Assembly (NCBI RefSeq): GCF_037042905.1
Contig: NC_087250.1
Span: 19,842,001 to 19,906,000, forward strand
DNA: 64,000 nucleotides
Direction: 5' to 3'
Origin: Lytechinus pictus
Lineage: Eukaryota
Shown: positions 1 through 64,000 of the stretch, piece after piece
How positions within the stretch are numbered: the stretch's first letter is position 1
How the letters are laid out: the number at the start of each line of letters is the position of its first letter
Notes under the pieces: model-generated
Databases searched by the model: none
What the model was told of the DNA's origin: nothing
Seen by the model: the letters and a program-made list of their open reading frames with translations, nothing else
Translations under genes and position numbers: made by a program

Positions 1-213
1 AGTGTTTTACTGCAACTACGTTCATTTAGCTTTAAACAAATTTACCACCCTAAGAAAATACTTAATTAAAAAAACCTTTGCTATTACGCTCCTGTCTCAA
101 ACATGTAGTTATTTCAAGATTCAATGCAACCGGACAAATTTCTAACTACTATTCCTACTACTCCTTCTCCCGAGTAATGATTGAAGGAAAAAAAATATTA
201 TTACCCAATTTAC

Positions 214-971
214 CTTTCCAGTTGTTCGATGAAAGAGAAGTGTGTGAAAGAGACTGAGAACAACCTCTTCAATCTGCCTCCCTTCGACAGTCTGTAAGAA
301 AGATGATACCAATATACACATGTCAGTCAGAGGAAATTGTTAAAGTACAAAGCTTTCATAGGGCAATGGTTAATCTGCTTTGATCCTCAAATTGGCAATG
401 AACATTATTTTCTATTCATGAGCATACTCTGAACAAAAATAGACTTGGATGCAACAATCCGAGTCAGAATAAATTATAAAAGTAACAACACATTGGCAAA
501 TAGCAATCATTTCAAAAAGTGAGTTTGTTTGTTTCGTTTTTTTCTTTCTTTTTACATTTGAATTTTTATTATAATTACATTGATACATGAGGGGCCTACA
601 AAAATCAAGCATTTTTATATAGGCCTAGTTAAGCCCACATCATCGCAATGTGAAAACATTGTGCTGCGTCTCGTGCTTCAACAGATAAAGAATGCTCACT
701 TGTAAAAAATGACATTACATGAAACTTCTTGTAATACATTCCAATATCTAGAGCCCCTTTTTTATATTTGCTGTGAATTACATCTTTCTACAGAACATGG
801 TTTATCTGCTTTACAGTACATGTACATGTAGGACTCATGACCTCTAATTTTTTAAATACATTTACAATGCCTTTGCCAATTTTGTATATTCAATGTGAAT
901 TAACTACTGTATCTTTCTACAAAAGAATGTTAATACTTTACCAATTCAAATGTTTGTGATCGAGCATTCAT
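214..971 (-). CDS. ATG101: Autophagy-related protein 101, 5' part: coding exons 971-942 and 291-214; gene continues beyond the left edge
   Basis: Spliced translation MNARSQTFEL|TVEGRQIEEVVLSLFHTLLFHRTTGK closely matches the ATG101 N-terminus (human [36 protein letters not shown]). GT-AG phase-0 junctions. The ATG exon has its own acceptor (ttttttcAG before 1030), implying an upstream non-coding exon. Confidence 0.93.
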
Positions 972-1354
972 GGTTGATTGGATCTGTATAGTTCCTTCTT
1001 AAGCTGATGGAATTACTGATCTATAATGACCTGAAAAAAAACCAATGAATAAACATATTGTTTATATCATAACCTTGTTCCTTAAATGAGTGTCTACTAG
1101 TATTGCAATGGCAGTTTAAATCTTATTCTTTGAATGATAAGAATATCATATTATTAAATATGGTCAGTCACTAGATTTATGATAGGCATAAATTATGAAA
1201 AAAAAATCATATTTTGAAAATTTGACCAAACATGAGAATCCTGTTTCATCGCACCACTATTGGGTGTTGCAAGAAAATATTTAAAATCAATTACAAATTT
1301 GAGATGCAAATTTCAAGTGATGGATTATTTTTAACTATATACCTAAATCAAATC

Positions 1355-1865
1355 ATTATACTAATAGCGAATAGGCATGAGTGCGAGATTTTGCATGAGG
1401 TGAAAGAAAGATGCTCTATTCAACGAGGCGTTAGCCGAGTTGAATAGAGCGTTTCTTTCTTCCACCGAATGCGAAATCACGCACTCTTGCACGAATAAGA
1501 ATATTCGCTATTTGTGTTGTACAACGCCTCGGAATTTAGCAAAAATATGAAAAAAAACAAGAGTTTATCCCTGTAGTAATCTTTGAAAAGGGAGCAAAAA
1601 TACTGTAAGCGAAAAGCAAAATCCCACAAGCGCACATGACCTTGGGCAGCATTGCGCATTTAGCCAGCAGGCTTATACGCGTATTGCACCTTCATTTTTA
1701 CTGAGCGCAATGAATTAAATCGTATTGTGACGTCACCTCCTAAAGCCGTACAACGGTACATTTTTTATGGTACGTCTTGTGTGCAACGGTACGAATGTTT
1801 GACATTCAGCCTCCCATTTGCTCGCGTACAACAAGCTTAGTAGGCGTTGTACAATGTATACTAGT
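1355..1865. mobile_element. Interspersed repeat with internal inverted repeats (possibly a Crypton-like non-autonomous element)
   Basis: Imperfect inverted repeats about 1362-1392 vs 1474-1512; TTGTACAACGCCT / AGGCGTTGTACAA pair; central ATTCAAC-GAGGCGTTAGCCGA-GTTGAAT hairpin. Family assignment is from recall only. Confidence 0.4.
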
Positions 1866-1905
1866 CGGTGCAAGAAGCAGACCATCATCAGTCAATTGCA
1901 ATTTT

Positions 1906-3150
1906 GGGACCTAAATTTGACTTGCGATCAAATGCAAGATTCTTCAGTAGAGGTGCCGGTCCAAAAATTGGGATTGTCCCAGAAAACAAGGATATCATCA
2001 TAAACTAAGAAAAATCATATCTTGATAAATTGGGATTGTCCTTGTTTATAGGGACATAAATTTGACTTGCGATCAAATGCAAGATTCTTCAGTAGAGGGG
2101 CCGGTCCAAAAATTGGGATTGTCCCAGAAAACAAGGATATCATCATCAACTAAGAACAAGTGGAATGCCTCTGGCCGTCTCACCTGCATCACGCGATTCA
2201 ATATAGCAGCAGTGCTGATTTTGAAAACTACTATAACTCGCACAAGATGTTCAGTGATACTTGGTTACTCTTATTTCCACGTTTTATGAACTAGACCAAT
2301 ACACTTATAGAGATATGATGGCAATTCAACAAATACCCCCAACGTGGCCAAAGTTCTTTGACCTTACATGACCTTTGACCTTGATCATGTGACCTGAAAC
2401 TCGCACAGGATGTTCAGTGATACTTGATTACTATTATGTCCAAGTTTTATGAACTAGACCAACACACTTTCAAATTTATGGCTGTAATTCAACAGATACC
2501 CCTAATTCGGCCAAAGTTCATTGACCCTAAATGACCTTTGACCTTGGTCATGTGATGTGAAACTCATGCAGGATGTTCAGTGATACTTGATTAACCTTAT
2601 GTATAAGTTTCATGAACTAGGTCCATATATTTTCTAAGTTATGATGACATTTCAAAAACTTAACCTTAGGTTAAGATTTTGATGTTGATTCCCCCAACAT
2701 GGTCTAAGTTCATTGACCCTAAATGACCTTTGACCTTGGTCATGTGACATGAAACTCGGGCAGGATGTTCAGTAATACTTGATTAACCTTATGGCCAAGT
2801 TTCATGAACTAGGTCCATATACTTTCTAAGTTATGCTGTCATTTCAAAAACTTAACCTCAGGTTAAGATTTGGTGTTGACGCCGCCGCCGCCGTCGCCGT
2901 CGCCGCCGCCGTCGGAAAAGCGGCGCCTATAGTCTCACTCTGCTATGCAGGTGAGACAAAAATCATATCTTGATAAATTGGGATTGTCCTTGTTTATAGG
3001 GACATAAATTTGACTTGCGATCAAATGCAAGATTCTTCAGTAGAGGTGCCGGTCCAAAAATTGGGATTGTCCCAGAAAACAAGGATATCATCATAAACTA
3101 AGAAAAATCATATCTTGATAAATTGGGATTGTCCTTGTTTATATGGACAT
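1906..3150 (+). repeat. Three tandem 145-bp units; the second is interrupted by an ~803-bp insertion
   Basis: AAATTTGACTTGCGATC recurs at 1913, 2058 and 3006. Confidence 0.9.
2156..2958 (-). mobile_element. HINE/DINE-1-like non-autonomous Helentron element
   Basis: Inserted in an A/T run with no TSD. Subterminal IR GTCTCACCTGCAT...ATGCAGGTGAGAC, terminal hairpin GTCTCAC...GTGAGAC, (GCC)n microsatellite, about four internal 165-190-bp repeats. Confidence 0.8.
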
Positions 3151-3759
3151 TTTTTTTCTCACTTACCCCTGCAAATTGATCGCAAATATTCGCGATCAAT
3201 TGCTAAAATTCTATTGCAATTTTACAACTGATGAATCAATGTTAGCTGTAGCAAATCAGATTGAACTTCTTGTTTCAAGGGGCAGATTAGCAATCAATCA
3301 CTAATTTGCAATTAACTACAAGACATATAATTGATTTAGGGACCAAAAATAAACTTGCAATTGATTGCAAGTTTCTTGTAACACCCCGTATTGCAACACC
3401 CCATAATGGGGTGTTACAAGAAACTTGCAATCAATTGCAAGTCTATTTTTGGTGCTAAAAATAGCATTTGGTGCTAAAAATAGCATTTTTGGTGCTAAAC
3501 ATAGATTTAGTGACCTCAATTCCCCCTAGTTCACCGTCTATTTTTCACGACTATTAACTTGCCGTCTTTCAATATTAAATAATCTTGTTAAGTAACCCGA
3601 TATGTTTACAATGACTAGCGCACTTGATTGGTGTCTGCATTTGAAAGGTGAATGAACTTATTTCCTAGATTTCTTGTGTTGAGAAATCTTTGAAAACTGA
3701 GACAGTCCCTGCAAACTGGGATGATCCAAATTTTCTGACCAGCACGCGCACCTCTACTG
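3038..3759. mobile_element. MITE with CAGTAGAGGTGC TIR and 5-bp TSD TTCTT (left end triplicated at 1945, 2090 and 3038)
   Basis: TTCTT|CAGTAGAGGTGC ... GCACCTCTACTG|TTCTT; subterminal similarity between the two ends. Confidence 0.7.
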
Positions 3760-4075
3760 TTCTTTGCAAGTCAATTTCTGCGAGTTGGGCAGAGCCAGAG
3801 CTTTGATAAGGGATATAAAAAAAATTCTTCATAAATTTTACTAACAATCACTAAAATGTCCCTTTTTAAATGAGGATATATGAAAAGAATCAGCCCCCCC
3901 CCCTGCTCACATTACGCCGATGAGATTACGTATCATTTTCACAAATTCCTACAAGTAGTCAATTTTTTTGTCCTTTTCAGTTAAGTATATCAAATATTTC
4001 AGCTCATCCTGCTTGTATTAATTGCTTAGAATTTATGCATCGTGGGATTACTTCTCCCTAAATGTCCCGACTTAA

Positions 4076-4960
4076 CCCTAGGAAGACTGGGGGGGTGATT
4101 CAGCCCCCCCCCCTCGACATTTTTGCGATAAATCCGCCGTTTGAAAATTTGTTACCGCATCGCTCACCGACATATTACTTTCAAGTCTCGCGCAACTTTT
4201 GAGACCAAAATTGTGACCCCCGGGTACACAGTTCCGAAATCACGCAACATTTTGATTGAACAGTAGAGGCGCACGGCCAATATTGGAGACTGTCTCCAAT
4301 GTGGGAGATTATCTCCAATATCAGAGACTTTTGTAAAGAATTTGGGTATCCAATTTCAGAGACAGTCTCCAGTTTTGGAGTCCAATTTCCTTTGTTTACA
4401 TTTGCTGCAAAAGGATTACCTTGGCGGCAAATACAAATGTGATAAGCAGATTCCTCATGAAAAATTAACCCTTTTCACCGTCTACTTTAAATATTCACCG
4501 TCTACTTTTGTTTTGATAAGGATTTTTGTTGTTAATCACACACAAAACAAATGGGCTTCTGACCTCAGTGAGACAAAATTTTGGGTGGAAAAAAATCATG
4601 CTTTTGTTGGTGTTGTTTCTTTTGTCCTTTTGCAAAGCAAGTCTCCAATGTGGGAGATTGTCTCCCCTATTGGAGAGAGTCTCCCATATTGGCCGTGCGC
4701 CTCTACTGTTGAAAGTGCATGCAGACCCAAAATCACTCAAAACCGTGAATTTGTGTACAAATTCAATGGGAATAGTTTTTTAATTTAGCCACAATTCATA
4801 AAATGTGTCTAGGCCTATCATTATTTTTCCTTTTACTGCTTAAAATCAATTAATTTTATCTTGTTTATGGTCAAAATAAAGTCCCCGACAATTTCCATTG
4901 AAAAAACAACGAAATACATAGTCATAAGAAATTTAGAAAACAATAGAATACATAAGAAAA
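4076..4960. mobile_element. piggyBac-like (TTAA-CCCT) non-autonomous element, left portion; right boundary uncertain
   Basis: TTAA|CCCTAGG start; related sequence at about 38460-38915, and reverse-complement ends (AGGGTTAA) at about 61088 and 62081. Confidence 0.55.
4261..4708. mobile_element. MITE with 23-bp TIR and 5-bp TSD TTGAA
   Basis: TTGAA|CAGTAGAGGCGCACGGCCAATAT ... ATATTGGCCGTGCGCCTCTACTG|TTGAA; subterminal GGAGA/TCTCC repeats. Confidence 0.88.
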
Positions 4961-5605
4961 TAAATGTGATGTGTTACGCGATGCACGCGGGGAAGAATAG
5001 GAATAGGCGCGGCGTAAACATCGGGCTGCTGCCACAGTGAGTAGCCGTTTTGGACTAGCTTGGCTGCCGGAGCTTGGACTCCGAGTTGGAGGAGGTTCGG
5101 CCAACTTCGCGGAAGGCTTGCGCTGGGTCCTGTAAATTCTCCGGGCAGCTCGGCCACGCCACCACGTTGTCGTTCTTGCCGTTGCAGCTCCTCGTTAACT
5201 TAAATCTGTTATCACTCACTCTCCAACGTCAATTATACGTACGGCATTATACTCAGCAGGAATTCCGTATGTATAGCAGATTCACAAGTGAAAACAAAAA
5301 TCAGTGTAGATTCTTGGAATTTCAAGATCAAGACAGACGTAATGAAATTCTTTTGTTGACGAAATAAGTGACTCGGCCGGATGTCTCAATTGAAAACTGT
5401 ATCGTCGACAGAGCAAAATTAAAAGAAAAAACGCCTTCCACAGCCCGGTTCCACAGATCATCATCATCATTGTCATCATCACCATCACCCCCCCCCCCAA
5501 AAAAAAAAAAAAAAAAAAGGACATGTACACCCAAACAAAAACTTGATTTGAAAAAAAATTGAAAAATCCAACGAGCACAACACGAAATTTAAATCAAAAT
5601 CGGAT

Positions 5606-6710
5606 CCCAGAAGGAAAAACCAGTAAGACCAGTAATTTTTTTTACTGGTTTCCAGTATATTTTTACTGCATGGGCCAGTTGATTTTTAACTGGACCAGTA
5701 AAAATCAACTGGAGACCAGTTCCAACAATTGCATTCCAGTTGAAGCAAAGTAGTAATACCAGTTGAATTGTTTTTCATCAAACTGGTGTTACTGGTCCAA
5801 TAAATAATGACTTTATTTCAAGTCAGATCATTTGACGAATTATGGAAAATGAATCTTGCAATTTAGAGAAAGTTATTATCGTAATCATTGTTATCATCAT
5901 TCTTCTTATAATTATAATAATTATTATTATTATGATTATTATGATCATTGGTGTTATCATTCTTATTACTGTTATCATTGTTATTGATATTGTAATTATT
6001 ATTAATATTATCATAATTATCAAGTATTAACATTATCATTAAAATAATTATTTCCTTTAATTATGATTAACATCAAAGCAAGATATATTCCTCTGATATA
6101 GTCAACTGGTCTAAAGTAATTCAATGTTAGAAATTGAACTGGTCAAGACCAGTAATACCAGTAATTCTGATGAGGCTGATCACGTGGTTTACCTCATAGT
6201 TGCATATTTCCTTTTTTTAAAGAAAAATCAGGATTTAGAATGGAATATCCTTGCAATATAATGGCACTCATTGTTGTTTAAAAACTTTCCAAATAAGTGT
6301 GTGAACTAATTCACAATGAAAATGTGTAATTTCATATATCACATTTAAGATAAAAAAAAAAAAAAAAGATTAATTTACTAACCATCTTTTCCATCACATT
6401 TCACTGACCATATATAACAAACCAAATGCATGTAATAAATTGATCCAGTAAGACCAGTACGAGGACCAGTTCGACCAGTTCGAGGACCAGTAGAAAATAC
6501 CGGTAAAGACCAGCTCGAATATTGGATACCAGTATGACGACCAGTGAGACCAGGAACAAGACCAGTATAAATTTCCACTAATTCAAGACAAGTTTAATTT
6601 TTAACTGGACCAATCAGTATGACCAGTTAGACCAGTAAACCGATGTTCCAATTTCCAGAGTTACCAGTTAAAATTCTACTTGTCCAGTGGAACTGGTTTT
6701 TCCTTTTGGG
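5606..6710. mobile_element. CCC...GGG CMC/EnSpm-like MITE with 2-bp TSD AT
   Basis: TIR CCCA(G/A)AAGGAAAAACCAGT; dense ACCAGT/ACTGGT subterminal repeats; removal restores host CGGATGTAAAATAAG. Confidence 0.88.
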
Positions 6711-6781
6711 ATGTAAAATAAGTTTCGCTTGATTTCACAAAACAGTTGCACATCCTGCCGGCCTATACAAAATGAGGAGAC

Positions 6782-9159
6782 CATGGGTGTCGATCGGTAT
6801 TCTTGGTTGGGGGGATGATTGACACAAATGTTCTTGTGGATGGGGATCTTTCAACATTACCCCCACTAAAATCACAAGTTAGGACATTTGGGAGTGGTTG
6901 ATATGCATGGTGTTCTTGCAGTGGCGTACCGTGAGTCACGGCATTGGGGGGGGGGGCACCAGCAAAATTTTTGAGTCACTTAGTGAGCGCGCGAAGCGCG
7001 CTCAGTTGCCAGGTATACTGACCTAATAGGGACATTTTAAGGACAGTGCCATTAAACGGATATGCTCAAATAATGCGAGCGCGAAGCGCGAGCTGAAAAT
7101 TTTTGATATGCAGACCAAAAAAGGACATTATAAGCAAATTTTTGTAATCATGATACATACCTGTCTCGCTAAACAAACAATGCGAGCGCGAAGCGCGAGC
7201 TGAAATTTTTTGTAAATATTGACCCCAAATAAGGACATGTTAAGGACTATATTTTAGGAATCCATTAAGAGTATACATATCTCACCATAGTCATCTAATG
7301 CGAGTGCAAAGCGTTTGCTGATTTTGCTACATCTAAACACATGAAGCACTTTTTGTAGTCATTGTAATCATGATAATACGCATCTCACTCATCAAATATT
7401 GCGGGCGCGAAGCGCGAGCTGAAAATTTAGGATATTCAGACCTGAAGAGAGGCATTCTAAGGCCTGTTTGTAAGAATTCACTAAGACCATACGATACGTA
7501 TTTCACTAATTAAACAAATGATGCGAGCGCGAAGCGCGAGCTGAAAATTTTTTATATTCAGATCAGAAAAAGGGACATTTTAAGGACTGATTTTTAGGAA
7601 TTCATGAAGAGCAGACATATCTCACCAATCTACTAGTGCGAACGTAAGCACGGACGGGAAATGTTTTATATTAACACCTTAAAATGGGGCAATCACTTTA
7701 AGTAGTCATGAAAAAGAACCATATGTCACTACATAAAACAATAATAAGTCGAAGTGCAAGGAAATATATTTGGTGTATATTGACTTAAAAACGTTAAACA
7801 GACAATGCGAGTACCGGGAACAATGAAGACATCTAGGCCTGAGCAAAATAAAGTTATGAAAAAATGTTTCTTATGTATTATAACATAACATTATTATAAT
7901 TTAACATTATAATGAACAATAATTTCTTAATTCCCACTATATACGTTTCTCTTCCTTTCTCCTCTTCCCCGCTTTTTTTTTGCCAGCCGATTGGGGGGGG
8001 GGCACGTGCCCCCATGCCCCCCCCCCCCCGTAGTTACGCCACTGTGTTCTCGGAAATTCTTTCATTGTTGCAGTGTACTGTATTTATATATTTTTTTTGA
8101 AAATTCAATTTGTGTTACAAGTAAGCCTATTCTAAACTCATACTACAGAAAAAATGACAAAAATTGTCTGGACCATGTACAAAGTGATCTGTTTATTGAA
8201 CATGATGTATACAACTTCTCTCTTAAATCTAACCCGACTGGCAATATCTTTTTTCTTCTTAATGCATGATGCTAAAATGCAGATTCGGACAAATTAAGAC
8301 TAGCACAAATTACAAACTGTGTGGCTTCTCGTGCGCCATCGGGCTTACCGTCATTCCTTAGACGATTTTAACATGTTTTAAATGCTTTATAAGTGCATGA
8401 AACAAAAACAAACATAAAAACAATCAAAACTCAACTATCATGTTATGATATTTCTCCAACATTTTCTTGAACCATCAGTGTGTAATATCAGCTAATATAT
8501 GTGTTAAAATGAAATTTACGTACCGCATGAGTGTGCTCATATAGAATGCAAAACTGTCATCCCTTTCCAAACTCAAAAGAGATTTCTTTTTGCCAAAATA
8601 CGAACAAATCAATCAAGTTTAGTTATTCAAGTCCATAACAATAACAAGAATAACATGGAAAAAAAACAGCCGATGTTTATATCCGAAGATACGCTTTAGA
8701 GATAAATGAATGATTATTCTTTCTGAAACCATTAATTGATTTCACTTATTGAAAAATTGTAAAAATATGATCATATTACTGGTGGGATGGAACACCCTAT
8801 CAACAAAAGTTGTTTTTCGTCGGGGTCCTTTTATGTCATGTGTCAAAAAATATCATCTACATAAACATTTCATTCTTTTTCATCTTGAACCTCCACCCAT
8901 CTGTTTAAAAGTCCTGGAAAAGAATGTTTTTATTTTAAACAATATACACAAATTGCGAGGGAAACAAACTGATTGATGGCATACTATAATCATCACTATA
9001 ATCATCATGATCAAACTTTTCGTTTTTTCATCATCATTATTATAAATTTTCTACCCTAAATTATTGGGGGGATGATAATACAGGCCACCCCCCCCCCACT
9101 TGAAATATTGGGGGGGGGGATATATCCCCCCCATCCCCCCCCCCTGATCGACACCCATG
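6782..9159. mobile_element. hAT-like non-autonomous element with 8-bp TSD GAGGAGAC
   Basis: TIR CATGGGTGTCGATC / GATCGACACCCATG; perfect 8-bp TSD. Confidence 0.9.
6919..8044. mobile_element. hAT-like MITE nested in the 6782-9159 element
   Basis: TIR CAGTGGCGTA / TACGCCACTG; TSD TGTTCTTG / TGTTCTCG; internal GCGAGCGCGAAGCGCGAGC repeats. Confidence 0.85.
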
Positions 9160-11238
9160 GAGGAGACTGATTATCATCCACTCACTATTTCTTTTGTATT
9201 TTGTTACATGGAAAATTTGAAAATTTCTAATAATTTGTTTCTCCTCATTGTCAAGTGAAACAATGATTCCTCTCTGAGCATTAGGAATTAGTATTGTTTA
9301 ATATTTGGTTCATTCAGTAATTGGTTCTATATTGTTAAATCTGTGAAAATGAATTATTGTATTATTCAAACAATTAAAAAAAAAAGAAATAGTGAGTGAG
9401 CGGGACATATCATCAACTGCATGTCTCATTTGCTTGTTGCTGAGTTTTTTGTGCATATCACTATTTTGTGAACAATCATAAGCCAGCAAAATTTAAAAAT
9501 ATCGTAACTTTCTTATTTTACATCCGATTTTGATGAAATTTTCAGCGTTTTGCTATAGTTTGATTTTTCTCTATTTATTCAAATCAACTAATGGTTGGGG
9601 GTGGACTTGACCTTTAAAAGTTTAAGTTGTGAGTAAATGGATATAGGTGTCGATCAGTGCTCAAGTGGGGGGGGGGGGGCGATATGATGACCGGGCGTAT
9701 GCAGAATATTTTCCCGGGGGAGCTATATAGGGGTAACTCCTATAGCTAATGCGTACAAGTTTTCAAAGAATCTCGAAAGCAAAGCAACCGAGCTTGCCAT
9801 TGGGGTGATTTTGCATTTTCTAAAGTGGGGATGGTGAAGAAGGATTTCTTGCACACTTTCAGTTTTTGAAAAAAATAGTGGTAAAAAGATTATATAAAAA
9901 AAATATGGGAACTGCCCCCACGCTACGTACGGCCATGGGATAACTGACCCAACTTTTGTTCTCGGGGGGGGGGGGGGGGGGGGGTAAGTAGCATATAATA
10001 TGAGTCTGAAATTTAGACGCAAAATCAATTTTTTTATGCTTGTTGGCCCCTTTGATACAGAAATCTAATTTTGTTATAGATTTTGACATATAAAAAACAG
10101 ATATAGAGTATATAAAAAAATTACCCCTTTTTCTTCCATGGCCCCAGCCGGACATGACCCCTATTGGGGGTAGTCTTTAAGACGACATTTGAAAGTACAA
10201 GCTCTATTTCTACGTAATTACTATACGTATAGACGTACTAGATCAATTTTAATTGACATGAAATTGAGCAATTTGGAGGAATTTTATCGGTTTTCGGAGT
10301 TATTAACCTTTTATACAATCTTTTAATGTTCAATTCTCAATTCTTTTAAATGTTCTCCACTTATTTTACATCATAAACCGGGATAACAGATCACAAAAAT
10401 GAAATGACAGTCAAAAGGGTATAATTAAATAAATTTCTAAAAGATAATGTCATGTATAAAATAATAAAAATGTTATTCTCTTCCATCGTGGATTTTTTTG
10501 TTATTTCTCCATCTATCTATTTAACAATATATAAAAGGAATGGTTCATATTCAATAACATAATATTAAAGTATTCAGAGAAAAAAATGCGTGTATACGAC
10601 AATCATTATATTTTTTGCGATTATATTGTTATATGATTCATCATAAACATTATGATGTTCGACCGCAACTTATTGGGGAGGGGGTGATTACACACGCCAC
10701 TCCTACTTAAAATGGGGGATATATCCCCCCCCCCCGTGATTGATAACCATAAATTGAATGAGTCCGAACATCAAAATAATTATGATAACCATCACTACCA
10801 TCATCACGATAATCATTATCATCATTATAGTGATGATGATGATGATAATACTATAATGATAATAGTAATAATAATTATTAAAATGATAATAATAATAATA
10901 ATTATAACAACAATAATAATATACTATCATTATTATCATGATCATACTTGTCATAATAATGATTCATCATATCAGAATAGGATCTTCGATCTTAAATTAT
11001 TTGCGGGATGATTACACAGGCCATCACCCCCCCCCCCCTTGAAATACTGGGGGATAAATCCCCCGCCCCCCGGGATCGACACCCATGCCTACGCTTATGT
11101 CTTTCATTCCACTTTATTTTATGCTCATATATCAGGTACATAGTGCAATGATATGCCACTCAGTATATGCGCAGATGATCACCACTATCATTTTGCAGAC
11201 TTCAGACCTCTTTGAACCCCTTCAAACCCCTTCATATA

Positions 11239-11495
11239 CCGGTGTTTTGGCTCAGTTGGTAGAGTGTCCATCTCACAACCGGGAGGTCGGGGGTTCAAAC
11301 CCCGGCCGCGTCATACCAAAAGACGTTAAAAGATGGGAGTTGCTGCTACCCTGTTTGGCGTTCAACGATTAAAGGGATAGAGCCTCGTCGATTTGGCGCT
11401 GCACAGCGGCTGCCGGGCCCACGATCAATTGGGCAAAGTAAATTTTCGGATTATTTCATTTCATGTCTATTTCGAACAATAAAATATGGATTTTC
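11239..11495 (+). mobile_element. tRNA-derived SINE
   Basis: A box TGGCTCAGTTGG, B box GGTTCAAACCC, tRNA-like head followed by about 180 bp of non-tRNA body. Confidence 0.8.
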
Positions 11496-11980
11496 TTTAT
11501 TCTATGTAACTATCGATTCCAACTTAATTACTCCAGAATGTCAGTGTCAAGGCAAAACATTAAACAAATAGAAATGATATAATTCTGGATGATCGAATAA
11601 ATAAATAAATAAATAAATAACATAAGTGAATATTAAACAAAATCGTTTATGCAAAATTTATTATAATTTTATACAAAGTTTATACAAAATCTGAATAAAA
11701 AGAAAAATTATAACTGATAATAATAACATTGATTACACCCAAACCATAGATGCTCAAAAGAACCGATTGATGATCAGTAATGGATAGACAAATACACTCT
11801 GTCTATGGGCTAACATTTGCTTTCATATATATTTTTTAAAGTACATATTCTCTACAGCAACCAATTACAAAACGGAATTCAATGCGTTGCATGCAACATC
11901 TCTAAGACCAAGGATCAACCCTCCCTTCCCTTTATCTGTTTATCATTCTTAGTGCAGACCCTTCACATCATCCTAATTGA

Positions 11981-12528
11981 TTAAAGGTCAAGTCCATCCC
12001 AGAAAAATGCTGACTAGCATAGTGCTGAAAATTTCATCAAAATCGGATGTAAAATAAGAAAGTTATGACATTTTAAAGTTTCGCTTATTTTTCACAAAAC
12101 AATGATATGCACAACTGGGTGAGTCAGTTGATGATCTCCATCACTCACTATTTCTCTTGTTTTTATTGTTTGAATTATACAATATTTCATTTTTTAGAGA
12201 TTCGACAATAAGGACCAACTTGACTGAATCATATAAACAATGCTAATTCCACCTGTTCAGGGAGGAATTAATCATTGTATCACTTTACAATGAGGAGAAA
12301 ATTAGAATATTTCAAATAATAGAATACAAAAGAAATAGTGAGTGGATGATGTCATCAGTCTCCTCATTTGCATACCAGCCAGGATGTTTTGTGAAATTAA
12401 GCGAAATTTTAAAATGTCATAACTTTCTTATTTTACATCCGATTTTGATGACATTTTCAGTGTTATGCATGTTTGATTTTTCTCTTTTTATTCAAATCAA
12501 CTATTGTTGTGCTGGACTTTTTCGTTAA
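11981..12528. mobile_element. TTAA-flanked Kolobok-like MITE, uninterrupted copy
   Basis: TTAAAGGTCAAGTCCA ... TGGACTTTTTCGTTAA; long subterminal IR TCATCAAAATCGGATGTAAAATAAGAAAGTTATGACATTT. Degenerate relatives at about 49850-50372 and 55780-56112. Confidence 0.75.
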
Positions 12529-13169
12529 GCACTAAACTGCTGCAAGAAATTAAAGACCCACCGTTATCTTCTGTATGAATATTTCTTTATATCTATCTAT
12601 CTATCTATCTCCATCACATCCATAATCATTCGTTGTTACGATTTTATTTCATTTTATTTCATTCATTCATTCATGTACAAACGGTATACCAAATGTTTGC
12701 TAAACAGTCCACCCCATTGATGTTTTAAAAATAATATTTCTAATAAGTCACTTAATTGAGTGGGTGGGACATCCATTGATAAATGAGTTTCCCGCCTTCC
12801 TTATGACATGGAAGGAGCATGCAGACAATGAACAATTTTAATTAGTGAGTTGATCTTAATCAAATAATGTACACTCGACATTCTGCATTCTTTATATGAT
12901 GTATAGCGTCATAATGCTCATACCACACGTCACCGGAGTAAATAATTACATCATAATAGTTAATAATTACAGAGCTGAATAAAAGGGACTCAAATACTCT
13001 ATCAACGTACGGATTTAATGTGTTAGTCATTAACCCTGCAAAATGATGACTGTTTGGGCGAATGCAGAGTTTCGTTATCAAATTCGAATCACTCCGCTGT
13101 TAGCACGCAACCAAACCACATCATTCATTTCGTCCATCCTCGCTTAGTTTGATCCATAAAACTGCAATC

Positions 13170-15295
13170 ATGGTAAGTTGAATGAGATTTAATATATTTT
13201 TATTAGTCATTGTGAATTTGATGACAGAAACTTTCAAAACTATCTGCATCATAACGGGTCATTTCTAAAATTTAGACTTTTCAATATTGTATTTGTTGTT
13301 TGGAAAAATTATTGTATGGTCGAATTTTGCAGATTTCGCCTGGCCTGTGTGGCGTTCCAACTAAAAACTTAGTGAAATATTGGGCATGAAGATGCCTGGC
13401 ATATTATTTTGTCACATAACAGCATAATGAGGAAAATTTATCAAAAGTTTTTCGGAAAATACGAGCGAGCAAAATTTTCTGACTGTTTACTACAAAAATC
13501 TTTTTAGATAGATTTTGACACTAAATATTGGGAAATTAATGTACATTTTACTCTTCCCTCTCCATTTTCTTTCTTGTCTTGATCGTGAAAACTTTTTTTA
13601 CGGGGGGGGGGGGGGGGCTGACCCCGAGCTGCACTCATCACCACTGATCAGTTAATCGATGATCTGCAACTTTTTGAGGGGACAAGGTGATCTGAAATAT
13701 GGCCTCATATTTTCAATTATAAGAGGGTTAAACATGGAAAACATGGAGTTACGCACTGCAAAAACTCCGGTGTTGATATATAACACCAACCCGGAATCTA
13801 TATCGTTTCCTGATAAGTGTTAAACAACATCAGTTTCGTTTTGGTCTAACACCAGAAAGGTGTTTATACAACACCAATTAGTAAGACAGCATCGGTTTGA
13901 TTCCAAACTGGTGCTGTTTCAACACTTCCCTGGTGTGGACATAAATACATTCCGGGCTGGTGTTAAATCAACACCGAAGTTTTTGCAGTGCACGACTTGG
14001 ACCGTCTCTTTTAAACCTCATTAGCCCTATTCTTTTTATATATTTTTTTTTGGGGGGGTGGGGGTCTCCACCGGACTGGGTCACCCCTTAACACTAATGA
14101 GGTTCTCTATAAATTCGCCGATATTAAAATATCGCTATTCAAACATGCAGCTTCCTTATATCAAGAAGGGCGGCTCTTCATAAGGCTGAAAGTTTCGTTT
14201 TTCATCCGAGTGCCCATTTATCACAAAATTAATAACCAGCTCTTTTCAGACATTGCAGTCACGATCGATGATCAATGATGTCGCTTCAACAAAGTGAAGA
14301 ATGGAATCCAGAATCGAAACTCATTTTAAACTTTGTTCATATATTTATACTGCTTTGACGAAAGAAAAGCTCAAGCGCCTTTATTTGCACCGCTTCTTTC
14401 ATTTATTTCTTTATTTCTTCCATAATATGATTACATTTCTTTACTCGATTTTTTTACAAGTAAAATATACCATTTTAGTGTTTACAAGGAACAATCAAAG
14501 TAAAAAAAATATGGGGCTATTTCTTCAATAGCATTTGAGGGTAATGGAGGGGGCTGCAAAAATTAAAACTAGACTAATAACGCACTTCCTTTTTCATCAT
14601 TACTTTTCTCAAATTATGATTAAACGATCGTCCTCAAGCCCATGCAAAGTAAGCCATACGCGGAATGAATTCGGGGTCGGGTGAAAAAAAGAGAAAATAA
14701 TGGGGCTATTATTTTCTTCAATAGCATATAGGGGTTAATTCAAGGGGGTTTGCAAAAATCCGAGAAAAAAAAACTAGACTAAAAAGGCACCTTTTTTCAT
14801 CATTACTTTTCTCAAATGAAACCACGTATACGCGAAATATATTCCGTGTCGAGGGGATTAATTTTAAACACGTTAAATAAAGGGTTGGCGAAATAAGGTT
14901 GGTTGTTGCACGGGACCCTCCCATTGCACACCCTTCCCCCATTCGATGCCATTATCTCGCACGCACCTTGTAATACTATTTGTCTTTGTGATAGATGTAC
15001 GTACCAGACGATGATTAAAGAAATTAATCCTTAAGTGTCTGTTAATTATTCACCAACCCCACCTCCAGATGTACATGTGTGGTGAACACGTGATGATAAG
15101 ATGTCTAACCACGCTACCAATTTATTATAGAAATGAAAATAATTATGACCCGATTTTTGTCGAGACTATGTCGTGTGTGTGTATGGGGGGCACCCTTCTG
15201 TCTATATACTACCAAATTAAAAAAAATATATATATATTTACAGAAAGCAAAACTGCAAGCACATAATTTGTGTAATCATTATAAGTTTTAAATGC

Positions 15296-15364
<69 letters not shown>

Positions 15365-18300
15365 TTAGATGTGTAGATGCCGATGATTGTGCAAAGTGCT
15401 CAATGCTGTATAAAGCAGAGCATATATTCAATATATTTAAAAAGATTTTGTATTAAAATTTTGCTCGCTCGTTTTTTCCCAGAAACTTTTGATAAATTTT
15501 TCCTCATTATCCTGAGGCTGTTATATATATATATATAAATATATATACATACATATATTGTATTACAACATTTTTATTTTATTTTATTTTTAGGAAGAAC
15601 ACTCTTGTTTTAATTTATATCAAGAAATTGAAGAAAATGTACAAAAATGGAATGCTATTTTGGATCAGTATACTTATCACTTATATATCTATCTATCTAT
15701 ATATTTATCTATCTCTATATATATATTTCATGTCTGTCTACATGTTATATCTTTCCCTTTATTATTTTCAATCTATTCGAACACGTTTAACTTCAAAATT
15801 TCCTTTCGAATCGTCAAATGAGTGAAGAATGCGTGCAGATGAATCATCCGTCAGTTTATAAAATATTGAACCAAATATAAGGGCGGCATAGGGGACACTC
15901 TAAAAAATATTGGGTTAAAATGATCCATAAGGGTAACATTCGGGCATTTCTTTTGGGTATTTTTTTATTTATCCAGTGTGATGAAAATCTTGCCCATTCT
16001 AAAGTAATTGCTGCTTATTTTTCAACCTTATACTGGACAATTTGCTTCCCGCATTGTGTAAAATACTGCCCCAAATTGGTTGGACACATAATTATCCTCG
16101 TGGTGGTTAAAATTTTACCCAATCCTTTTGAACAGTGTATTACATTTCAAGTAGTGAAACATAAAAGAAGGAGGGGAAAAACGAGGCAGAAATGGGGCAA
16201 AAGAAGGAAATGTAAAGTATAAAAATGAGAGGGATTACCTCTGTTGTGCAACTGAGAAAATACATATACATTTAAGTATTTGTCTCCCATCTAAATGCTC
16301 TAGCATCACCCCTGCTGATATGTAAAACGATTAAACATTGAGATCAGTTGCGTAACGAACCAATATTTTGAAGGAGTCAGCCATGGCATCGGGTGAAAAT
16401 ATTTCGACATCTTTATTACAAAAATCCATTGTGTTAGATTTTGACATTTTAAGAAAATAATAGAATACTTCTCTTTTCTCTCTCTCTTTCATTTTCTCAC
16501 CTTTTTTTCTTGGTCGTGAGTTTTTTTTTTTTTTTTTTTTTTTGGGGGGGGGGGGGGAAGGCAAGCTCCCCAAAGCCCCCACCTGTGTGCGACTGATTAG
16601 GATCTTGGGGAGATTTGGCGTAGGCTGCTAATGGCTCCCATGAGCAAATATGGTTATGATTACTGGCGGAGGTAATTGGACAACCACGGTTGATAAATCA
16701 CTCCATTAGCACGCATTCTCTGCCCAGCTCTCTGTAAGGAGAGAAAAAAGTAAAATATATTGCAAATCAATTTCACTAAAAACAATAATTTCTTAATCAA
16801 TCTACTACATCCATATACATTTCATTGCTCATTACCTTTCTTGATGGTTTATTATAGCGACATGATCAAAATAATCTTACGTACATTATATCTGGGCCTT
16901 AGGCTAAAATAAATTCTTATTTCTATTTTCTCCTTTTTTAGGTTCTTGAGAAGCTTACTGACGAACAAATGGCACGTGAGTGGATTTTTATTGTTTCAAA
17001 ATTGTGTATTATCTCGAAATATAAATTATATTGACACCGACCTGTCGGTTTCAGTAGCCTTTAACTGTTATTGCCTATTTGTTTTTGTAACAAGTTTTAT
17101 GAAATTGACACCAATTTAAAATCAAACTAATGTTGTTTTAACATTTATTCGGTGTTTGACTTAAATTTGATATTAGACTTCTTTTTCTCTCTAACATCTT
17201 TAACGAAAGTAAACATTTCTTGAATTGAATTCGATATACTTGTATTTTTTCTCTTTATTATGAAATAAACGGGTTTTTTTAATTGCATATGTTACTTTTT
17301 TTCTCTTTTTAACGAAATGATTTTCTTATTCAATTGGATATGCTTTTTCTCTTTGTAATGACAATAAATGTTAACTGAAATTAGGTATGTGTTTTTCTCT
17401 TTGTAACGAATTGAGCAGTAACTGTGAATTTCTCTCTGTATCGAAAAAAAAATCATTTTCTTGAAAAGGATATGTGATTTCTCTCTCTAACAAAAATAAA
17501 TATTTTTTTGAGTTCGATATGTATTTTCTCTTTGAACCGAAAAGAAACATTTTTAAATCAAATCTTGGTTTTCCCTCCCTAGGCTTCAAGGAAGCTTTTG
17601 CCGTGTTTGATAAGAACGGAGATGGAACCATAACATGTGCAGAGTTGGGCGAGGCATTGAAATCAGCTGGCTGGACCGTACCTGATGAAGAAATCAAGGA
17701 ATTAATCAAACAAGTTGATTTAGATGGTAAGAATATATAATTCGAGGAAAAACACATATATATATATAATATAGTGCTGAATACGTTATTGGGGATGAAT
17801 AGATTGTGACGCTAATATTGATTGAGGCCAGGGGCGTAATGTGCCAAAAATTTGAGAGGGGTAGATATGGCGTACCGGGCAAAATCTGCGAGAGAGCGAA
17901 GGGAGCCAGCCGAAATTTTGACATTTTTATTACAAATGTCACATTTTGTAATAATATTCAGAAAATAATATCATATTTCACCCTTCTCTGTTTCAATTAT
18001 TTCCCTTTCTCTTTTTTTTTGGTCGTGTGTTTTTTTTTTTTTGGGGGGGAGGGGGAGCGACCCAAGCCCCTATTTGTACGCCACTGATTAAGACAGTATA
18101 GTGCAAAGCTTTATATTAATTAATTGCTTAATTTATTGTAGAGTGCTTATAATTTTTTGTAGAGAATTTTAGGAACTACATAAGGATATATAATGATAAT
18201 TATCATTATTTCTTCATTTTGAGTTTTAACCCCAAGCTCCAAATACCAATAATCGGTATTTTGAGGCAAATGGCCTGTATTTACCATATTGTTGAACATT

Positions 18301-20548
18301 GAATTTTGTGAAGGTCAGCTCACATGTACATAAAGTGGCTAATGAGGACATGCCTAATGTAAATAAACCTATAGGATTCATGTATGTATATACATGAATA
18401 TTCTTGCCTATAGAATAATACAAACACCCAAGCAAAGACAGAACGGAGTTCAATAACATGGCCTCTTAAACCAGTATACAATATGTTGCGTGACATGAGG
18501 GTAGGCAGATTTAACCATACGGTACCATACGGTATCGTAGTCTTCTCATACACTTCTAAAATATCACATTTCATTATCTAGTTTCTCAGCATTTTATAGT
18601 ACAGTACAAGCTATATGGAGGGAAGATGTTTTTTAAGACAATAGAAATGTGTGTATGACTTTTGTGCCCAAATATTAAAAACAAATTGTCCACTTTTGAT
18701 AACTTATACACTTGTCAATTAGTATATTCGACGTTGATAACATAAATTCTTTGTATAATCTAAATTCGCACCTGCACCATCTTCTTTCTTATTTTTAGAC
18801 ATCTCCTCTTTTGACGTTTTAATTTGAAGCTCGAAATTAAATTAAGCCTGGCTTTTATAAATATATATATATTGTAAATCACAATTCGAACATTATTCAT
18901 ATCGGCATTCACTGGTATATCGTTTACGAATTGATATTTAAAAAAAAGAAATGTTTTCAGGCTTGCCCCATCGCCTGAGGAAATTGAGGATTGAGACTTT
19001 CATTCCCCCGATCTAAAAATCATTTATGACCAACAATCGTGGCCAAGATCGAAAAAAATATACCTATATCATATTTAAAACAAGACACGATTATGGCTTC
19101 GTCGTAAATAACGTCATTCGTTGGGTAGGCCCATAGTAGTTCATGAAATTACTTCTTTTTTTCGTTGCAAGAATGAAAGAATATGTTTGTCCTTAAATAA
19201 TCATCCAGTTGGACGGATGAGTTGGACATTTAAGACCTTTTTGATTACTTCATTAAGGTATTTTCGTAGACGCTCTCTGGAACGTTTAGAATCTATTGAA
19301 AATGCTCGTCAAATCCCATGAAAATAATTAGAGGACATTGTCGAAAGTTCGTGGACCGGGACAGAACATCGTCGTAAGATTCGGAACGGACGGGAAATCC
19401 GATTTTGGAACAAATCGCATTTTACTCATTTTCTTAAAATGTGAATGGAACATAATAATCATTTGATTTGAGGTTAAAATTAATTGAAAGAATACTAATA
19501 TATCAATTTTGAAAGATTGCAAGCCTTTATTTTTGGAGTAAAGTCCACATTAGTTTCAAATCGTAGCCAATCGTAAGACTGCTATGACGTCATTACTACT
19601 AGATATTAAATTTGCTTTTATTCTATGAAGGATGATAGCATAGTCACAGGTTTGAATATATGTATTCGTAAGATGATTTAGAACATTACACAGTAAGATA
19701 TTCCAAGTCTCAATATTATCATCAAATTCTACTACATTTTATTCTGAAATTGGGTCGCAGACCAATCGTAAGGTGTGCGGTCGCCTTAATGGTTTCGAAA
19801 ATGCCCTAATAACACAATGATGTCCTTTCTTCGTCAAAGGAAATGGATCAGTCAGCTTCGATGAGTTCGTGAAAGTGGTCGTCCAGGCTCTTCAGAGGTT
19901 AGAGGCCGAGGTTCGAGCTGCATTCCAGGCTATGGATAAGGATGGCAGCGGTTCACTGAGGTAACAGAAAAAAAAATTGTTGAAGGACACCATACCAATA
20001 ATGATACTTTTTCTAAGAAAAAAATATTTCAGCTTGTACAATTACGAAAATTGCTTTAAAGAAGAAAATCGAGAAAAAAATAAATGCTTTTTTCAATTTT
20101 CATTTGTTTATTATTTTGTCTACTTTTTCTCATCATATTTTTTCAATTAATTTCTTTGAATTGTGTATAATGTATCTTCTTAAAAATGTATATTTCAGAT
20201 CCTTTAGTATTTTTTCCATTCAGTCAATCAATCATTAATCAATTAATAAAAGAATCAATTCATCAAACAATTGATAGCAAATTGACACATATTCTATCAT
20301 TTCATTAATTCATAAACATACAATGAATTCAATCAATTCAATCTATAAACATAATAGTGCAGTCAATGATTTTTCTTCAATGAGGCATCCAACCAATCAG
20401 TACACAATGTGTTCGATCTATTAATCAACCAATCAATTGATACAAATATTTGTTAAGCATTCAATCAATCAACAAGCATATATTGCAAACAATTAATATA
20501 TTTTCTTTCCAATCATGATCAGGCATTCAATGAAAGCACATATTGTTA

Positions 20549-20594
<46 letters not shown>

Positions 20595-20908
20595 CCAAAC
20601 AACAAATTAATCAGATAATTAATCTTTTAATCAAAAAGTCAATCTGTCAGTCAGTAGTATTGATTAATTGTAATCAATCAAACATCTAACCATTCAATCA
20701 ACAAATCAATCAATATTAATCAACCAACCGACTAACCAACCAATCAATCAATCAATTAATCAATAAATCAAACATCTAACCAATCAATCAATCAACAAAT
20801 CAAACTACCAACCAATTAATCAACCAATCAATCGATCAACAAATCAAACAACAAATCAATCAATCAATCAACCAATAAATCAATCAACCAATCAATCAAT
20901 CAACCAAT

Positions 20909-20943
<35 letters not shown>

Positions 20944-20990
20944 CCAATCAATCAACCAACCAACCAATCAATCAATCAACAAATCAAACT

Positions 20991-21035
<45 letters not shown>

Positions 21036-22304
21036 GCACCAAATCAAACAACCAACCAATCAATCAATTAATCAATCAATCAATCAATAAATCCATTTAA
21101 TCAATCAGTCAGTCAGTCAATAAACCAATCAATCATCCAATCAACCGACCAGTCAGTCATTCAATCAATCAATCAACCAACCACTCTAACCAACCATTCA
21201 TTAACCAGTCAATCAATCAATATTATCAATCTAGCAATCAACTAATCTAGCAATCAATTAACCAATCAATCAATCAATCAATCAATCAAACAACCACTCA
21301 GCCAAACGGCTAATCATTCTATCAACCAACCAATAAACCAATCAATCAGTCAATCAATTAACCAATCAACTACCCAGTAATTTCTATCTTAAATTTGATT
21401 GCTAGCCATGATGAGGTCAAACAGGTCTTTGCTGACTTCGGTGAGAAGCTGAGTGACAAGGATGTCGATGCATTGATCAAGGAAGCTGACAAAGATGGTG
21501 ACGGAACAGTAAATTATGATGGTGAGTCTTTCTTTACACCCTAACAGATAAGGGATTGGTCAAAATAATCAACGTATTGCTGAATGAATATCATGTGTCC
21601 GACTCCGACCTGCAAAAATGGTCAGAATCAATCGATTTATTTTCTTTTTGAAATACTACATGGGAATCATGATGTATATGTATATTCAGGGTTTCCTTTT
21701 ATGCAGTCATCAAAGACACATGCAGGTAACAATGTTGGGACCTCAAAATCTCACAGTTTTACAAAAAATCCATTCAACGTTTTAAATTCATTTTAGTATG
21801 AGTCAATTAAGTTTGATAACAGATATGACAGGAGCTTGCTAACTAGAACAACCTTAAACAAAATTCCCAAAGTGAAACGGTGTTATGGCATCCTGCTTAT
21901 TCATCTTCTCAGATCCTGAATGTGTAATGTTTGGAGAAATGTATGTTCCCAATGATAATTTAAAAGATTCTGTCATAAACTTCTTCATGAATAAAATAGA
22001 TTTTTTATAAATAGTATTCTTCACGCACATCTATCTTTTATCGTAAAATTTGAGTACAGAGATAACAGATTCAAAGAGATTGATAACAATAGTATAAGAC
22101 CACAATTGATAACAACAATAGTAAAAGAAAATTATCATTCCATTGATAATAAAAAAGAAAAACACAATTAATTTCTTTATCATTGAATAGGCATTTGTAT
22201 CATTATTCAAAATGAATTGACAGTTAACGTTATATTAATTCTTCTTCTTCTTCTCAAATCTAATTATTCTTTTAACAGAATTCGTTGCGATGCTGTTGAA
22301 GTAA
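13170..22304 (+). CDS. Calmodulin-like 4-EF-hand protein, 147 aa; join(13170..13172,16942..16975,17583..17726,19840..19960,21406..21521,22279..22304)
   Basis: All introns are GT-AG with compatible phases; 444 nt ending in TAA. Protein: MVLEKLTDEQMARFKEAFAVFDKNGDGTITCAELGEALKSAGWTVPDEEIKELIKQVDLDGNGSVSFDEFVKVVVQALQRLEAEVRAAFQAMDKDGSGSLSHDEVKQVFADFGEKLSDKDVDALIKEADKDGDGTVNYDEFVAMLLK. Four canonical 12-residue loops. The ATG-only first coding exon (caatcATG|gtaagt) is the least certain part. Confidence 0.92.
13754..13990. mobile_element. CACTG-terminal (CMC-like) MITE in intron 1 of the calmodulin-like gene
   Basis: TIR CACTGCAAAAACT(C/T)CGGTGTTGAT; internal AACACC repeats. Confidence 0.8.
15299..15362. 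repeat. (AT)n microsatellite
   Basis: Uninterrupted TA run of about 32 units. Confidence 0.97.
16942..16975 (+). CDS. Calmodulin-like gene, coding exon 2 (VLEKLTDEQMA)
   Basis: Acceptor ttctccttttttAG, donor GTGAGT; homologous to calmodulin ADQLTEEQIA. Confidence 0.88.
17583..17726 (+). CDS. Calmodulin-like gene, exon 3 (EF1 and start of EF2)
   Basis: 144-nt exon, acceptor ccctccctAG, donor GTAAG; encodes DKNGDGTITCAE. Confidence 0.95.
17829..18086. mobile_element. Degenerate hAT-like MITE in intron 3
   Basis: CAGGGGCGTA ... TACGCCACTG; flanks ATTGAGGC / ATTAAGAC (6/8 match). Confidence 0.6.
19840..19960 (+). CDS. Calmodulin-like gene, exon 4 (EF2, linker, start of EF3)
   Basis: Encodes NGSVSFDEF...MDKDGSGSL; AG/GT boundaries. 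Confidence 0.93.
20550..21370 (+). repeat. Degenerate (AATC)n/(AACC)n tetranucleotide satellite in intron 4
   Basis: Directly visible; more degenerate copies extend back to about 20220. Confidence 0.95.
21406..21521 (+). CDS. Calmodulin-like gene, exon 5 (end of EF3, EF4)
   Basis: Encodes HDEVKQVFADFGEKLSDKDVDALIKEADKDGDGTVNYD; donor GTGAGT. Confidence 0.93.
22279..22304 (+). CDS. Calmodulin-like gene, last coding exon (EFVAMLLK*)
   Basis: Acceptor ttcttttaacAG; homologous to the calmodulin C-terminus EFVQMMTAK. Candidate poly(A) signal ATTAAA at about 22424. Confidence 0.92.
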
Positions 22305-23913
22305 ACTCAGCCCGATCAACTATCATCATCTTCATAATGTGGCGATATTGTCTTCATTCCAGTGTAATACATTTTCTATTTTGATACATCTTAAGTTATT
22401 ATTTAGAAGTAAATACAGTGAATATTAAAACAAACATGCCCGGTGCGTATACGCCAACCCATTCAGTTACGTCATCGGCCATTCACCATGTTCACTGAGC
22501 TCGATCGTCATCCTCGGGCCGAGAGTCTGGCCAATCAGCGTTACGATTCTGGGGTACTCGTGCTATTCCGTTTACTTCTGTTTTTAGTTAATACACAGCA
22601 CTTGGAGCTTACTCGTTGTTTTTTTCTAAATAGGAATTAGTAAATGAAACCATATTGTCCTGTGATAGTGATGATATTGAAAAGTGCAGACAGTCGGACA
22701 TCCATTCGACCATCTTTTTAATACATCTACACTGTTAATAAAAATAATATAAACGACGCTGTTTACTACGTGAATCGCATAGTAGTTTAAACAATTTTAA
22801 CAAGTGTTTAAAATCTTAAACAACAAATTCAAATATTTAATTATCAATGATGTAAGCATGGTTGTTTAAGATTTTAAACACTTGTTTAAACTGTTTAAAC
22901 AACTAATGTGCGATTCACATCGTGAACAGAGTTGTTTAAATTATTTTAACAGTGATAAATACTGTCCAGGGCAAGTTCACCGACCATCAATTATTTTGCA
23001 GCTCAAACTAAAACACTATCCTCTCGCCAGCCTGCTCACTGACGAAATGGCCATGCGGCCCATTTACTGAAAATAAAATCCGTCGATTACCTTTTCGTGG
23101 TCACCATCTTAAAGCTTTAAGGTAACTTGTGTGGGCAAACTCTACATATCAAATCAAATATTGTTTTAACTCTGTGATCTCTAACCTAATTTTCATTGTT
23201 GAATTCCATTCAAGGAAAGAATATATAGATTTGTGGCCTTTGTGAATACAATTAATGTCTGTGAAAATGTGAATAAATGATAAAGATAAGGTAATTGTGT
23301 GACTACTGTTTCATTCTGTGCAGTTTGAAATTCCCTTTACACATGGGTTTTACCGCCTGAACACGTGTGGTTACTCTATATCCAAATGTGCATACCCAAT
23401 TCTCCACAACATCATGGTAATGATTTAACCATTATGGATTAAGGAAATTTGCAGCCACCCCTATTTTTCCCAAAGTTAGTAGAATTGGTCTTAATTGAAA
23501 ATACAAAACAATGTTTTTTCATTGATAAAGCCCCTCCCCCCCCCCCCGTGTTCCTAGTATTTCATCCTTTAAAATAATAAACTAGTGGTGGTATTAATTA
23601 GCAAATGCAATGTAAAAGATCTGTATTAGCTCACATTAACAAAATAAAATCAATTTTTTGTGCAATTAATCAAGCACAGATTTGCCCACGAATAATTAAA
23701 TCTCTTTTCCCAATTATATCAAAAGCTTAAACACTTTGACCACGAATGAATGCATGTATGAGAACAAGACTTATTTTAAAAATCGCGTACATCATACTCT
23801 CGATAATAAAAAGAAATGCACCATTTTTACGCCAAAAAAGAACGTTAATTTTAATGCAAAAATGAAAATTCGTAGAAACACGTACCTTTGAAAGTAACAA
23901 CACCAGACTCTCA

Positions 23914-24229
23914 GGCCCGTATTCTGAAGTCGGGTTTAACTTAGACCATGGTCTAACTCTGTGTTAAAATGTTGGGAAGCCAAATGTTTCAAAATTTTGT
24001 TTACAGTAAATGCTTCTCATGTTTACTGCATGTGCTCTTTACTAATTCTTTCATGGTGAAGACAACTGTCATACTTATCCTTCCCAGGCAGTTAATAATG
24101 TTTTGGGAGTCAAATGAGCTGATACATTGAACCTCTACTGTTATAGATTTATGTAACAACTGGCTTTCCATAGTTAAACCACAACTTAAAACCAGAGTTT
24201 AAATTAAACCCGACTTTAGAATACGGGCC
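23914..24229. mobile_element. PIF/Harbinger-like MITE with 3-bp TSD TCA (duplicated copy at 27104-27419)
   Basis: TIR GGCCCGTATTCT(G/A)AAGTCGGGTTTAA; TCA on both sides. Confidence 0.85.
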
Positions 24230-24924
24230 TCAATATCTCATAGGGTTAGAGTAAGGACGGCAATAGAGCTTTTGGTTCAGAACATTGTAAAGATTCAACG
24301 GAGTAATTGTCACCGGAGCCCCGGGCGGGAGAAAATGTCATATGGGACCCAGGGCCTTCGGAACGATTTTAATGGGGGTGCTGATGTAAATTTGAAAAGG
24401 AAAAAAAAAGAAAAGAGAAAGGTTCTCAATACGAAATGAAGGCGATTTTCTTAAAGAAAAAAATTAAAAAGCCCCCCCCCCAAAAAAAAAAAAGAATGGG
24501 GGGGGGGGTTCTTAGGTTACAAAATTGAGGTCATTTCCGTCCGAGAAATTTGAAAAGCAAAAGAAAAAAGTTTTAACCACAATATGTAGGTCATTTTGGT
24601 TCCGAGAAATTTTAAAAGCAAAAAAAATTTAAAAAAGTTTTTCACGACAAAATGATGGTCATTTTCATTTATATTTTCCCCTTTTTTCACATCTTCAGTA
24701 ATTTAAGGGGGTGCTGCTGCCTATGAAGAATTATACACGCAGCACCCCTCTTCCCAGGGACACGATGGAACCCCTCAAATTAACGAAGCTTTGAATAAGA
24801 TATGACGGGCCTATATGATATTCACCCTCTACATAAGGTTTGGGTATTTACTTGGATAGAGGATTGGTGGAGAGATGTGTGGGTGGGGGTGGGGTATGCG
24901 CATGATATGGGCCGAGGGGGGGGG

Positions 24925-26237
24925 GGGTATGTGAGGATGTGTCATGAGAGAAATGAGGGAAGAGAGAGAGAGAGAGAGAGTGAGAGGGGGGGTATGTGAG
25001 GATGTGTATATGTCATGAGAGAAATGAGGGGGGAGAGATAGAGAGGGGGAGAGAGAGTGAGAGGGGGGTATGTGAGGATGTGTATATGTCATGAGAGAAA
25101 TGAGTGGGGGGGGGAGAGAATGAGAGGGGGGTATGTGAGGATGTGTATATGTCATGAGAGAAATGAGGGGGAGAGAGAGAGAGTGAGAGGGGGGTATGTG
25201 AGGATGTGTATATGTCATGAGAGAAATGAGGGGGGAGAGATAGAGAGGGGGAGAGAGAGTGAGAGGGGGGTATGTGAGGATGTGTATATGTCATGAGAGA
25301 AATGAGGGGGGAGAGATAGAGAGGGGGAGAGAGAGTGAGAGGGGGGTATGTGAGGATGTGTATATGTCATGAGAGAAATGAGGGGAGAGAGAGGGAGAGG
25401 GGGAGAGAGAGTGAGAGGGGGGTATGTGAGGATGTGTATATGTCATGAGAGAAATGAGGGGGGAGAGATAGAGAGGGGGAGAGAGAGTGAGAGGGGGGTA
25501 TGTGAGGATGTGTATATGTCATGAGAGAAATGAGGGGAGAGAGAGGGAGAGGGGGAGAGAGAGTGAGAGGGGGGTATGTGAGGATGTGTATATGTCATGA
25601 GAGAAATGAGGGGAGAGAGAGGGAGAGGGGGAGAGAGAGTGAGAGGGGGGTATGTGAGGATGTGTATATGTCATGAGAGAAATGAGTGGGGGGGGGGAGA
25701 GAATGAGAGGGGGGTATGTGAGGATGTGTATATGTCATGAGAGAAATGAGGGGGGAGAGATAGAGAGGGGGAGAGAGAGTGAGAGGGGGGTATGTGAGGA
25801 TGTGTATATGTCATGAGAGAAATGAGTGGGGGGGGGGGGGAGAGAATGAGAGGGGGGTATGTGAGGATGTGTATATGTCATGAGAGAAATGAGGGGGAGA
25901 GAGAGAGAGTGAGAGGGGGGTATGTGAGGATGTGTATATGTCATGAGAGAAATGAGGGGGGAGAGATAGAGAGGGGGAGAGAGAGTGAGAGGGGGGTATG
26001 TGAGGATGTGTATATGTCATGAGAGAAATGAGGGGAGAGAGAGGGAGAGGGGGAGAGAGAGTGAGAGGGGGTATGTGAGGATGTGTATATGTCATGAGAG
26101 AAATGAGGGGAGAGAGAGGGAGAGGGGGAGAGAGAGTGAGAGGGGGGTATGTGAGGATGTGTATATGTCATGAGAGAAATGAGGGGGGAGAGATAGAGAG
26201 GGGGAGAGAGAGTGAGAGGGGGGTATGTGAGGATGTG
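24925..26237 (+). repeat. Purine-rich minisatellite, unit about 64-76 bp
   Basis: Core GTATGTGAGGATGTGTATATGTCATGAGAGAAATGAG followed by a variable GA/G tract. Confidence 0.97.
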
Positions 26238-28114
26238 ATGTGATGCGGCCCATTTACTGAAAATAAAATCCGTCGATTACCTTTTCGTGGTCACCATCTT
26301 AAAGCTTTAAGGTAACTTGTGTGGGCAAACTCTACATATCAAATCAAATATTGTTTTAACTCTGTGATCTCTAACCTAATTTTCATTGTTGAATTCCATT
26401 CAAGGAAAGAATATATAGATTTGTGGCCTTTGTGAATACAATTAATGTCTGTGAAAATGTGAATAAATGATAAAGATAAGGTAATTGTGTGACTACTGTT
26501 TCATTCTGTGCAGTTTGAAATTCCCTTTACACATGGGTTTTACCGCCTGAACACGTGTGGTTACTCTATATCCAAATGTGCATACCCAATTCTCCACAAC
26601 ATCATGGTAATGATTTAACCATTATGGATTAAGGAAATTTGCAGCCACCCCTATTTTTCCCAAAGTTAGTAGAATTGGTCTTAATTGAAAATACAAAACA
26701 ATGTTTTTTCATTGATAAAGCCCCTCCCCCCCCCCCCGTGTTCCTAGTATTTCATCCTTTAAAATAATAAACTAGTGGTGGTATTAATTAGCAAATGCAA
26801 TGTAAAAGATCTGTATTAGCTCACATTAACAAAATAAAATCAATTTTTTGTGCAATTAATCAAGCACAGATTTGCCCACGAATAATTAAATCTCTTTTCC
26901 CAATTATATCAAAAGCTTAAACACTTTGACCACGAATGAATGCATGTATGAGAACAAGACTTATTTTAAAAATCGCGTACATCATACTCTCGATAATAAA
27001 AAGAAATGCACCATTTTTACGCCAAAAAAGAACGTTAATTTTAATGCAAAAATGAAAATTCGTAGAAACACGTACCTTTGAAAGTAACAACACCAGACTC
27101 TCAGGCCCGTATTCTGAAGTCGGGTTTAACTTAGACCATGGTCTAACTCTGTGTTAAAATGTTGGGAAGCCAAATGTTTCAAAATTTTGTTTACAGTAAA
27201 TGCTTCTCATGTTTACTGCATGTGCTCTTTACTAATTCTTTCATGGTGAAGACAACTGTCATACTTATCCTTCCCAGGCAGTTAATAATGTTTTGGGAGT
27301 CAAATGAGCTGATACATTGAACCTCTACTGTTATAGATTTATGTAACAACTGGCTTTCCATAGTTAAACCACAACTTAAAACCAGAGTTTAAATTAAACC
27401 CGACTTTAGAATACGGGCCTCAATATCTCATAGGGTTAGAGTAAGGACGGCAATAGAGCTTTTGGTTCAGAATATTGTAAAGATTCAACGGAGTAATTGT
27501 CACCGGAGCCCCGGGCGGGAGAAAATGTCATATGGGACCCAGGGCCTTCGGAACGATTTTAATGGGGGTGCTGATGTAAATTTGAAAAGGAAAAAAAAAG
27601 AAAAGAGAAAGGTTCTCAATACGAAATGAAGGCGATTTTCTTAAAGAAAAAAATTAAAAAGCCCCCCCCCCAAAAAAAAAAAAGAATGGGGGGGGGGGGT
27701 TCTTAGGTTACAAAATTGAGGTCATTTCCGTCCGAGAAATTTGAAAAGCAAAAGAAAAAAGTTTTAACCACAATATGTAGGTCATTTTGGTTCCGAGAAA
27801 TTTTAAAAGCAAAAAAAATTTAAAAAAGTTTTTCACGACAAAATGATGGTCATTTTCATTTATATTTTCCCCTTTTTTCACATCTTCAGTAATTTAAGGG
27901 GGTGCTGCTGCCTATGAAGAATTATACACGCAGCACCCCTCTTCCCAGGGACACGATGGAACCCCTCAAATTAACGAAGCTTTGAATAAGATATGACGGG
28001 CCTATATGATATTCACCCTCTACATAAGGTTTGGGTATTTACTTGGATAGAGGATTGGTGGAGAGATGTGTGGGTGGGGGTGGGGTATGCGCATGATATG
28101 GGCCGAGGGGGGGG

Positions 28115-29600
28115 GGGTATGTGAGGATGTGTCATGAGAGAAATGAGGGAAGAGAGAGAGAGAGAGAGAGTGAGAGGGGGGGTATGTGAGGATGTGTATA
28201 TGTCATGAGAGAAATGAGGGGGGAGAGATAGAGAGGGGGAGAGAGAGTGAGAGGGGGGTATGTGAGGATGTGTATATGTCATGAGAGAAATGAGTGGGGG
28301 GGGGGGGAGAGAATGAGAGGGGGGTATGTGAGGATGTGTATATGTCATGAGAGAAATGAGGGGGAGAGAGAGAGAGTGAGAGGGGGGTATGTGAGGATGT
28401 GTATATGTCATGAGAGAAATGAGGGGGGAGAGATAGAGAGGGGGAGAGAGAGTGAGAGGGGGGTATGTGAGGATGTGTATATGTCATGAGAGAAATGAGG
28501 GGGGAGAGATAGAGAGGGGGAGAGAGAGTGAGAGGGGGGTATGTGAGGATGTGTATATGTCATGAGAGAAATGAGGGGAGAGAGAGGGAGAGGGGGAGAG
28601 AGAGTGAGAGGGGGGTATGTGAGGATGTGTATATGTCATGAGAGAAATGAGGGGGGAGAGATAGAGAGGGGGAGAGAGAGTGAGAGGGGGGTATGTGAGG
28701 ATGTGTATATGTCATGAGAGAAATGAGGGGAGAGAGAGGGAGAGGGGGAGAGAGAGTGAGAGGGGGGTATGTGAGGATGTGTATATGTCATGAGAGAAAT
28801 GAGGGGAGAGAGAGGGAGAGGGGGAGAGAGAGTGAGAGGGGGGTATGTGAGGATGTGTATATGTCATGAGAGAAATGAGTGGGGGGGGGGAGAGAATGAG
28901 AGGGGGGTATGTGAGGATGTGTATATGTCATGAGAGAAATGAGGGGGGAGAGATAGAGAGGGGGAGAGAGAGTGAGAGGGGGGTATGTGAGGATGTGTAT
29001 ATGTCATGAGAGAAATGAGTGGGGGGGGGAGAGAATGAGAGGGGGGTATGTGAGGATGTGTATATGTCATGAGAGAAATGAGGGGGAGAGAGAGAGAGTG
29101 AGAGGGGGGTATGTGAGGATGTGTATATGTCATGAGAGAAATGAGGGGGGAGAGATAGAGAGGGGGAGAGAGAGTGAGAGGGGGGTATGTGAGGATGTGT
29201 ATATGTCATGAGAGAAATGAGGGGAGAGAGAGGGAGAGGGGGAGAGAGAGTGAGAGGGGGTATGTGAGGATGTGTATATGTCATGAGAGAAATGAGGGGA
29301 GAGAGAGGGAGAGGGGGAGAGAGAGTGAGAGGGGGGTATGTGAGGATGTGTATATGTCATGAGAGAAATGAGGGGGGAGAGATAGAGAGGGGGAGAGAGA
29401 GTGAGAGGGGGGTATGTGAGGATGTGTATATGTCATGAGGGGGGGGGGAGAGGGAGAGAGAGAGAATGAGAGGGGGGTATGTGAGGATGTGTATATGTCA
29501 TGAGAGAAATGAGGGGAGAGAGAGAGAGAATGAGTGAGAGGGGGGGGGGTATGTCAGGATGTGTATATGTCATGAGAGAAATGAGGGGAGAGAGAGAGAG
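28115..29600 (+). repeat. Second array of the same minisatellite
   Basis: Same units and the same order of unit variants as 24925-26237, plus extra terminal units. Confidence 0.97.
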
Positions 29601-30255
29601 AGAGGGGTGATACGGAGAGAGCATTCCAAAATATGCAATAAATATTATTGAGGGTGCGACGTTCATGAGAAAGGTATATAGAGTGAATGAGGGGGATAGG
29701 GAGATATTATGGAACAATAAGAAATAAGCAAAATCTATCACGAAGTTAAGAAAGAAGAAGTAAGGGGAAGGTGGGGGCAGCGGAGGAAGACAAAATATGA
29801 CATTATTATTTCATATTTTATTATTACTATTATTATTATTATCATTAATATTATTATTTTTAGAAATAAATAGTTTAAAGACCCACAACTCGATCTCGTT
29901 TTATTATCGCGACATTTGCTCCGGTCTTAATAACTGAGAGATCATGGCGTTATCGGACAAGTCCTGCATGTTTCATCCGACTGTTACCATGGTAACATTG
30001 CTTCTCCGCCAATCAAAATCAAGGAAAGATGTCAGACCTGACAACTTGTCCCACAAAAATGTTGATGAAATGCTCCCAGATCATATGATCGTAATAGAGT
30101 TTTGGGTTCACAGCAATGTAGGCCCTAAATATATTTGTATATATGAATTCGGATTTATTTGGCTTTGGAGGTTATAGCTTTCATATTTTGCTCAAGTAAC
30201 ATTTGCCATGGAACAGTTTTATCAATATCCCAATTAAACTGTTTTACAATATGGA

Positions 30256-30332
30256 TATTATTATTATTTTTTATTTAAACAAGTGCACATAGCATTTCCA
30301 TTTATTTGAAAGCAGGATAAAAGAGCAATGTA
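30256..30332 (-). mobile_element. 3' half of a tRNA-derived SINE split by the 29.4-kb element
   Basis: ATAGCATTTCCATTTATTTGAAAGCAGGATAAAAGAGCA is the reverse complement of the 3' body of the intact SINE at 62241-62424. Confidence 0.85.
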
Positions 30333-33300
30333 TACACAACAAAAAAAGTAAGCCCCCCCCTTGAACAAACATCAATAATTTCCGAACCAATACGAGTTTT
30401 TGATATATTTTTACATGAGCGTGTAGGTAATTTTATAAGCTACCATCTGAGTAAATGTTATGGATGTATTTTACGTCATGCTTCAGTGAGCACCGTCATA
30501 AGGCAAAAATGTCACTTTTCAAAAGTCACAAGCCAAAAATCATGACTTTGATTCCATTTTATTGGAACTGATTCCACATTCTTATCATGAAAAATAGTCA
30601 GAAGGCTTGTAAAAGGTACTTTCTAAAAGACGATACATTTTTTTGGCTAAATTTCACGGTTGAATAAACACAAGTCCAAATTTGCTATAATTGGATTTTT
30701 ACACATTTTCATCAATAAAAATGATAGAATATGATGACAGTTATTTTGGGGAAGAGTATCTTCAACAATATTCATCGTTTCACGGTTCAATGAACATTTA
30801 TTGAGAAAAAAAATACGGTTTTCAAATATCATAGGCAAGTATTGTTTCATTTTGGGAACTGAAACTGATCTTTTATCAATTTTTTTGTTATGTTCATGAC
30901 CAGTTAACACGCTCCAATGATTCAAAGGCGTTTAATTAAGCATTCACGCTTGAATGAACATGTGGAATGTGATTAGCTCTTTTTTACGTTATTGGAAAAA
31001 ATGCAATTTGTAACTATGGATATCTGTCTCAAACCTCCTTGCATGGTTCATTTGATTTGATTTTTATGAAAATCCCGATGTTTAATGCATCAGTGAGCAC
31101 ACAATATTCGAAAATTATGCAAATGAGAAGAAAGTTCAAGGCCTTGGCCCCACTCTGTGCCGTATCGAATTGTTATTTTGGTGTGCGCACCTTTTGGATA
31201 GTTTTACTCTGAAGCCATGTGCCAAGTTTCATGAAATAACTGTTGGCAGAAGTAACAAAAACCGTTCATGAAACAAACCCCTTATTTCATATTCGTTAAA
31301 AGTTTGACTTCCTCTCTAATAGACTTGTGTACATTATGGGTGCATATGTTTAAAGTATACATCCAAAGAATCAAAAGTATTTTATAATGACTTTATGTGG
31401 TCATCATTGTAAAGGGGAAGTATTACTAATCAGATATATAACTTCACTTTTCAAAATAGTGATCAGAGATTGCAGAAATCAGCTCTCAAAAATGATTTAT
31501 TTTCATGCCATCCCAGGTAACAAGCCAACGTTGGCTCCACGTTGGAAACTTGAAAGTCGTTGGACGTTGGGAAAACTTGATGGATTAACGTTGAATCGAC
31601 GTTGGAAACTAGTTTGATGGAAAGATGATGGACAATCAACAATGACACGACGTTGGCAACGTTGGAAACTTGTTAGTCGGAGAGTTGTTGGACAGTCGAC
31701 AATGTCACAACGTTGGAAACACGTTTGATTGGATAGTTGTTGAACAGCCAGCAAAGGCACAACGTTGGCAACGTTGGAAACTAGTTCGCTGGAAAGTTGT
31801 TGAACAACCGACAGTGGCACAACGTTGACAAAGTTGGAAACTAGTTTGTTGGAGATTTGTTGGACGGTCGACAATGGCACAACGTTGGAGACTAGTAAGT
31901 TGGAGAGTTGTTGGACAGTCGACAATGTCACAACGTTGGAGACACGTTTGATTGGATAGTTGTTGACAGCCAGCAAAGACACAACGTTGGAAACTAGTTC
32001 GCTGGAAAGTTGTTGAACAACCGACAATGGCACAACGTTGACAAAGTTGGAAACTAGTTTGTTGGAGATTTGTTGGACGGTCGACAATGGCACAACGTTG
32101 GAGACTAGTAAGTTGGAGAGTTGTTGGACAGTCGACAATGTCACAACGTTGGAGACACGTTTGATTGGATAGTTGTTGACAGCCAGCAAAGACACAACGT
32201 TGGCAACGTTGGAAACTAGTTCGCTGGAAAGTTGTTGAACAATCAACAATGACACGACGTTGGAAACTTGTTAGTTGGAGAGTTGTTGGACAGTCGACAA
32301 TGGCACAACGATGGAAATTAGTAGGTTGGAGATTAGTTGGATAGTCAACGATGACACAAGGTTGGCAACGTTGGAAACTAGTTCGATGGAAAGTTGTTGA
32401 ACAACCAACTATGGCACAACGTTGTCAAAGCTAGAAACTAGTTCGATGGAGATTTGTTGGATAGTCGACGATGGCACAACGTTGGAAACTGGTAGATTGG
32501 AGATTAGTTAGATAGTATACAATGACACAACGTTGATAAAGCTGGAAACTAGTTAGATGGAAAGTTGTTGAACAACTGACACTGGCACAACGTTGGAAAC
32601 TGGTAGATTGGAGATCAGTAGGATAGTCGACGATGACACAACGTTGGAAAGTTGTTGAACAACAGACAAAGGCACAACATTGGAAACTAGTGTGTTGGAG
32701 ATTTGTTGGACAGCCAACAACGTCACAACGTTGGAAACGCGTGTTTGATTGGATAGGTGTTGAACAGCCAACAAAGGCACAGCGTTGACTACGTCGGAAA
32801 CTAGTTCGATGGAGAGTTGCTGAACAACCGACAAAGGAACAACGTTGGAAACTATTTTCTTGGAGATTTGTTGGACAGTCGACAATGGCACAACGTTGAC
32901 AAAGTTGGAAACTAGTTTGATGGAGAGTTGTTGAACAACGGACAATGGCACAACGTGGACAGCGTAATTGGAATAGTTTATTGGACAGTTAACATTGACA
33001 CAATGTTGGAAACTATAGTTTGTTGGATATTTGTTTGACAGTCAACATAATATCCTGGCATAATATACACAGTGTTGAGAACGTTAGAAACTGGTTCATT
33101 GGAGAATTGATAATTGATAAAGTTGGCGGAGTACAGCAAGTCTGCATATGCCGACTTAACCCAAGACAAGACAAGACTACTGGCATAATTTCCAATGGGG
33201 CCAAGGGGGGGGGGTCGATCAAGTAAGTTTGCTTGTCTATCCATGTCACCCTTGGTATCCCCCAGCAATAAGGGGAAAAGAAATCGAGAGAGAAGGAAAA

Positions 33301-36300
33301 TAATGGGAAGGGAAAGAGGAACTAAAACTAAGTCTAAGGGGAAAACAAAAATAAAGATGGGGTAGAATAGAGAGGCTGCATGCACCTGGGGATGAATGTG
33401 TCGATTAATATAGAAAATAAAGAAGAAAAACAAGAAAAAAAATGTAGTTCAAGACCAGAATTTCCAGAAACGCCCTCGTCGATCCTTTGCAGCTGGCAAG
33501 GCCTTTCACAGTAAGTACGAGATATGTCATAGGCCTACCGTCACATAACTAGAAGAAATTGAAGAAGGAAATACAAGCATCAAATGTGCCTATTTAAAAA
33601 TACCATACTATTCTGATGCGCAGAATTAGTCGCGACGTCGGACTCCTTCTGTCATGTCTGTGTAGTCTGCTTCCTTCAATTTTGAACTTGAAGAATCTGG
33701 CAGAATTTGGACTGGATAGTGGATATAGATAAGTAAATTCCAGAATATCTAGTGATCTGGAACAGTACTTATAACCTGTATATTTAGGACCTACAATCTA
33801 CAGTTGAATTTTCTTTGCACTTGCAGATAATCGGTAACTGCAACCATTGATCCCCTCCGAAAGATCCCGGAGTCAGCTTCTGTGTGCGTACAGTCCGACG
33901 CTATAATATTCGTGTACTGTAAGTAGTAGTAAAGTAGTACTTAACACCAGTCACTGCACAGTATAACATACTAACTAACCTCGTAATTAGCTTGTGTGAG
34001 TGACTAATACTAACCTCGCAATACGTGTGAGTGGGAACGAGTATGCGATACCAATGGCAAGGCAACAGTCATTGGATGATTTTCAAAATTCAAGTACGTA
34101 CAGTGTTGAAATCTGGTGTTGGTGTATACTAATACTAACCTGGCAATACGTGTGAGTGTAACCCAGGGAGCTCCGGCCCGCTGTGCGGGCCGGAGCCCAG
34201 GGGCTTACCGTGTAATTCACAATACCCACGGTAGTAGCGTGAAGTATGGTCTAAATAATTATCCGAATAAATAGTTAAAACAGAAATTAAGCACTTACCA
34301 CGATTATATGGATGAAGGTCTAACGAGTGGCAGCTTCCTGACCCTTACAAAAAATTCCTGTAGTACTCTGTGATATGTACTGCAGGAAGTATCGCAGGAA
34401 AGTACTGCAGGAATTACGTGCACGTAATTTGGGACGGTACTACAGAAATGTACAACAGGAGTACAACAGGTCCGTGTCCTGTGATACTTCCTGTGGTAAT
34501 AACCGCATAAGTATGGCAGGAAGTATGACAGGACACGATCACCACAACCGCTACAACCGCTACAACCACTACCACACTACTATTAGTACTACAGGACAGT
34601 ATCACAGGATAGTATCACAGGATAGTATCACATGATAGTATGACAGGACAGTATGACAGGATAGTATGACAGGACAGTATGACAGGACAGTACTACAGGA
34701 ATACCGCAGACCAGTATCACAGGGAAGTACTACAGAACAGTATCGCAGGACAGTACTACAGGAGTACCGCAGGCTTCTGGTACTGTGTCCTGTAGTACTG
34801 TCCTGTGATACTGGTCTGGTATTCCTGTAGTACTGTCCTGTGATACTGGTCTGGTATTCCTGTAGTACTGTCCTGTGATACTGGTCTGGTATTCCTGTAG
34901 TACTGTCCTGTGATACTGGTCTGGTATTCCTGTAGTACTGTCCTGTGATACTGGTCTGGTATTCCTGTAGTACTGTCCTGTGATACTATCCTGTGGTGAT
35001 AAATAGTATGACAGGACAGTATGACAGGACAGTACTTTAGGAATTCCGCAGACCAGTATCACAGGAAAGTACTACAGAACAGTACTGCAGGAATACCAAG
35101 AGACCTTACCGCAGGACAATTCCTGCAGTACTGTCCTGTGGTATTCCTGTGATACTGATCTTTGATATCTTCTGTGGCATTATTGGTCTCATCCTGCAGC
35201 CTTCTTGTGATACTTTACTGTGGTAATCCTGCAGGGGTATTCTTGTTGATTTCCTGTGACAATCCTATGGTATTGTCCTGTAGTAGTCTGTGCGATTTTC
35301 TCACGACACCGTCCTGCACTGGTTTGTTAGGCGTAGTAGTTTGTAAGAATTTCCTGTGATCCAGCACAACAACTTTGACATCTTGACTAATGAAAAGAGG
35401 CATGAAAAAACCCACAAATTTGCAAAGACGTTAAAAGCATATTCACATACCTTTATTATGTATGAGCTGTACTATGCACAGTATAGAACATCTTTGATAT
35501 CATAAATGACTGCTAGAATAATGCAGTAACATTTCATCTTTAGGATAAGACATGTACAAAGATTTATATCCATGAACATTGAGATGCCACATGAACTACT
35601 TTCACTATTCATACATTGCTGCCATTTTGAGATCACATAAAGAAAGCTAGATTCGACCCAGAATCCTTCCCTCTAACACAACAATAAGCGATTATTATTA
35701 ATACCTTGGTCACATTCCTTGACCGGTTGCCTTACGGCGAGACAAAATCAGCAGTTTTAGGTATTCCTGTACAAACCACCCACGTGTAGCTGGTAGTAGC
35801 TGGTACAAGGATGATTAAGACTGTTAATTTTGACTCGACGTAAGGCCACGAGCCGGCGAATGTAACCAAGGCTTAACCAGTATTATGGTTGCAAAAAAAA
35901 CTGTAATAGCTGGGCAATTGCATTTTCCCCTTCTTGTCAACACCCGATTGGCTTAATACTAAAAGCAGAACATCCTTTACTCAACCATGTTATGAAACAA
36001 TGGATAACCACTTCTGCATGTACAGATAATGCATGGTGCACATACAGTAAGGGATGAAATTATGATGTGTTGATCACCAGTATAAACTTAAAGTACATGA
36101 ACGTAATCATAATCACTTCATTTTGCTCAGAATTCACTTAAGTCCATAAATACTGAAAGATATTTTTGAATGAATTTCACATGATTTAGAACGTTCACCA
36201 TAGGTTAGAAAAAATATGAACATAAGATTACTTTGCCAAAACGTAGATCAAATCTATTGAGACATTAACCTTTTTGACATTGAATAGGCATATCATTTTA

Positions 36301-37276
36301 CACAGTCTTCTTGTCTAAGAATTGCTCCAACTACGTATTGAAGGGTTATATATGAATGTAAGCATGAGCCCATCATAAACACGAAATTGCGGCATGTAAT
36401 TTGATTTGCTACATGTCATAATTGATAACTAAATGACGTTCAATACTTGATGTTGCTACATAAAATAATTAAGGTCATGTGGCAATGTGAATTCATACCT
36501 ACTCGAGTCATTTAGTAATTTCAATTAGTATATGACCTAATTAATTATGACATATAGCTCAAAATTGACTTGAATAATTATGACCAATTTGATTGACCTC
36601 AATTATTTGAAGTAGCAACATCAATTATTTAACATAAGCACTCTCAATCGAGGTGGAGTAACTCTTCTTTAGGTCATGTTACTATTCGAATTGGAACATG
36701 TCATTGTTTAGGTCATGCAGCAATTCAAATTACTTGCTCAAGTAAACAATTACAATTGTAATATCACGCAAAATGAATTAGCTGTACATGACATAATTCT
36801 GTTCTTTGATGGGCTTATGCTTCCATATATTAAGTAAATGGCTTTAATTCTTAATGATTATCCAAAAATTCATATACATAAAATAAACCAATATGAAGAG
36901 CATCATATCCAAAGTGATCACCAGTTCACCCAATGTTACAGTACAAAAATAAAAAGCTGATTTTCTTATGTACTTTCACACATGTTATACATGTGCACTG
37001 TATGTCACTTGACCCTGGCAGACAATAGAATTGACAAGCAGTGAGTCCTACATGTACATGTAGCTGCCTGGTTTGCATACTTTAATGTTATATGAATTTC
37101 AATCATGGCCATGTGCTGTTTATACACTAAATGGAGGGATCTTGTCATAATGTTATGTCAATTAAAAACTGAATAAAATCCCAATTATCCTGAATAGCTA
37201 GACTAGCCCCCTTGCAATGGACATTGTAATCTTGTTTTCTTTTACCTTTCATTATTTTTGAAAATTTTCATACAAC

Positions 37277-38205
37277 TAGGGCTGGGACTAAAACCCGGGT
37301 ACCCGAGTAGAAAAATCAATACCCGATACCCGAAAATTGCTCACCAGTATAATGTACATGTATTTGATTTGTATTGCGTAGTGTAAGACATGATTGTAAC
37401 TCATTACAAAAGTACACAAGCCTCATTTTGAATTTCACCAATTACCCTCTAAATATCCATAAATATACAAGTTTTCAAGTGATGATGATGTGACCGAGAT
37501 CGTTCAATCATCGCCATGTTTCTTTTGCAGCGCAGTGACGTCATCCAGCCACTGCGACGCAAACCAATTTATGAATGAAAATATAGTAAGCATGCGCATT
37601 GCAAGCCTCAGCCCCACGCAGTATTACGTCAAAACAAGTCTGCAATACTCTGTCACCTCATACCAAAATCGACCTACGAAGCACCAGCCAATCACGTTCT
37701 TGTTACCATTTTTAGTTCATCATAAACCGAAAATGGGAACACGATCGTGATTGGCTGGCGCATTTGACGCTCCGAAACCCGGAAATCAATTGACTTTGTT
37801 CACGTAGCGATACAAACTCACGAACACGATGTAATATCGATGCTACTTCGTAAGATTTTGACGGAAAAGCAAGAATAAAAATTTGCTTACCTGTGCAGTA
37901 TCGGTGAGAAAACCTTTTATAATTCATATGATATATAGGAAAGTGGAATTCTAGGTCGATTTTGGTACGAGGTGACAGAGTATTGAAACTTGTTTCGATG
38001 GAATACTGCGTGGGGCACGGGAGGCTTGCAATGCGCATGCTTACTATATTTTCATTCATAAATTGGCTTGCATCGCATTGGCTTGATGACGTCACCTATG
38101 GGGTTTTTCCACCAGTCATATTTCAAGTGACATGATTTTCAGGTACCCACCCGAAAATTACCACGGGTACCCGAAGAGAAAAAAAACCCGAAAGTCCCAG
38201 GCCTA
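37277..38205. mobile_element. hAT-like MITE with 8-bp TSD CATACAAC, containing an internal inverted repeat (about 37535-37675 vs 37950-38095)
   Basis: TIR TAGG(G/C)CTGGGACT; perfect TSD; ACCCG subterminal repeats. Confidence 0.88.
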
Positions 38206-38972
38206 CATACAACTCTTTGTTTTTTTTTATACTTTATCAAAGCTTTTATGATTATAAATGTAATTAAATAATTTGACTTGATAAATGTATATTACTGGTA
38301 TACTAATTGTGAATTTTTAGCAAGAAACAGTATTTGTGTTGGATTAATACATAAAAATGTTGCGAAATTTCGGAACAGCGTACCCAGGCATCACAAATTT
38401 GGTCTCAAAAGATGTGCAAGACTTGAAAGTAAAAAGGCAGCTAACAGCCTCCCAGTTATTAACCCTTAGTTAAATTGGACCAATTTGACCCCCCCCCCCT
38501 TCCAAAAATTTGGCGACCATGCTGTCGCACAATTTTTTTAAAACATGCCTCTTTCTAGTCTTGTGCATCTTTTGAGACCAATCTTGTGTCACCCGGTACG
38601 TGGTTCTGTAATAACGTGACATTATGTAAGTACATGTCATACCAAAAATTGCTAAAAAACGTGATTTTGTGTACAAAGTCAATGCAATAGAGGAAAAAGT
38701 ATGATTTTGTATTCTAATTACGCATAAATTAGTATTATCACTTACTAACAATTTGCGTGAAATAATTTACAATTTAATTTTGTAAATTATGCCCTAGACA
38801 ACCCATGTGCCAATGTTAGACGCGATTGTGCGGTCAAGATCTCAAGGAAGGGGGGGGGCCCTGGAAACCCCCCCTCCCCCCTTCCCCGGCCATATCAACT
38901 CCCAAAATACCCTGGCTTTAGTTGACTTTCTGGCTCCTCTTGAGTAGTCACCATTCATTGGACAGCTTGTTT

Positions 38973-41900
38973 TTATCCAAGTCTGTATAGCACGAGGCAG
39001 CTTAATCTGTAGAAAAAAAAACACATACCATTACGATAACATGAACAACATAAAAATACAAGAAATAAGGTGTTTTGCCCCCATCTAGATCTCTTTTCAC
39101 AAGTACATATCTATCGGATAATGAGGTCCTTGCGGCTATCTCTCTTAGCATATTCTTGCTTATAAAAGCAAACTAAGCCGAAGAGTGACAAACAATTTAT
39201 AATGCAAACAAATTGTCATAAGCACATATTGAAACTCTTTAATAAAACAATGAAGAATAAATCTACATCTTCTAACAAGGATTACACTGTATGCCACTGC
39301 ATGAATACAATCTGCTTAATTTTGTAATTATAATATCTACTGAAGTGAATGCCTATATAATCACCTTTTATGAACTCCAACCGTGTCTTGTACAAGAACA
39401 TGGCCTTTTCTGTGTACACCTGTAGTATCTTTCCCACATAATGCTGGACTTGCTGCTCGATCATCCAGAGATCCCTCTTTGAATCTTTAATGAAATGAAA
39501 TGAATTTGAGTGACATAGTAAAATTTTATTTGCAGGTTAATACAAATACATGATGTAATAAAAATACATGATAAAACTTCTTCATTTCCATATTTCAGTG
39601 TTACAATTCAGGTGCAAAGAGTCATATTCTTTAATAATATTCAACATAAAATCAATGAAAACTAGTGCTGTTGTCGATAGGCCTCATATCGACATTGATG
39701 TCGACATACGAAGGATTTTCAAAATTCCGACATGTCGACATGCACGCACCCACATCGACATGTAAACATAAAATAAAAAGGGGTCTAGCCTACAATCACG
39801 AGTGTAAAGATTAGCTGAAAAGTTAGAAGCATTTATCCACAGTAATTGGCGCGATTAAAAGGTTTATTCAGCTTAGCAGCGCATTAAATGAAAAAAGAAT
39901 ATCTGCGAGCTGTGCGGCAGTAGAAATACGTCAGTGCAGGGCCGGCCTGCCCGATCGAGCCGCCCTCGATATCCCGTTATAGCGAGAGTAGCATTCACCG
40001 TACCCATCCACGGAAATATGTACCCATCGCGCGCTATTCACCGTGCTTGATAATACGTTGCTCCTCAATGCATTACTTTTCACATAAACGTGAGCAGCAG
40101 CGAACACGTGTTTTTGTCAAAGTTGTGACTGCCGCAATTGAGCGCTTACTTCATATCACGAAGTCACAGAAAACTTCCCTTCATTCGTTTGGAGATCGCC
40201 GCGGAAGTGATACTGAAATTATCGGTCGATTTTCATTACTTTTCATTGTCAAATTGAGGAGCTTGCGTTTGCAGCAATGATCACTGTTGTAATTGGTGAT
40301 TCTCAAATTGGCTACGAGTGTTATTGAGCAATGCTTTCGAAACCGGATCCTGGTACAAAAACTTGATTCTCCAGAAAAAAAATGTGGATTAAATCGGTGA
40401 TTTTGGAAGCTCAATTCCCGAACTGAGCCTGTATTATATAGATCTAGTGTGGGGATATCACTCGTGTCAAGGTGAATATATTTGATTGAGAGTGTTGTTC
40501 CACGATCGAATGCTTTTTTTTTATGTTAGGGAGCCCAGGCTAAATTACGGTCCCTTTTTCATGTCGACATTGTCGATGTCGGGATTAATTTTTAAGCGAC
40601 ATGTCGACATGGATTTTTGTTCCCGACAACAGCACTAATGAAAACATTAAAAGTAGAGGAGCATTTTAACCTTACTCACAGTCTGTTATTGTCGCTAAAG
40701 TCTTTACAATAAGAAGATTGGGCACTTTGCCGACATCGCGTAATGCTTTGCATCGATTTACATGTATAATAGTCTTTGTGCCTAGTCTTTTCTATGTAGT
40801 GTCTATAATATGTAGATAAAACATGCGTCCTTTAGCTAGTTAGACGAACAATTTTGGAAATTAAAGACGGATCCATATTTTATCAACCGGAAGAGAAATT
40901 AGTGCTTAAATGAAGCTATTTGAGGGATATTGATGATATTTAGGGTGAATTGACTTCACATCTTTTCGTAAGTTTGTCATGTTCATAGAAGGCCGGACTT
41001 GATTTTATAGAAACCTCTTTTAAATTTGTGGGATTGCCTACCTCGAGTGAAGTTTGTGCAGGCTCCACTCCACTTCACTATTGCTACACTACGCTCCACC
41101 TACCCAAACTTTGAGACCGTGAACTGGATCTGTCGATCTGATATTCCGAGTGACAAAAAGTGGGATCTTATGGGGGGGGATATCAAATTCATGCAACATC
41201 ACGCTCTTTAAAAAAATTAAAACTAATATTCTTCCTGCACACAAAGTTTCAGTTCTTCTCCATGCCTCTATCCGTCTCAAAATTGATGATTTAGAGCCAA
41301 CATGAAGTTTCTCACACGTATCAATATTCAATACATCGCATGAGTGTGAGGTCGGTCGGGTCAGACCAGGCCCGGTATCTCGCGAATATTGCATCCGCAT
41401 GCAATGTTTTGAAATCGGCAGCGAATTATAAATATGTGTGAGGAACTTCATGTTGGCTCTAAATCACCAATTTTGAGACTGATAAAAGCATGGAACTAAA
41501 TGAAACTTTGTGTAAAGTAAGAATATTAGTTTTAATTCTTTTTAAAAATCAAGATGTTGCATGAATTTTATATTCCCCACCCCCATAAAATCCCACCTCT
41601 GTCACTCAGAATATCAGATCGAGTTCATGGTCTCGAAGTTCGCGTCTGTAACGTTGGCGAAGAACAATAGAAAACAAGATGGCGGCGTAAACATCGGGCA
41701 AGTCTCTTCCGTCTAATCATGATATTTTTCGCATTTTTTGGAATGAATTTCTTCTTCAAAAATAACGACGAGAGCGTAGAAATGTTGGAAATTAAGTTTT
41801 ATCCCATGTACATGATTTAGGTCTAACGTTAGGCTAGATCTTTTAGAGGGAAAGTAGAAATCTCGGGGCCGGGGGTGAAAGTTTCAAGTTTTGGCTTCCT

Positions 41901-42479
41901 CTGTGTGGGTATATGAGAAAGGATCCCTGGCTTCATATGAGAGTGACCTTACGAAGTTACGTTAGTAAATGATTTTCACTCTCTAGAAGCCGCCTGGCTA
42001 GGCCTACAGCCATTCCCGATCACGATATTTTGAAAAGTGGTGGATATATTGACTTCAAATGTGACTGAGAGACTTGTCATGACATTTGGGAACAAATATT
42101 GGTGATGAGGTATGCTGGTATTAATCGGCCGGTGCGAAACTGCATTAGCGCCCACCCCTGACCTTGCTACAATCATGACAATACAAACATCCTCACCGCC
42201 GCCATCAATATACTACTAACTTAGCCAGCCGTTGGCCGTCCCCGGCCGCGCACACCGCAGATCAGCCCCCACCCGATAAGCGATCGGGAACAACGGCAGT
42301 GCAGTGGCCGTACGGTAATGATTAAAAAGTCGAAGAAATTTAAGTGCATGCCGCGCCAAACTACGAAAAATGGATCTAACTTACTGTTTAGCCTGTTGTG
42401 TGAATGTCTTAAGAAGTCGTTGTCCGAATCTGATCCATATTCTGTTAGTTTTTGTTGAAATATTGACGGCCTTCTTCAT
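38973..42479 (-). CDS. Candidate four-exon gene of unknown function inside element C: join(42479..42385,40802..40680,39484..39365,39006..38973), 123 aa; may be a pseudogene or non-coding
   Basis: Donors GTAAGT, GTGAGT, GTGATT; acceptors TAG, AAG, CAG; all phase 2; internal exons 123 and 120 nt; YY1-like CCGCCATTT and ETS-like CCGGAA just upstream. No homology recognised. Confidence 0.3.
39663..40637. mobile_element. hAT-like MITE with 8-bp TSD ATGAAAAC
   Basis: TIR TAGTGCTGTTGTCG / CGACAACAGCACTA; perfect TSD; GTCGAC subterminal repeats. Confidence 0.9.
41107..41641. mobile_element. Degenerate foldback MITE
   Basis: About 210-bp imperfect inverted arms, e.g. GATTTAGAGCCAACATGAAGTT / AACTTCATGTTGGCTCTAAATC. 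Confidence 0.7.
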
Positions 42480-45400
42480 CAAGCTTCGGGTTCAGCTGAG
42501 CAGTTACGAACGTTTTTTTTCAAATGGCGGAACCGGAAACACGTATACGGTACAGTCCGTGCGTTTGTACTGTACGGGGAGCTCGGAGGGGGGGGGGGGG
42601 GGGTCTTACTTTTTACTTGGCAACCAGACAATTTGACTATTTTCGCCATCATTTATATATCATATTATTAACGTAAAGGAATTGAATAAAGTAAAATTCA
42701 AATATTTATTTCTTCTTCCTTTCTTTTTCTTTTCTATGTCTTTTAATTTTTTTCTTTCTCTTTATTCTTTTTTTTAATATAATATATAAGGATAGGATTT
42801 AAAAACATGTCTCACAATTTTACTGAAAATATGTTATATAGGCCTACTAGTATGCAAGTAGGATGACAAAGAAAGCAATGAGGAAAATCACAGCTCCAAT
42901 CCTATGTATTTTTAATTTTATTTCTTTTCAAAAACACACATTTTATCCTTTCTTGCGATCGAAGGAAAGATCCCTTTATAAGGTTCAAGTAGTAAAAGAA
43001 AATAATCTTAGATCAAGTGCCGGCAGGGTATTTTGATAAGGGGTGGAGGAGCAAGACAAGCAAATATAAAGATACCATTTTGAAGCGAAACATAAGAAAA
43101 GATAATAACTTTGCCAACGAGGTAAAAAATAATATGATATCGGTTGTGACACTTTAAGGATGGAAAATAGTTTGAAAATATATAGATACAAACTTCATAC
43201 AAATTAGAAAAAAAGAAGCAAAATAAACTGCCATCATATGTGAACAGAGATACAAGATTGTTCTTGCAATTAAAAAACATATTTACAAACTATATATAGC
43301 TTCGCATCATAAAAATAGATTGAAAATATCCAAATTTATTTGATTTAAAAAGAAATAGATATAAACCAGCCTGGCTAACATATTGCAAGGTGGCAAAGAT
43401 ATAAACCGGGGATATAAAGCAAAAAATAGGCCTTAAAATGGAAATTAAATATCCTATTTTTAGTTTATCCTATCCCAGGTAACAATACAGCGTTGGACCA
43501 ACGTTGGATCAACGTTGGGAAATTTTTTCCCAACGTTGCCTCAACGTTGGCAGGCCAACGTTGCATCATCGATAGAAGTGCACGCGCATACATCGTCAGA
43601 CCAACAACATTTCCAACGTTAGTTCAACGTTGTCCAGCAACAATGTTTCAACGTTGTCTGGCAACGTTGATCCAATGTTGGCTAAATAGTCAAATACAAC
43701 ATTGCTACAACGTTGGTAAGCAACGTTGTATCATCGATAGAAGTGCACGTCCATACATCGTCAGACCAACAACATTTCCAACGTCAGTTCAACGTTGTCC
43801 ACCATCAATACTCCAACGTTGGTATAATGTCGGCTGAGTCATCAATAACAGCGTTGCTGCAACGTTGATGGGCAACGTTGAAGCAGCGATGGACGTGCAC
43901 TTGCATACATCGTCAGTCCAACTATGTTTACAACGTTGGTTCAACGCTGTCCAGCAACAATGCTCCAACGTTGTCTGGCAACATTGCTCCAACATTGTTA
44001 CAACGTTGTCACAACGTTGCTCCAACATTGCTCCAACGTTATTCCAACGTATGGCAGTAATTAACAAAACATTAATTGGTTTCAAGGTGAAGTCCACCAT
44101 TACAACTCTACACTCAAATCTTTATCATCATATGTCTTATCCTATCCTAAAATCCTACATCCTAATCCTATATCCTATTCCTATCATCCTACACCTATCC
44201 ACTGTATCCTGTCATTGACTCCTATATATAGAGCAACTTTGCTATACTTGGCAGAATACAGTTAATATCATTTTCCACACTTAACCTTGAATATTTCACT
44301 TAGAATAATATGTTTTGATTATATATGATATGGTAATGGAGCCACATACTTTTCTGAAACTTTTCATGGTGGAAATATTGAATAAACATAAATACTCTAA
44401 TTATTATAGCAATATTACCTAAAATTTTGGTCATTTACTGATGTAATGAATATTCATGAGTGCATAATCATTGTCCAGATGAGGCAGGTATGGCAGCGTT
44501 GGTCCAATGTTGGTCCAACGTTGGGTGACGTTGATCCAACGTTGGTATAATGTTGGTCCAATGTTGATGGAAAGTTGATTCAACTTTAGTCCAATGTTAG
44601 TCCAACGTTGGCGTAAACGTTGATTCAATGTTTGTCTAATATCGGTTAAATGTTGTTGTAACGTTGATTCTTTGTTGGTCTAATTCTAAACAAATCCAAC
44701 GATGCGCCATCTCCATCAAACAGTTTTCAACACTGTGCCATCATCATCTGTAATCTGTTCATGATTCTATCAAAAAACATTACAACTATTATTACAGCTA
44801 TTCATTTCTTTTCATTCTTTCTGTTACAAGTCTCTTCACATAATTAAGAGAAATCAAGATAATTACGTGTGATATTTATTGAGGCCTTTGTAGCATTCAA
44901 ACTTTTTTGACATCCTCTTTTTCTCAAACAAGACTAATACCAAAAAAAACATATGCATATGTAATAAAAATTAAGATGTATTACATTTTCTTGCGAGTTG
45001 CAATCTCTGTTTCTGTCTACAATTGTTTAATGACTCGGTATGCAATGCCAATTGCAACGTCAGTAATCATCACAAAAACTCACATGTGTAATTGCAGTCT
45101 CTCAGTATTTACAAAATCAAAAAAGGAGGTCGCGTAACTTGGCCTCACTCAGAGTAACGTAGCTACTGCCTACTGTAACTAAAGAGTGCCTCTTTTTGAT
45201 TAAGATAGAAGTCAACTGATATCTCAATATGCATGGCCATGGCCTAGTCTCGCTCGTGCCATAACTATTAAATGATATTTCAGCGTCAAGTGTAGCATGC
45301 CTCACATAGCAACTACAGGTTTGACTGCAGTTGGAAAACACTCGGTCCAGGCTAGGCCAGGCAGGACCGACCAAGTCAATTCAAGGCAGCGTATAATAAA

Positions 45401-46025
45401 TAAGGCAGGAATGCCAGGTAGCAAGTCATTTGGGTGATTTCAAGTACGGTGTACGGTGTTGAGAGCGTGAAAGGGCTGCTGAACTGAGCTCCAACACCAA
45501 GCGTAATATTATTTTTCATTGAAATGTATTAAAACTCTAATGATTTGCTCTCATCTTAAATGTAAAAGATAATTTTACGGAGATGGTTCGTCGTGTTCGC
45601 CCCCTGTTCGTAATTAAGCTACAGTTCATCAACACCAACACTGAACTTTAAATCACGATTCTCCCAATCCCTGGGGTACGTCGGTGTTGCTGAATGGGGA
45701 AATTGCTTGTAGATCATCAACACCATGCAGCCACAGTGCAGTGTTGGGTTCAGCAGATGACATTCAACACCAGCCTTCAACACAAACTGCCGGAAATACA
45801 CCATATTTTCCGAGGTCAATCTTAACACCAGCCTGATTCAAGTACGGTGTTGTCACAACACCAACACTAACCCAGGGAGCTCCGGCCTGCTCAGCGGGCC
45901 GGAGCCCAGGGGCTTACCGTGTAATTCAGCGTGTAATACTTCACGCTACTACCGTGGGTATGGTGAATTACACGGTAAGCCCCTGGGCTCCGGCCCGCGC
46001 AGCGGGCCGGAGCTCCCTGGGTTAC

Positions 46026-46204
46026 ACTCACACGTATTGCCAGGTTAGTATTAGTATACTAACCTCGCACCACGAACCGCGTTTGGCAGTGGATTTCTTA
46101 CTAGTGGGTCGCACGTGCTGGGATCTCACTTCTTGGGTCCACAACACACGACTTCTATGGCTTGATTTTTCTGTGCGCGGCGGCATGTAATGAACCCTTG
46201 GGTG
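46026..46204 (+). mobile_element. TIR-less ~180-bp element with 10-bp TSD CCTGGGTTAC
   Basis: ACTCACACGTATTG...GAACCCTTGGGTG; perfect direct repeats at 46016-46025 and 46205-46214; further copies at 57361-57560 and 57788-57974. Confidence 0.8.
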
Positions 46205-46972
46205 CCTGGGTTACACCAACACCAGATTTCAACACTGTACTTGAATTTTGAAAATCATCCAATGACTGTTGCCTTGCCATTGGTATCGCATACTCGTTCC
46301 CACTCACACGTATTGCGAGGTTAGTATTAGTCACTCACACAAGCTAATTACGAGGTTAGTTAGTATGTTATACTGTGCAGTGACTGGTGTTAAGTACTAC
46401 TTTACTACTACTTACGGTACACTAGCGTCGGACTGTACGCACACAGAAGCTGACTCCGTGATCTTTCGGAGGGGATCAATGGTTGCAGTTACCGATTATC
46501 TGCAAGTGCAAAGAAAATTCAACTGTAGATTGTAGGTCCTAAATATACAGCTTATAAGTACTGTTCCAGATCACTAGATATTCTGGAATTTACTTATCTA
46601 TATCCACTATCCAGTCCAAATTCTGCCAGATTCTTCAAGTTCAAAATTGAAGGAAGCAGACTACACAGACATGACAGAAGGAGTCCGACGTCGCGACTAA
46701 TTCTGCGCATCAGAATAGTATGGTATCTTTAAATAGGCACATTTGATGCTTGTATTTCCTTCTTCAATTTCTTCTAGTTATGTGACGGTAGGCCTATGAC
46801 ATATCTCGTACTTACTGTGAAAGGCCTTGCCAGCTGCAAAGGATCGACGAGGGCGTTTCTGGAAATTCTGGTCTTGAACTACATTTTTTTTCTTGTTTTT
46901 CTTCTTTATTTTCTATATTAATCGACACATTTGCATCCCCAGGTGCATGCAGCCTCTCTATTCTACCCCATC

Positions 46973-48008
46973 CAGGGGCGGATCCAGCTTTCGCCAAAAG
47001 GGGGGGCCGAAAAATATTTTCATCAACATTTTTCCCGATTGGCCCCTATAATCTGATTTTTTTCTTGGTTTTTCAGGGGGTAGTCCTAACAATAGACTGA
47101 AGTTTTAAGTATATGTTAGTTTTTATTGTTATAAACAAGATAAGGTATCTCATGTGGTCTTAATATATAATGCGAGCGCGATGTGCGAGCTAAAATTCTT
47201 TGATATTTTATGTCCTTAGAACTGAAGATTCTGAGCATTTTTTATAATCATGAACAAAAATAAGTATCCAACTAAACAATGCGAGCGCGAAGCGCGAGCC
47301 GAAATTTTATTATAGTAACGTGAAAAGGGACTCAATTAGGACTATTTTTAGTGATTAATGAAAAGGATACAAGTATCACCAATTAAATAATGAGAGTGCG
47401 AAGCGCGAGCTCTAAATTTTTGATATTCCGACCTGAAAACTGGACAGTCTAAGCGCCTATTTATTTAAATAAAGAACAAGCTGTGTGTCTCAATAATTTG
47501 TTGGTATACTCACATGATAAAGGAGCATTTTGACAAATTTTGGAAAGAATTTCCAAAGAGGATAGGTATCTCACAAATTAAACAATGCGAACGCGCAGCG
47601 CGAGCTGAAAATTTTGATACAACAATTTGTGTAAATCAAACAAAATAATGAAAGCTTGATGTGCGAGCTAAAATATTGTGTGCAAATTGATTTCAGAACT
47701 GGATATATTAAGTGTCCTTTAATCCTCTTGAATGGGATTCATTACACAGGCAATGCAAACGCGAAGTGCGAGCGAAAGTTTTGATATAAAGTCTATTTTC
47801 CAATTCTTCCCCTCACCTTTTTCTTGTTTCCTTTCGGGGTCGGGCCGGCCGTTACGAGGCTGTAAATTACATGGGTATAATAACCTCTTTCCTACTTTTC
47901 TGTCTGTTTTTCGTAGTTTCTATCAAGTTAAAGAGTACACTTTTCTGCAAGTTGTAAAAAAATAGGGGGGGCCGGGGCCGGCTCGGCCCCCTCCTGGATC
48001 CGCGCCTG
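46973..48008. mobile_element. MITE with 5-bp TSD CCATC
   Basis: TIR CAGG(G/C)GCGGATCCAG; the empty site (a single CCATC) is present in the outer AB copy at about 33356-33360. Confidence 0.92.
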
Positions 48009-51000
48009 CCATCTTTATTTTTGTTTTCCCCTTAGACTTAGTTTTAGTTCCTCTTTCCCTTCCCATTATTTTCCTTCTCTCTCGATTTCTTTTCCCCTTA
48101 TTGCTGGGGGATACCAAGGGTGACATGGATAGACAAGCAAACTTACTTGATCGACCCCCCCCCCTTGGCCCCATTGGAAATTATGCCAGTAGTCTTGTCT
48201 TGTCTTGGGTTAAGTCGGCATATGCATGCAGACTTGCTGTACTCCGCCAACTTTATCAATTATCAATTCTCCAATGAACCAATTTCTAACGTTCTCAACA
48301 CTGTGTATATTATGCCGGGATATTATGTTGACTGTCAAACAAATATCCAACAAACTATAGTTTCCAACATTGTGTCAATGTTAACTGTCCAATAAACTAT
48401 TCCAATTACGCTGTCCATGCACGTTGTGCCATTGTCCGTTGTTCAACAACTCTCCATCAAACTAGTTTCCAACTTTGTCAACGTTGTGCCATTGTCGACT
48501 GTCCAACAAATCTCCAAGAAAATAGTTTCCAACGTTGTTCCTTTGTCGGTTGTTCAGCAACTCTCCATCGAACTAGTTTCCGACGTAGTCAACGCTGTGC
48601 CTTTGTTGGCTGTTCAACACCTATCCAATCAAACACGCGTTTCCAACGTTGTGACGCTGTTGGCTGTCCAACAAATCTCCAACACACTAGTTTCCAATGT
48701 TGTGCCATTGTCTGTTGTTCAACAACTTTCCAACGTTGCCAACGTTGTGTCATCGTCGACTATCCTACTGATCTCCAATCTACCAGTTTCCAACGTTGTG
48801 CCAGTGTCAGTTGTTCAACAACTTTCCATCTAACTAGTTTCCAGCTTTATCAACGTTGTGTCATTGTATACTATCTAACTAATCTCCAATCTACCAGTTT
48901 CCAACGTTGTGCCATCGTCGACTATCCAACAAATCTCCATCGAACTAGTTTCTAGCTTTGACAACGTTGTGCCATAGTTGGTTGTTCAACAACTTTCCAT
49001 CGAACTAGTTTCCAACGTTGCCAACCTTGTGTCATCGTTGACTATCCAACTAATCTCCAACCTACTAATTTCCATCGTTGTGCCATTGTCGACTGTCCAA
49101 CAACTCTCCAACTAACAAGTTTCCAACGTTGCCAACGTCGTGTCATTGTTGATTGTTCAACAACTTTCCAGCGAACTAGTTTCCAACGTTGCCAACGTTG
49201 TGTCTTTGCTGGCTGTCAACAACTATCCAATCAAACGTGTCTCCAACGTTGTGACATTGTCGACTGTCCAACAAATCTCCAACAAACTAGTTTCCAACTT
49301 TGTCAACGTTGTGCCATTGTCGGTTGTTCAACAACTTTCCAGCGAACTAGTTTCCAACGTTGCCAACGTTGTGCCTTTGCTGGCTGTTCAACAACTATCC
49401 AATCAAACGTGTTTCCAACGTTGTGACATTGTCGACTGTCCAACAACTCTCCGACTAACAAGTTTCCAACGTTGCCAACGTCGTGTCATTGTTGATTGTC
49501 CATCATCTTTCCATCAAACTAGTTTCCAACGTCGATTCAACGTTAATCCATCAAGTTTTCCCAACGTCCAACGACTTTCAAGTTTCCAACGTGGAGCCAA
49601 CGTTGGCTTGTTACCTGGGATTCCACCTGTAAAAAATATTGTGAATAGGAGAACAAATATTGAAGTAATTTTATTTATAATAATATATTTGTAAGAAAAT
49701 AGGTCCTTTTTACAAAAAAAAATAAATAAAAAAATAGATGGGAAACTTGGAAAAATGTATTTTCTCGCAATAAAAACTTTAAGGGGCCAGAATCGCATTA
49801 AAACTTGGTTATGAAACGTGTAAAACAAAATCTTAGATAGCATTTTAACTGAGATTTATTTTTTAATCAACATTCAACGCTGAACTTTCTTATGTTAATT
49901 GTTTATCAATATTTTGTGAAAACAGATAGTGTGCACATCGTCATGAATATTCATTTGGTGGGCTGATGATGTGACATTCCCATTTTTCTTTTTTAATGTT
50001 AGATATGAAATTATGATTATCTATTTTTTCAATACATGTGTAAATAATGTGTCCCCATTGTAAAGTTGCTGCATTAAATAACTAATGCGGTTAATTAGTC
50101 GTCATTCCAATTGTTTAAGTTCTTGGTAGAAATATGTTGAATAAATCTAATTTCATATATTGTACAAAAGAACATGGGATATGACATCATCAGCCCACCT
50201 AATGAATATTCATGAGACATGCCTAAATAAAACTGTTTCATGGGAATATTGCAAATCCTTAAAATTCAACTTAACTTCGTTATTTGTCATCCGATTTTGA
50301 ATAAATTTTAAGCATTTTGTTTTGTGAATTTTACTCTATTTATTGATTATCTCTAGCGTTGACCTCCCCTTCAATTATTTTCTTGTATTGTTAGAAAGAG
50401 ATGGATGAAGTAGAATAATACGTTCATGCTTATATTTTTATTCATTACAATATCTCTTTGAAATTCAACCCGGCTTCCTCACAACCATTAAGCTCTAAGA
50501 GTGTTAGGTGTGTCCTGTATATTTCAACACGTACCCTTTTAAATATAGTCATTTTTTTATTATTCATCCTGTTTTTTATGAAAAATAAGTGGCGAACAAA
50601 CAAAACAAAAATGATAATTGAAATTTAAAAGAGCGCATGAAAAAGAAATAACCCTGAAAACGAACAATAGTCCTCAAAATATAAGTTGCCCATTTTGGGG
50701 TCAATAATTTTTCGCATTTTTCAGTTCGCGCTTTGCTCCTAGTTTTGATCTAGTACGTATAGTACCCTTTCTCGTAGAAATAGAAGCTATCAAACTTAAA
50801 ACCTCTGAGTCTCAGTAGGCATAACCCCCCCCCCCCCTCGCTGATATAGACCTACACATATGGGACAGGGTGAAATATAATTTTGAAATAGGGCCTATAT
50901 GTCACAATCTAGCTATCACAAAATTAAATTTTCATATAAAAAATTGTACTTTTTAAAATGAATGGTGCCCTTTTAAGCCATATGGCCTTCTAAAAATATA

Positions 51001-54000
51001 AGACTCAATACGCTACTGACCTCTCCCGAAACTGAAAAAAAAGATAAATCCCTCACTGGAAAAAAAAAAATTAGTCTGTGGTACAAACAGGGCTTCCATA
51101 CAAGTACTGAAGGAAACTAATTTTTTCATGTACTGTACCACAGAAAATACACCAGTAGCGTCTGTGATACAGTTTCAGTCATATTTCTGGGGTGGCTGCA
51201 TGAGAAGTACCGCAGGAAATTTTGAAAGTATAGCACTGGGGTTGCCATAGAATTTTAGAAGTGCCTATATTGAGTCCTGCAGGAAATTTCAAAATTTTCA
51301 TTTACCACAGAAGTATCACAGGGTTTTCATAGAAGTGCTTAGTAATAGGAGTACTGCAGGAAATTTAAAAAATGTTCATATACAACAGAAGTATCGCAGG
51401 GTTGTCATAGAAGTACTGCAGGATATTTTAGAATTTTCATGTACAACAGAAGTACGACATAACTATCACAGAGTGATATTGTATACAGTTATGTACAACA
51501 GAAGTATTACACAGGTACGACAGAGTACCATTAAGGTATTGCATGAAATTTTCATATTTTTACGTACAGAAGTAGAACTATCACAGAGTGATACCACAGG
51601 AGTCCTGTAGTAATTCCTTATACAGTTTTGTACAACAGAAGTATCACACAGGTACGACAGAGTACCATTAAGGTATTGCATGAAATTTTCATATTTTTAT
51701 GTACCACAGAAGTATGACAGAACTATCACAGAGTGATACCACAGAAGTCCTGTTGTAATTCTATATACAGTTTTGTACAACAGCAGTATCACACAGGTAC
51801 GACAGAGTACCATTAAGGTATTGCATGAAATTTTCATATTTTCCTGTACCACAGAAGTATGACAGAACTATCACAGAGTGATACCACAGAAGTCCTGTTG
51901 TAATTCTATATACAGTTTTGTACAACAGAAGTATCACACAGGTACGACAGAGTACCATTAAGGTATTGCAGGAAATTTTCATATTTTCCTGTACCACAGA
52001 AGTATGACAGAACTATCACAGAGTGATACCACAGAAGTCCTGTGGTAATTCTGAGGTACCGTCGTGTATGACAGAAGTATCACACAGGTACAACAGAGTA
52101 CCACTAAAGTACTGCAGGAATTTTTTGTAAGGGGACATCGAGGCACAGACTGGAACCTAAAAAAAACGAAAAGTTCTGTGGCGGTAGCTCTCCTCTTTCA
52201 GAATTCAAAACAAAATGGCCGATTGAGACCGAGACTAATAGCACTAGTGCATTAGTATACATCTCTATGATATAGACTTTGTCAAATTCGCCCATGCGCC
52301 CTACACCCTCGGTACCGGTCTCGAACGGCCATTTTGCTATGAATTCTGAAAGAAGGAGAGCTACCGCGCGACATAACTTTTTCGTTTTTTGAGGTTCCAG
52401 TCTGTGCCTCGATGTCAGGAAGCTGCCAATCGTTAGACCTTCATCCATATAATCGTGGTAAGTGCTTAATTTCTGTTTTAACTATTTATTCGGATAATTA
52501 TTTAGACCTACTTCACGCTACTACCGTGGGTATGGTGAATTACACGGTAAGCCCCTGGGCTCCGGCCCGCTGAGCGGGCCGGAGCTCCCTGGGTTAGTGT
52601 TGGTGTTGTGACAACACCGTACTTGAATCAGGCTGGTGTTAAGATTGACCTCGGAAAATATGGTGTATTTCCGGCAGTTTGTGTTGAAGGCTGGTGTTGA
52701 TTGTCATCTGCTGAACCCAACACTGCACTGTGGCTGCATGGTGTTGATGATCTACAAGCAATTTCCCCATTCAGCAACACCGACGTACCCCAGAGATTGG
52801 GAGAATCGTGATTTAAAGTTCAGTGTTGGTGTTGATGAACTGTAGCTATTACGAACAGGGGGCGAACACGACGAACCATCTCCGTAAAATTATCTTTTAC
52901 ATTTAAGATGAGAGCAAATCATTAGAGTTTTAATACATTTCAATGAAAAATAATATTACGCTTGGTGTTGGAGCTCAGTTCAGCAGCCCTTTCACGCTCT
53001 CAACACCGTACACCGTACTTGAAATCACCCAAATGACTTGCTACCTGGCATTCCTGCCTTATTTATTATACGCTGCCTTGAATTGACTTGGTCGGTCCTG
53101 CCTGGCCTAGCCTGGACCGAGTGTTTTCCAACTGCAGTCAAACCTGTAGTTGCTATGTGAGGCATGCTACACTTGACGCTGAAATATCATTTAATAGTTA
53201 TGGCACGAGCGAGACTAGGCCATGGCCATGCATATTGAGATATCAGTTGACTTCTATCTTAATCAAAAAGAGGCACTCTTTAGTTACAGTAGGCAGTAGC
53301 TACGTTACTCTGAGTGAGGCCAAGTTACGCGACCTCCTTTTTTGATTTTGTAAATACTGAGAGACTGCAATTACACATGTGAGTTTTTGTGATGATTACT
53401 GACGTTGCAATTGGCATTGCATACCGAGTCATTAAACAATTGTAGACAGAAACAGAGATTGCAACTCGCAAGAAAATGTAATACATCTTAATTTTTATTA
53501 CATATGCATATGTTTTTTTGGTATTAGTCTTGTTTGAGAAAAAGAGGATGTCAAAAAAGTTTGAATGCTACAAAGGCCTCAATAAATATCACACGTAATT
53601 ATCTTGATTTCTCTTAATTATGTGAAGAGACTTGTAACAGAAAGAATGAAAAGAAATGAATAGCTGTAATAATAGTTGTAATGTTTTTTGATAGAATCAT
53701 GAACAGATTACAGATGATGATGGCACAGTGTTGAAAACTGTTTGATGGAGATGGCGCATCGTTGGATTTGTTTAGAATTAGACCAACAAAGAATCAACGT
53801 TACAACAACATTTAACCGATATTAGACAAACATTGAATCAACGTTTACGCCAACGTTGGACTAACATTGGACTAAAGTTGAATCAACTTTCCATCAACAT
53901 TGGACCAACATTATACCAACGTTGGATCAACGTCACCCAACGTTGGACCAACATTGGACCAACGCTGCCATACCTGCCTCATCTGGACAATGATTATGCA

Positions 54001-55523
54001 CTCATGAATATTCATTACATCAGTAAATGACCAAAATTTTAGGTAATATTGCTATAATAATTAGAGTATTTATGTTTATTCAATATTTCCACCATGAAAA
54101 GTTTCAGAAAAGTATGTGGCTCCATTACCATATCATATATAATCAAAACATATTATTCTAAGTGAAATATTCAAGGTTAAGTGTGGAAAATGATATTAAC
54201 TGTATTCTGCCAAGTATAGCAAAGTTGCTCTATATATAGGAGTCGATGACAGGTTACAGTGGATAGGTGTAGGATGATAGGAATAGGATATAGGATTAGG
54301 ATGTAGGATTTTAGGATAGGATAAGACATATGATGATAAAGATTTGAGTGTAGAGTTGTAATGGTGGACTTCACCTTGAAACCAATTAATGTTTTGTTAA
54401 TTACTGCCATACGTTGGAATAACGTTGGAGCAATGTTGGAGCAACGTTGTGACAACGTTGTAACAATGTTGGAGCAATGTTGCCAGACAACGTTGGAGCA
54501 TTGTTGCTGGACAGCGTTGAACCAACGTTGTAAACATAGTTGGACTGACGATGTATGCAAGTGCACGTCCATCGCTGCTTCAACGTTGCCCATCAACGTT
54601 GCAGCAACGCTGTTATTGATGACTCAGCCGACATTATACCAACGTTGGAGCATTGATGGTGGACAACGTTGAACTGACGTTGGAAATGTTGTTGGTCTGA
54701 CGATGTATGGACGTGCACTTCTATCGATGATACAACGTTGCTTACCAACGTTGTAGCAATGTTGTATTTGACTATTTAGCCAACATTGGATCAACGTTGC
54801 CAGACAACGTTGAAACATTGTTGCTGGACAACGTTGAACTAACGTTGGAAATGTTGTTGGTCTGACGATGTATGCGCGTGCACTTCTATCGATGATGCAA
54901 CGTTGGCCTGCCAACGTTGAGGCAACGTTGGGAAAAAAATTCCCAACGTTGATCCAACGTTGGTCCAACGCTGTATTGTTACCTGGGATATTTCTGCCTT
55001 CCACCGGTCCTCTTGCGAGCTCCAGCTGAGTGACGTCACACAATGAGCAGTGAGCAGCTGAGCTGACAGCAGCCCATTGGAGACGATCTTTCCAATCAGC
55101 GTTTTTTGCTCTTAGAATTGTTTATTCCTCTTAAGATTGGTCTTGTTATATAGATAAAAGTTTGAATTTACTGAACAGTGAAAAAAGTGCACATTTAACG
55201 TATTTTGGTGACCGATATTTAGCTTAGAATTTTTTTTTTTTTTCAAGAAATATAGGTGAATAAACAAAGCATATTTTCACGTAGAAATCACACTTGCGTC
55301 ACATTAATGTTATAGTCAATATAAAGCATAGACATTCTTCTTTATGACTGAACAAAAATTATGAAATTTCATTAAGTAGCAAAGTCAGGAATCACAAAAA
55401 AAACACGGCAATATCCATCGCGAAATGACTGAAATTGCAGTTGAATTGCCGAAGCATTATTAGGAAACAGCGGCGAGCGGACTTTCTTTCATATATCTTA
55501 AAAATGCCTTCCTGTTAGGGCGA

Positions 55524-55599
55524 TGGTCTGTGGCCAAATGCGTTGGCCATTGTTTGGTCATGTGCGAGGACCCTGGTTCGAAACTCGGATTTTTTTTTT
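55524..55599 (+). pseudogene. Degenerate tRNA-like Pol III unit
   Basis: A box TGGCCAAATGCG (55531), B-box-like GGTTCGAAACT (55575) at tRNA spacing, followed by T10; stems are poorly paired. Confidence 0.35.
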
Positions 55600-57078
55600 C
55601 TGGGTATTTTTTTTTTATTCCTTCCCCGTCCCTACCCATCTTTTTTTTCTCTTTTTATTTTCTTGTGAAATTCTATTCAGACCTGTATTTATCAAATCTT
55701 GCTTCTTAATTGCTGCTTTTGATTTTCAAGTTCTTGATTAGATTATTTCTACTCTTATTTGGGATGGGAGGGGTAGAGTTAAAAGTCAAGTCCACATCAA
55801 CTAAAAATTATTTGAATAGAGTGATTTCCCTTGTTGTTTTTACTCAAAACAGTCATATACACAAAACAATGATATGCAAATTAGAGTTGTCACTCACATC
55901 ACATTCGTTTCTATTTTTTGTGGCATTTTGTTTTTTATTCTTTGCAGATTTGACGATAGGAAACTCTTCATCTGATCACAATAGGTTATATTTACGGAAC
56001 TGTTAAATAGTAATTATATAAATTTGAATCAAAGTTTTTATGAAATTTCCTGCAATATCTTGTTATTTTTCTTTAAATTCAAATGAATTTTTGATTGCGT
56101 GGACTTCTCCTTTACTCTTAATGTAGGGAATGCATAGCAAAATTTATCCAGAAACAAAATTGTCTTAGAATATGCAAATCAGTAATTGGACACATGTTCA
56201 CTTTTCTTTCATCCAGGCCACTTCCTCACATCCACCAGGCTTTCAGTCTGATGATGAACCATCACACAACATTCACAGTGCTTCACAATAAATATTTCAC
56301 TTCTGTTCATACATGCAATAAATATTGTGGAAAACAAATAAAAGGCGTACCCATATTCAAATACCGTTTAAAAGGACAAATATATTATACCTTTCGAGAA
56401 AAATCAGCACGTTAAATATCTGATAACAAAACATAATTATGGGGCACTGCAAGAAACTTATGTTCAATTGCAAATCAAGCGTAAGTCTTAAATTCAAATT
56501 TAAGCGTAATAAGGTCGAGTTGCAATCGCAATTCAACTACATGTTTAATCAAAGGACTTTCCCTTGATTTGGGACGTGTGATTGAGTATAACATTTCTCG
56601 CAAAATGCCCTAGTAACATTAAAATTGTTCTTTCGTTTTAAATTGTGTGTTATTATTTTTGACAAGCTGTATTCCTGTCCGAGTAAAATTTCTTAGTTCT
56701 CTCCAAAACTGTGCTCAAAATTGTTTCCAAGATTGATAAAGAAATTTTTTCTTTTGTATCATTATCATTCCACAACTTGCAAACCGTAGGTCCTGGAAAG
56801 AGTGAAGAAAAAAATGGCTATATCCAAATCATAGTAAAAGGACATGATGGAATCTCCCAGATTGAGGTAGCAAGCAGAGACCAGAAGTCACCAGAGTTAG
56901 CAATTGTGCAGATCTGTGTGTAGAAGAGAGAAAAAAAGAAATAGTTTAAATAATCAAATCAAAGTATGAATTTAATTATCGTGATGATTGATGACGTGCG
57001 GTGGCATGTAATTCCCGGTCAACAACAAATGATAGTAGGTTTAGACACCTGAAAAGTTCCACTCAGAACACTGGTGCT

Positions 57079-57237
57079 CTACCTCAAGTGATGTTTGTGT
57101 AGGCCCCACTCCACTTCACTACCGCTACACTACCGTACATGTACGCCACACCTACCCGGGTAAGTGTGTAGCGTAGTGTAGGCTGTAGCAGTACTCCAGT
57201 AGTGAAGTGGAGACTACACGAACATCACTTGAGGTAC
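57079..57237. mobile_element. Small hairpin MITE
   Basis: TACCTCAAGTGATGTT ... AACATCACTTGAGGTA; a half copy lies at about 41040-41105. Confidence 0.7.
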
Positions 57238-57360
57238 GGTGCTCTCTGAGTCTCTGTGTCATTACAAAGATTGCATTTATCTTCATTGTTGAAGGCATTA
57301 CGCATACATATATGCAGCAACACTCTAATCAGAAAGAAACACCAGACTCTAATTTTGGCC

Positions 57361-57560
57361 CACCCAAGGGTTCATTACATGCCGCCGCGCACAGAAAATT
57401 CAAGCAATAGAAGTCGTGGACCCAAGAAGTGAGATCCCAGCACGCGCGACCCACTAGTTAGAAATCCACTGCCAAACGCGGTTCGTGGTTAGTATACTAA
57501 TACTAACCTTGCAATACGTACTAGTAGTATACTAATACTAACCTCGCAATACGTGTGAGT
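57361..57560 (-). mobile_element. Copy of the TIR-less element with 10-bp TSD AATTTTGGCC
   Basis: Perfect direct repeats at 57351-57360 and 57561-57570. Confidence 0.8.
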
Positions 57561-57787
57561 AATTTTGGCCAGGAATCAGGGTAATCACTGCTGAAAATTT
57601 GTCTGGCTTCATGACATCGGCATCATGGTGATATAATTCTGTGTATAATAAAAACTTAAACATTCCTCTGAAACAGCAGATTTTCAGCCATGGTCCATAC
57701 CACTCAGTGCTCCTAAATAATTTAATTGCCTGCCTGAGTCCTGACCAGTTTTAGAAATCTGAAGAAAAAATCTGCTGGAATTGTGCC

Positions 57788-57974
57788 ACTCACACGTATT
57801 AAGTATACTAACCCCGCACCACGAACCGCGTTTGGCAGTGGATTTCTAACTAGTGGTTCGCGCGTGCTTAGCCTGGAGGCGTCTGGGATCTCACTTCTTG
57901 GGTCCACAACACACGACTTCTATGGCTTGATTTTTCTGTGCGTGGCGGCATGTAATGAACCCTTGCCTTGGGTG
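57788..57974 (+). mobile_element. Copy of the TIR-less element; TSD GAATTGTGCC / GAATTGTACA
   Basis: Same termini as the other copies; 8/10 flanking match. Confidence 0.7.
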
Positions 57975-59231
57975 GAATTGTACAAAAACATTATTTCTAA
58001 AATAAAAACTTTTTAATTTTAATAGTAGTTATGCCAAAATGCATGATTCTAAACTTATATCAGATCTGTATCTGTCATCTGACCTGAATGCATCGTCAGA
58101 ACAAGTACAGTTTCCAAACATGCTTACCTTGACTTTTGACTGGATCAAACAGCGTAGCCTGCAACATGCATCGGGAGCAAGTGAATGGGACCGTGCAGCT
58201 TGGAGTTTTTCAATAGTTAGTAGAGCAACACAACGAAGACTGTCGAGTGGACAAAATCGATCTTTCCAGTTCACAATTCAATAAAAAAACGGGCAAAATA
58301 ACACAGTTCTGGTTCCCTTATAGTCTGAAGTTGTCGAAAACAGAATTCGGATGTCACATTACATGAAGAAAACGGTAAATTCGGAAGATATTGAAGAGGT
58401 CAGTAAGGTGATTCAGTGTATTATGCACAGAGGGATGATGAGCTCGATTATTGTGTGACGTCATTATTCTCGACTGTTTTCACTGCGTGAACTGTCGGTC
58501 TGGGGGGCGGCTGGGGGGCTTAGAATGGTCTCTAATAATTTCATTTCTTGCATTTCCACGACATCGATAAGACTTTTTAGTGACATATTTGTGTATAAAA
58601 AGACAAGACCTTTCCATTCATATATAATTTGTCTATAATCATCACTTTCGTGAATTTTCTTTGTGTGTATACTTTAAGAATAAGTAATCCCTTATTCAAT
58701 ATGGTGGAACTTTTTTTCAAGGCTGTCTTTAGCAATGTCATTTGGCAGTAACGTTTATCAACCTATGGGCAGAATTCTGTGCAAAAATGAAATCGATTTG
58801 TTTATTTACGGATGAGTGAGCACGCATCAAAGTGGGAAAATTGGTATTTTCAATGTCACAGACTCATTTTAAAGGGTAATAAGGTGAATATTGGGGGCAA
58901 ATTCGGTTTCAAATGTGACTTTAATTGCTGTTGTTTTTATCATCCATCATTTCTATCTCCACAGACTTTCCGAACTTTAAACATTTTCATGGTTGAGCGA
59001 GCACATTCGAAAACTTAGGAATGAATACTCTTTATACTGCATAAATGTATTCTGTTTCTAACAATTTCTCATGATCAGTTTAATTTATGGACAAATCAGT
59101 GGTGGATCCAGAATTTAAAAATGGGGGAGGGGTTTATAATCGGGGGAGCCACCAACATTTTCAAATTTTAATATGACCTAACAAGTTGTAGAGGATACTA
59201 CCAAAAACCCCTATGATGATACGTCACAATA

Positions 59232-59400
59232 CAGGGGCCGCGGAACGGTTTTCAAAGTGTGTGGGAGGGGCTGAGCCAAAAGTGGGGGGGGGGGTGGGGG
59301 CTGACCATGCAAACAAATTACAATCGTATGGTAATTTTTATACTTTTGTACATGCTTTTGGAAAAAAAAGTGGGCCCCCACCCCGCTTCCGCGGCCCCTG
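59232..59400. mobile_element. 169-bp MITE with a probable 5-bp TSD
   Basis: TIR CAGGGGCCGCGGAA; flanks CAATA / CGATA. Confidence 0.75.
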
Positions 59401-59747
59401 CGATATTGTGCTCACTCAACCATGAACATACGATATCAAAATTGTGTGTGGAGTGGCTAAATGATGGATAGTAAAACAGCATAACACCATAAAATTCACC
59501 TAAAAACAACTTTTGCCCAACTTTGTATTTGCACAATCTGAAAAACGACTCTTGTGACTTTAAAAAACTGTCATTTTTAATTCAATCTTTAATTACTCAT
59601 GCATGACTCAACCGATCAATCTCCTTTTGCCCCGGGTGTTGCTTAATGAGTATAGAAAACCACCTACGAAATATCATATCTCAAAATAACTCGGTTCAAA
59701 AGTTACAGCAATTTGATTTAGGGGGGACTTACTTTTTTTGTTGTGTA

Positions 59748-59853
59748 TAGATGAAATGCCTTGCTCACGGTCATAAGTGCCGCGGCCGGGGATCGAACCC
59801 CGGACTTTCCATGTAAAGCCAGGCGCCTTAGACCACTCGACCACGGCACCTCC
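59748..59853 (-). mobile_element. 5' (tRNA-like) half of the split SINE
   Basis: Reverse complement of 62242-62347 with A and B boxes; stops exactly at the TA next to the TIR. Confidence 0.85.
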
Positions 59854-59865
59854 ATCATCATCTTT

Positions 59866-62770
59866 AAAACCTCGATATCTTTTATAATGACATTAATACG
59901 TACTCCTACGTTATGTAAAACGCACTGAAAATTGAAGAAAGGGGTGAAAAAGAGGGAGAAATGAAAAGGAAGAGAAATTATCTATCCAAAAATGCCTATT
60001 TATCTCGAGGAGAAAGACACTTATGTAAATTGGCGGCCAAAGAGAGCAGGGAGAAGCGAGAGCGCAATCATGTCACTTCATCGTATTCACAAAGCAATAC
60101 TTAAAAAGGAAATGAGATAATCGATTACACAATACAGAATTTTAATTTTCTGTATTTATATTTGTTATATTTTTTGCATCAACGAAAATTTGTTTGTACC
60201 TTCCTATCTTTCAAAATTATAATTTTTTTATAAAATTTGTTTTTAAATACAGAAACAAGTCTTTTGTTTTACATATAAACGATTAATTTAATATACACTA
60301 ACCTATAAAATTATGTATTATTAAAAATATAAATATTACAACATACATTAAGGGTTGACAAATCGAATCTTTAATTAAAGTTCACAATTAACTTTTTAGC
60401 GAGACACCTGCAGCGTTTGTCCGGTGTCTAAATTTCCACTTTCCCGGGATTATGGAGTTATTCCACGCATACATAACAGGGGAAGATCAGACGCTACATA
60501 GAACGCGAAATGAAACACTCGGGAAGAGCGCCCCGCTGCGTTGAGTAAATAACGACCTTTTTTTTTACCTTTGCGTATCGCGATATCGCTGTGTAGAAGA
60601 CATTTGGGAGAAATGGTGGAGGAGTGAAGGAATAGACGATTTTTACATGTTATATATTTTTTTTCATTTCAATCATTTTTTTTCTTATATAAAGAATGAA
60701 TATATTTCAGAGGTTTCTGGGTAATAACAGGTAGAATTATTCCCACGCACCACCCTCGAGCCCTCTCCAAAATCCCCTCTCTCATTTCCCCCATATGTTT
60801 ATACACAGCAGCGTGCCGACGTGTAACGCTATTATAGCGCCCTTTCCCATAAGCATTTATCGAGCGTTTCAAAAGATTGCCGAAACTAGTGTCCGATCTT
60901 CCCCTAGCAGGGCATGTATCTTTGTTTCACAATAGTCATCGTTGTCTTCGTGCAATTTTGGTGTCAAAATTGCACAAGACTTGAAAGTAAAAAGTCAGCG
61001 AGCGATTCCATTAAAAAAAAAATTAGCGGCGGATTTATCGCGAAAAATGTTGGGGGAAGGCTGAATCAGCTCCCAATTTTAGGGTTAAACCTCAATCTTT
61101 TTTATGACATCCTATCACATACTCCTTCATTATGTAAAACACATCACATCGAAAATGAAAGAAAGGGATGACAAAGAGGAGAAATTATCTATCCCATAAT
61201 GCCTACTTATCTCGGGGAGAAAAACACTTATGTAAATTGATAGCTAAAAAGAGCATGGATAAGCGAGAGAGCAATGTCACTTTATTGTATTCATAAAGCA
61301 ATACTTTATTAGATAACCGATTACAGAATATTAGATACCGATCTTTACTTTTTTTATTTATGCTATATTTTTTACATTAACGAAATTTTTTTTTTTTACC
61401 TATATATACTGAAAACGCTATTAAATTAATAATTTTTGAACAAAAACTGAATTGAGCAATGTTTCAAAGGAAAGCAATAAATAAATAGAAACTAACCTGG
61501 TAAATTATGGGCTATTACATCGTATATATTTCAACATATCTTGTTTGATGTGTTAGATGCCGCTATTCAAATTTATGATATTATATCCAATTCTTTTTGG
61601 CGAGACACCAGCCTGTTCAGTCTGTACGGTCTCTCCAATATTTGACATACTGATGAGTCTAATATCATGATTTACCGGAAATCTGTAGATATTTCACAAT
61701 ATTTTATATACGGGAAATATACACAGGAGTCATCTTTGTCGAGCTTTGATCTCTCTTCCTTTCTTCTCGCAGCTTTCAGCCCCTCATTGATTTTCAGCAC
61801 TTAAAAAAATCACAACCCTTTTTATCTAAGACCGGACACCTCTGAGTTCACAATATTGTGTATAAAACGTAATTATAAGTGACGAGATGCTTCTATTATT
61901 GTTCAATTTTTGGCATATAAAGGGGTAGGAAAGCGGCGCGACATAAAAATATGACATCATCATTATTGTTACTTTTATTTATTATTATTGCTATTATTAT
62001 TCGATAAAAAAAATTTAGCGGCGGATTTATCGTGAAACATGACGAGGGGAAGGCTGAATCAGCTCCCAATTTTAGGGTTAAACCTCAATCTTTTTTATGA
62101 CATTTATTCATCTCGAGGAGAAAAACACTTATGTAAATTGATAGCTAAAAGAGCATGGATAAGCGAGAGAGCAATGTCACTTTATTGTATTCATAAAGCA
62201 ATACTTTATTAGATAATCGATTACAAAATATAGGATATATGGGAGGTGCCGTGGCCGAGTGGTCTAAGGCGCCTGGCTATACATGGAAAGTCCGGAGTTC
62301 GATCCCCGGCTGCGGCACCTATGCCCGTGAGCAAGGCATTTAATCTAAAATGCTCTTTTATCCTGCTTTCAAATAAATGGAAATGCTATATGCATTATTG
62401 GTAACTAGGTGTGCACTTAAAAAGGATACTAATTTTCTACTTTTTTATTGGTGCTATATTTTTTACAATTTTTTCTTTCTTTTTTTACCTACAAATATTC
62501 ATTTTATATTTAAATAATACTTTTGGGACTACAACAAATGAATTAAGCAATTTTTAAAAGGAAAACAGTTATTAAAGAGAAACTAACCTGTTAAATTATG
62601 TGCTTTTATACAGATATACATTAAACATACAATATGTAAATTGTGATAGATCAACAGGAATTTAAGTCTATATCCAGTCCAAATTTATATTTTTGTCGAG
62701 ACACCTGCTCAGTCTGGACGGTGTCTCCAATGTTTGACGTACTGATGAGTCTAATATCTAATATCATGAT
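59866..62770 (+). repeat. Three diverged copies of a ~0.55-0.7-kb segment (about 59866, 61088 and 62081)
   Basis: Shared blocks TCTCG(A/G)GGAGAAA..CACTTATGTAAATTG, AAAGCAATACTT and CGAGACACC. Confidence 0.75.
62241..62424 (+). mobile_element. Intact tRNA-derived SINE
   Basis: A box TGGCCGAGTGG, B box AGTTCGATCCC; absent from the paralogous segment at about 61330; AGGATA on both sides. Confidence 0.85.
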
Positions 62771-63427
62771 TCCGGGACCTGCGAAGCGGGGGTGCTGGGG
62801 GTGCTGAAGCACCCCCAGAAATTATCCTGGGGGTGCCGCGTGTATTATTTTCCATAGGCAGCACCCCCACGAAATCAGGTTCCCCCCTGTATTTTTTAAA
62901 ATATGTTATAATGTACATAATTATCACATCAGACAATCGCAAATCATTTACATAGTCTTTCACATATTCCAATAACATCCCTCCTATAACGCGACTCAAT
63001 CAAGCTCCAGCGGGGCAGCACTCCGATACAGACGTGGTCGCGCGCAATACGTGATACACACTGGGGTGGTTGGACTTGAAACTTCCAGGTTTAATGTCGA
63101 ATCAAGTGATAGAAATCAAATTTCACAGTCTTTTTCGCCCTGCCCCATGGCCCTATGGGCTGGGAAGCGGGGGTGCTGGGGGTAAAATCACCCTCTTTCA
63201 GATCGGAATATCAAATGTTTTCTGCTCGCGCTTTGCGCTCGCATAAATTGATTTTTATCATAAAAAATGTATTTAGAATGCCCAGATCCTAGGTCCAACT
63301 CTAAACACGCGCACGCATATTTAATAGGTGGGCTGATGCTGTCACATCCCCACTATCCTAGCTGTTCCTTGTGGAATCAAAATTGTTTCATTTTTTTCAT
63401 ACCAGAATGAATGATATGTCTCCCTTA

Positions 63428-64000
63428 TTTTTTTTTTCTTTTCCTCGTTCAGAGGTACTTTATTCTTCATATTCCTTTCTCATTTTAACAATTTCTTTCG
63501 AGGCACAGTGCGTGTAGAGTTACAAAACAAGTTACATATAAACATGTTATAGACATCAACAATTTAATCTAAAATGTGATAAAGATGAAATTTCTCTATA
63601 GGGTTAAAGCTCTTTGAACATTTGAATTAAATGAACATTGGATTTAAATCGCCATTTTACATAAAAAAGTATCTCTTTCTTGAACTCATACCAAATTGAA
63701 TATATATTAAAAGCTCTTCCTTGCCTCTTATACATGACATAAGATTTGAATATTGCATACTGTGCAAATATCATAAACAAGTTAACCAACGTAAACTTGC
63801 GATTGTGAATTTTGTATCCAATGAACAACGTCGTTTCGTTAATAGGAATTGCAATTTTAAACATAAATTGCAGAGAATTCTTTATCTTTATCCAAAAATT
63901 GGCAACAGGATTACATTCTAACATAATATGAACAAAAGTTTCTTCTGCTTCACAGAACATACAAGATGTGTCATTAGCTAATTTCCAACGACATAAATTG
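63428..64000 (-). mobile_element. 3' end of an L1/Tx1-type LINE
   Basis: ORF2 C-terminus, short 3' UTR, AATAAA (63464-63459) and A-rich tail (about 63442-63428). Confidence 0.8.
63604..63999 (-). CDS. LINE ORF2 C-terminal CCHC zinc-finger (zf-RVT-like) region; open to the window edge
   Basis: NLCRWKLANDTSCMFCEAEETFVHIMLECNPVANFW... contains the C-x2-C-x7-H-x4-C...FW motif. Confidence 0.85.
   Translation of the reverse strand, partial: NLCRWKLANDTSCMFCEAEETFVHIMLECNPVANFWIKIKNSLQFMFKIAIPINETTLFIGYKIHNRKFTLVNLFMIFAQYAIFKSYVMYKRQGRAFNIYSIWYEFKKEILFYVKWRFKSNVHLIQMFKEL

Follow-up and report, generated by a model that had tools for sequence, protein, structure and literature searches.

A 29.6-kb nest of non-autonomous DNA transposons inside a SINE copy of Lytechinus pictus

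Positions 30256 to 59853 of the window (the whole 64,000-nucleotide stretch of Lytechinus pictus DNA that was analysed) form a 29.6-kb nest of non-coding mobile elements, each of which lies inside an earlier one. Very probably, the interval was built up from an old SINE copy by six cut-and-paste insertions in succession, with the transposases supplied in trans. The order of insertion, outermost first and with the duplicated target in brackets, is the SINE, T (TA), D (TTAA), AB together with a foldback element, FB (AT), C (GA), a second copy of AB, here called AB' (AT), and a MITE (CCATC). A first-pass annotation of the same letters had proposed nesting through successive insertion, and this is borne out layer by layer by the target-site duplications and the empty sites. 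The seven pairs of boundaries that it had placed are all exact to the base, and similarity to genomic copies begins or ends at them or a few bases away. Its list of layers was right about the nest itself, but it overlooked element D and counted FB as a separate local insertion.

Composition of the nest and its empty sites

The segments of the nest, from left to right, are the following.

30256-30332, reverse strand: 3' part of the SINE with its A/T-rich tail, which matches 62351-62394 in the intact copy; TA target copy at 30331-30332
30333-31353, forward strand: left part of T, TIR TACACAACAAAAAAAGTAAG; 31350-31353 is the TTAA target, and T stops at 31353
31354-31511, forward strand: left part of D, TIR AGTATACATCCAAAGAA; 31510-31511 is the AT target
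31512-34160, forward strand: A side of the outer AB, with a 12-bp TIR CCCAGGTAACAA and an array of about 1.4 kb of units of about 51-60 bp carrying CAACGTTGG
34161-34341, no strand assigned: outer part of the left arm of FB in the outer AB; TA at 34159-34160, GA target at 34340-34341
34342-43473, forward strand: left part of C, TIR CCCTTACAAAAAATTCCTG...; 43472-43473 is the AT target
43474-46972, reverse strand: B side of AB', its shortened FB (45870-46022) and part of its A side; CCATC target at 46968-46972
46973-48008, no strand assigned: MITE of 1,036 bp, TIR CAGGSGCGGATCCAG, with 34 near-full-length copies that have the same ends
48014-49619, reverse strand: rest of the A side of AB'; 48009-48013 is the duplicated CCATC
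49622-52133, forward strand: right part of C; 49620-49621 is the duplicated AT
52136-52594, no strand assigned: remainder of FB (inner left arm, loop and right arm); 52134-52135 is the duplicated GA, and TA stands at 52595-52596
52597-54987, forward strand: B side of the outer AB, 99.6% identical to 43471-45928, inverted
54990-58673, forward strand: right part of D; 54988-54989 is the duplicated AT
58678-59747, forward strand: right part of T, which resumes at 58678; 58674-58677 is the duplicated TTAA
59750-59853, reverse strand: 5' part of the SINE, 93% identical to 62242-62347; 59748-59749 is the duplicated TA

All six inner elements have their own termini and a target-site duplication that can be read directly (TA, TTAA, AT, GA, AT and CCATC). 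For every insertion an empty site was found, either in the window itself or in paralogous genomic copies, and when each of the six inserts was deleted in silico together with one copy of its duplication, the host element was restored. The lengths close exactly, as the seven elements (29,581 bp) and 17 duplicated target bases add up to the 29,598 bp of the whole interval.

In the proposed series of events, T (about 2.09 kb) would have entered the SINE, duplicating TA, and D (3.84 kb) would then have entered a TTAA within T. The third step would be the arrival of AB (5.68 kb), with the 640-bp FB aboard, at an AT within D. C (11.64 kb) would then have entered the left arm of FB, duplicating GA, and another AB, oriented the other way round, would have followed into an AT within C. 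Finally, the 1.04-kb MITE would have entered this second AB, duplicating CCATC. In each of the six insertions the target would have been the element that came before. Because the nest itself encodes no transposase, the enzyme for each insertion would have come from elsewhere.

The outermost layers are the SINE and T. Deletion of T and one TA gives a sequence that is identical to the intact SINE copy at 62225-62410 (reverse strand) at 162 of 180 positions, with TA present once, a restoration that the first-pass annotation had claimed. There are two SINE copies within the window. SINEs derived from tRNA have a head that resembles a tRNA and contains pol III boxes, followed by a tail rich in A/T. 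This one may belong here, as we read box A/B-like motifs of the tRNA type and an A/T-rich tail in its sequence. ARAGORN reported 0 tRNA genes, and Rfam gave no tRNA match at E up to 0.1, its only matches being sub-threshold hairpins. The left end of T matched 39 genomic places, stopping at 31353, with 92-97% identity, and on the basis of this identity T, the outermost inserted element, is to be regarded as the oldest family of the nest. The two halves of T join at a single TTAA in 11/11 fetched copies, which is the empty site for D. TA adjoins the TACACAAC ends of these copies at 11/11 left ends and at all 7 right ends that were found.

Element D, the overlooked layer, is a TTAA-flanked element of 3,842 bp (31354-31511 plus 54990-58673) that lies between T and AB. 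Its right part has 35 genomic places with 99-100% identity, and its two pieces abut with a 2-bp overlap (AT present once) in 11/11 aligned copies, which provides the empty site for AB. The D copies are TTAA-flanked in 11 out of 11 cases, measure 3,840-3,847 bp and have AG at the start of both ends. Genome-wide, there are 359 exact matches to D-type termini; paired termini 5.3-12.6 kb apart also occur and may represent nests or longer variants.

The left part of C was found at 14 genomic places (99% identity, starting at 34342) and its right part at 39 places (90-98% identity). According to the match coordinates the two parts adjoin in 11 genomic copies, and this is the empty site for AB'. C termini have 155 exact matches genome-wide, and paired C-type termini 13-28 kb apart, possibly nests or longer variants, occur as well. 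The flanks of C are matching 2-bp sequences in 8 of 10 copies and mismatched in the other two. All 20 CTG[TC]AGTAC sites in the window are located in C, close to its ends. The innermost empty site, also claimed beforehand, proved correct: after deletion of the MITE and one CCATC, AB' matches the outer AB at 137/137 positions. The near-full-length genomic places of the MITE have 85-99% identity, two of them 98-99%, and the 8/8 fetched copies have 5-bp target duplications and ends of CAGGG or TAGGG.

The families in question are numerous and 99-100% identical, which is where assemblers err, and the stack could be an assembly artefact in which near-identical repeats (the two AB copies and the many D and C copies) were mis-joined. 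Four public runs compared with 46500-60000 gave short contigs only, which represent repeat-family forms and not read bridges specific to the locus. In three of these four runs short contigs contain a joint from 46967 to 48009 that skips the MITE, a family-level form, and run contigs with loose ends at positions 54988 and 58673 are read, also at the family level, as uninterrupted D and T. The right flank has no second haplotig for comparison, and a search for an alternative allele with 59750-60950 returned only the self-match at high identity. Nevertheless, we consider a misassembly very improbable. The six inserts have matching duplications on both sides, each deletion restores the host exactly and the lengths add up without remainder. 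In addition, the two AB copies of the window have private differences (the MITE, the shortened FB, a 152-bp piece and the array lengths), unlike the products of chimeric joins.

The two AB copies and their foldback passenger

The B-end of AB was found at 35 genomic places with 96-100% identity, with matches starting at query positions 92-101, where the predicted end is 101. A 27-mer of the A-end has 168 exact genomic matches, and there are AB copies with ends 16 and about 24.5 kb apart, which would be longer family members. The flanks of AB are matching 2-bp sequences (TA, AT, CT, GA, TG or TC) in 13 of 14 copies and mismatched in one. The window contains 70 CAACGTTGG sites, all of them within the two AB copies.

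Deletion of C and one GA from the outer AB restores FB as a near-perfect hairpin of 640 bp (-331.7 kcal/mol with DNA parameters). The other arm is uninterrupted and has GA once, so that the foldback arm is restored as had been stated earlier. The separate layer assigned to FB could not be maintained. FB is found at one common site in AB, in the two copies within the window as well as in 29/29 fetched genomic copies, and it was therefore inherited with AB: FB reached the locus aboard AB, and there was no insertion event of FB here. The B-side junction is present in all 29 fetched copies and both junctions are present within the fetched stretch in 24 of them. In the remaining 5, among which is the outer copy of the window, the A-side junction is absent from the fetched stretch. 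FB occurs in AB copies in a full form of about 640 bp and in shortened forms of 409-477 bp. That FB entered AB at this locus after AB had arrived is extremely unlikely. Such a local event would agree with the TA on both sides, with the inverted ends of FB itself and with its status as an independent family, most of whose termini lie outside AB, but FB has the same position and the same flanks in the inner AB copy, these junctions recur in the fetched copies, and FB is present in every AB copy that was scored.

FB is an independent TA-flanked family, with about three quarters of its termini outside AB. There are 495 exact matches to TA plus terminus genome-wide, a count from a query that was defined with TA and hence leaves FB without TA uncounted. 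The AB left flank is present at 57 of the 495, which represent left junctions only. The 29 AB loci contain 21 left and 26 right exact junctions, and when the count is scaled accordingly, the termini carried by AB come to roughly 128 of 495. On a single contig (C1), 4 of 35 FB termini lie within AB copies. A comparable passenger is known from rice: according to PMC3903597, the MULE family Os0548 was amplified with a nested Tourist-like MITE, which many copies have in one position, whole or in part. AB likewise kept transposing with its passenger, in full and shortened forms; the differences are that other superfamilies are involved, that AB is non-coding and that its passenger is a long hairpin.

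The inverted B halves with 99.6% identity might be ascribed to an inverted duplication or to recombination between AB copies instead of a second transposition into C, a view that we find hardly credible, as AB' has complete ends and its own AT duplication, the site is uninterrupted in 11 paralogous C copies and AB elsewhere obeys the 2-bp duplication rule (13/14 copies).

Candidate classes of the elements

T and FB may be Tc1/mariner-like, a class suggested by the TA target-site duplication and based on end features only. The MITE, with its 5-bp duplication, may be hAT-like, again on end features only. Ends of hAT elements follow YARNG, and their duplications are of constant size, mostly 8 bp and, in some groups by Repbase naming, 5 bp.

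D is probably Kolobok-like, as judged only by its end features, the TTAA target and the AG termini. Elements of the piggyBac type, whose ends are CCC...GGG, also target TTAA, and piggyBac was set aside for D solely on these ends. According to PMC6004289, non-autonomous Kolobok elements (e.g., the Xenopus T2-MITE) target TTAA and have two purines (AG) as their terminal bases. D fits both features and differs in that it carries no transposase; its ORFs gave no Pfam transposase match.

AB and C are, in mechanism, probably CACTA/CMC-like, to judge from the variable 2-bp duplication, the short TIRs and the subterminal motif copies. Across copies, the duplications of AB and C include TA, AT, CT, GA, TG, TC, AG, AA, CA and CC. 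CACTA elements carry subterminal repeats. The likeness to the CMC (Chapaev-Mirage-CACTA) group lies in a duplication length within 2-4 bp and in short inverted ends with many subterminal motif copies. The termini of AB and C are CCC...GGG and not CAC...GTG, and no transposase domain was found in either. Two papers call CAC...GTG termini invariable for Chapaev and animal CACTA elements (PMC4079192, PMC6004678), and the second reports that ENS1_Cis, an animal CACTA element, and MITEs related to it duplicate 2 bp (PMC6004678). For ISL2EU (PHIS superfamily), PMC4482050 gives a duplication of AT within A|AT|T and ends that mostly begin with GG. AB and C share the 2-bp duplication with ISL2EU, and the two AB copies of the window happen to have AT flanks. 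ISL2EU was rejected for AB and C, since their duplications vary and their ends begin with CCC. A Helitron was likewise rejected for AB, since AB has inverted ends and a duplicated dinucleotide. AB and C fit the published end rules of none of the 2-bp-duplication superfamilies that were compared.

C has entered FB or its vicinity twice independently: within the window it interrupts an arm of the hairpin, and in an AB copy on contig C8 it lies a few tens of bases beyond the hairpin. It is conceivable, although we think it rather unlikely, that AB and C form an undescribed cut-and-paste lineage that is still active and that C may favour the FB region of AB as a target. The hallmarks of such a lineage would be the variable 2-bp duplication, the CCC...GGG termini and the CACTA-like subterminal repeats.

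Coding capacity, nested systems and recent activity

Among 118 stop-to-stop ORFs of at least 60 amino acids, no transposase domain was found; there were three weak matches, all to unrelated families. Because of this, every element of the nest is non-autonomous. In the rest of the window, a Pfam search of 55 ORFs also gave no transposase; its matches were an EF-hand exon and, below threshold, zf-RVT. Queries that spanned junctions of the composite matched across a junction in the window only, and they revealed no second copy. A movement of the whole composite by an outer element, as suggested in the first-pass annotation, would be hypothetical.

Nesting itself is a well-known, ordinary structure, and no open question is altered by finding it here. 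Nested insertions reveal the order of insertion and are common enough for dedicated software (TE-greedy-nester, TEnest, REANNOTATE) to exist, according to an excerpt of PMC7755421. As in the 'Russian doll' nests of the maize type, elements lie within earlier elements and the order can be read from the nesting. Whereas the published nests consulted here consist mainly of plant LTR retrotransposons, this one is located in an animal genome and contains only non-autonomous DNA transposons and a SINE. It further differs from them in that none of its six duplications is damaged and its lengths add up to the exact total. The locus is an unusually clean worked example for the ordering and dating of transposon activity, in which each insertion has an empty site to compare it with.

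The first-pass annotation had suspected recent activity, and the identities within the families support this: 99.5-100% for D (35 places and 11/11 aligned copies), 96-100% for the B halves of AB (35), 99% for the left parts of C (14) and 98-99% for two MITE copies. With 99-100% identity over dozens to hundreds of copies, the families of D, AB and C point to recent activity. The order of AB in C in AB shows that the active periods of AB and C overlapped. The copy load amounts to about 180 element-equivalents of D, estimated from its termini, at least 168 A-ends of AB and about 78 element-equivalents of C, each of 11.6 kb. As these are large families of near-identical, non-coding elements, active transposase sources should exist in the genome.

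Element boundaries and a missing layer

Self-comparison of the window and direct reading of 14 junctions reproduced every boundary that the first-pass annotation had given for a seven-layer nest at 30256-59853. Its list of layers stood in these boundaries and failed in the absence of one element, here called D.

Elements of the nest, from the outermost inwards (window coordinates)
SINE: split at 30332/59750; 181 bp
T: ends at 30333 and 59747; 2,091 bp; terminal sequence TACACAACAAAAAAAGTAAG
D: 31354-31511 and 54990-58673; 3,842 bp; ends AGTATACAYMCAAAGAA; TTAA-flanked
AB (with an A side and a B side): ends at 31512 and 54987; 5,682 bp with FB; 12-bp end CCCAGGTAACAA; AT on either side
FB (foldback carried by AB): ends at 34161 and 52594; TA on either side
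C: ends at 34342 and 52133; 11,644 bp; end CCCTTACAAAAAATTCCTG; GA on either side
AB' (inverted AB copy within C): 43474-49619; 5,105 bp; AT on either side
MITE: 46973-48008; 1,036 bp; end CAGGSGCGGATCCAG; CCATC on either side

The seven element lengths and the 17 duplicated bases sum to 29,598 bp, exactly the length of the interval. The similarity of genomic copies stops at, or a few bases from, the predicted element boundaries. The B half of AB was found at 35 genomic places (96-100% identity), with matches beginning at query positions 92-101 for a predicted end at 101, and the left part of T at 39 places (92-97%). The left part of C was found at 14 places (99%) and its right part at 39 (90-98%), and the MITE has 34 near-full-length copies (85-99%).

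In the genome search, T copies break off at 31353 and not at 31511, and 54988-58677 belongs to a family distinct from T (35 genomic places, 99-100% identity). In all 11 fetched copies of this family, 31350-31511 runs directly into 54988-58677, the two overlapping by 2 bp, and the T halves are contiguous across one TTAA in 11/11 fetched T copies. Because T stops at 31353, the D-family pieces are contiguous and a single TTAA joins the T halves, D is a layer of its own. Genomic D copies are 3,840-3,847 bp long and TTAA-flanked in 11 of 11 cases. The host of AB is D and not T directly.

Empty sites and assembly of the nest

An empty site is present for all six insertions. Three restorations that the first pass had proposed within the window hold: the SINE is recovered when T is deleted with one TA (162/180 against the intact copy at 62225-62410, reverse strand, TA once), deletion of C and one GA leaves FB as a hairpin of 640 bp (-331.7 kcal/mol with DNA parameters), and deletion of the MITE and one CCATC leaves a 137/137 match to the outer AB. 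The opposite FB arm is also continuous through the C insertion site, with GA once. The site of D is empty in 11/11 T copies (TTAA once), and the same 11/11 D-copy alignments provide that of the outer AB (AT once). For AB', 11 paralogous C copies have their left and right parts side by side, with coordinates that overlap by 6 bases; we attribute two of these to the single AT and the other four to chance extension.

The nest is best explained by successive cut-and-paste insertions, outermost first, which would have been mobilised in trans. T is 92-97% identical to its paralogues, whereas D, AB and C are ~99-100% identical to theirs, which supports the recent activity suggested earlier. Because its paralogue identity is lower, the order fits T having inserted earliest, and the outermost family is also the oldest. 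Public runs, available as short contigs, show uninterrupted family forms and no bridges specific to the locus. The six matched duplications, the exact restoration of every host element and the private features distinguishing the two AB copies argue against a misassembly. No second haplotig of the nest flank was found in the assembly. The first pass had also suggested that the outer elements could move the entire composite, which is hypothetical; in genome searches with queries crossing the composite junctions, the window alone matched across them. As D is young and its ends are intact, a hypothetical D-bounded 27-kb mobile unit is conceivable. Nested transposons are common enough for dedicated software, according to an excerpt of PMC7755421; the locus is a tidy all-DNA-transposon nest in an animal genome, a kind of structure that is not new.

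The foldback and other AB copies

FB had been listed as a layer in its own right. Its B-side junction is present in 29/29 fetched genomic AB copies, and both junctions lie within the fetched stretch in 24; one of the five copies lacking the A-side junction is the window's outer AB, interrupted by C. Junction markers are 626-653 bp apart in 18 copies and 409-477 bp apart in 6, and AB' carries FB at the same site with the same flanks, shortened to 61 + 8 + 88 bases. FB is thus inherited with AB. TA plus the 18 terminal FB bases occurs exactly 495 times in the genome, 57 times with the AB left flank, a count covering left junctions only; scaled by the exact junctions at 29 AB loci (21 left, 26 right), AB-borne termini number ~128. 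On another contig (C1), 4 of 35 FB termini lie inside AB copies. FB is nonetheless a family in its own right, one copy of which likely entered an AB progenitor that then amplified with FB aboard. This resembles a rice MULE family that, in the portion of PMC3903597 concerned, went on transposing with a nested MITE: in both, the host element amplifies carrying a nested one.

AB' has an extra TA-flanked 152-bp piece (46060-46211), which the outer AB lacks and only some genomic AB copies have. Its sequence is similar to one arm of a further foldback, which lies within D (57361-57965; ends CACCCAAGGGTTCATTACATGCC).

A second, independent nest in which AB holds C lies on contig C8 of the same assembly (G000; ~18480517-18494978, flanks in fetched loci L065/L066). 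There the AB A-end is at 18480517, the two termini of C, at 18483177 and 18494921, are flanked by duplicated CA, and the left junction of AB with FB starts at 18494954. Because of the positions of the second terminus (18494921) and this junction, C lies outside the foldback there, by a few tens of bases; in the window it lies 181 bases inside. C may prefer this AB/foldback region as a target. The AB copies L101/L005 (contig C9, ends ~24.5 kb apart) and L104/L004 (C11, 16 kb) have matching 2-bp duplications (TA and TG) and both hold large inserts.

Element classes, coding capacity and setting

Of 14 AB copies for which both ends were fetched, 13 have matching 2-bp flanks (TA six times, AT and TG twice each, CT, GA and TC); the 3-bp flanks of AB do not match, and its A-end 27-mer occurs exactly 168 times genome-wide. 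C has matching 2-bp flanks in 8/10 copies (TG, TA twice, AG twice, AA, CA, CC) and 155 exact termini, with a modal paired-end spacing of ~11.7 kb. The MITE has 5-bp duplications of varied sequence in 8/8 copies, and there are 359 exact D-type termini. Within AB, units of ~51-60 bp form an array of ~1.4 kb. The two AB copies account for all 70 CAACGTTGG sites found in the window, with sites as far out as the last ~120 bp of each end, and all 20 CTG[TC]AGTAC sites lie in C, at most ~800 bp from its ends.

Assigned from end features only, T and FB would be of Tc1/mariner type (TA duplication); the MITE, with CAGGG/TAGGG ends and a 5-bp duplication, presumably resembles hAT groups. D fits a Kolobok-like element by its TTAA target and AG/RR termini, as the TTAA target and RR terminal bases of Kolobok are given in part of PMC6004289. 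AB and C are like CACTA/CMC in 2-bp duplication, a feature that PMC6004678 describes in an animal CACTA element, short inverted ends and subterminal repeats, but their termini break the CAC...GTG rule stated in excerpts of PMC6004678 and PMC4079192, and this filing was dropped. ISL2EU was dropped as well, as the duplication is not AT-only and the ends are not GG (PMC4482050, in extract). Because the terminus and duplication rules failed, we place AB and C in neither group.

No Pfam transposase domain was found in 118 stop-to-stop ORFs of at least 60 aa across the nest, the only hits being three weak matches to unrelated families; all nest elements are therefore non-autonomous. Genome-wide, paired C-type termini also occur 13-28 kb apart. 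D-type termini, whose modal spacing is 3.85 kb, are found at 5.3-12.6 kb as well, and some D-like pairs have one and the same end variant at either side. All such pairs are either further nests or longer, possibly autonomous, relatives. Contigs from a public sequencing run labelled as another organism (run X2, organism B) match the MITE, D and T parts of 46500-60000 at an identity of at least 97% and with very high word depth, although contig depth is a poor measure, but hardly match parts of C. A close relative may thus have these families too.

The assembly comprises 811.7 Mb in 368 contigs, and the window covers 64 kb of contig C6, with a G+C content of ~30-48%. An ORF at 17465-17737 (+ strand) clearly matches the EF-hand (E 4e-11) and probably represents a host-gene exon, located ~12.5 kb from the nest on its upstream side. 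Directly upstream of the nest (23053-29607), a 3.19-kb unit is repeated in tandem, with copies 99.7% identical; it holds long arrays of short units, ~90% alike, and has a very strong G-over-C skew of up to 0.82. Directly downstream of the SINE, 60478-60905 is an older dispersed repeat, ~77-84% identical at 40 genomic places.

Follow-up and report, generated by a model that had tools for sequence, protein, structure and literature searches.

The 64,000-nt window of Lytechinus pictus DNA analyzed here (GCF_037042905.1, NC_087250.1, 19,842,001-19,906,000, forward strand) holds genuine, ordinary nested insertions: a gene-less element of about 2 kb lies in an older SINE and has been swollen to 29 kb. 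In animal genomes rich in repeats, DNA transposons often lie nested, and a split SINE is by itself unsurprising. We read the locus as a stack of successive cut-and-paste insertions whose first transposon, the TA element, was likely moved by a Tc1/mariner-group enzyme, a reading to which we give a probability of roughly 0.75. Its parts are as follows.

30256..30332, minus strand: 3' half of the SINE with A-rich tail; the final TA (30331-30332) is the left copy of the duplicated target
30333..31353: TA element, left arm (1021 bp, with the TTAA at 31350-31353 counted in)
31354..31511: left piece of the Kolobok-like element, with AG terminus; the AT that AB duplicated on insertion lies at 31510-31511
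31512..54987: AB outer element, with CCCAGGTAAC ends and AT duplication
34159..52596: central element, lying within AB and bounded by TAACCC...GGGTTA
43474..49619, minus strand: AB inner copy of 6146 bp, in inverted orientation and flanked by an AT duplication
45868-46024, within the AB inner copy: palindromic short form of the central element, 157 bp
54988..58673: right piece of the Kolobok-like element, with CT terminus
55031..55038, plus strand: CRE octamer, part of a longer motif shared with 58456
58456..58463, minus strand: CRE octamer near the right end of the Kolobok-like element
58674..58677: right copy of the TTAA duplication
58678..59747: TA element, right arm (1070 bp), with its terminal inverted repeat (TIR) at 59728-59747
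59748..59749: right copy of the TA duplication
59750..59853, minus strand: 5' half of the SINE, carrying a tRNA-type internal promoter (B box and an A-box-like motif)
62242..62395, plus strand: intact copy of the same SINE, which served as empty-site reference

The proposal of the initial annotation that one SINE was split at one TA was borne out. The head (59853-59750) and tail (30332-30283) aligned to the intact copy at 62242 without gaps when one TA was kept at the joint, and with two gaps when TATA was kept. The halves differed from that copy at similar rates (7 of 104 positions in the head and 4 of 50 in the tail). In run X23, 47 RNA reads (agreement, 0.92) joined the SINE tail directly to the TA at 59748, as did one contig of run X5, the tail consensus of these runs being one letter off window positions 30301-30330. 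With TA at both flanks and a single TA in the empty site, the target-site duplication (TSD) of TA and the TACAC/GTGTA termini assigned earlier stand. The split repeat has the B box, A-box-like motif, A-rich tail, and dispersed copies of a tRNA-derived SINE, with a second copy in the window and many different flanks in the reads. A strict A-box pattern gave no match in the 5' half, where the A-box-like motif is present; ARAGORN called no tRNA, the 5' half included, and the seven Rfam matches over 54000-64000 all fell below the gathering score, yielding no parent tRNA for the SINE.

The terminal 20-mer of the TA element occurs exactly twice in the window, in inverted orientation (30333-30352 and 59728-59747), and two matches were found in none of 100 shuffled sequences, even allowing three mismatches. 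The TIR is perfect over 20 of 20 positions, matches at 25 of the first 26, and extends as a degenerate inverted repeat over about the first 200 to 240 bp, positions 28-240 scoring above all 300 mononucleotide shuffles (z, 5.2). Among the duplication lengths checked (1 to 10 bp), only a 2-bp duplication was found. IS3EU elements have TAY ends and a 6-bp TSD, and this candidate was rejected on the length of the duplication. The native element measures about 2.09 kb, compared with the 5.9 kb proposed earlier. A GC-rich dispersed insert of about 170 bp near 59233-59404 in the right arm is missing from some copies, which join 59232 to 59405. The element is multicopy: in the read comparison, which for this element covered the right arm, other copies matched through 59749 and then ran into unrelated flanks, with divergence past this point in 39 reads of X23 (agreement, 0.48) and four contigs of X1 (agreement, 0.6).

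Pfam analysis of 158 frames of the nest detected no transposase family. For the TA and Kolobok-like layers (90 frames), this upholds the earlier statement that no transposase is encoded; matches at an E value of ≤0.05 were obtained for 4 of these frames and for 5 of the 68 frames of the AB interior, none of them transposon related, and the only match above its own cut-off was HgmA_C, on a 35-bp tandem array. The longest frame of the TA element is 94 aa, and the lack of a DD(D/E) transposase gene of its own is expected, since the element is non-autonomous. Seven TACATGTA octamers occur in the window, none of them with an extra TA on both sides (0 of 7); regarded as excision scars of TACAC ends, they gave no simple fit.

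Superfamily labels were assigned from ends and TSDs, because none of the layers yielded an autonomous partner. On that basis, the TA element is most likely non-autonomous and mobilized in trans by a transposase of the Tc1/mariner group. Tc1/mariner elements classically duplicate TA (PMC10379824 and PMC8533490), and the element combines this TSD with terminal inverted repeats, as in the ITm group. Under the Repbase rule (PMC4455052), a non-autonomous element shares terminal positions 1 to 11 and the TSD with its autonomous partner. Like the ITm derivatives and MITEs in PMC10379824 and PMC5490172, the element is non-coding and has a TA duplication, TIRs, and many copies; it differs in that it itself starts with TA (TACAC), hence looking TATA-flanked, and with its 2.1 kb it would be a large MITE. 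In the literature searched, with Repbase and Dfam outside the search, neither a TACAC...GTGTA element nor TAC-starting Tc1/mariner ends of this type were described, and the families of the locus may already be catalogued in those two databases. The TIR pattern had no match in viral contigs and one in metagenome contigs (L001), which was 25 bp long, non-coding, and beside bacterial-looking open reading frames and was taken as chance.

The same nest could have arisen through a mover outside Tc1/mariner, either an unclassified or an EnSpm/CMC-type enzyme making TA-specific 2-bp duplications, which we consider unlikely. The CAC that follows the terminal TA is also found at the ends of CMC-type elements, the adjacent AB family leaves 2-bp duplications too, and the family is not fixed by any partner. 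However, no tandem array is listed in 30333-31353 or 58678-59747, so the element has no subterminal arrays, and the target was TA both here and at other loci. In addition, the AAAGTAAG core is present in mariner TIRs tabulated in PMC5490172, a weak likeness.

It is considerably less probable that the element really ends in CAC...GTG and has a TATA duplication, as for a Sailor (DD82E)-like or a 4-bp-TSD Chapaev-type element. TATA is indeed found at both CAC ends, the match of other copies likewise extends through the second TA, and Sailor, an ITm-group element described as having TATA TSDs, has one echinoderm member (PMC8533490). Nevertheless, a TATA duplication was rejected because the SINE empty site holds a single TA, both in the intact copy and in other SINE copies (47 reads and one contig). 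Sailor TIRs usually begin with GT or CC, whereas the present TIR starts with TAC (or, read this way, CAC), and the start of the brittle-star element listed in PMC8533490 is unlike it. The 11-letter TIR core occurred once in the 3.5-Mb supplement of that paper, internally and not at an end. Thus, despite its TATA-flanked appearance, the element lacks the 4-bp TSD of Sailor, and the split SINE is a case in which TATA flanks go with a TA target.

It is also conceivable, though not likely, that the TACAC family descends, without genes of its own, from a TA-targeting transposase lineage that is undescribed and has ends beginning with TA. If so, such enzymes would cut at a different position, the split SINE would be direct empty-site proof that the apparent TATA is a TA duplication plus a terminal TA, and 4-bp TATA TSDs lacking an empty-site test, such as those of Sailor, would become questionable; the word "empty" is absent from the main text of PMC8533490.

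What had been taken as one 5.9-kb element proved to be two: without AB, the 5937 bp split into the 2091-bp TA element and a 3842-bp TTAA-flanked element. Contigs from two runs (3 of X1 and 48 of X11) joined 31348 directly to 58673, revealing this 3.84-kb layer, and one X1 contig left its end at 58677 with 26 letters that matched nowhere on the stretch. The layer (31354-58673) has a TTAA duplication, AG...CT ends, and a TIR matched at 15 of 17 positions; once rejoined, its longest stop-to-stop frame is 98 aa. TTAA TSDs together with RR...YY ends define Kolobok (PMC9587614), and the duplication, the ends, and the short imperfect TIR suggest that the layer is Kolobok-like. It differs from Kolobok in that its frames of ≥35 aa gave no Pfam match to the DDE transposase or KolX, a scan that shorter or frameshifted remnants escape. 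No long terminal direct repeats were found in the layer, and therefore it is not KolobokP. Its 15-letter end motifs were absent from the four supplementary files of PMC9587614. Near-identical pieces of this layer were present in runs from differently labeled organisms; the labels are coded and the records filtered, and this gives no support for horizontal transfer.

The CRE octamers (55031 and 58456) and the GTAAGC donor near 58127 that the initial annotation had placed in the TA element are present, but they lie in the Kolobok-like layer. With AB removed, the first octamer is about 200 bp inside the left end and the second is 210 bp inside the right end, both facing inward. That the mobile unit was instead a TA element of 5.9 kb, equipped with CRE promoters and spliced exons (non-coding or cargo) of its own, is very improbable. 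At least nine runs contained no less than half of the words sampled from 54991-60200; none of the listed runs with these words is on record as RNA. RNA reads of X23 (about 6/100 of the run was read) spanned the interior mainly on one strand (about 4:1 over 54940-56799), but they are not assignable to the locus, since a multicopy repeat was covered at 88% likeness. Against such a unit, the contigs cited above join 31348 to 58673 or leave at 58677, and a separate TTAA duplication and TIR belong to the interior. Furthermore, no splice joint was found at the proposed donor among 15 of 143 joints, and neither a splice joint nor a start-site pile-up was found near the CREs among the results listed for the read comparison. 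The signal-bearing 3.84 kb is thus a separate insertion, and the view that promoters and exons belong to a 5.9-kb TA element is unsupported, although the composite of the two elements may have spread later. A general caution is that promoter-like motifs in a composite may come from an overlooked inner element.

AB lies inside the Kolobok-like layer, at an AT 158 bp in from its end, and its empty site (31509 joined to 54988) was found in one X5 contig. It has CCCAGGTAAC ends (CCCAGG) with a 12-bp perfect TIR, an AT duplication, and CAACGTTG-rich subterminal arrays, and without the inner copy it measures about 17.3 kb. The inner copy is a shorter, inverted version of AB, the B arms differing at 7 of 2452 aligned positions. 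Two readings of the central element, TAACCC...GGGTTA ends with three duplicated bases (GTG) or AACCC ends with a 5-bp duplication, give the same empty site. EnSpm/CACTA elements have a short TSD, a short TIR, and subterminal repeats, and AB, with its AT duplication, 12-bp TIR, and repeat arrays, may be EnSpm/CACTA-like. With the non-autonomous animal (CMC) members it shares CCC...GGG ends, a 2-bp duplication, and long subterminal arrays; it differs in its two unlike arms and its nested inverted self-copy. In its interior, scanned with the repeat arrays left out, 0 of 68 frames of ≥62 aa matched a transposase family.

A separate direct duplication (TA, TTAA, AT, and AT) and a separate pair of inverted ends mark each layer, and empty sites for the first three were present in other runs (SINE tail to 59748, 31348 to 58673, and 31509 to 54988). 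An assembly artifact joining repeats is scarcely credible: the region is repeat dense and, among the results listed, no read was seen across the outer junctions, but the duplications are exact at both ends of each layer, the halves are collinear, and three empty sites exist elsewhere. The flank at 59962-60500 had no coverage from X23, X1, or X5, and for this reason the full nest was seen in none of the reads.

In the history that we propose, the tRNA-type SINE inserted first. The 2.09-kb non-autonomous element then entered its single TA, which repair doubled; it would have been moved by a transposase encoded elsewhere in the genome, most likely of the Tc1/mariner group, that would bind the TIR and the degenerate extension of about 200 bp. 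Third, the 3.84-kb non-autonomous element, probably Kolobok-like, entered a TTAA in the TA element; its inward-facing CREs are probably what remains of a two-gene parent's promoters or binding sites. Fourth, the 17-kb CCCAGG-ended element entered the AT 158 bp within the Kolobok-like end and received, in reverse, a 6.1-kb deletion form of its own family. The 29.4-kb span would have grown in place and never been mobile as a unit. The locus fixes the exact ends and duplications of three gene-less families, together with their relative order of insertion, which aids repeat annotation.

The results listed for the read comparison comprised 15 of 143 joints, 24 of 1430 loose ends, and 24 of 18873 pieces. 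Divergence roughly tracks nesting order; this age ladder is rough because long pieces are few and the comparisons differ. The SINE diverged at 11 of 154 positions, the TA arm at 9 of 190 (X1) and 10 of 350 (X5), the Kolobok-like layer at 6 of 2929 (X1) and 18 of 2654 (X5, leaving out one minor 242-bp contig with 24 differences), and the B arms of AB at the 7 of 2452 given above. Median read depth, which does not equal copy number here, rose at the border between the Kolobok-like layer and the TA arm in all four runs (ratios of 3.7, 5.9, 1.7, and 8.8).

The nest occupying the 29.4-kb span is a real, well-bounded and ordinary stack of non-autonomous DNA transposons whose kinds are already known. 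Boundaries and target duplications were fixed for every layer, and empty sites for three of them. The features are as follows.

30333-31353 and 58678-59747: arms of the TACAC...GTGTA transposon (TA element)
59853-59750 and 30332-30256: head and tail of the SINE that it splits
62242-62395: intact SINE copy, the empty-site reference
31354-58673, minus the AB insert: Kolobok-like layer
31512-54987: outer AB element
43474-49619: inner AB copy, inverted

Read evidence came from four runs, chosen from 24 public runs listed for 54991-60200 and compared at 88% likeness over 54940-60500, the right side of the nest: raw RNA reads from X23 and contigs from X1, X5 and X11. The rows listed were 40 of 418 differences, 15 of 143 joints, 24 of 1430 loose ends and 24 of 18873 pieces. 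Three of the four runs lacked coverage of the right flank, and the exact nest was seen in the window only.

Joined through one TA, the SINE halves aligned to the intact copy at 62242 without gaps, while joining through TATA produced two gaps. Among the 24 of 1430 loose ends listed, the SINE tail preceded 59748 in 47 reads, at an agreement of 0.92, and also in one contig, with a consensus one letter off window 30301-30330. The SINE tail thus runs into 59748 in other copies, giving the SINE consensus with a single TA here, and the initial annotation was right that the SINE is split by this element with a TA duplication. Its concern that the halves might come from different subfamilies found no support: they differed from the intact copy at similar rates (head, 7/104 positions; tail, 4/50) and therefore behave as one subfamily. 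The terminal 20-mer occurred twice in the window, at 30333 (+) and 59728-59747 (-), with no third site even at ≤3 mismatches; two matches were found in 0 of 100 shuffles. A B box lies in the SINE head, together with a motif resembling an A box, and tRNA and RNA-family searches identified no parent tRNA. A degenerate unit (74 to 80% identity) occurs three times around the two SINE copies (59867-60195, 61087-61393 and 62105-62236).

The mobile unit of 5.9 kb described earlier as one TA element splits into a TA element of 2091 bp and a TTAA-flanked layer of 3842 bp. Among the 24 of 1430 loose ends listed, window 31319-31348 preceded 58673 in three X1 contigs, as did, in 48 X11 contigs, a consensus whose final 24 letters equal 31325-31348; since these join 31348 to 58673, 31354-58673 is itself an insertion. 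It has TTAA on both flanks, AG...CT ends and a TIR with 8 bases perfect and 15/17 matched. TTAA with RR...YY ends is described as the Kolobok signature distinguishing it from piggyBac (PMC9587614), and the ends suggest a Kolobok-like layer. KolobokP was rejected, because long direct repeats are absent. Median depth, which is not copy number, stepped up at the border with the TA element in all four runs. One X11 contig, among 15 of 143 joints listed, joins 55738 to 58219, which suggests a shorter variant. Pieces of the layer (54988-58677; 0.2 to 0.7% different) occurred in X1 and X5, labelled as different organisms, both without coverage of flanking DNA. A MITE-like inverted pair lies within the layer at 57361-57965, and the inner AB copy repeats one of its arms (46032-46204; 89% identity).

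As claimed previously, the TA element appears to lack a transposase: its longest frame is 94 amino acids, and Pfam found a transposase family in none of 90 frames taken from this element and the Kolobok-like layer. Weak complementarity between the ends of the TA element continues past the perfect 20 bp (149/250 columns over 240 bp; z of 5.2 against 300 shuffles for positions 28 to 240, and 0.2 for the following 240 bp). In 39 reads and 4 contigs the sequence beyond 59749 is unrelated flank (24 of 1430 loose ends listed), so further copies exist, ending in the same TA. Given this structure, the best reading, with a probability of about 0.7, is that the element was moved in trans by a Tc1/mariner-type enzyme, since TA duplication is the classic mark of that group (PMC10379824, PMC8533490). 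Repbase classing of non-autonomous elements requires a partner with matching ends (PMC4455052). TATA duplications are reported for Sailor elements (PMC8533490), but a Sailor-like reading fails here on the single TA of the empty site. A GC-rich insert of ∼170 bp with short inverted ends (59233-59404) is skipped by 14 X23 reads and by X1 and X11 contigs.

The CRE motifs and GTAAGC donor assigned to the TA element are present, but it is the Kolobok-like layer that holds the donor-like motif and both octamers. One octamer lies 199 bp from one end of this layer and the other 210 bp from the opposite end, both pointing inward within a common longer motif, and two occurred in 0.15% of 2000 mononucleotide shuffles. 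They may be leftover convergent promoters; transposase-binding sites would fit equally. Over 54988-59747, where RNA mapping had been proposed, the interior is covered by X23 reads, which lean somewhat to one strand over 54940-56799 and are not assignable to this locus; no splice joint was found among the 15 of 143 joints listed.

Four CCCAGGTAAC ends define the outer and inner AB elements, each flanked by AT, a nesting that explains the interleaved inverted repeats. One X5 contig matches window 31480-31509 exactly before 54988, an empty site with AT duplication. By resemblance the insert may be EnSpm/CACTA-like; Pfam found a transposase family in none of 68 interior frames. A TAACCC...GGGTTA element occupies the same site in both copies (34159-52596, 18.4 kb, in the outer; 45868-46024, a 157-bp palindrome, in the inner), and its own short duplication is either 3 or 5 bp long, depending on the reading. 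The AB interior carries additional inserts that are palindromic or contain inverted repeats, at 37535-38095, 41107-41640 and 52134-52416.

Divergence roughly tracks nesting order: about 7% for the SINE, 3 to 5% for the TA arm, 0.2 to 0.7% for the Kolobok-like layer (omitting one minor divergent contig) and 0.3% for the AB B arms (7 of 2452 aligned positions), from few pieces and unlike comparisons overall. The layers inserted one into another, the 29.4-kb span probably growing in place. With its outer TIRs still perfect, the nest might in principle be mobilized as a whole; this analysis gives no sign that it was. A literature search, with Repbase and Dfam outside it, found no description of these families.

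Across the window, seven TACATGTA octamers, including two overlapping pairs, lie at 817-830, 37049-37062, 37355, 40759 and 57136. A tandem duplication at 23053-29426 (3190 bp; 99.7% identity) has units each ending in a 76-bp GA-rich minisatellite.

Follow-up and report, generated by a model that had tools for sequence, protein, structure and literature searches.

The window, the whole 64-kb stretch of DNA analyzed here, contains a CCC..GGG DNA transposon, termed element E, at 34342..52133; features given without a strand have none assigned. E spans 17,792 bp, or 11,644 bp once the inner copy of a second element, AB, is removed, in agreement with the roughly 11.6 kb of the sequence-only reading. 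Its terminal inverted repeats (TIRs) match perfectly over exactly 19 bases, with the left TIR at 34342..34360 (plus strand) and the right TIR at 52115..52133 (minus strand). A 2-bp target duplication, GA, flanks each end (34340..34341 and 52134..52135, both plus strand). The TIR sequence occurs nowhere else in the 64-kb window, even as an 8-mer. Among 60 Markov-simulated 64-kb windows, a separated perfect 19-bp inverted pair arose by chance in one, and such a pair with a 2-bp duplication in none (0/60).

E interrupts a host foldback, leaving a left part at 34159..34341 and a remainder at 52136..52596 (both plus strand). Once E is excised and its flanks are rejoined at a single GA, a foldback of 644 bp results; its arms align through the join, with an outer arm identity of 97.8% over 182 bp. 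The uninterrupted empty site with a single GA is found once, at 52407 on the minus strand, in the other (right) arm of this foldback. The perfect TIRs, the GA duplication, the restored foldback and the single insertion event proposed from the letters are all borne out at exact positions. A piggyBac identity, with its TTAA target duplication, was ruled out; the flanks of E read ..CTGA and GACA.., without TTAA. A single TIR match in metagenome contigs (L001) shares only 21 bases and sits in unrelated, coding-like DNA; it was rejected as chance.

Both subterminal regions are built from a single 10-bp motif, TAYNRCAGRA. In the left region (34361..35345, inner edge approximate) the motif is arranged in alternating blocks, and the region includes a 13-bp array at 34591-34763 and a perfect (100%) 35-bp array at 34788-34987. 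The right region (51050..52114) opens with a degenerate TIR-like start at 51050 and carries a 145-bp higher-order array (93%) at 51482-52125. Matches to the motif are concentrated at the ends, with 70 of the 76 in the window inside 34365-35285 and 51136-52110. The asymmetry claimed earlier is therefore one of period, 35 and 145 bp, but not of kind: it is superficial, the two arrays being higher-order repeats of one motif. At either end the motif fades gradually toward the inner edge, which suggests a long association of the ends with the interior. The right end of E may once have been a separate small element, as the start at 51050 hints; the score of this start, 19/50, equals that of the top background site out of 1,724 CCC starts, under a grammar pattern drawn up post hoc, once the start had been noticed.

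Nested layers and their order

Two AB copies frame the nest. The inner copy (43474..49619, minus strand) is a separate CCC..GGG element with a 12-bp TIR and an AT duplication, and the outer copy (31512..54987, plus strand) contains the host foldback and E. The copies are inverted and near-identical (99.6% over 2.4 kb), differing at 15 of 3,824 bases (0.39%). A Pfam search of AB at 44050-47000 gave nothing at cut-off.

Ordinary nested repeats make up about 45% of the E interior (4,150/9,552 bp, plus a small foldback at 35.7 kb). That foldback (35700..35875) is a long RNA hairpin (z -8.6) in the 3′ part of the transcript described below and has the top depth in run X1 among non-repeat bins, a peak at 35.64-35.87 kb. 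It is followed by an old foldback (36312..36878), crossed by unbranched contigs and with an arm likeness of ~71%, by a hAT-like MITE with an 8-bp TSD (37277..38205; inner foldback 37535-38095), and by a high-copy repeat (38314..38920, limits approximate) with a second copy at window positions 4175-4770. Intron 1 holds another hAT-like MITE with an 8-bp TSD (39663..40637) and a foldback with arms 87% alike (41038..41645). A further foldback repeat occupies 49907..50370, on the right side of the interior, its right limit approximate.

DNA run X5 provides a view of the interior beyond the reference. The covered interior is one sequence type, 0.67% different from the reference, and its source may be alleles at this locus and not further copies of the family. 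X5 contigs cross the junctions of both hAT-like MITEs, three of the four by at least 31 letters and the fourth by 30. One contig (record 16) departs from the reference at 43477, the position predicted for an AB-free copy, and the inner AB is apparently absent from this run. At the left boundary between subterminal region and interior, an unbranched 1,124-nt contig runs at a constant depth of 13.8, and no second contig at ≥90% was seen there in this one DNA run, some records of which may have been lost to a filter. X5 depth stays even at about 7-14, a level that resembles one copy or very few and not a family.

Because the MITE junctions are shared and the X5 contig exits at the AB-free position, the interior is an old one that arrived with E, and among interior insertions only AB, the latest, looks later than E. 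The AB copies are 0.39% apart whereas the nested foldback arms are only 71% alike, in keeping with a young AB and an old interior. Older MITEs had been read from the letters alone, and the X5 junctions agree; with the interior found in X5 at 0.67%, MITE junctions included, it does not consist solely of later insertions.

A probable spliced RNA from the interior

The interior of E appears to be a transcription unit giving spliced RNA. Contigs of run X1 link three minus-strand exons over two GT..AG introns. Exon 1 (42385..42530) has an observed donor at 42385 and a 5′ end placed from a CpG-rich stretch and depth. It is followed by intron 1 (39485..42384; 2,900 nt, with nested MITEs), exon 2 (39365..39484; 120 nt), intron 2 (39007..39364; 358 nt) and exon 3, a long 3′ part (35640..39006, 3′ limit approximate), of which 2,103 of 3,367 nt are nested repeats. 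X1 depth is about 270-540 in exons versus 10-40 in introns; within exon 3 it is about 270-424, dropping to 87 below about 35670. The splice joints, 39006 to 39365 (depth 415) and 39484 to 42385 (depth 543), are accompanied by pyrimidine tracts, and each is supported by one contig from the single run X1, with a short side of 28-30 letters. X1 was taken as RNA-like from these joints; none of the listed runs that contain the interior is recorded as RNA. The exon-like DNA of the earlier reading thus gains support from two joints in one run. The raw RNA runs X23 and X24 contain 0 joint reads, and X24 has no depth over exon 2. X23 reads over 39092-39647 all come from a single strand (5.15 and 2.51, against 0), which fits minus-strand RNA if library stranding follows the usual scheme.

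High-depth RNA ends about 300 bp before the left subterminal repeats, and the unit therefore fits inside E. The presumed promoter lies some 3.5 kb inward of the right end of E. Promoter motifs are weak, and the only match to a strict YY1 pattern, at 41685, is away from the presumed start.

The best ORF of the spliced RNA is 82 aa, borderline against chance: simulated sequences of 573 nt gave an ATG ORF of at least 82 aa in 5% of cases, and those of 3.6 kb in 35%. A second frame spans exons 1 and 2 and is open for 71 codons. The absence of a transposase, claimed previously, held in a Pfam scan of six frames of 35300-43470 and 49620-51250, run without a positive-control transposase, where no family, Transposase_21 included, reached cut-off; together with AB 44050-47000, these were the stretches scanned in read-through frames. 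As short queries, the exon-2 frames are a weak test; both were blank in an Atlas search and in a homologue search among longer proteins, and two weak matches among representative proteins were spurious, both being unrelated repeat proteins. The 82-aa ORF was searched as exon pieces, and it may yet encode a small conserved protein. Rfam gave no match at gathering score; seven weak miRNA-hairpin matches in 35300-43470, far below cut-off, were read as foldbacks. A snoRNA host gene was rejected, with no intronic snoRNA at gathering score and the sole C box in the nested MITE of exon 3.

Relation to known elements

Judged from its end structure, E would be a non-autonomous TRC/EnSpm-type element. 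Its TIRs start with CCC, its target duplication is 2 bp and short-motif arrays lie at both ends, as in TRC/CMC elements, and the fit to animal CMC/EnSpm suggested by the sequence-only reading is supported. The Transposase_21 encoded by autonomous TRC/EnSpm elements was not detected in the Pfam-scanned frames. As in Pack-TIR and Pack-CACTA elements, the transposon ends of E surround non-transposase DNA; no parental copy at ≥90% without transposon ends turned up in the window or, in the one DNA run, across the left boundary.

Arrays of short subterminal motifs at both ends are a feature of En/Spm, which has a 3-bp TSD and a promoter at the element end. En/Spm of maize and Arabidopsis, and its defective form dSpm, were kept as a comparison. 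E resembles them in its short TIR, its two-orientation motif arrays at both ends and its single spliced transcription unit through the body, but has CCC instead of CACTA, a 2-bp duplication, an internal promoter and no TnpA/TnpD homology. TnpA binds the terminal motifs of En/Spm (bioRxiv 10.64898/2026.08.24.746577).

In animal TRC elements, CCC ends and a 2-bp duplication are diagnostic and truncated copies yield spliced transcripts (PMC1636069). E is like SmTRC1 of Schistosoma (PMC1636069) and Spongebob/EnSpm-4N1_HM (PMC4298943) in its CCC..GGG ends and 2-bp duplication, in insertion into other repeats and in spliced transcripts, which extend to truncated copies. These elements are 4.5-9.2 kb, whereas E is 11.6 kb without Transposase_21 or another Pfam domain, and its RNA encodes no recognizable protein.

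Pack-CACTA elements of Arabidopsis (PMC6379663) likewise have non-autonomous CACTA-type ends enclosing non-transposase DNA, and some of their captured sequences also have no known origin. E differs in its animal host, in that no donor was seen, and in a far larger interior that brings a promoter of its own. To count as an animal Pack-TIR, an element needs a parental copy at ≥90%; the median insert length is 224 bp (PMC8277862). Like Ssk-FB4 of Drosophila, E has TIR ends around an expressed spliced unit; unlike the Pack-TIRs, E has an interior of about 9.5 kb, some forty times that median, with no parent seen and no protein. A literature search with few subscription journals and without Repbase found no sea-urchin description of such an element, and absence is unproven. 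What is newly seen is an interior that looks like a spliced transcription unit.

Origin of the interior

On balance, E is probably a large, low-copy, non-autonomous CACTA/EnSpm (TRC, CMC) element whose interior is most likely its own long-resident, worn body. By analogy with En/Spm, a transposase and a repeat-binding factor made elsewhere would recognize the TIRs of 19 bp together with the TAYNRCAGRA arrays. The interior would have aged while gathering MITEs at earlier sites, as the old foldback arms and shared junctions show. The whole 11.6-kb unit would then have moved into the foldback inside the young AB element, duplicating GA, as the structure shows, and a second AB copy would have jumped into E afterwards, as the one DNA run supports. 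The interior would be a Pol II unit, spliced in one run, whose three exons head toward the left end from a CpG-rich promoter inside the element. It may be what is left of an En/Spm-type transcription unit minus its transposase, its RNA now non-coding or a micro-ORF.

Several observations run against a worn body of E itself. No protein relic appeared in Pfam, Atlas, the representative proteins or the homologue search, where the short queries had little power. The promoter position is unlike that of En/Spm, X5 depth resembles one or very few copies, and the share of nested repeats is as in host DNA. To these are added the start at 51050, and splicing that comes from one contig per joint with 0 joint reads in X23 and X24.

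The sequence-only reading had offered a Pack-CACTA-like carrier of captured DNA or a decayed autonomous element. The single insertion, the type of ends, the lack of a detectable transposase and an interior older than the insertion stand; the choice between the two is not settled, as neither a parental copy at the left boundary (one DNA run) nor a protein relic was seen. Pack-type capture, a lesser but real possibility, would have two neighboring small family elements flanking a host lncRNA gene and its promoter. These partners, one now the left end and the other a unit of some 1.1 kb that starts at 51050, would have been excised and moved together by their outer ends, as proposed for Pack-CACTA. 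The interior is host-like in its nested MITEs and CpG-rich promoter stretch, X5 depth is low and flat, and the start at 51050 obeys the grammar of the true ends. The mechanism is known in plants (PMC6379663), and an expressed captured gene, Ssk-FB4, in flies (PMC8277862). However, capture is unproven, with no separate donor at the left boundary, where X5 gives one unbranched contig, subject to its filter. The post hoc score of 51050 does not exceed background, the gradual motif decay at both inner edges suggests long association, and the median animal insert is small (PMC8277862).

It is quite unlikely that the RNA arose de novo, as transcriptional noise from an old non-autonomous E that grew by nested insertions and gained its promoter and splice sites by chance. 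The lack of a conserved ORF, the repeat-rich last exon and the missing exon 2 depth in one of two raw RNA runs would agree with such an origin; against it stand the canonical form of both introns, whose pyrimidine tracts are strong, an X1 depth 10- to 50-fold higher in exons than in introns, and the second frame, open for 71 codons across exons 1 and 2. An assembly or rearrangement artefact, in which the interior never moved between these ends, is highly improbable: the locus consists of inverted, near-identical repeats nested in one another, and contigs cover 8,331 of 17,792 bases with both terminal junctions outside coverage, but the TSD and foldback restoration are exact, contigs from two runs bridge from the edge of the left subterminal region into the interior, and the X5 contig departs at the point expected of an AB-free copy.

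If E is a decayed EnSpm-type element, the locus is a clean nest of four layers whose order can be dated (AB, foldback, E, AB again), and large transposase-less elements can remain mobile and strongly transcribed. A further, doubtful reading is that an animal CACTA-type element took a whole active host lncRNA gene, about 9.5 kb with promoter, two introns and 3′ end, and now carries it around the genome by cut-and-paste, the parental copy being gone; the gene would then be mobile, single-copy and possibly A-to-I-edited. If the interior is indeed a captured host RNA gene, E would be a rare animal DNA transposon that relocates a complete expressed locus.

Insertion of the element and order of nesting

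The CCC...GGG transposon at 34342–52133 lies in AT-rich, repeat-filled DNA and ends in a perfect 19-bp inverted repeat beginning with CCC, with GA on both flanks. It breaks the left arm of a host foldback, whose right arm retains the uninterrupted site, and joining its flanks with a single GA re-forms the 644-bp foldback. A separated perfect 19-bp inverted pair occurred in one of 60 simulated windows and, with a 2-bp duplication, in none of the 60. Together, the perfect repeat, the GA, the restored foldback and this rarity show that both ends reached one target in a single event, as the sequence-only reading had proposed. By its structure, the element entered by cut and paste as a single 11.6-kb unit without transposase; removing the nested AB copy leaves 11,644 bp, matching the length first estimated.

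AB is a young 6-kb CCC...GGG element with AT flanking all four ends of its two copies and CAACGTTG-rich subterminal arrays. The outer copy (31512–54987; 12-bp terminal repeat, AT flanks) contains the host foldback, and the inner copy (43474–49619), inverted relative to it, lies within the transposon. Outside their arrays, 15 of 3,824 aligned bases distinguish the copies (0.39%). Inner AB carries a 157-bp version of the 644-bp foldback and additional inserts at ~46060–46211 and ~46973–48008; a Pfam search of 44050–47000 gave no match.

Of 24 runs listed for 35300–43470, nine, from three studies, contain at least half of its words. Four were compared over 35200–43530, an interval that accounts for 8,331 of the 17,792 bases in the element and reaches neither terminus. 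The DNA-like run X5 showed flat depth there (~7–14 outside repeats, without single-copy calibration) and differed from the reference at 38 of 5,696 bases (0.67%) in eight contigs among the matches listed. A single unbranched 1,124-nt contig links the left subterminal edge to the interior, and depth is 13.8 in each of three bins across 35200–36033; no second X5 sequence of at least 90% identity was therefore matched at this boundary. The 8-bp duplications around the two hAT-like MITEs of the interior are intact, and X5 contigs span three of the four MITE junctions by at least 31 letters and the fourth by 30, in keeping with the older MITEs recognized earlier. One X5 record departs from the reference at 43477, leaving 368 letters unplaced. 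This departure fits an AB-free copy, because the predicted empty site has one mismatch and then three letters again identical to the AB start. The interior match, the MITE junctions and this exit indicate an old interior that arrived with the element, and in this one run support insertion of the inner AB copy after the element. X5 may represent either this locus, as an allele, or a different copy.

Elsewhere in the window, a 3.2-kb tandem duplication (23053–29440; 99.5% identity), each unit closing with a purine-rich 76-bp array, is either a recent event or an assembly artefact. An EF-hand coding stretch (17465–17737, plus strand; PF00036, E 4e-11), ~14 kb left of the nest, probably belongs, as an exon, to a calcium-binding gene of the host, and an open minus-strand frame at 63607–63999 that weakly matches zf-RVT (E 2e-4) is probably a LINE tail truncated by the window edge.

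Ends and superfamily placement

The 35-bp and 145-bp subterminal units described by the sequence-only reading are real, but the asymmetry it saw between them is superficial: both arrays are built as higher-order repeats on a single motif, TAYNRCAGRA, and 70 of its 76 matches in the window fall in the two ends. The arrays resemble the TnpA-bound terminal motifs that plant Spm elements are described as carrying in part of a recent preprint (bioRxiv 10.64898/2026.08.24.746577). In PMC1636069 and PMC4298943, the animal TRC branch of CACTA/EnSpm is recognized by CCC ends together with a 2-bp duplication. The suggested CMC/EnSpm affinity thus agrees with termini, duplication and motif arrays, and by end structure the element appears to behave like a non-autonomous TRC/EnSpm element. 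Tested as an autonomous element, it came out negative, and an EnSpm-type transposase presumably mobilized it in trans. The absence of transposase noted earlier was upheld by Pfam, which returned no family at cut-off in six read-through frames of 35300–43470 and 49620–51250, run without a positive control.

A probable spliced RNA from the body

Two splice joints appear in contigs of the RNA-like run X1, one linking 39006 with 39365 (depth 415) and the other 39484 with 42385 (depth 543). Both joints read CT..AC on the plus strand, i.e. GT..AG on the minus strand, with introns of 358 and 2,900 nt containing pyrimidine tracts; the short side of each joint is 28–30 letters, in one contig per joint. 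In this one run the joints support the exon/intron-like character ascribed to the interior. X1 depth is ~270–424 in exons down to 35842, ~10–40 in introns and 87 below ~35670. X23 reads at 39092–39647 come from a single strand; exon 2 is without depth in X24, and joint reads were not seen in the ~6% of each of these two runs that was read. Production of spliced RNA by the body is thus supported by one run, X1; with just 4 differences from the reference in 4,400 bases, this run may come from near the source of the window.

The RNA may start near 42.5 kb, judging from a CpG-rich stretch with weak motif support. Within intron 1, 41640–42150 is CpG-rich, with a YY1-like motif at 41685, and is probably another repeat carrying promoter-like sequence, since its depth indicates multiple copies. 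A foldback at 35640–35875 predicts a long RNA hairpin (z −8.6); X1 depth there is 1,000–2,000 versus 424 nearby, with flat DNA depth, possibly reflecting 3′ bias, an additional exon or edited variants.

From the first ATG, a frame of 82 codons extends across the three exons; another frame lacks a start but stays open for 71 codons. In simulations, frames of at least 82 residues arose by chance in 5% of sequences 573 nt long and in 35% of those 3.6 kb long, and separate exon pieces used as queries found no credible relatives. Over 35200–43530, places showing T>C outnumbered those showing A>G in each of the three RNA-like runs (27:14, 52:33 and 36:22; one-sided p 0.03, 0.025 and 0.043), with no excess in X5 (18:22). 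The pattern would be consistent with A-to-I editing in hairpins of the minus strand; we treat it as a lead only, because many reads derive from other MITE copies, sites are common to several runs and the X1 excess compared with X5 has p 0.075.

Origin of the body

Nested repeats, among them the two MITEs and a foldback with 71% arm identity, make up ~4,150 of the 9,552 bp of interior, the small foldback at 35.7 kb being extra; Rfam gave no match in the interior at gathering score. We favor, by a modest preference, the body as the element's own worn transcription unit, because the RNA fits between the ends, X5 revealed no donor where the left end meets the interior, and PMC1636069 describes spliced RNAs from truncated copies of TRC elements.

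Pack-type capture of the body between two neighboring ends, a mechanism outlined in part of PMC6379663, is a less probable but real contender, since the interior resembles host DNA and seems low-copy. Where the right subterminal region gives way to the interior, a degenerate TIR-like start at 51050 (51050–51083) could be the trace of a formerly separate 1.1-kb element; it gives the capture reading no more than a hint, because its score, 19 of 50, was equalled by the top background site in a set of 1,724 CCC starts. As set out in portions of PMC8277862, Pack-TIRs, whose median insert is 224 bp, require a parental copy, so the element is not assignable to that class; the same portions give Ssk-FB4 as a precedent for an expressed Pack-TIR. 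A noisy transcript arising de novo from the body is unlikely, and an artefact behind the whole unit is hardly credible.

Nothing relevant on such elements in sea urchins or with non-coding RNA was found in literature whose coverage lay outside Repbase and most subscription journals. In an element of otherwise known kind, the notable feature is an expressed spliced RNA.

Follow-up and report, generated by a model that had tools for sequence, protein, structure and literature searches.

A 180-bp non-autonomous DNA transposon family with 9-bp target-site duplications and vestigial terminal inverted repeats in Lytechinus pictus

In the window (the whole stretch of 64,000 nucleotides of Lytechinus pictus contig NC_087250.1 that was analysed), the 150 longest of 172 filtered ORFs gave Pfam matches above curated cut-offs to EF-hand domains only, at 17.5-17.7 kb. 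The right-hand part of the window carries three full copies of a 180-bp family, each flanked by a direct repeat unlike those of the others, and a few shorter remnants are found both beside the first copy and near 34 kb. In positions of the window, the features are:

34003..34033, reverse strand: duplicate of the 5' fragment at 46301
34124..34158, reverse strand: duplicate of the copy-1 locus, with the element deleted from within the hairpin to past its 3' end (3-bp microhomology)
43471..54990, no strand: foldback of 11.5 kb enclosing copy 1, with 2,458-bp arms that are 99.6% identical
45859-45867 and 46214-46222: the host MITE's own target-site duplication (TSD), 9 bp, CACCAACAC
45868..46024, no strand: MITE hosting copy 1, 157 bp, palindromic, TAACCC…GGGTTA
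46016..46024, forward strand: left TSD of copy 1, 9 bp, CCTGGGTTA, identical to the final 9 bp of the host MITE
46025..46204, forward strand: copy 1, 180 bp, CACTCAC…CCTTGGGTG, with no indels relative to the majority of other copies
46038..46069, no strand: subterminal hairpin (element positions 14-45), 14-bp arms and 4-nt loop, with one mismatch in copy 1
46205..46213, forward strand: right TSD of copy 1, 9 bp
46301..46331, forward strand: 5' fragment, 31 bp, which stops in the hairpin loop and is without a partner TSD
46332: start of a second, diverged CACTCACAC, directly after the 5' fragment
57352-57360 and 57562-57570: TSDs of copy 2, 9/9 (a 10/10 reading also fits)
57361..57561, reverse strand: copy 2, 201 bp, with T at position 1, an internal 5' duplication and two 7-bp deletions
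57562..57786, no strand: spacer of 225 bp between copies 2 and 3, a head-to-head pair (5' ends facing)
57778-57786 and 57975-57983: TSDs of copy 3, 8/9
57787..57974, forward strand: copy 3, 188 bp, with a 13-bp deletion in the hairpin, a 16-bp insertion and a 5-bp duplication near the 3' end

The three copies had already been described in the earlier note and are borne out by the comparison: the aligned bases of the full copies are 95-96% identical, with 164 matches and 9 mismatches between copies 1 and 2 and 161 matches and 6 mismatches between copies 1 and 3, indels aside. A 16-bp motif from the 5' end matches the window six times (against 0.02 expected), and since two of these matches belong to the 34-kb duplicate of the copy-1 region, they represent four independent 5' ends. 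One of them confirms the 5' fragment that had been noticed near 46302. The truncated copies in the window have kept the 5' part and are missing the 3' part. For the fragments at 46301 and 46332, considered as the start of a long element, no partner TSD or 3' end was found in the window.

Where exactly the element begins is a matter of one base, and the window alone does not decide between a 10-bp TSD with a start at ACTCAC, as the earlier note had it, and a 9-bp TSD with a start at CACTCAC. The contigs of four of the 14 public sequencing runs with the stretch (X1, X11, X2 and X3) were therefore compared over 45940-46295, with 21, 281, 787 and 1 contigs per run and without taking depth sums as copy numbers. 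Loose ends of contigs occur before 46025 at least 15 times in X11 and at least 26 times in X2 (none in X1 or X3 among the matches listed), and behind 46204 at least 2, 13, 40 and 1 times in the four runs (at least 56). Flank agreement at the loose ends in X11 and X2 is low (0.37-0.45), indicating many different insertion sites. If the C were part of the flank, about three quarters of the contigs would break at 46026, but there is no such break among the matches listed for the contigs of the four runs. In the window, this C is present at three of the four independent sites. The loose ends at 46025 and 46204 thus delimit an element of 180 bp (46025-46204) with a TSD of 9 bp, and the 10-bp alternative was rejected for the family on account of the contig breaks and the C. 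Precise ends shared between copies were correctly recognised earlier, although the 5' end lies one base further out than proposed (46025, 57561 and 57787 in copies 1, 2 and 3). Likewise, the direct repeats do differ from copy to copy, but their length is 9 bp and not about 10 bp: the matches formerly given as 10/10, 10/10 and 8/10 become 9/9 for copy 1, 9/9 for copy 2 (GGCCAAAAT) and 8/9 for copy 3 (GAATTGTGC/GAATTGTAC). Copy 2, with its T at position 1, can also be read as having a 10-bp TSD and a lost terminal C. A TSD of 8 bp was rejected, as all three copies match at the ninth base and do not share the base that lies outside the C.

By comparison, flanks matching at 9/9 were found in 136 of 2,952,696 background pairs (4.6e-5) and flanks matching at 8/9 or better in 1,093 of them (3.7e-4). 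Both TSDs are visible in the three copies and in one tandem spacer only. The latter is found in a single X11 contig (depth 4.5), in which a 3' end is followed by 8 letters and base 46024 and then by a 5' end, so that the tandem pair is separated by a 9-bp spacer, in agreement with the 9-bp TSD.

The target of copy 1 is exactly the final 9 bp of the 157-bp MITE. The end of this MITE is fixed at 46024 by loose ends of contigs (at least 16 in X11 and at least 40 in X2), and its own 9-bp TSD is backed by contigs with a single occurrence of the host sequence (1 in X1 and 5 in X11). It had been suggested that all copies lie inside other transposons, which is true of copy 1 (in a MITE within a foldback) but could not be extended to copies 2 and 3, as no second copy of the flanks of either was found in the window. 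The possibility that copies 2 and 3 are the terminal inverted repeats of one composite element was rejected because their outer flanks differ and each has its own TSD.

The element (CACTCAC…GGGTG) has the termini CAC…GTG and is without coding capacity. Its tips form an imperfect inverted repeat in which five of six bases match (CACTCA against CACCCA on the other strand), a match with P ~0.004 in 100,000 shuffles, although calculated post hoc. Of the terminal 30 bases only 8 match. The absence of terminal inverted repeats (TIRs) reported earlier thus holds for long TIRs but not for the tips with their 6-bp imperfect symmetry. The subterminal hairpin lies 13 nt from one element end. As DNA, the fold of the element is ordinary (z -0.9), and as antisense RNA it is modestly stable (exceeding the stability of 197 out of 200 shuffles, z -2.6). 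Five of the eight lesions of the window copies touch the hairpin (P 0.006-0.03, post hoc), and two of the nine deletions seen in contigs begin in it (P ~0.5); a role of the hairpin as breakage hotspot is not established.

Altogether, the family is real and multi-copy, a non-autonomous DNA transposon of 180 bp whose TSD is 9 bp long and whose TIRs are vestigial. Two exact ends, a single TSD length, the terminal symmetry and the dimer spaced by one TSD argue for a DDE transposase that acts in trans and makes a cut staggered by 9 nt, and cut-and-paste chemistry of the DDE type is very probable. A DDE transposase had previously been proposed on the strength of the constant TSD and precise ends, and this proposal is strengthened by the other genomic copies in the contigs. 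Variable TSD lengths combined with 5' truncation would have spoken for a retroposon; instead, the TSD is constant and the truncated copies of the window are those lacking the 3' part. In the mechanism that we envisage, a transposase whose gene lies at another place in the genome would bind two unlike subterminal regions, since with so little TIR recognition presumably rests on unlike subterminal sites. The enzyme would cut at the CAC/GTG tips and join the ends to target DNA whose strands had been cut 9 nt apart, and gap repair would leave the 9-bp duplication. Copies may also land locally, either head-to-head (225 bp apart) or in tandem at a shared target, and the close pairs suggest such local reinsertion.

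On balance, the superfamily is somewhat more likely than not to be MULE/MuDR, of the degenerate-TIR ('non-TIR') kind. MULE is the best fit because its TSDs range over 8-11 bp and TIRs are missing from some of its families, animal ones included (PMC6446971). The usual TSD of 9 bp within this range agrees with the duplications here (9/9, 9/9, 8/9 and the 9-bp tandem spacer). However, long TIRs are the usual MULE hallmark (14-500 bp, PMC6446971; 13-1,193 bp in arthropod MULEs, PMC13359780) and are not found in this element, so that only the non-TIR subgroup fits. The view in the earlier note that non-TIR MULEs are known mainly from plants is too strong, as the MULE table of PMC6446971 gives the TIR as 'none' for the flatworm Curupira2 (Schistosoma japonicum, 9-bp TSD), MuDR-6_HM of Hydra and MuDR-4_Cgi of oyster; it has no echinoderm entry. 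Members of the Arabidopsis VANDAL group have TIRs that are absent or short and degenerate (PMC6446971), and with Curupira2 they share the 9-bp TSD. A further likeness is the VANDAL21 head-to-head pair with a spacer of about 200 bp, which generates rearrangements (PMC12312487), against 225 bp here, although this is an analogy only. The non-TIR MULEs differ in being kilobases long and encoding a transposase, whereas the present unit is non-coding and 180 bp long. Under the Repbase rule, non-autonomous elements are classified by having the same TSD length as a classified element and the same first 11 bp with at most one mismatch (PMC4455052). The attribution to MULE, already suggested from the sequence alone, is supported by the 9-bp TSD; against it stand the missing long TIR and the failure to find a transposase-bearing parent in the material searched. 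Neither the ends nor the middle of the element gave a match in viral, metagenome and prokaryote-genome collections (which are not expected to hold the family), and no transposase domain (Pfam) was found in the longest 150 of 172 filtered ORFs of the window (239 in all). No longer parent element with the same ends, and no transposase, came out of these scans and the window ORFs. A literature search by terms, not by sequence, returned no description of the family, a weak result given that such families are usually found only in Repbase/Dfam.

The same cut-and-paste chemistry, with a 9-nt stagger, could instead belong to another long-TSD DDE lineage (P/Galileo-, hAT-, Merlin-like or undescribed), which is the main alternative although rather unlikely. 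The tips are not specifically those of MULEs, the P superfamily typically ending in CA…TG and CACTA/EnSpm and Transib in CAC…GTG, and the plurality flanks of two runs hint weakly at a G-N7-C target bias. The P superfamily, whose CA…TG termini are present here, has a TSD of 7-8 bp as against 9 bp, and the P element has a longer perfect TIR. CACTA/EnSpm and Transib share the terminal trinucleotides CAC…GTG, but their TSDs are 2-5 bp long. TSDs of P and hAT elements are given as about 8 bp (PMC3706591), and the 8-bp reading fails in the copies here. In P-element dimers a spacer of TSD length marks a double insertion at one target (10.1101/158386); they resemble the X11 pair in lying one TSD apart, but with 8 nt where the present family has 9. 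Dada is an animal DDE transposon without TIRs and with tandem copies separated by the TSD, but its TSD is 6-7 bp and its targets are small-RNA genes (PMC3706591), whereas the family has 9 bp and unrelated targets.

In a further reading, which is decidedly unlikely, the element would be a miniature belonging to a DDE lineage not yet described, one that has CAC…GTG tips, lacks real TIRs and cuts with a 9-nt stagger, and it would dock in a 9-bp register beside existing transposon ends. Three insertions adjoin an older element end, with offsets as follows:

offset -9 bp: copy 1 in its host MITE
offset 0 bp: the X11 dimer
offset +9 bp: an X2 contig in which 18 bp of spacer precede a variant 5' end

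The incoming transpososome might be positioned by a protein that occupies an element end beforehand. The 9-bp register is seen in all three end-adjacent cases, and three cases carry no claim.

The unit could also be a solo terminal repeat that stayed behind after recombination or moves on its own, the longer element being either an LTR retroelement whose ends are unusual or a composite DNA transposon like KolobokP; this is very unlikely. Shortness, asymmetry, precise ends, tiny TIRs and a fixed TSD are indeed what solo LTRs and LTDRs show, but integrases produce TSDs of 4-6 bp, TATA and AATAAA are absent from the element, and among the matches listed there is no shared internal sequence past either end (flank agreement 0.37-0.45). 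KolobokP is present in echinoderms, and its solo LTDRs are comparable as short asymmetric mobile units of marine invertebrates with short imperfect TIRs, but they have RR…YY ends, TIRs of 11-18 bp, TSDs of 3-5 bp and lengths of 450 or 660 bp (PMC9587614).

Scarcely credible is an element of the rolling-circle kind (Helitron/Helitron2-type) or an RNA-based one (SINE-like), in which the hairpin would be a termination signal and the repeats would come from repair or target-primed insertion. The 14-bp hairpin 13 nt from one end, the stability of the antisense RNA fold and the TSDs of 7-19 bp in Helitron2 CRe-1,2,3 (PMC3627910) are in line with it, but the TSD of the family is constant in length. 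Moreover, the ends are neither TC…CTRR nor T-initial, there is no asymmetric TIR pair among exact inverted repeats of at least 6 bp, and the two hairpins that accompany these in Helitron2 were not seen either. On the RNA side, the contigs show equally sharp 5' and 3' ends, and the variable TSD, 5' truncation, 3' tail and Pol III boxes of SINEs and retroposons are not observed. The earlier report of no poly(A) tail and no Pol III boxes agrees with our search, which found no poly(A) signal (AATAAA), TATA or Pol III A/B box in the element with generic patterns, and no Rfam match anywhere in the window. RSS- or Transib-like ends were treated as chance: either end matches the heptamer at only 3/7, and of four positions tested for the nonamer a single one, with 23-nt spacing at one end, matches at 6/9 (P ~0.012).

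As a MULE-like cut-and-paste element, the family would be one more non-autonomous DNA transposon, but a clean one. The near absence of end repeats is unusual, yet already known from other animals, and the listing of TIR-less MULEs there weakens the surprise of a plant-only feature. At 180 bp, and with its imperfect end symmetry confined to six bases, the element would set a minimal cis-requirement for TIR-free transposition in an animal, and families so lacking in TIRs escape TIR-based annotation. If the parent is a MULE, echinoderms are added to the few animals listed with non-TIR MULEs; if not, the equation of a 9-bp TSD with Mutator breaks down. The head-to-head pair predicts local rearrangements while the transposase is active.

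It had further been speculated that the opposite strand, with an acceptor-like site and a donor-like site, has exonisation potential. Once the ends are corrected, the antisense stretch from one of these sites to the other measures 165 nt in copy 1 and has one open frame, but only by virtue of a private T at 46099. The base at this position is A at all depth in X1 and X3 and at more than 98% in X11 and X2, and this family base places a stop in the one open frame. All antisense frames of copies 2 and 3 are closed, and no polypyrimidine tract was found within the element, leaving the idea unsupported.

The contigs also give some indication of the history of the family. One X3 contig (depth 4) contains the 3' flank of copy 2 and is gap-free over 46073-46204, so that at least one of the deletions in copy 2 probably arose after insertion. 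In X2, which has another organism label, the majority bases differ at 46073, 46134 and 46136, suggesting a second subfamily. Four X2 contigs have only the last 42 bp in common and are divergent beyond, and may represent a sister family or the parent.

The element is a 180-bp unit, very probably a non-autonomous DNA transposon. The plurality letters next to its 5' and 3' ends (46025 and 46204), read from the contigs of two public sequencing runs, X11 and X2, the latter deposited under another organism label, hint at a weak palindromic G-N7-C bias in its targets. The surroundings of the copies contain the following features:

17580-17725 (+), exon that encodes an EF-hand and has canonical splice sites
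24940-26237 and 28112-29607, duplicated blocks of a purine-rich 76-bp minisatellite with strong strand skew
34159-34247 and 52509-52596, half copies of the 157-bp TAACCC…GGGTTA MITE
43471-54990, 11.5-kb foldback, arms of 2,458 bp, 99.6% identical
45868-46024, palindromic 157-bp MITE hosting copy 1, ends TAACCC…GGGTTA, own 9-bp TSD
55031-55044 and 58450-58463, 14-bp inverted repeat around TGACGTCA, perfect, with 3.4 kb between its arms
57080-57236, imperfect 157-bp palindrome (36-bp arms at 89%) a short way upstream of copy 2
63607-63999 (-), weak match to zf-RVT, scoring under the Pfam cut-off

The MITE hosting copy 1 has numerous copies in both runs. The foldback around it contains tandem arrays of CAACGTTG type, and a portion of its interior (about 45936-49605) has a reverse duplicate at 31760-34342. 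The palindrome upstream of copy 2 is another miniature element, with a partial copy at 41038-41092. Copies 2 and 3 lie between the arms of the 14-bp inverted repeat, which may be the trace of a host transposon that has decayed.

Immediately after a 31-bp 5' fragment of the element lies a diverged second CACTCACAC start (46332-46365), which may represent an older relative of the family. Among the matches listed for X2, four contigs with loose ends before 46163 match no more of the element than its final 42 bp and run on into other sequence, possibly belonging to a sister family or parent.

The zf-RVT match is possibly the end of a LINE. The EF-hand exon was the sole clear host coding sequence found by Pfam in 150 of the 239 window ORFs.
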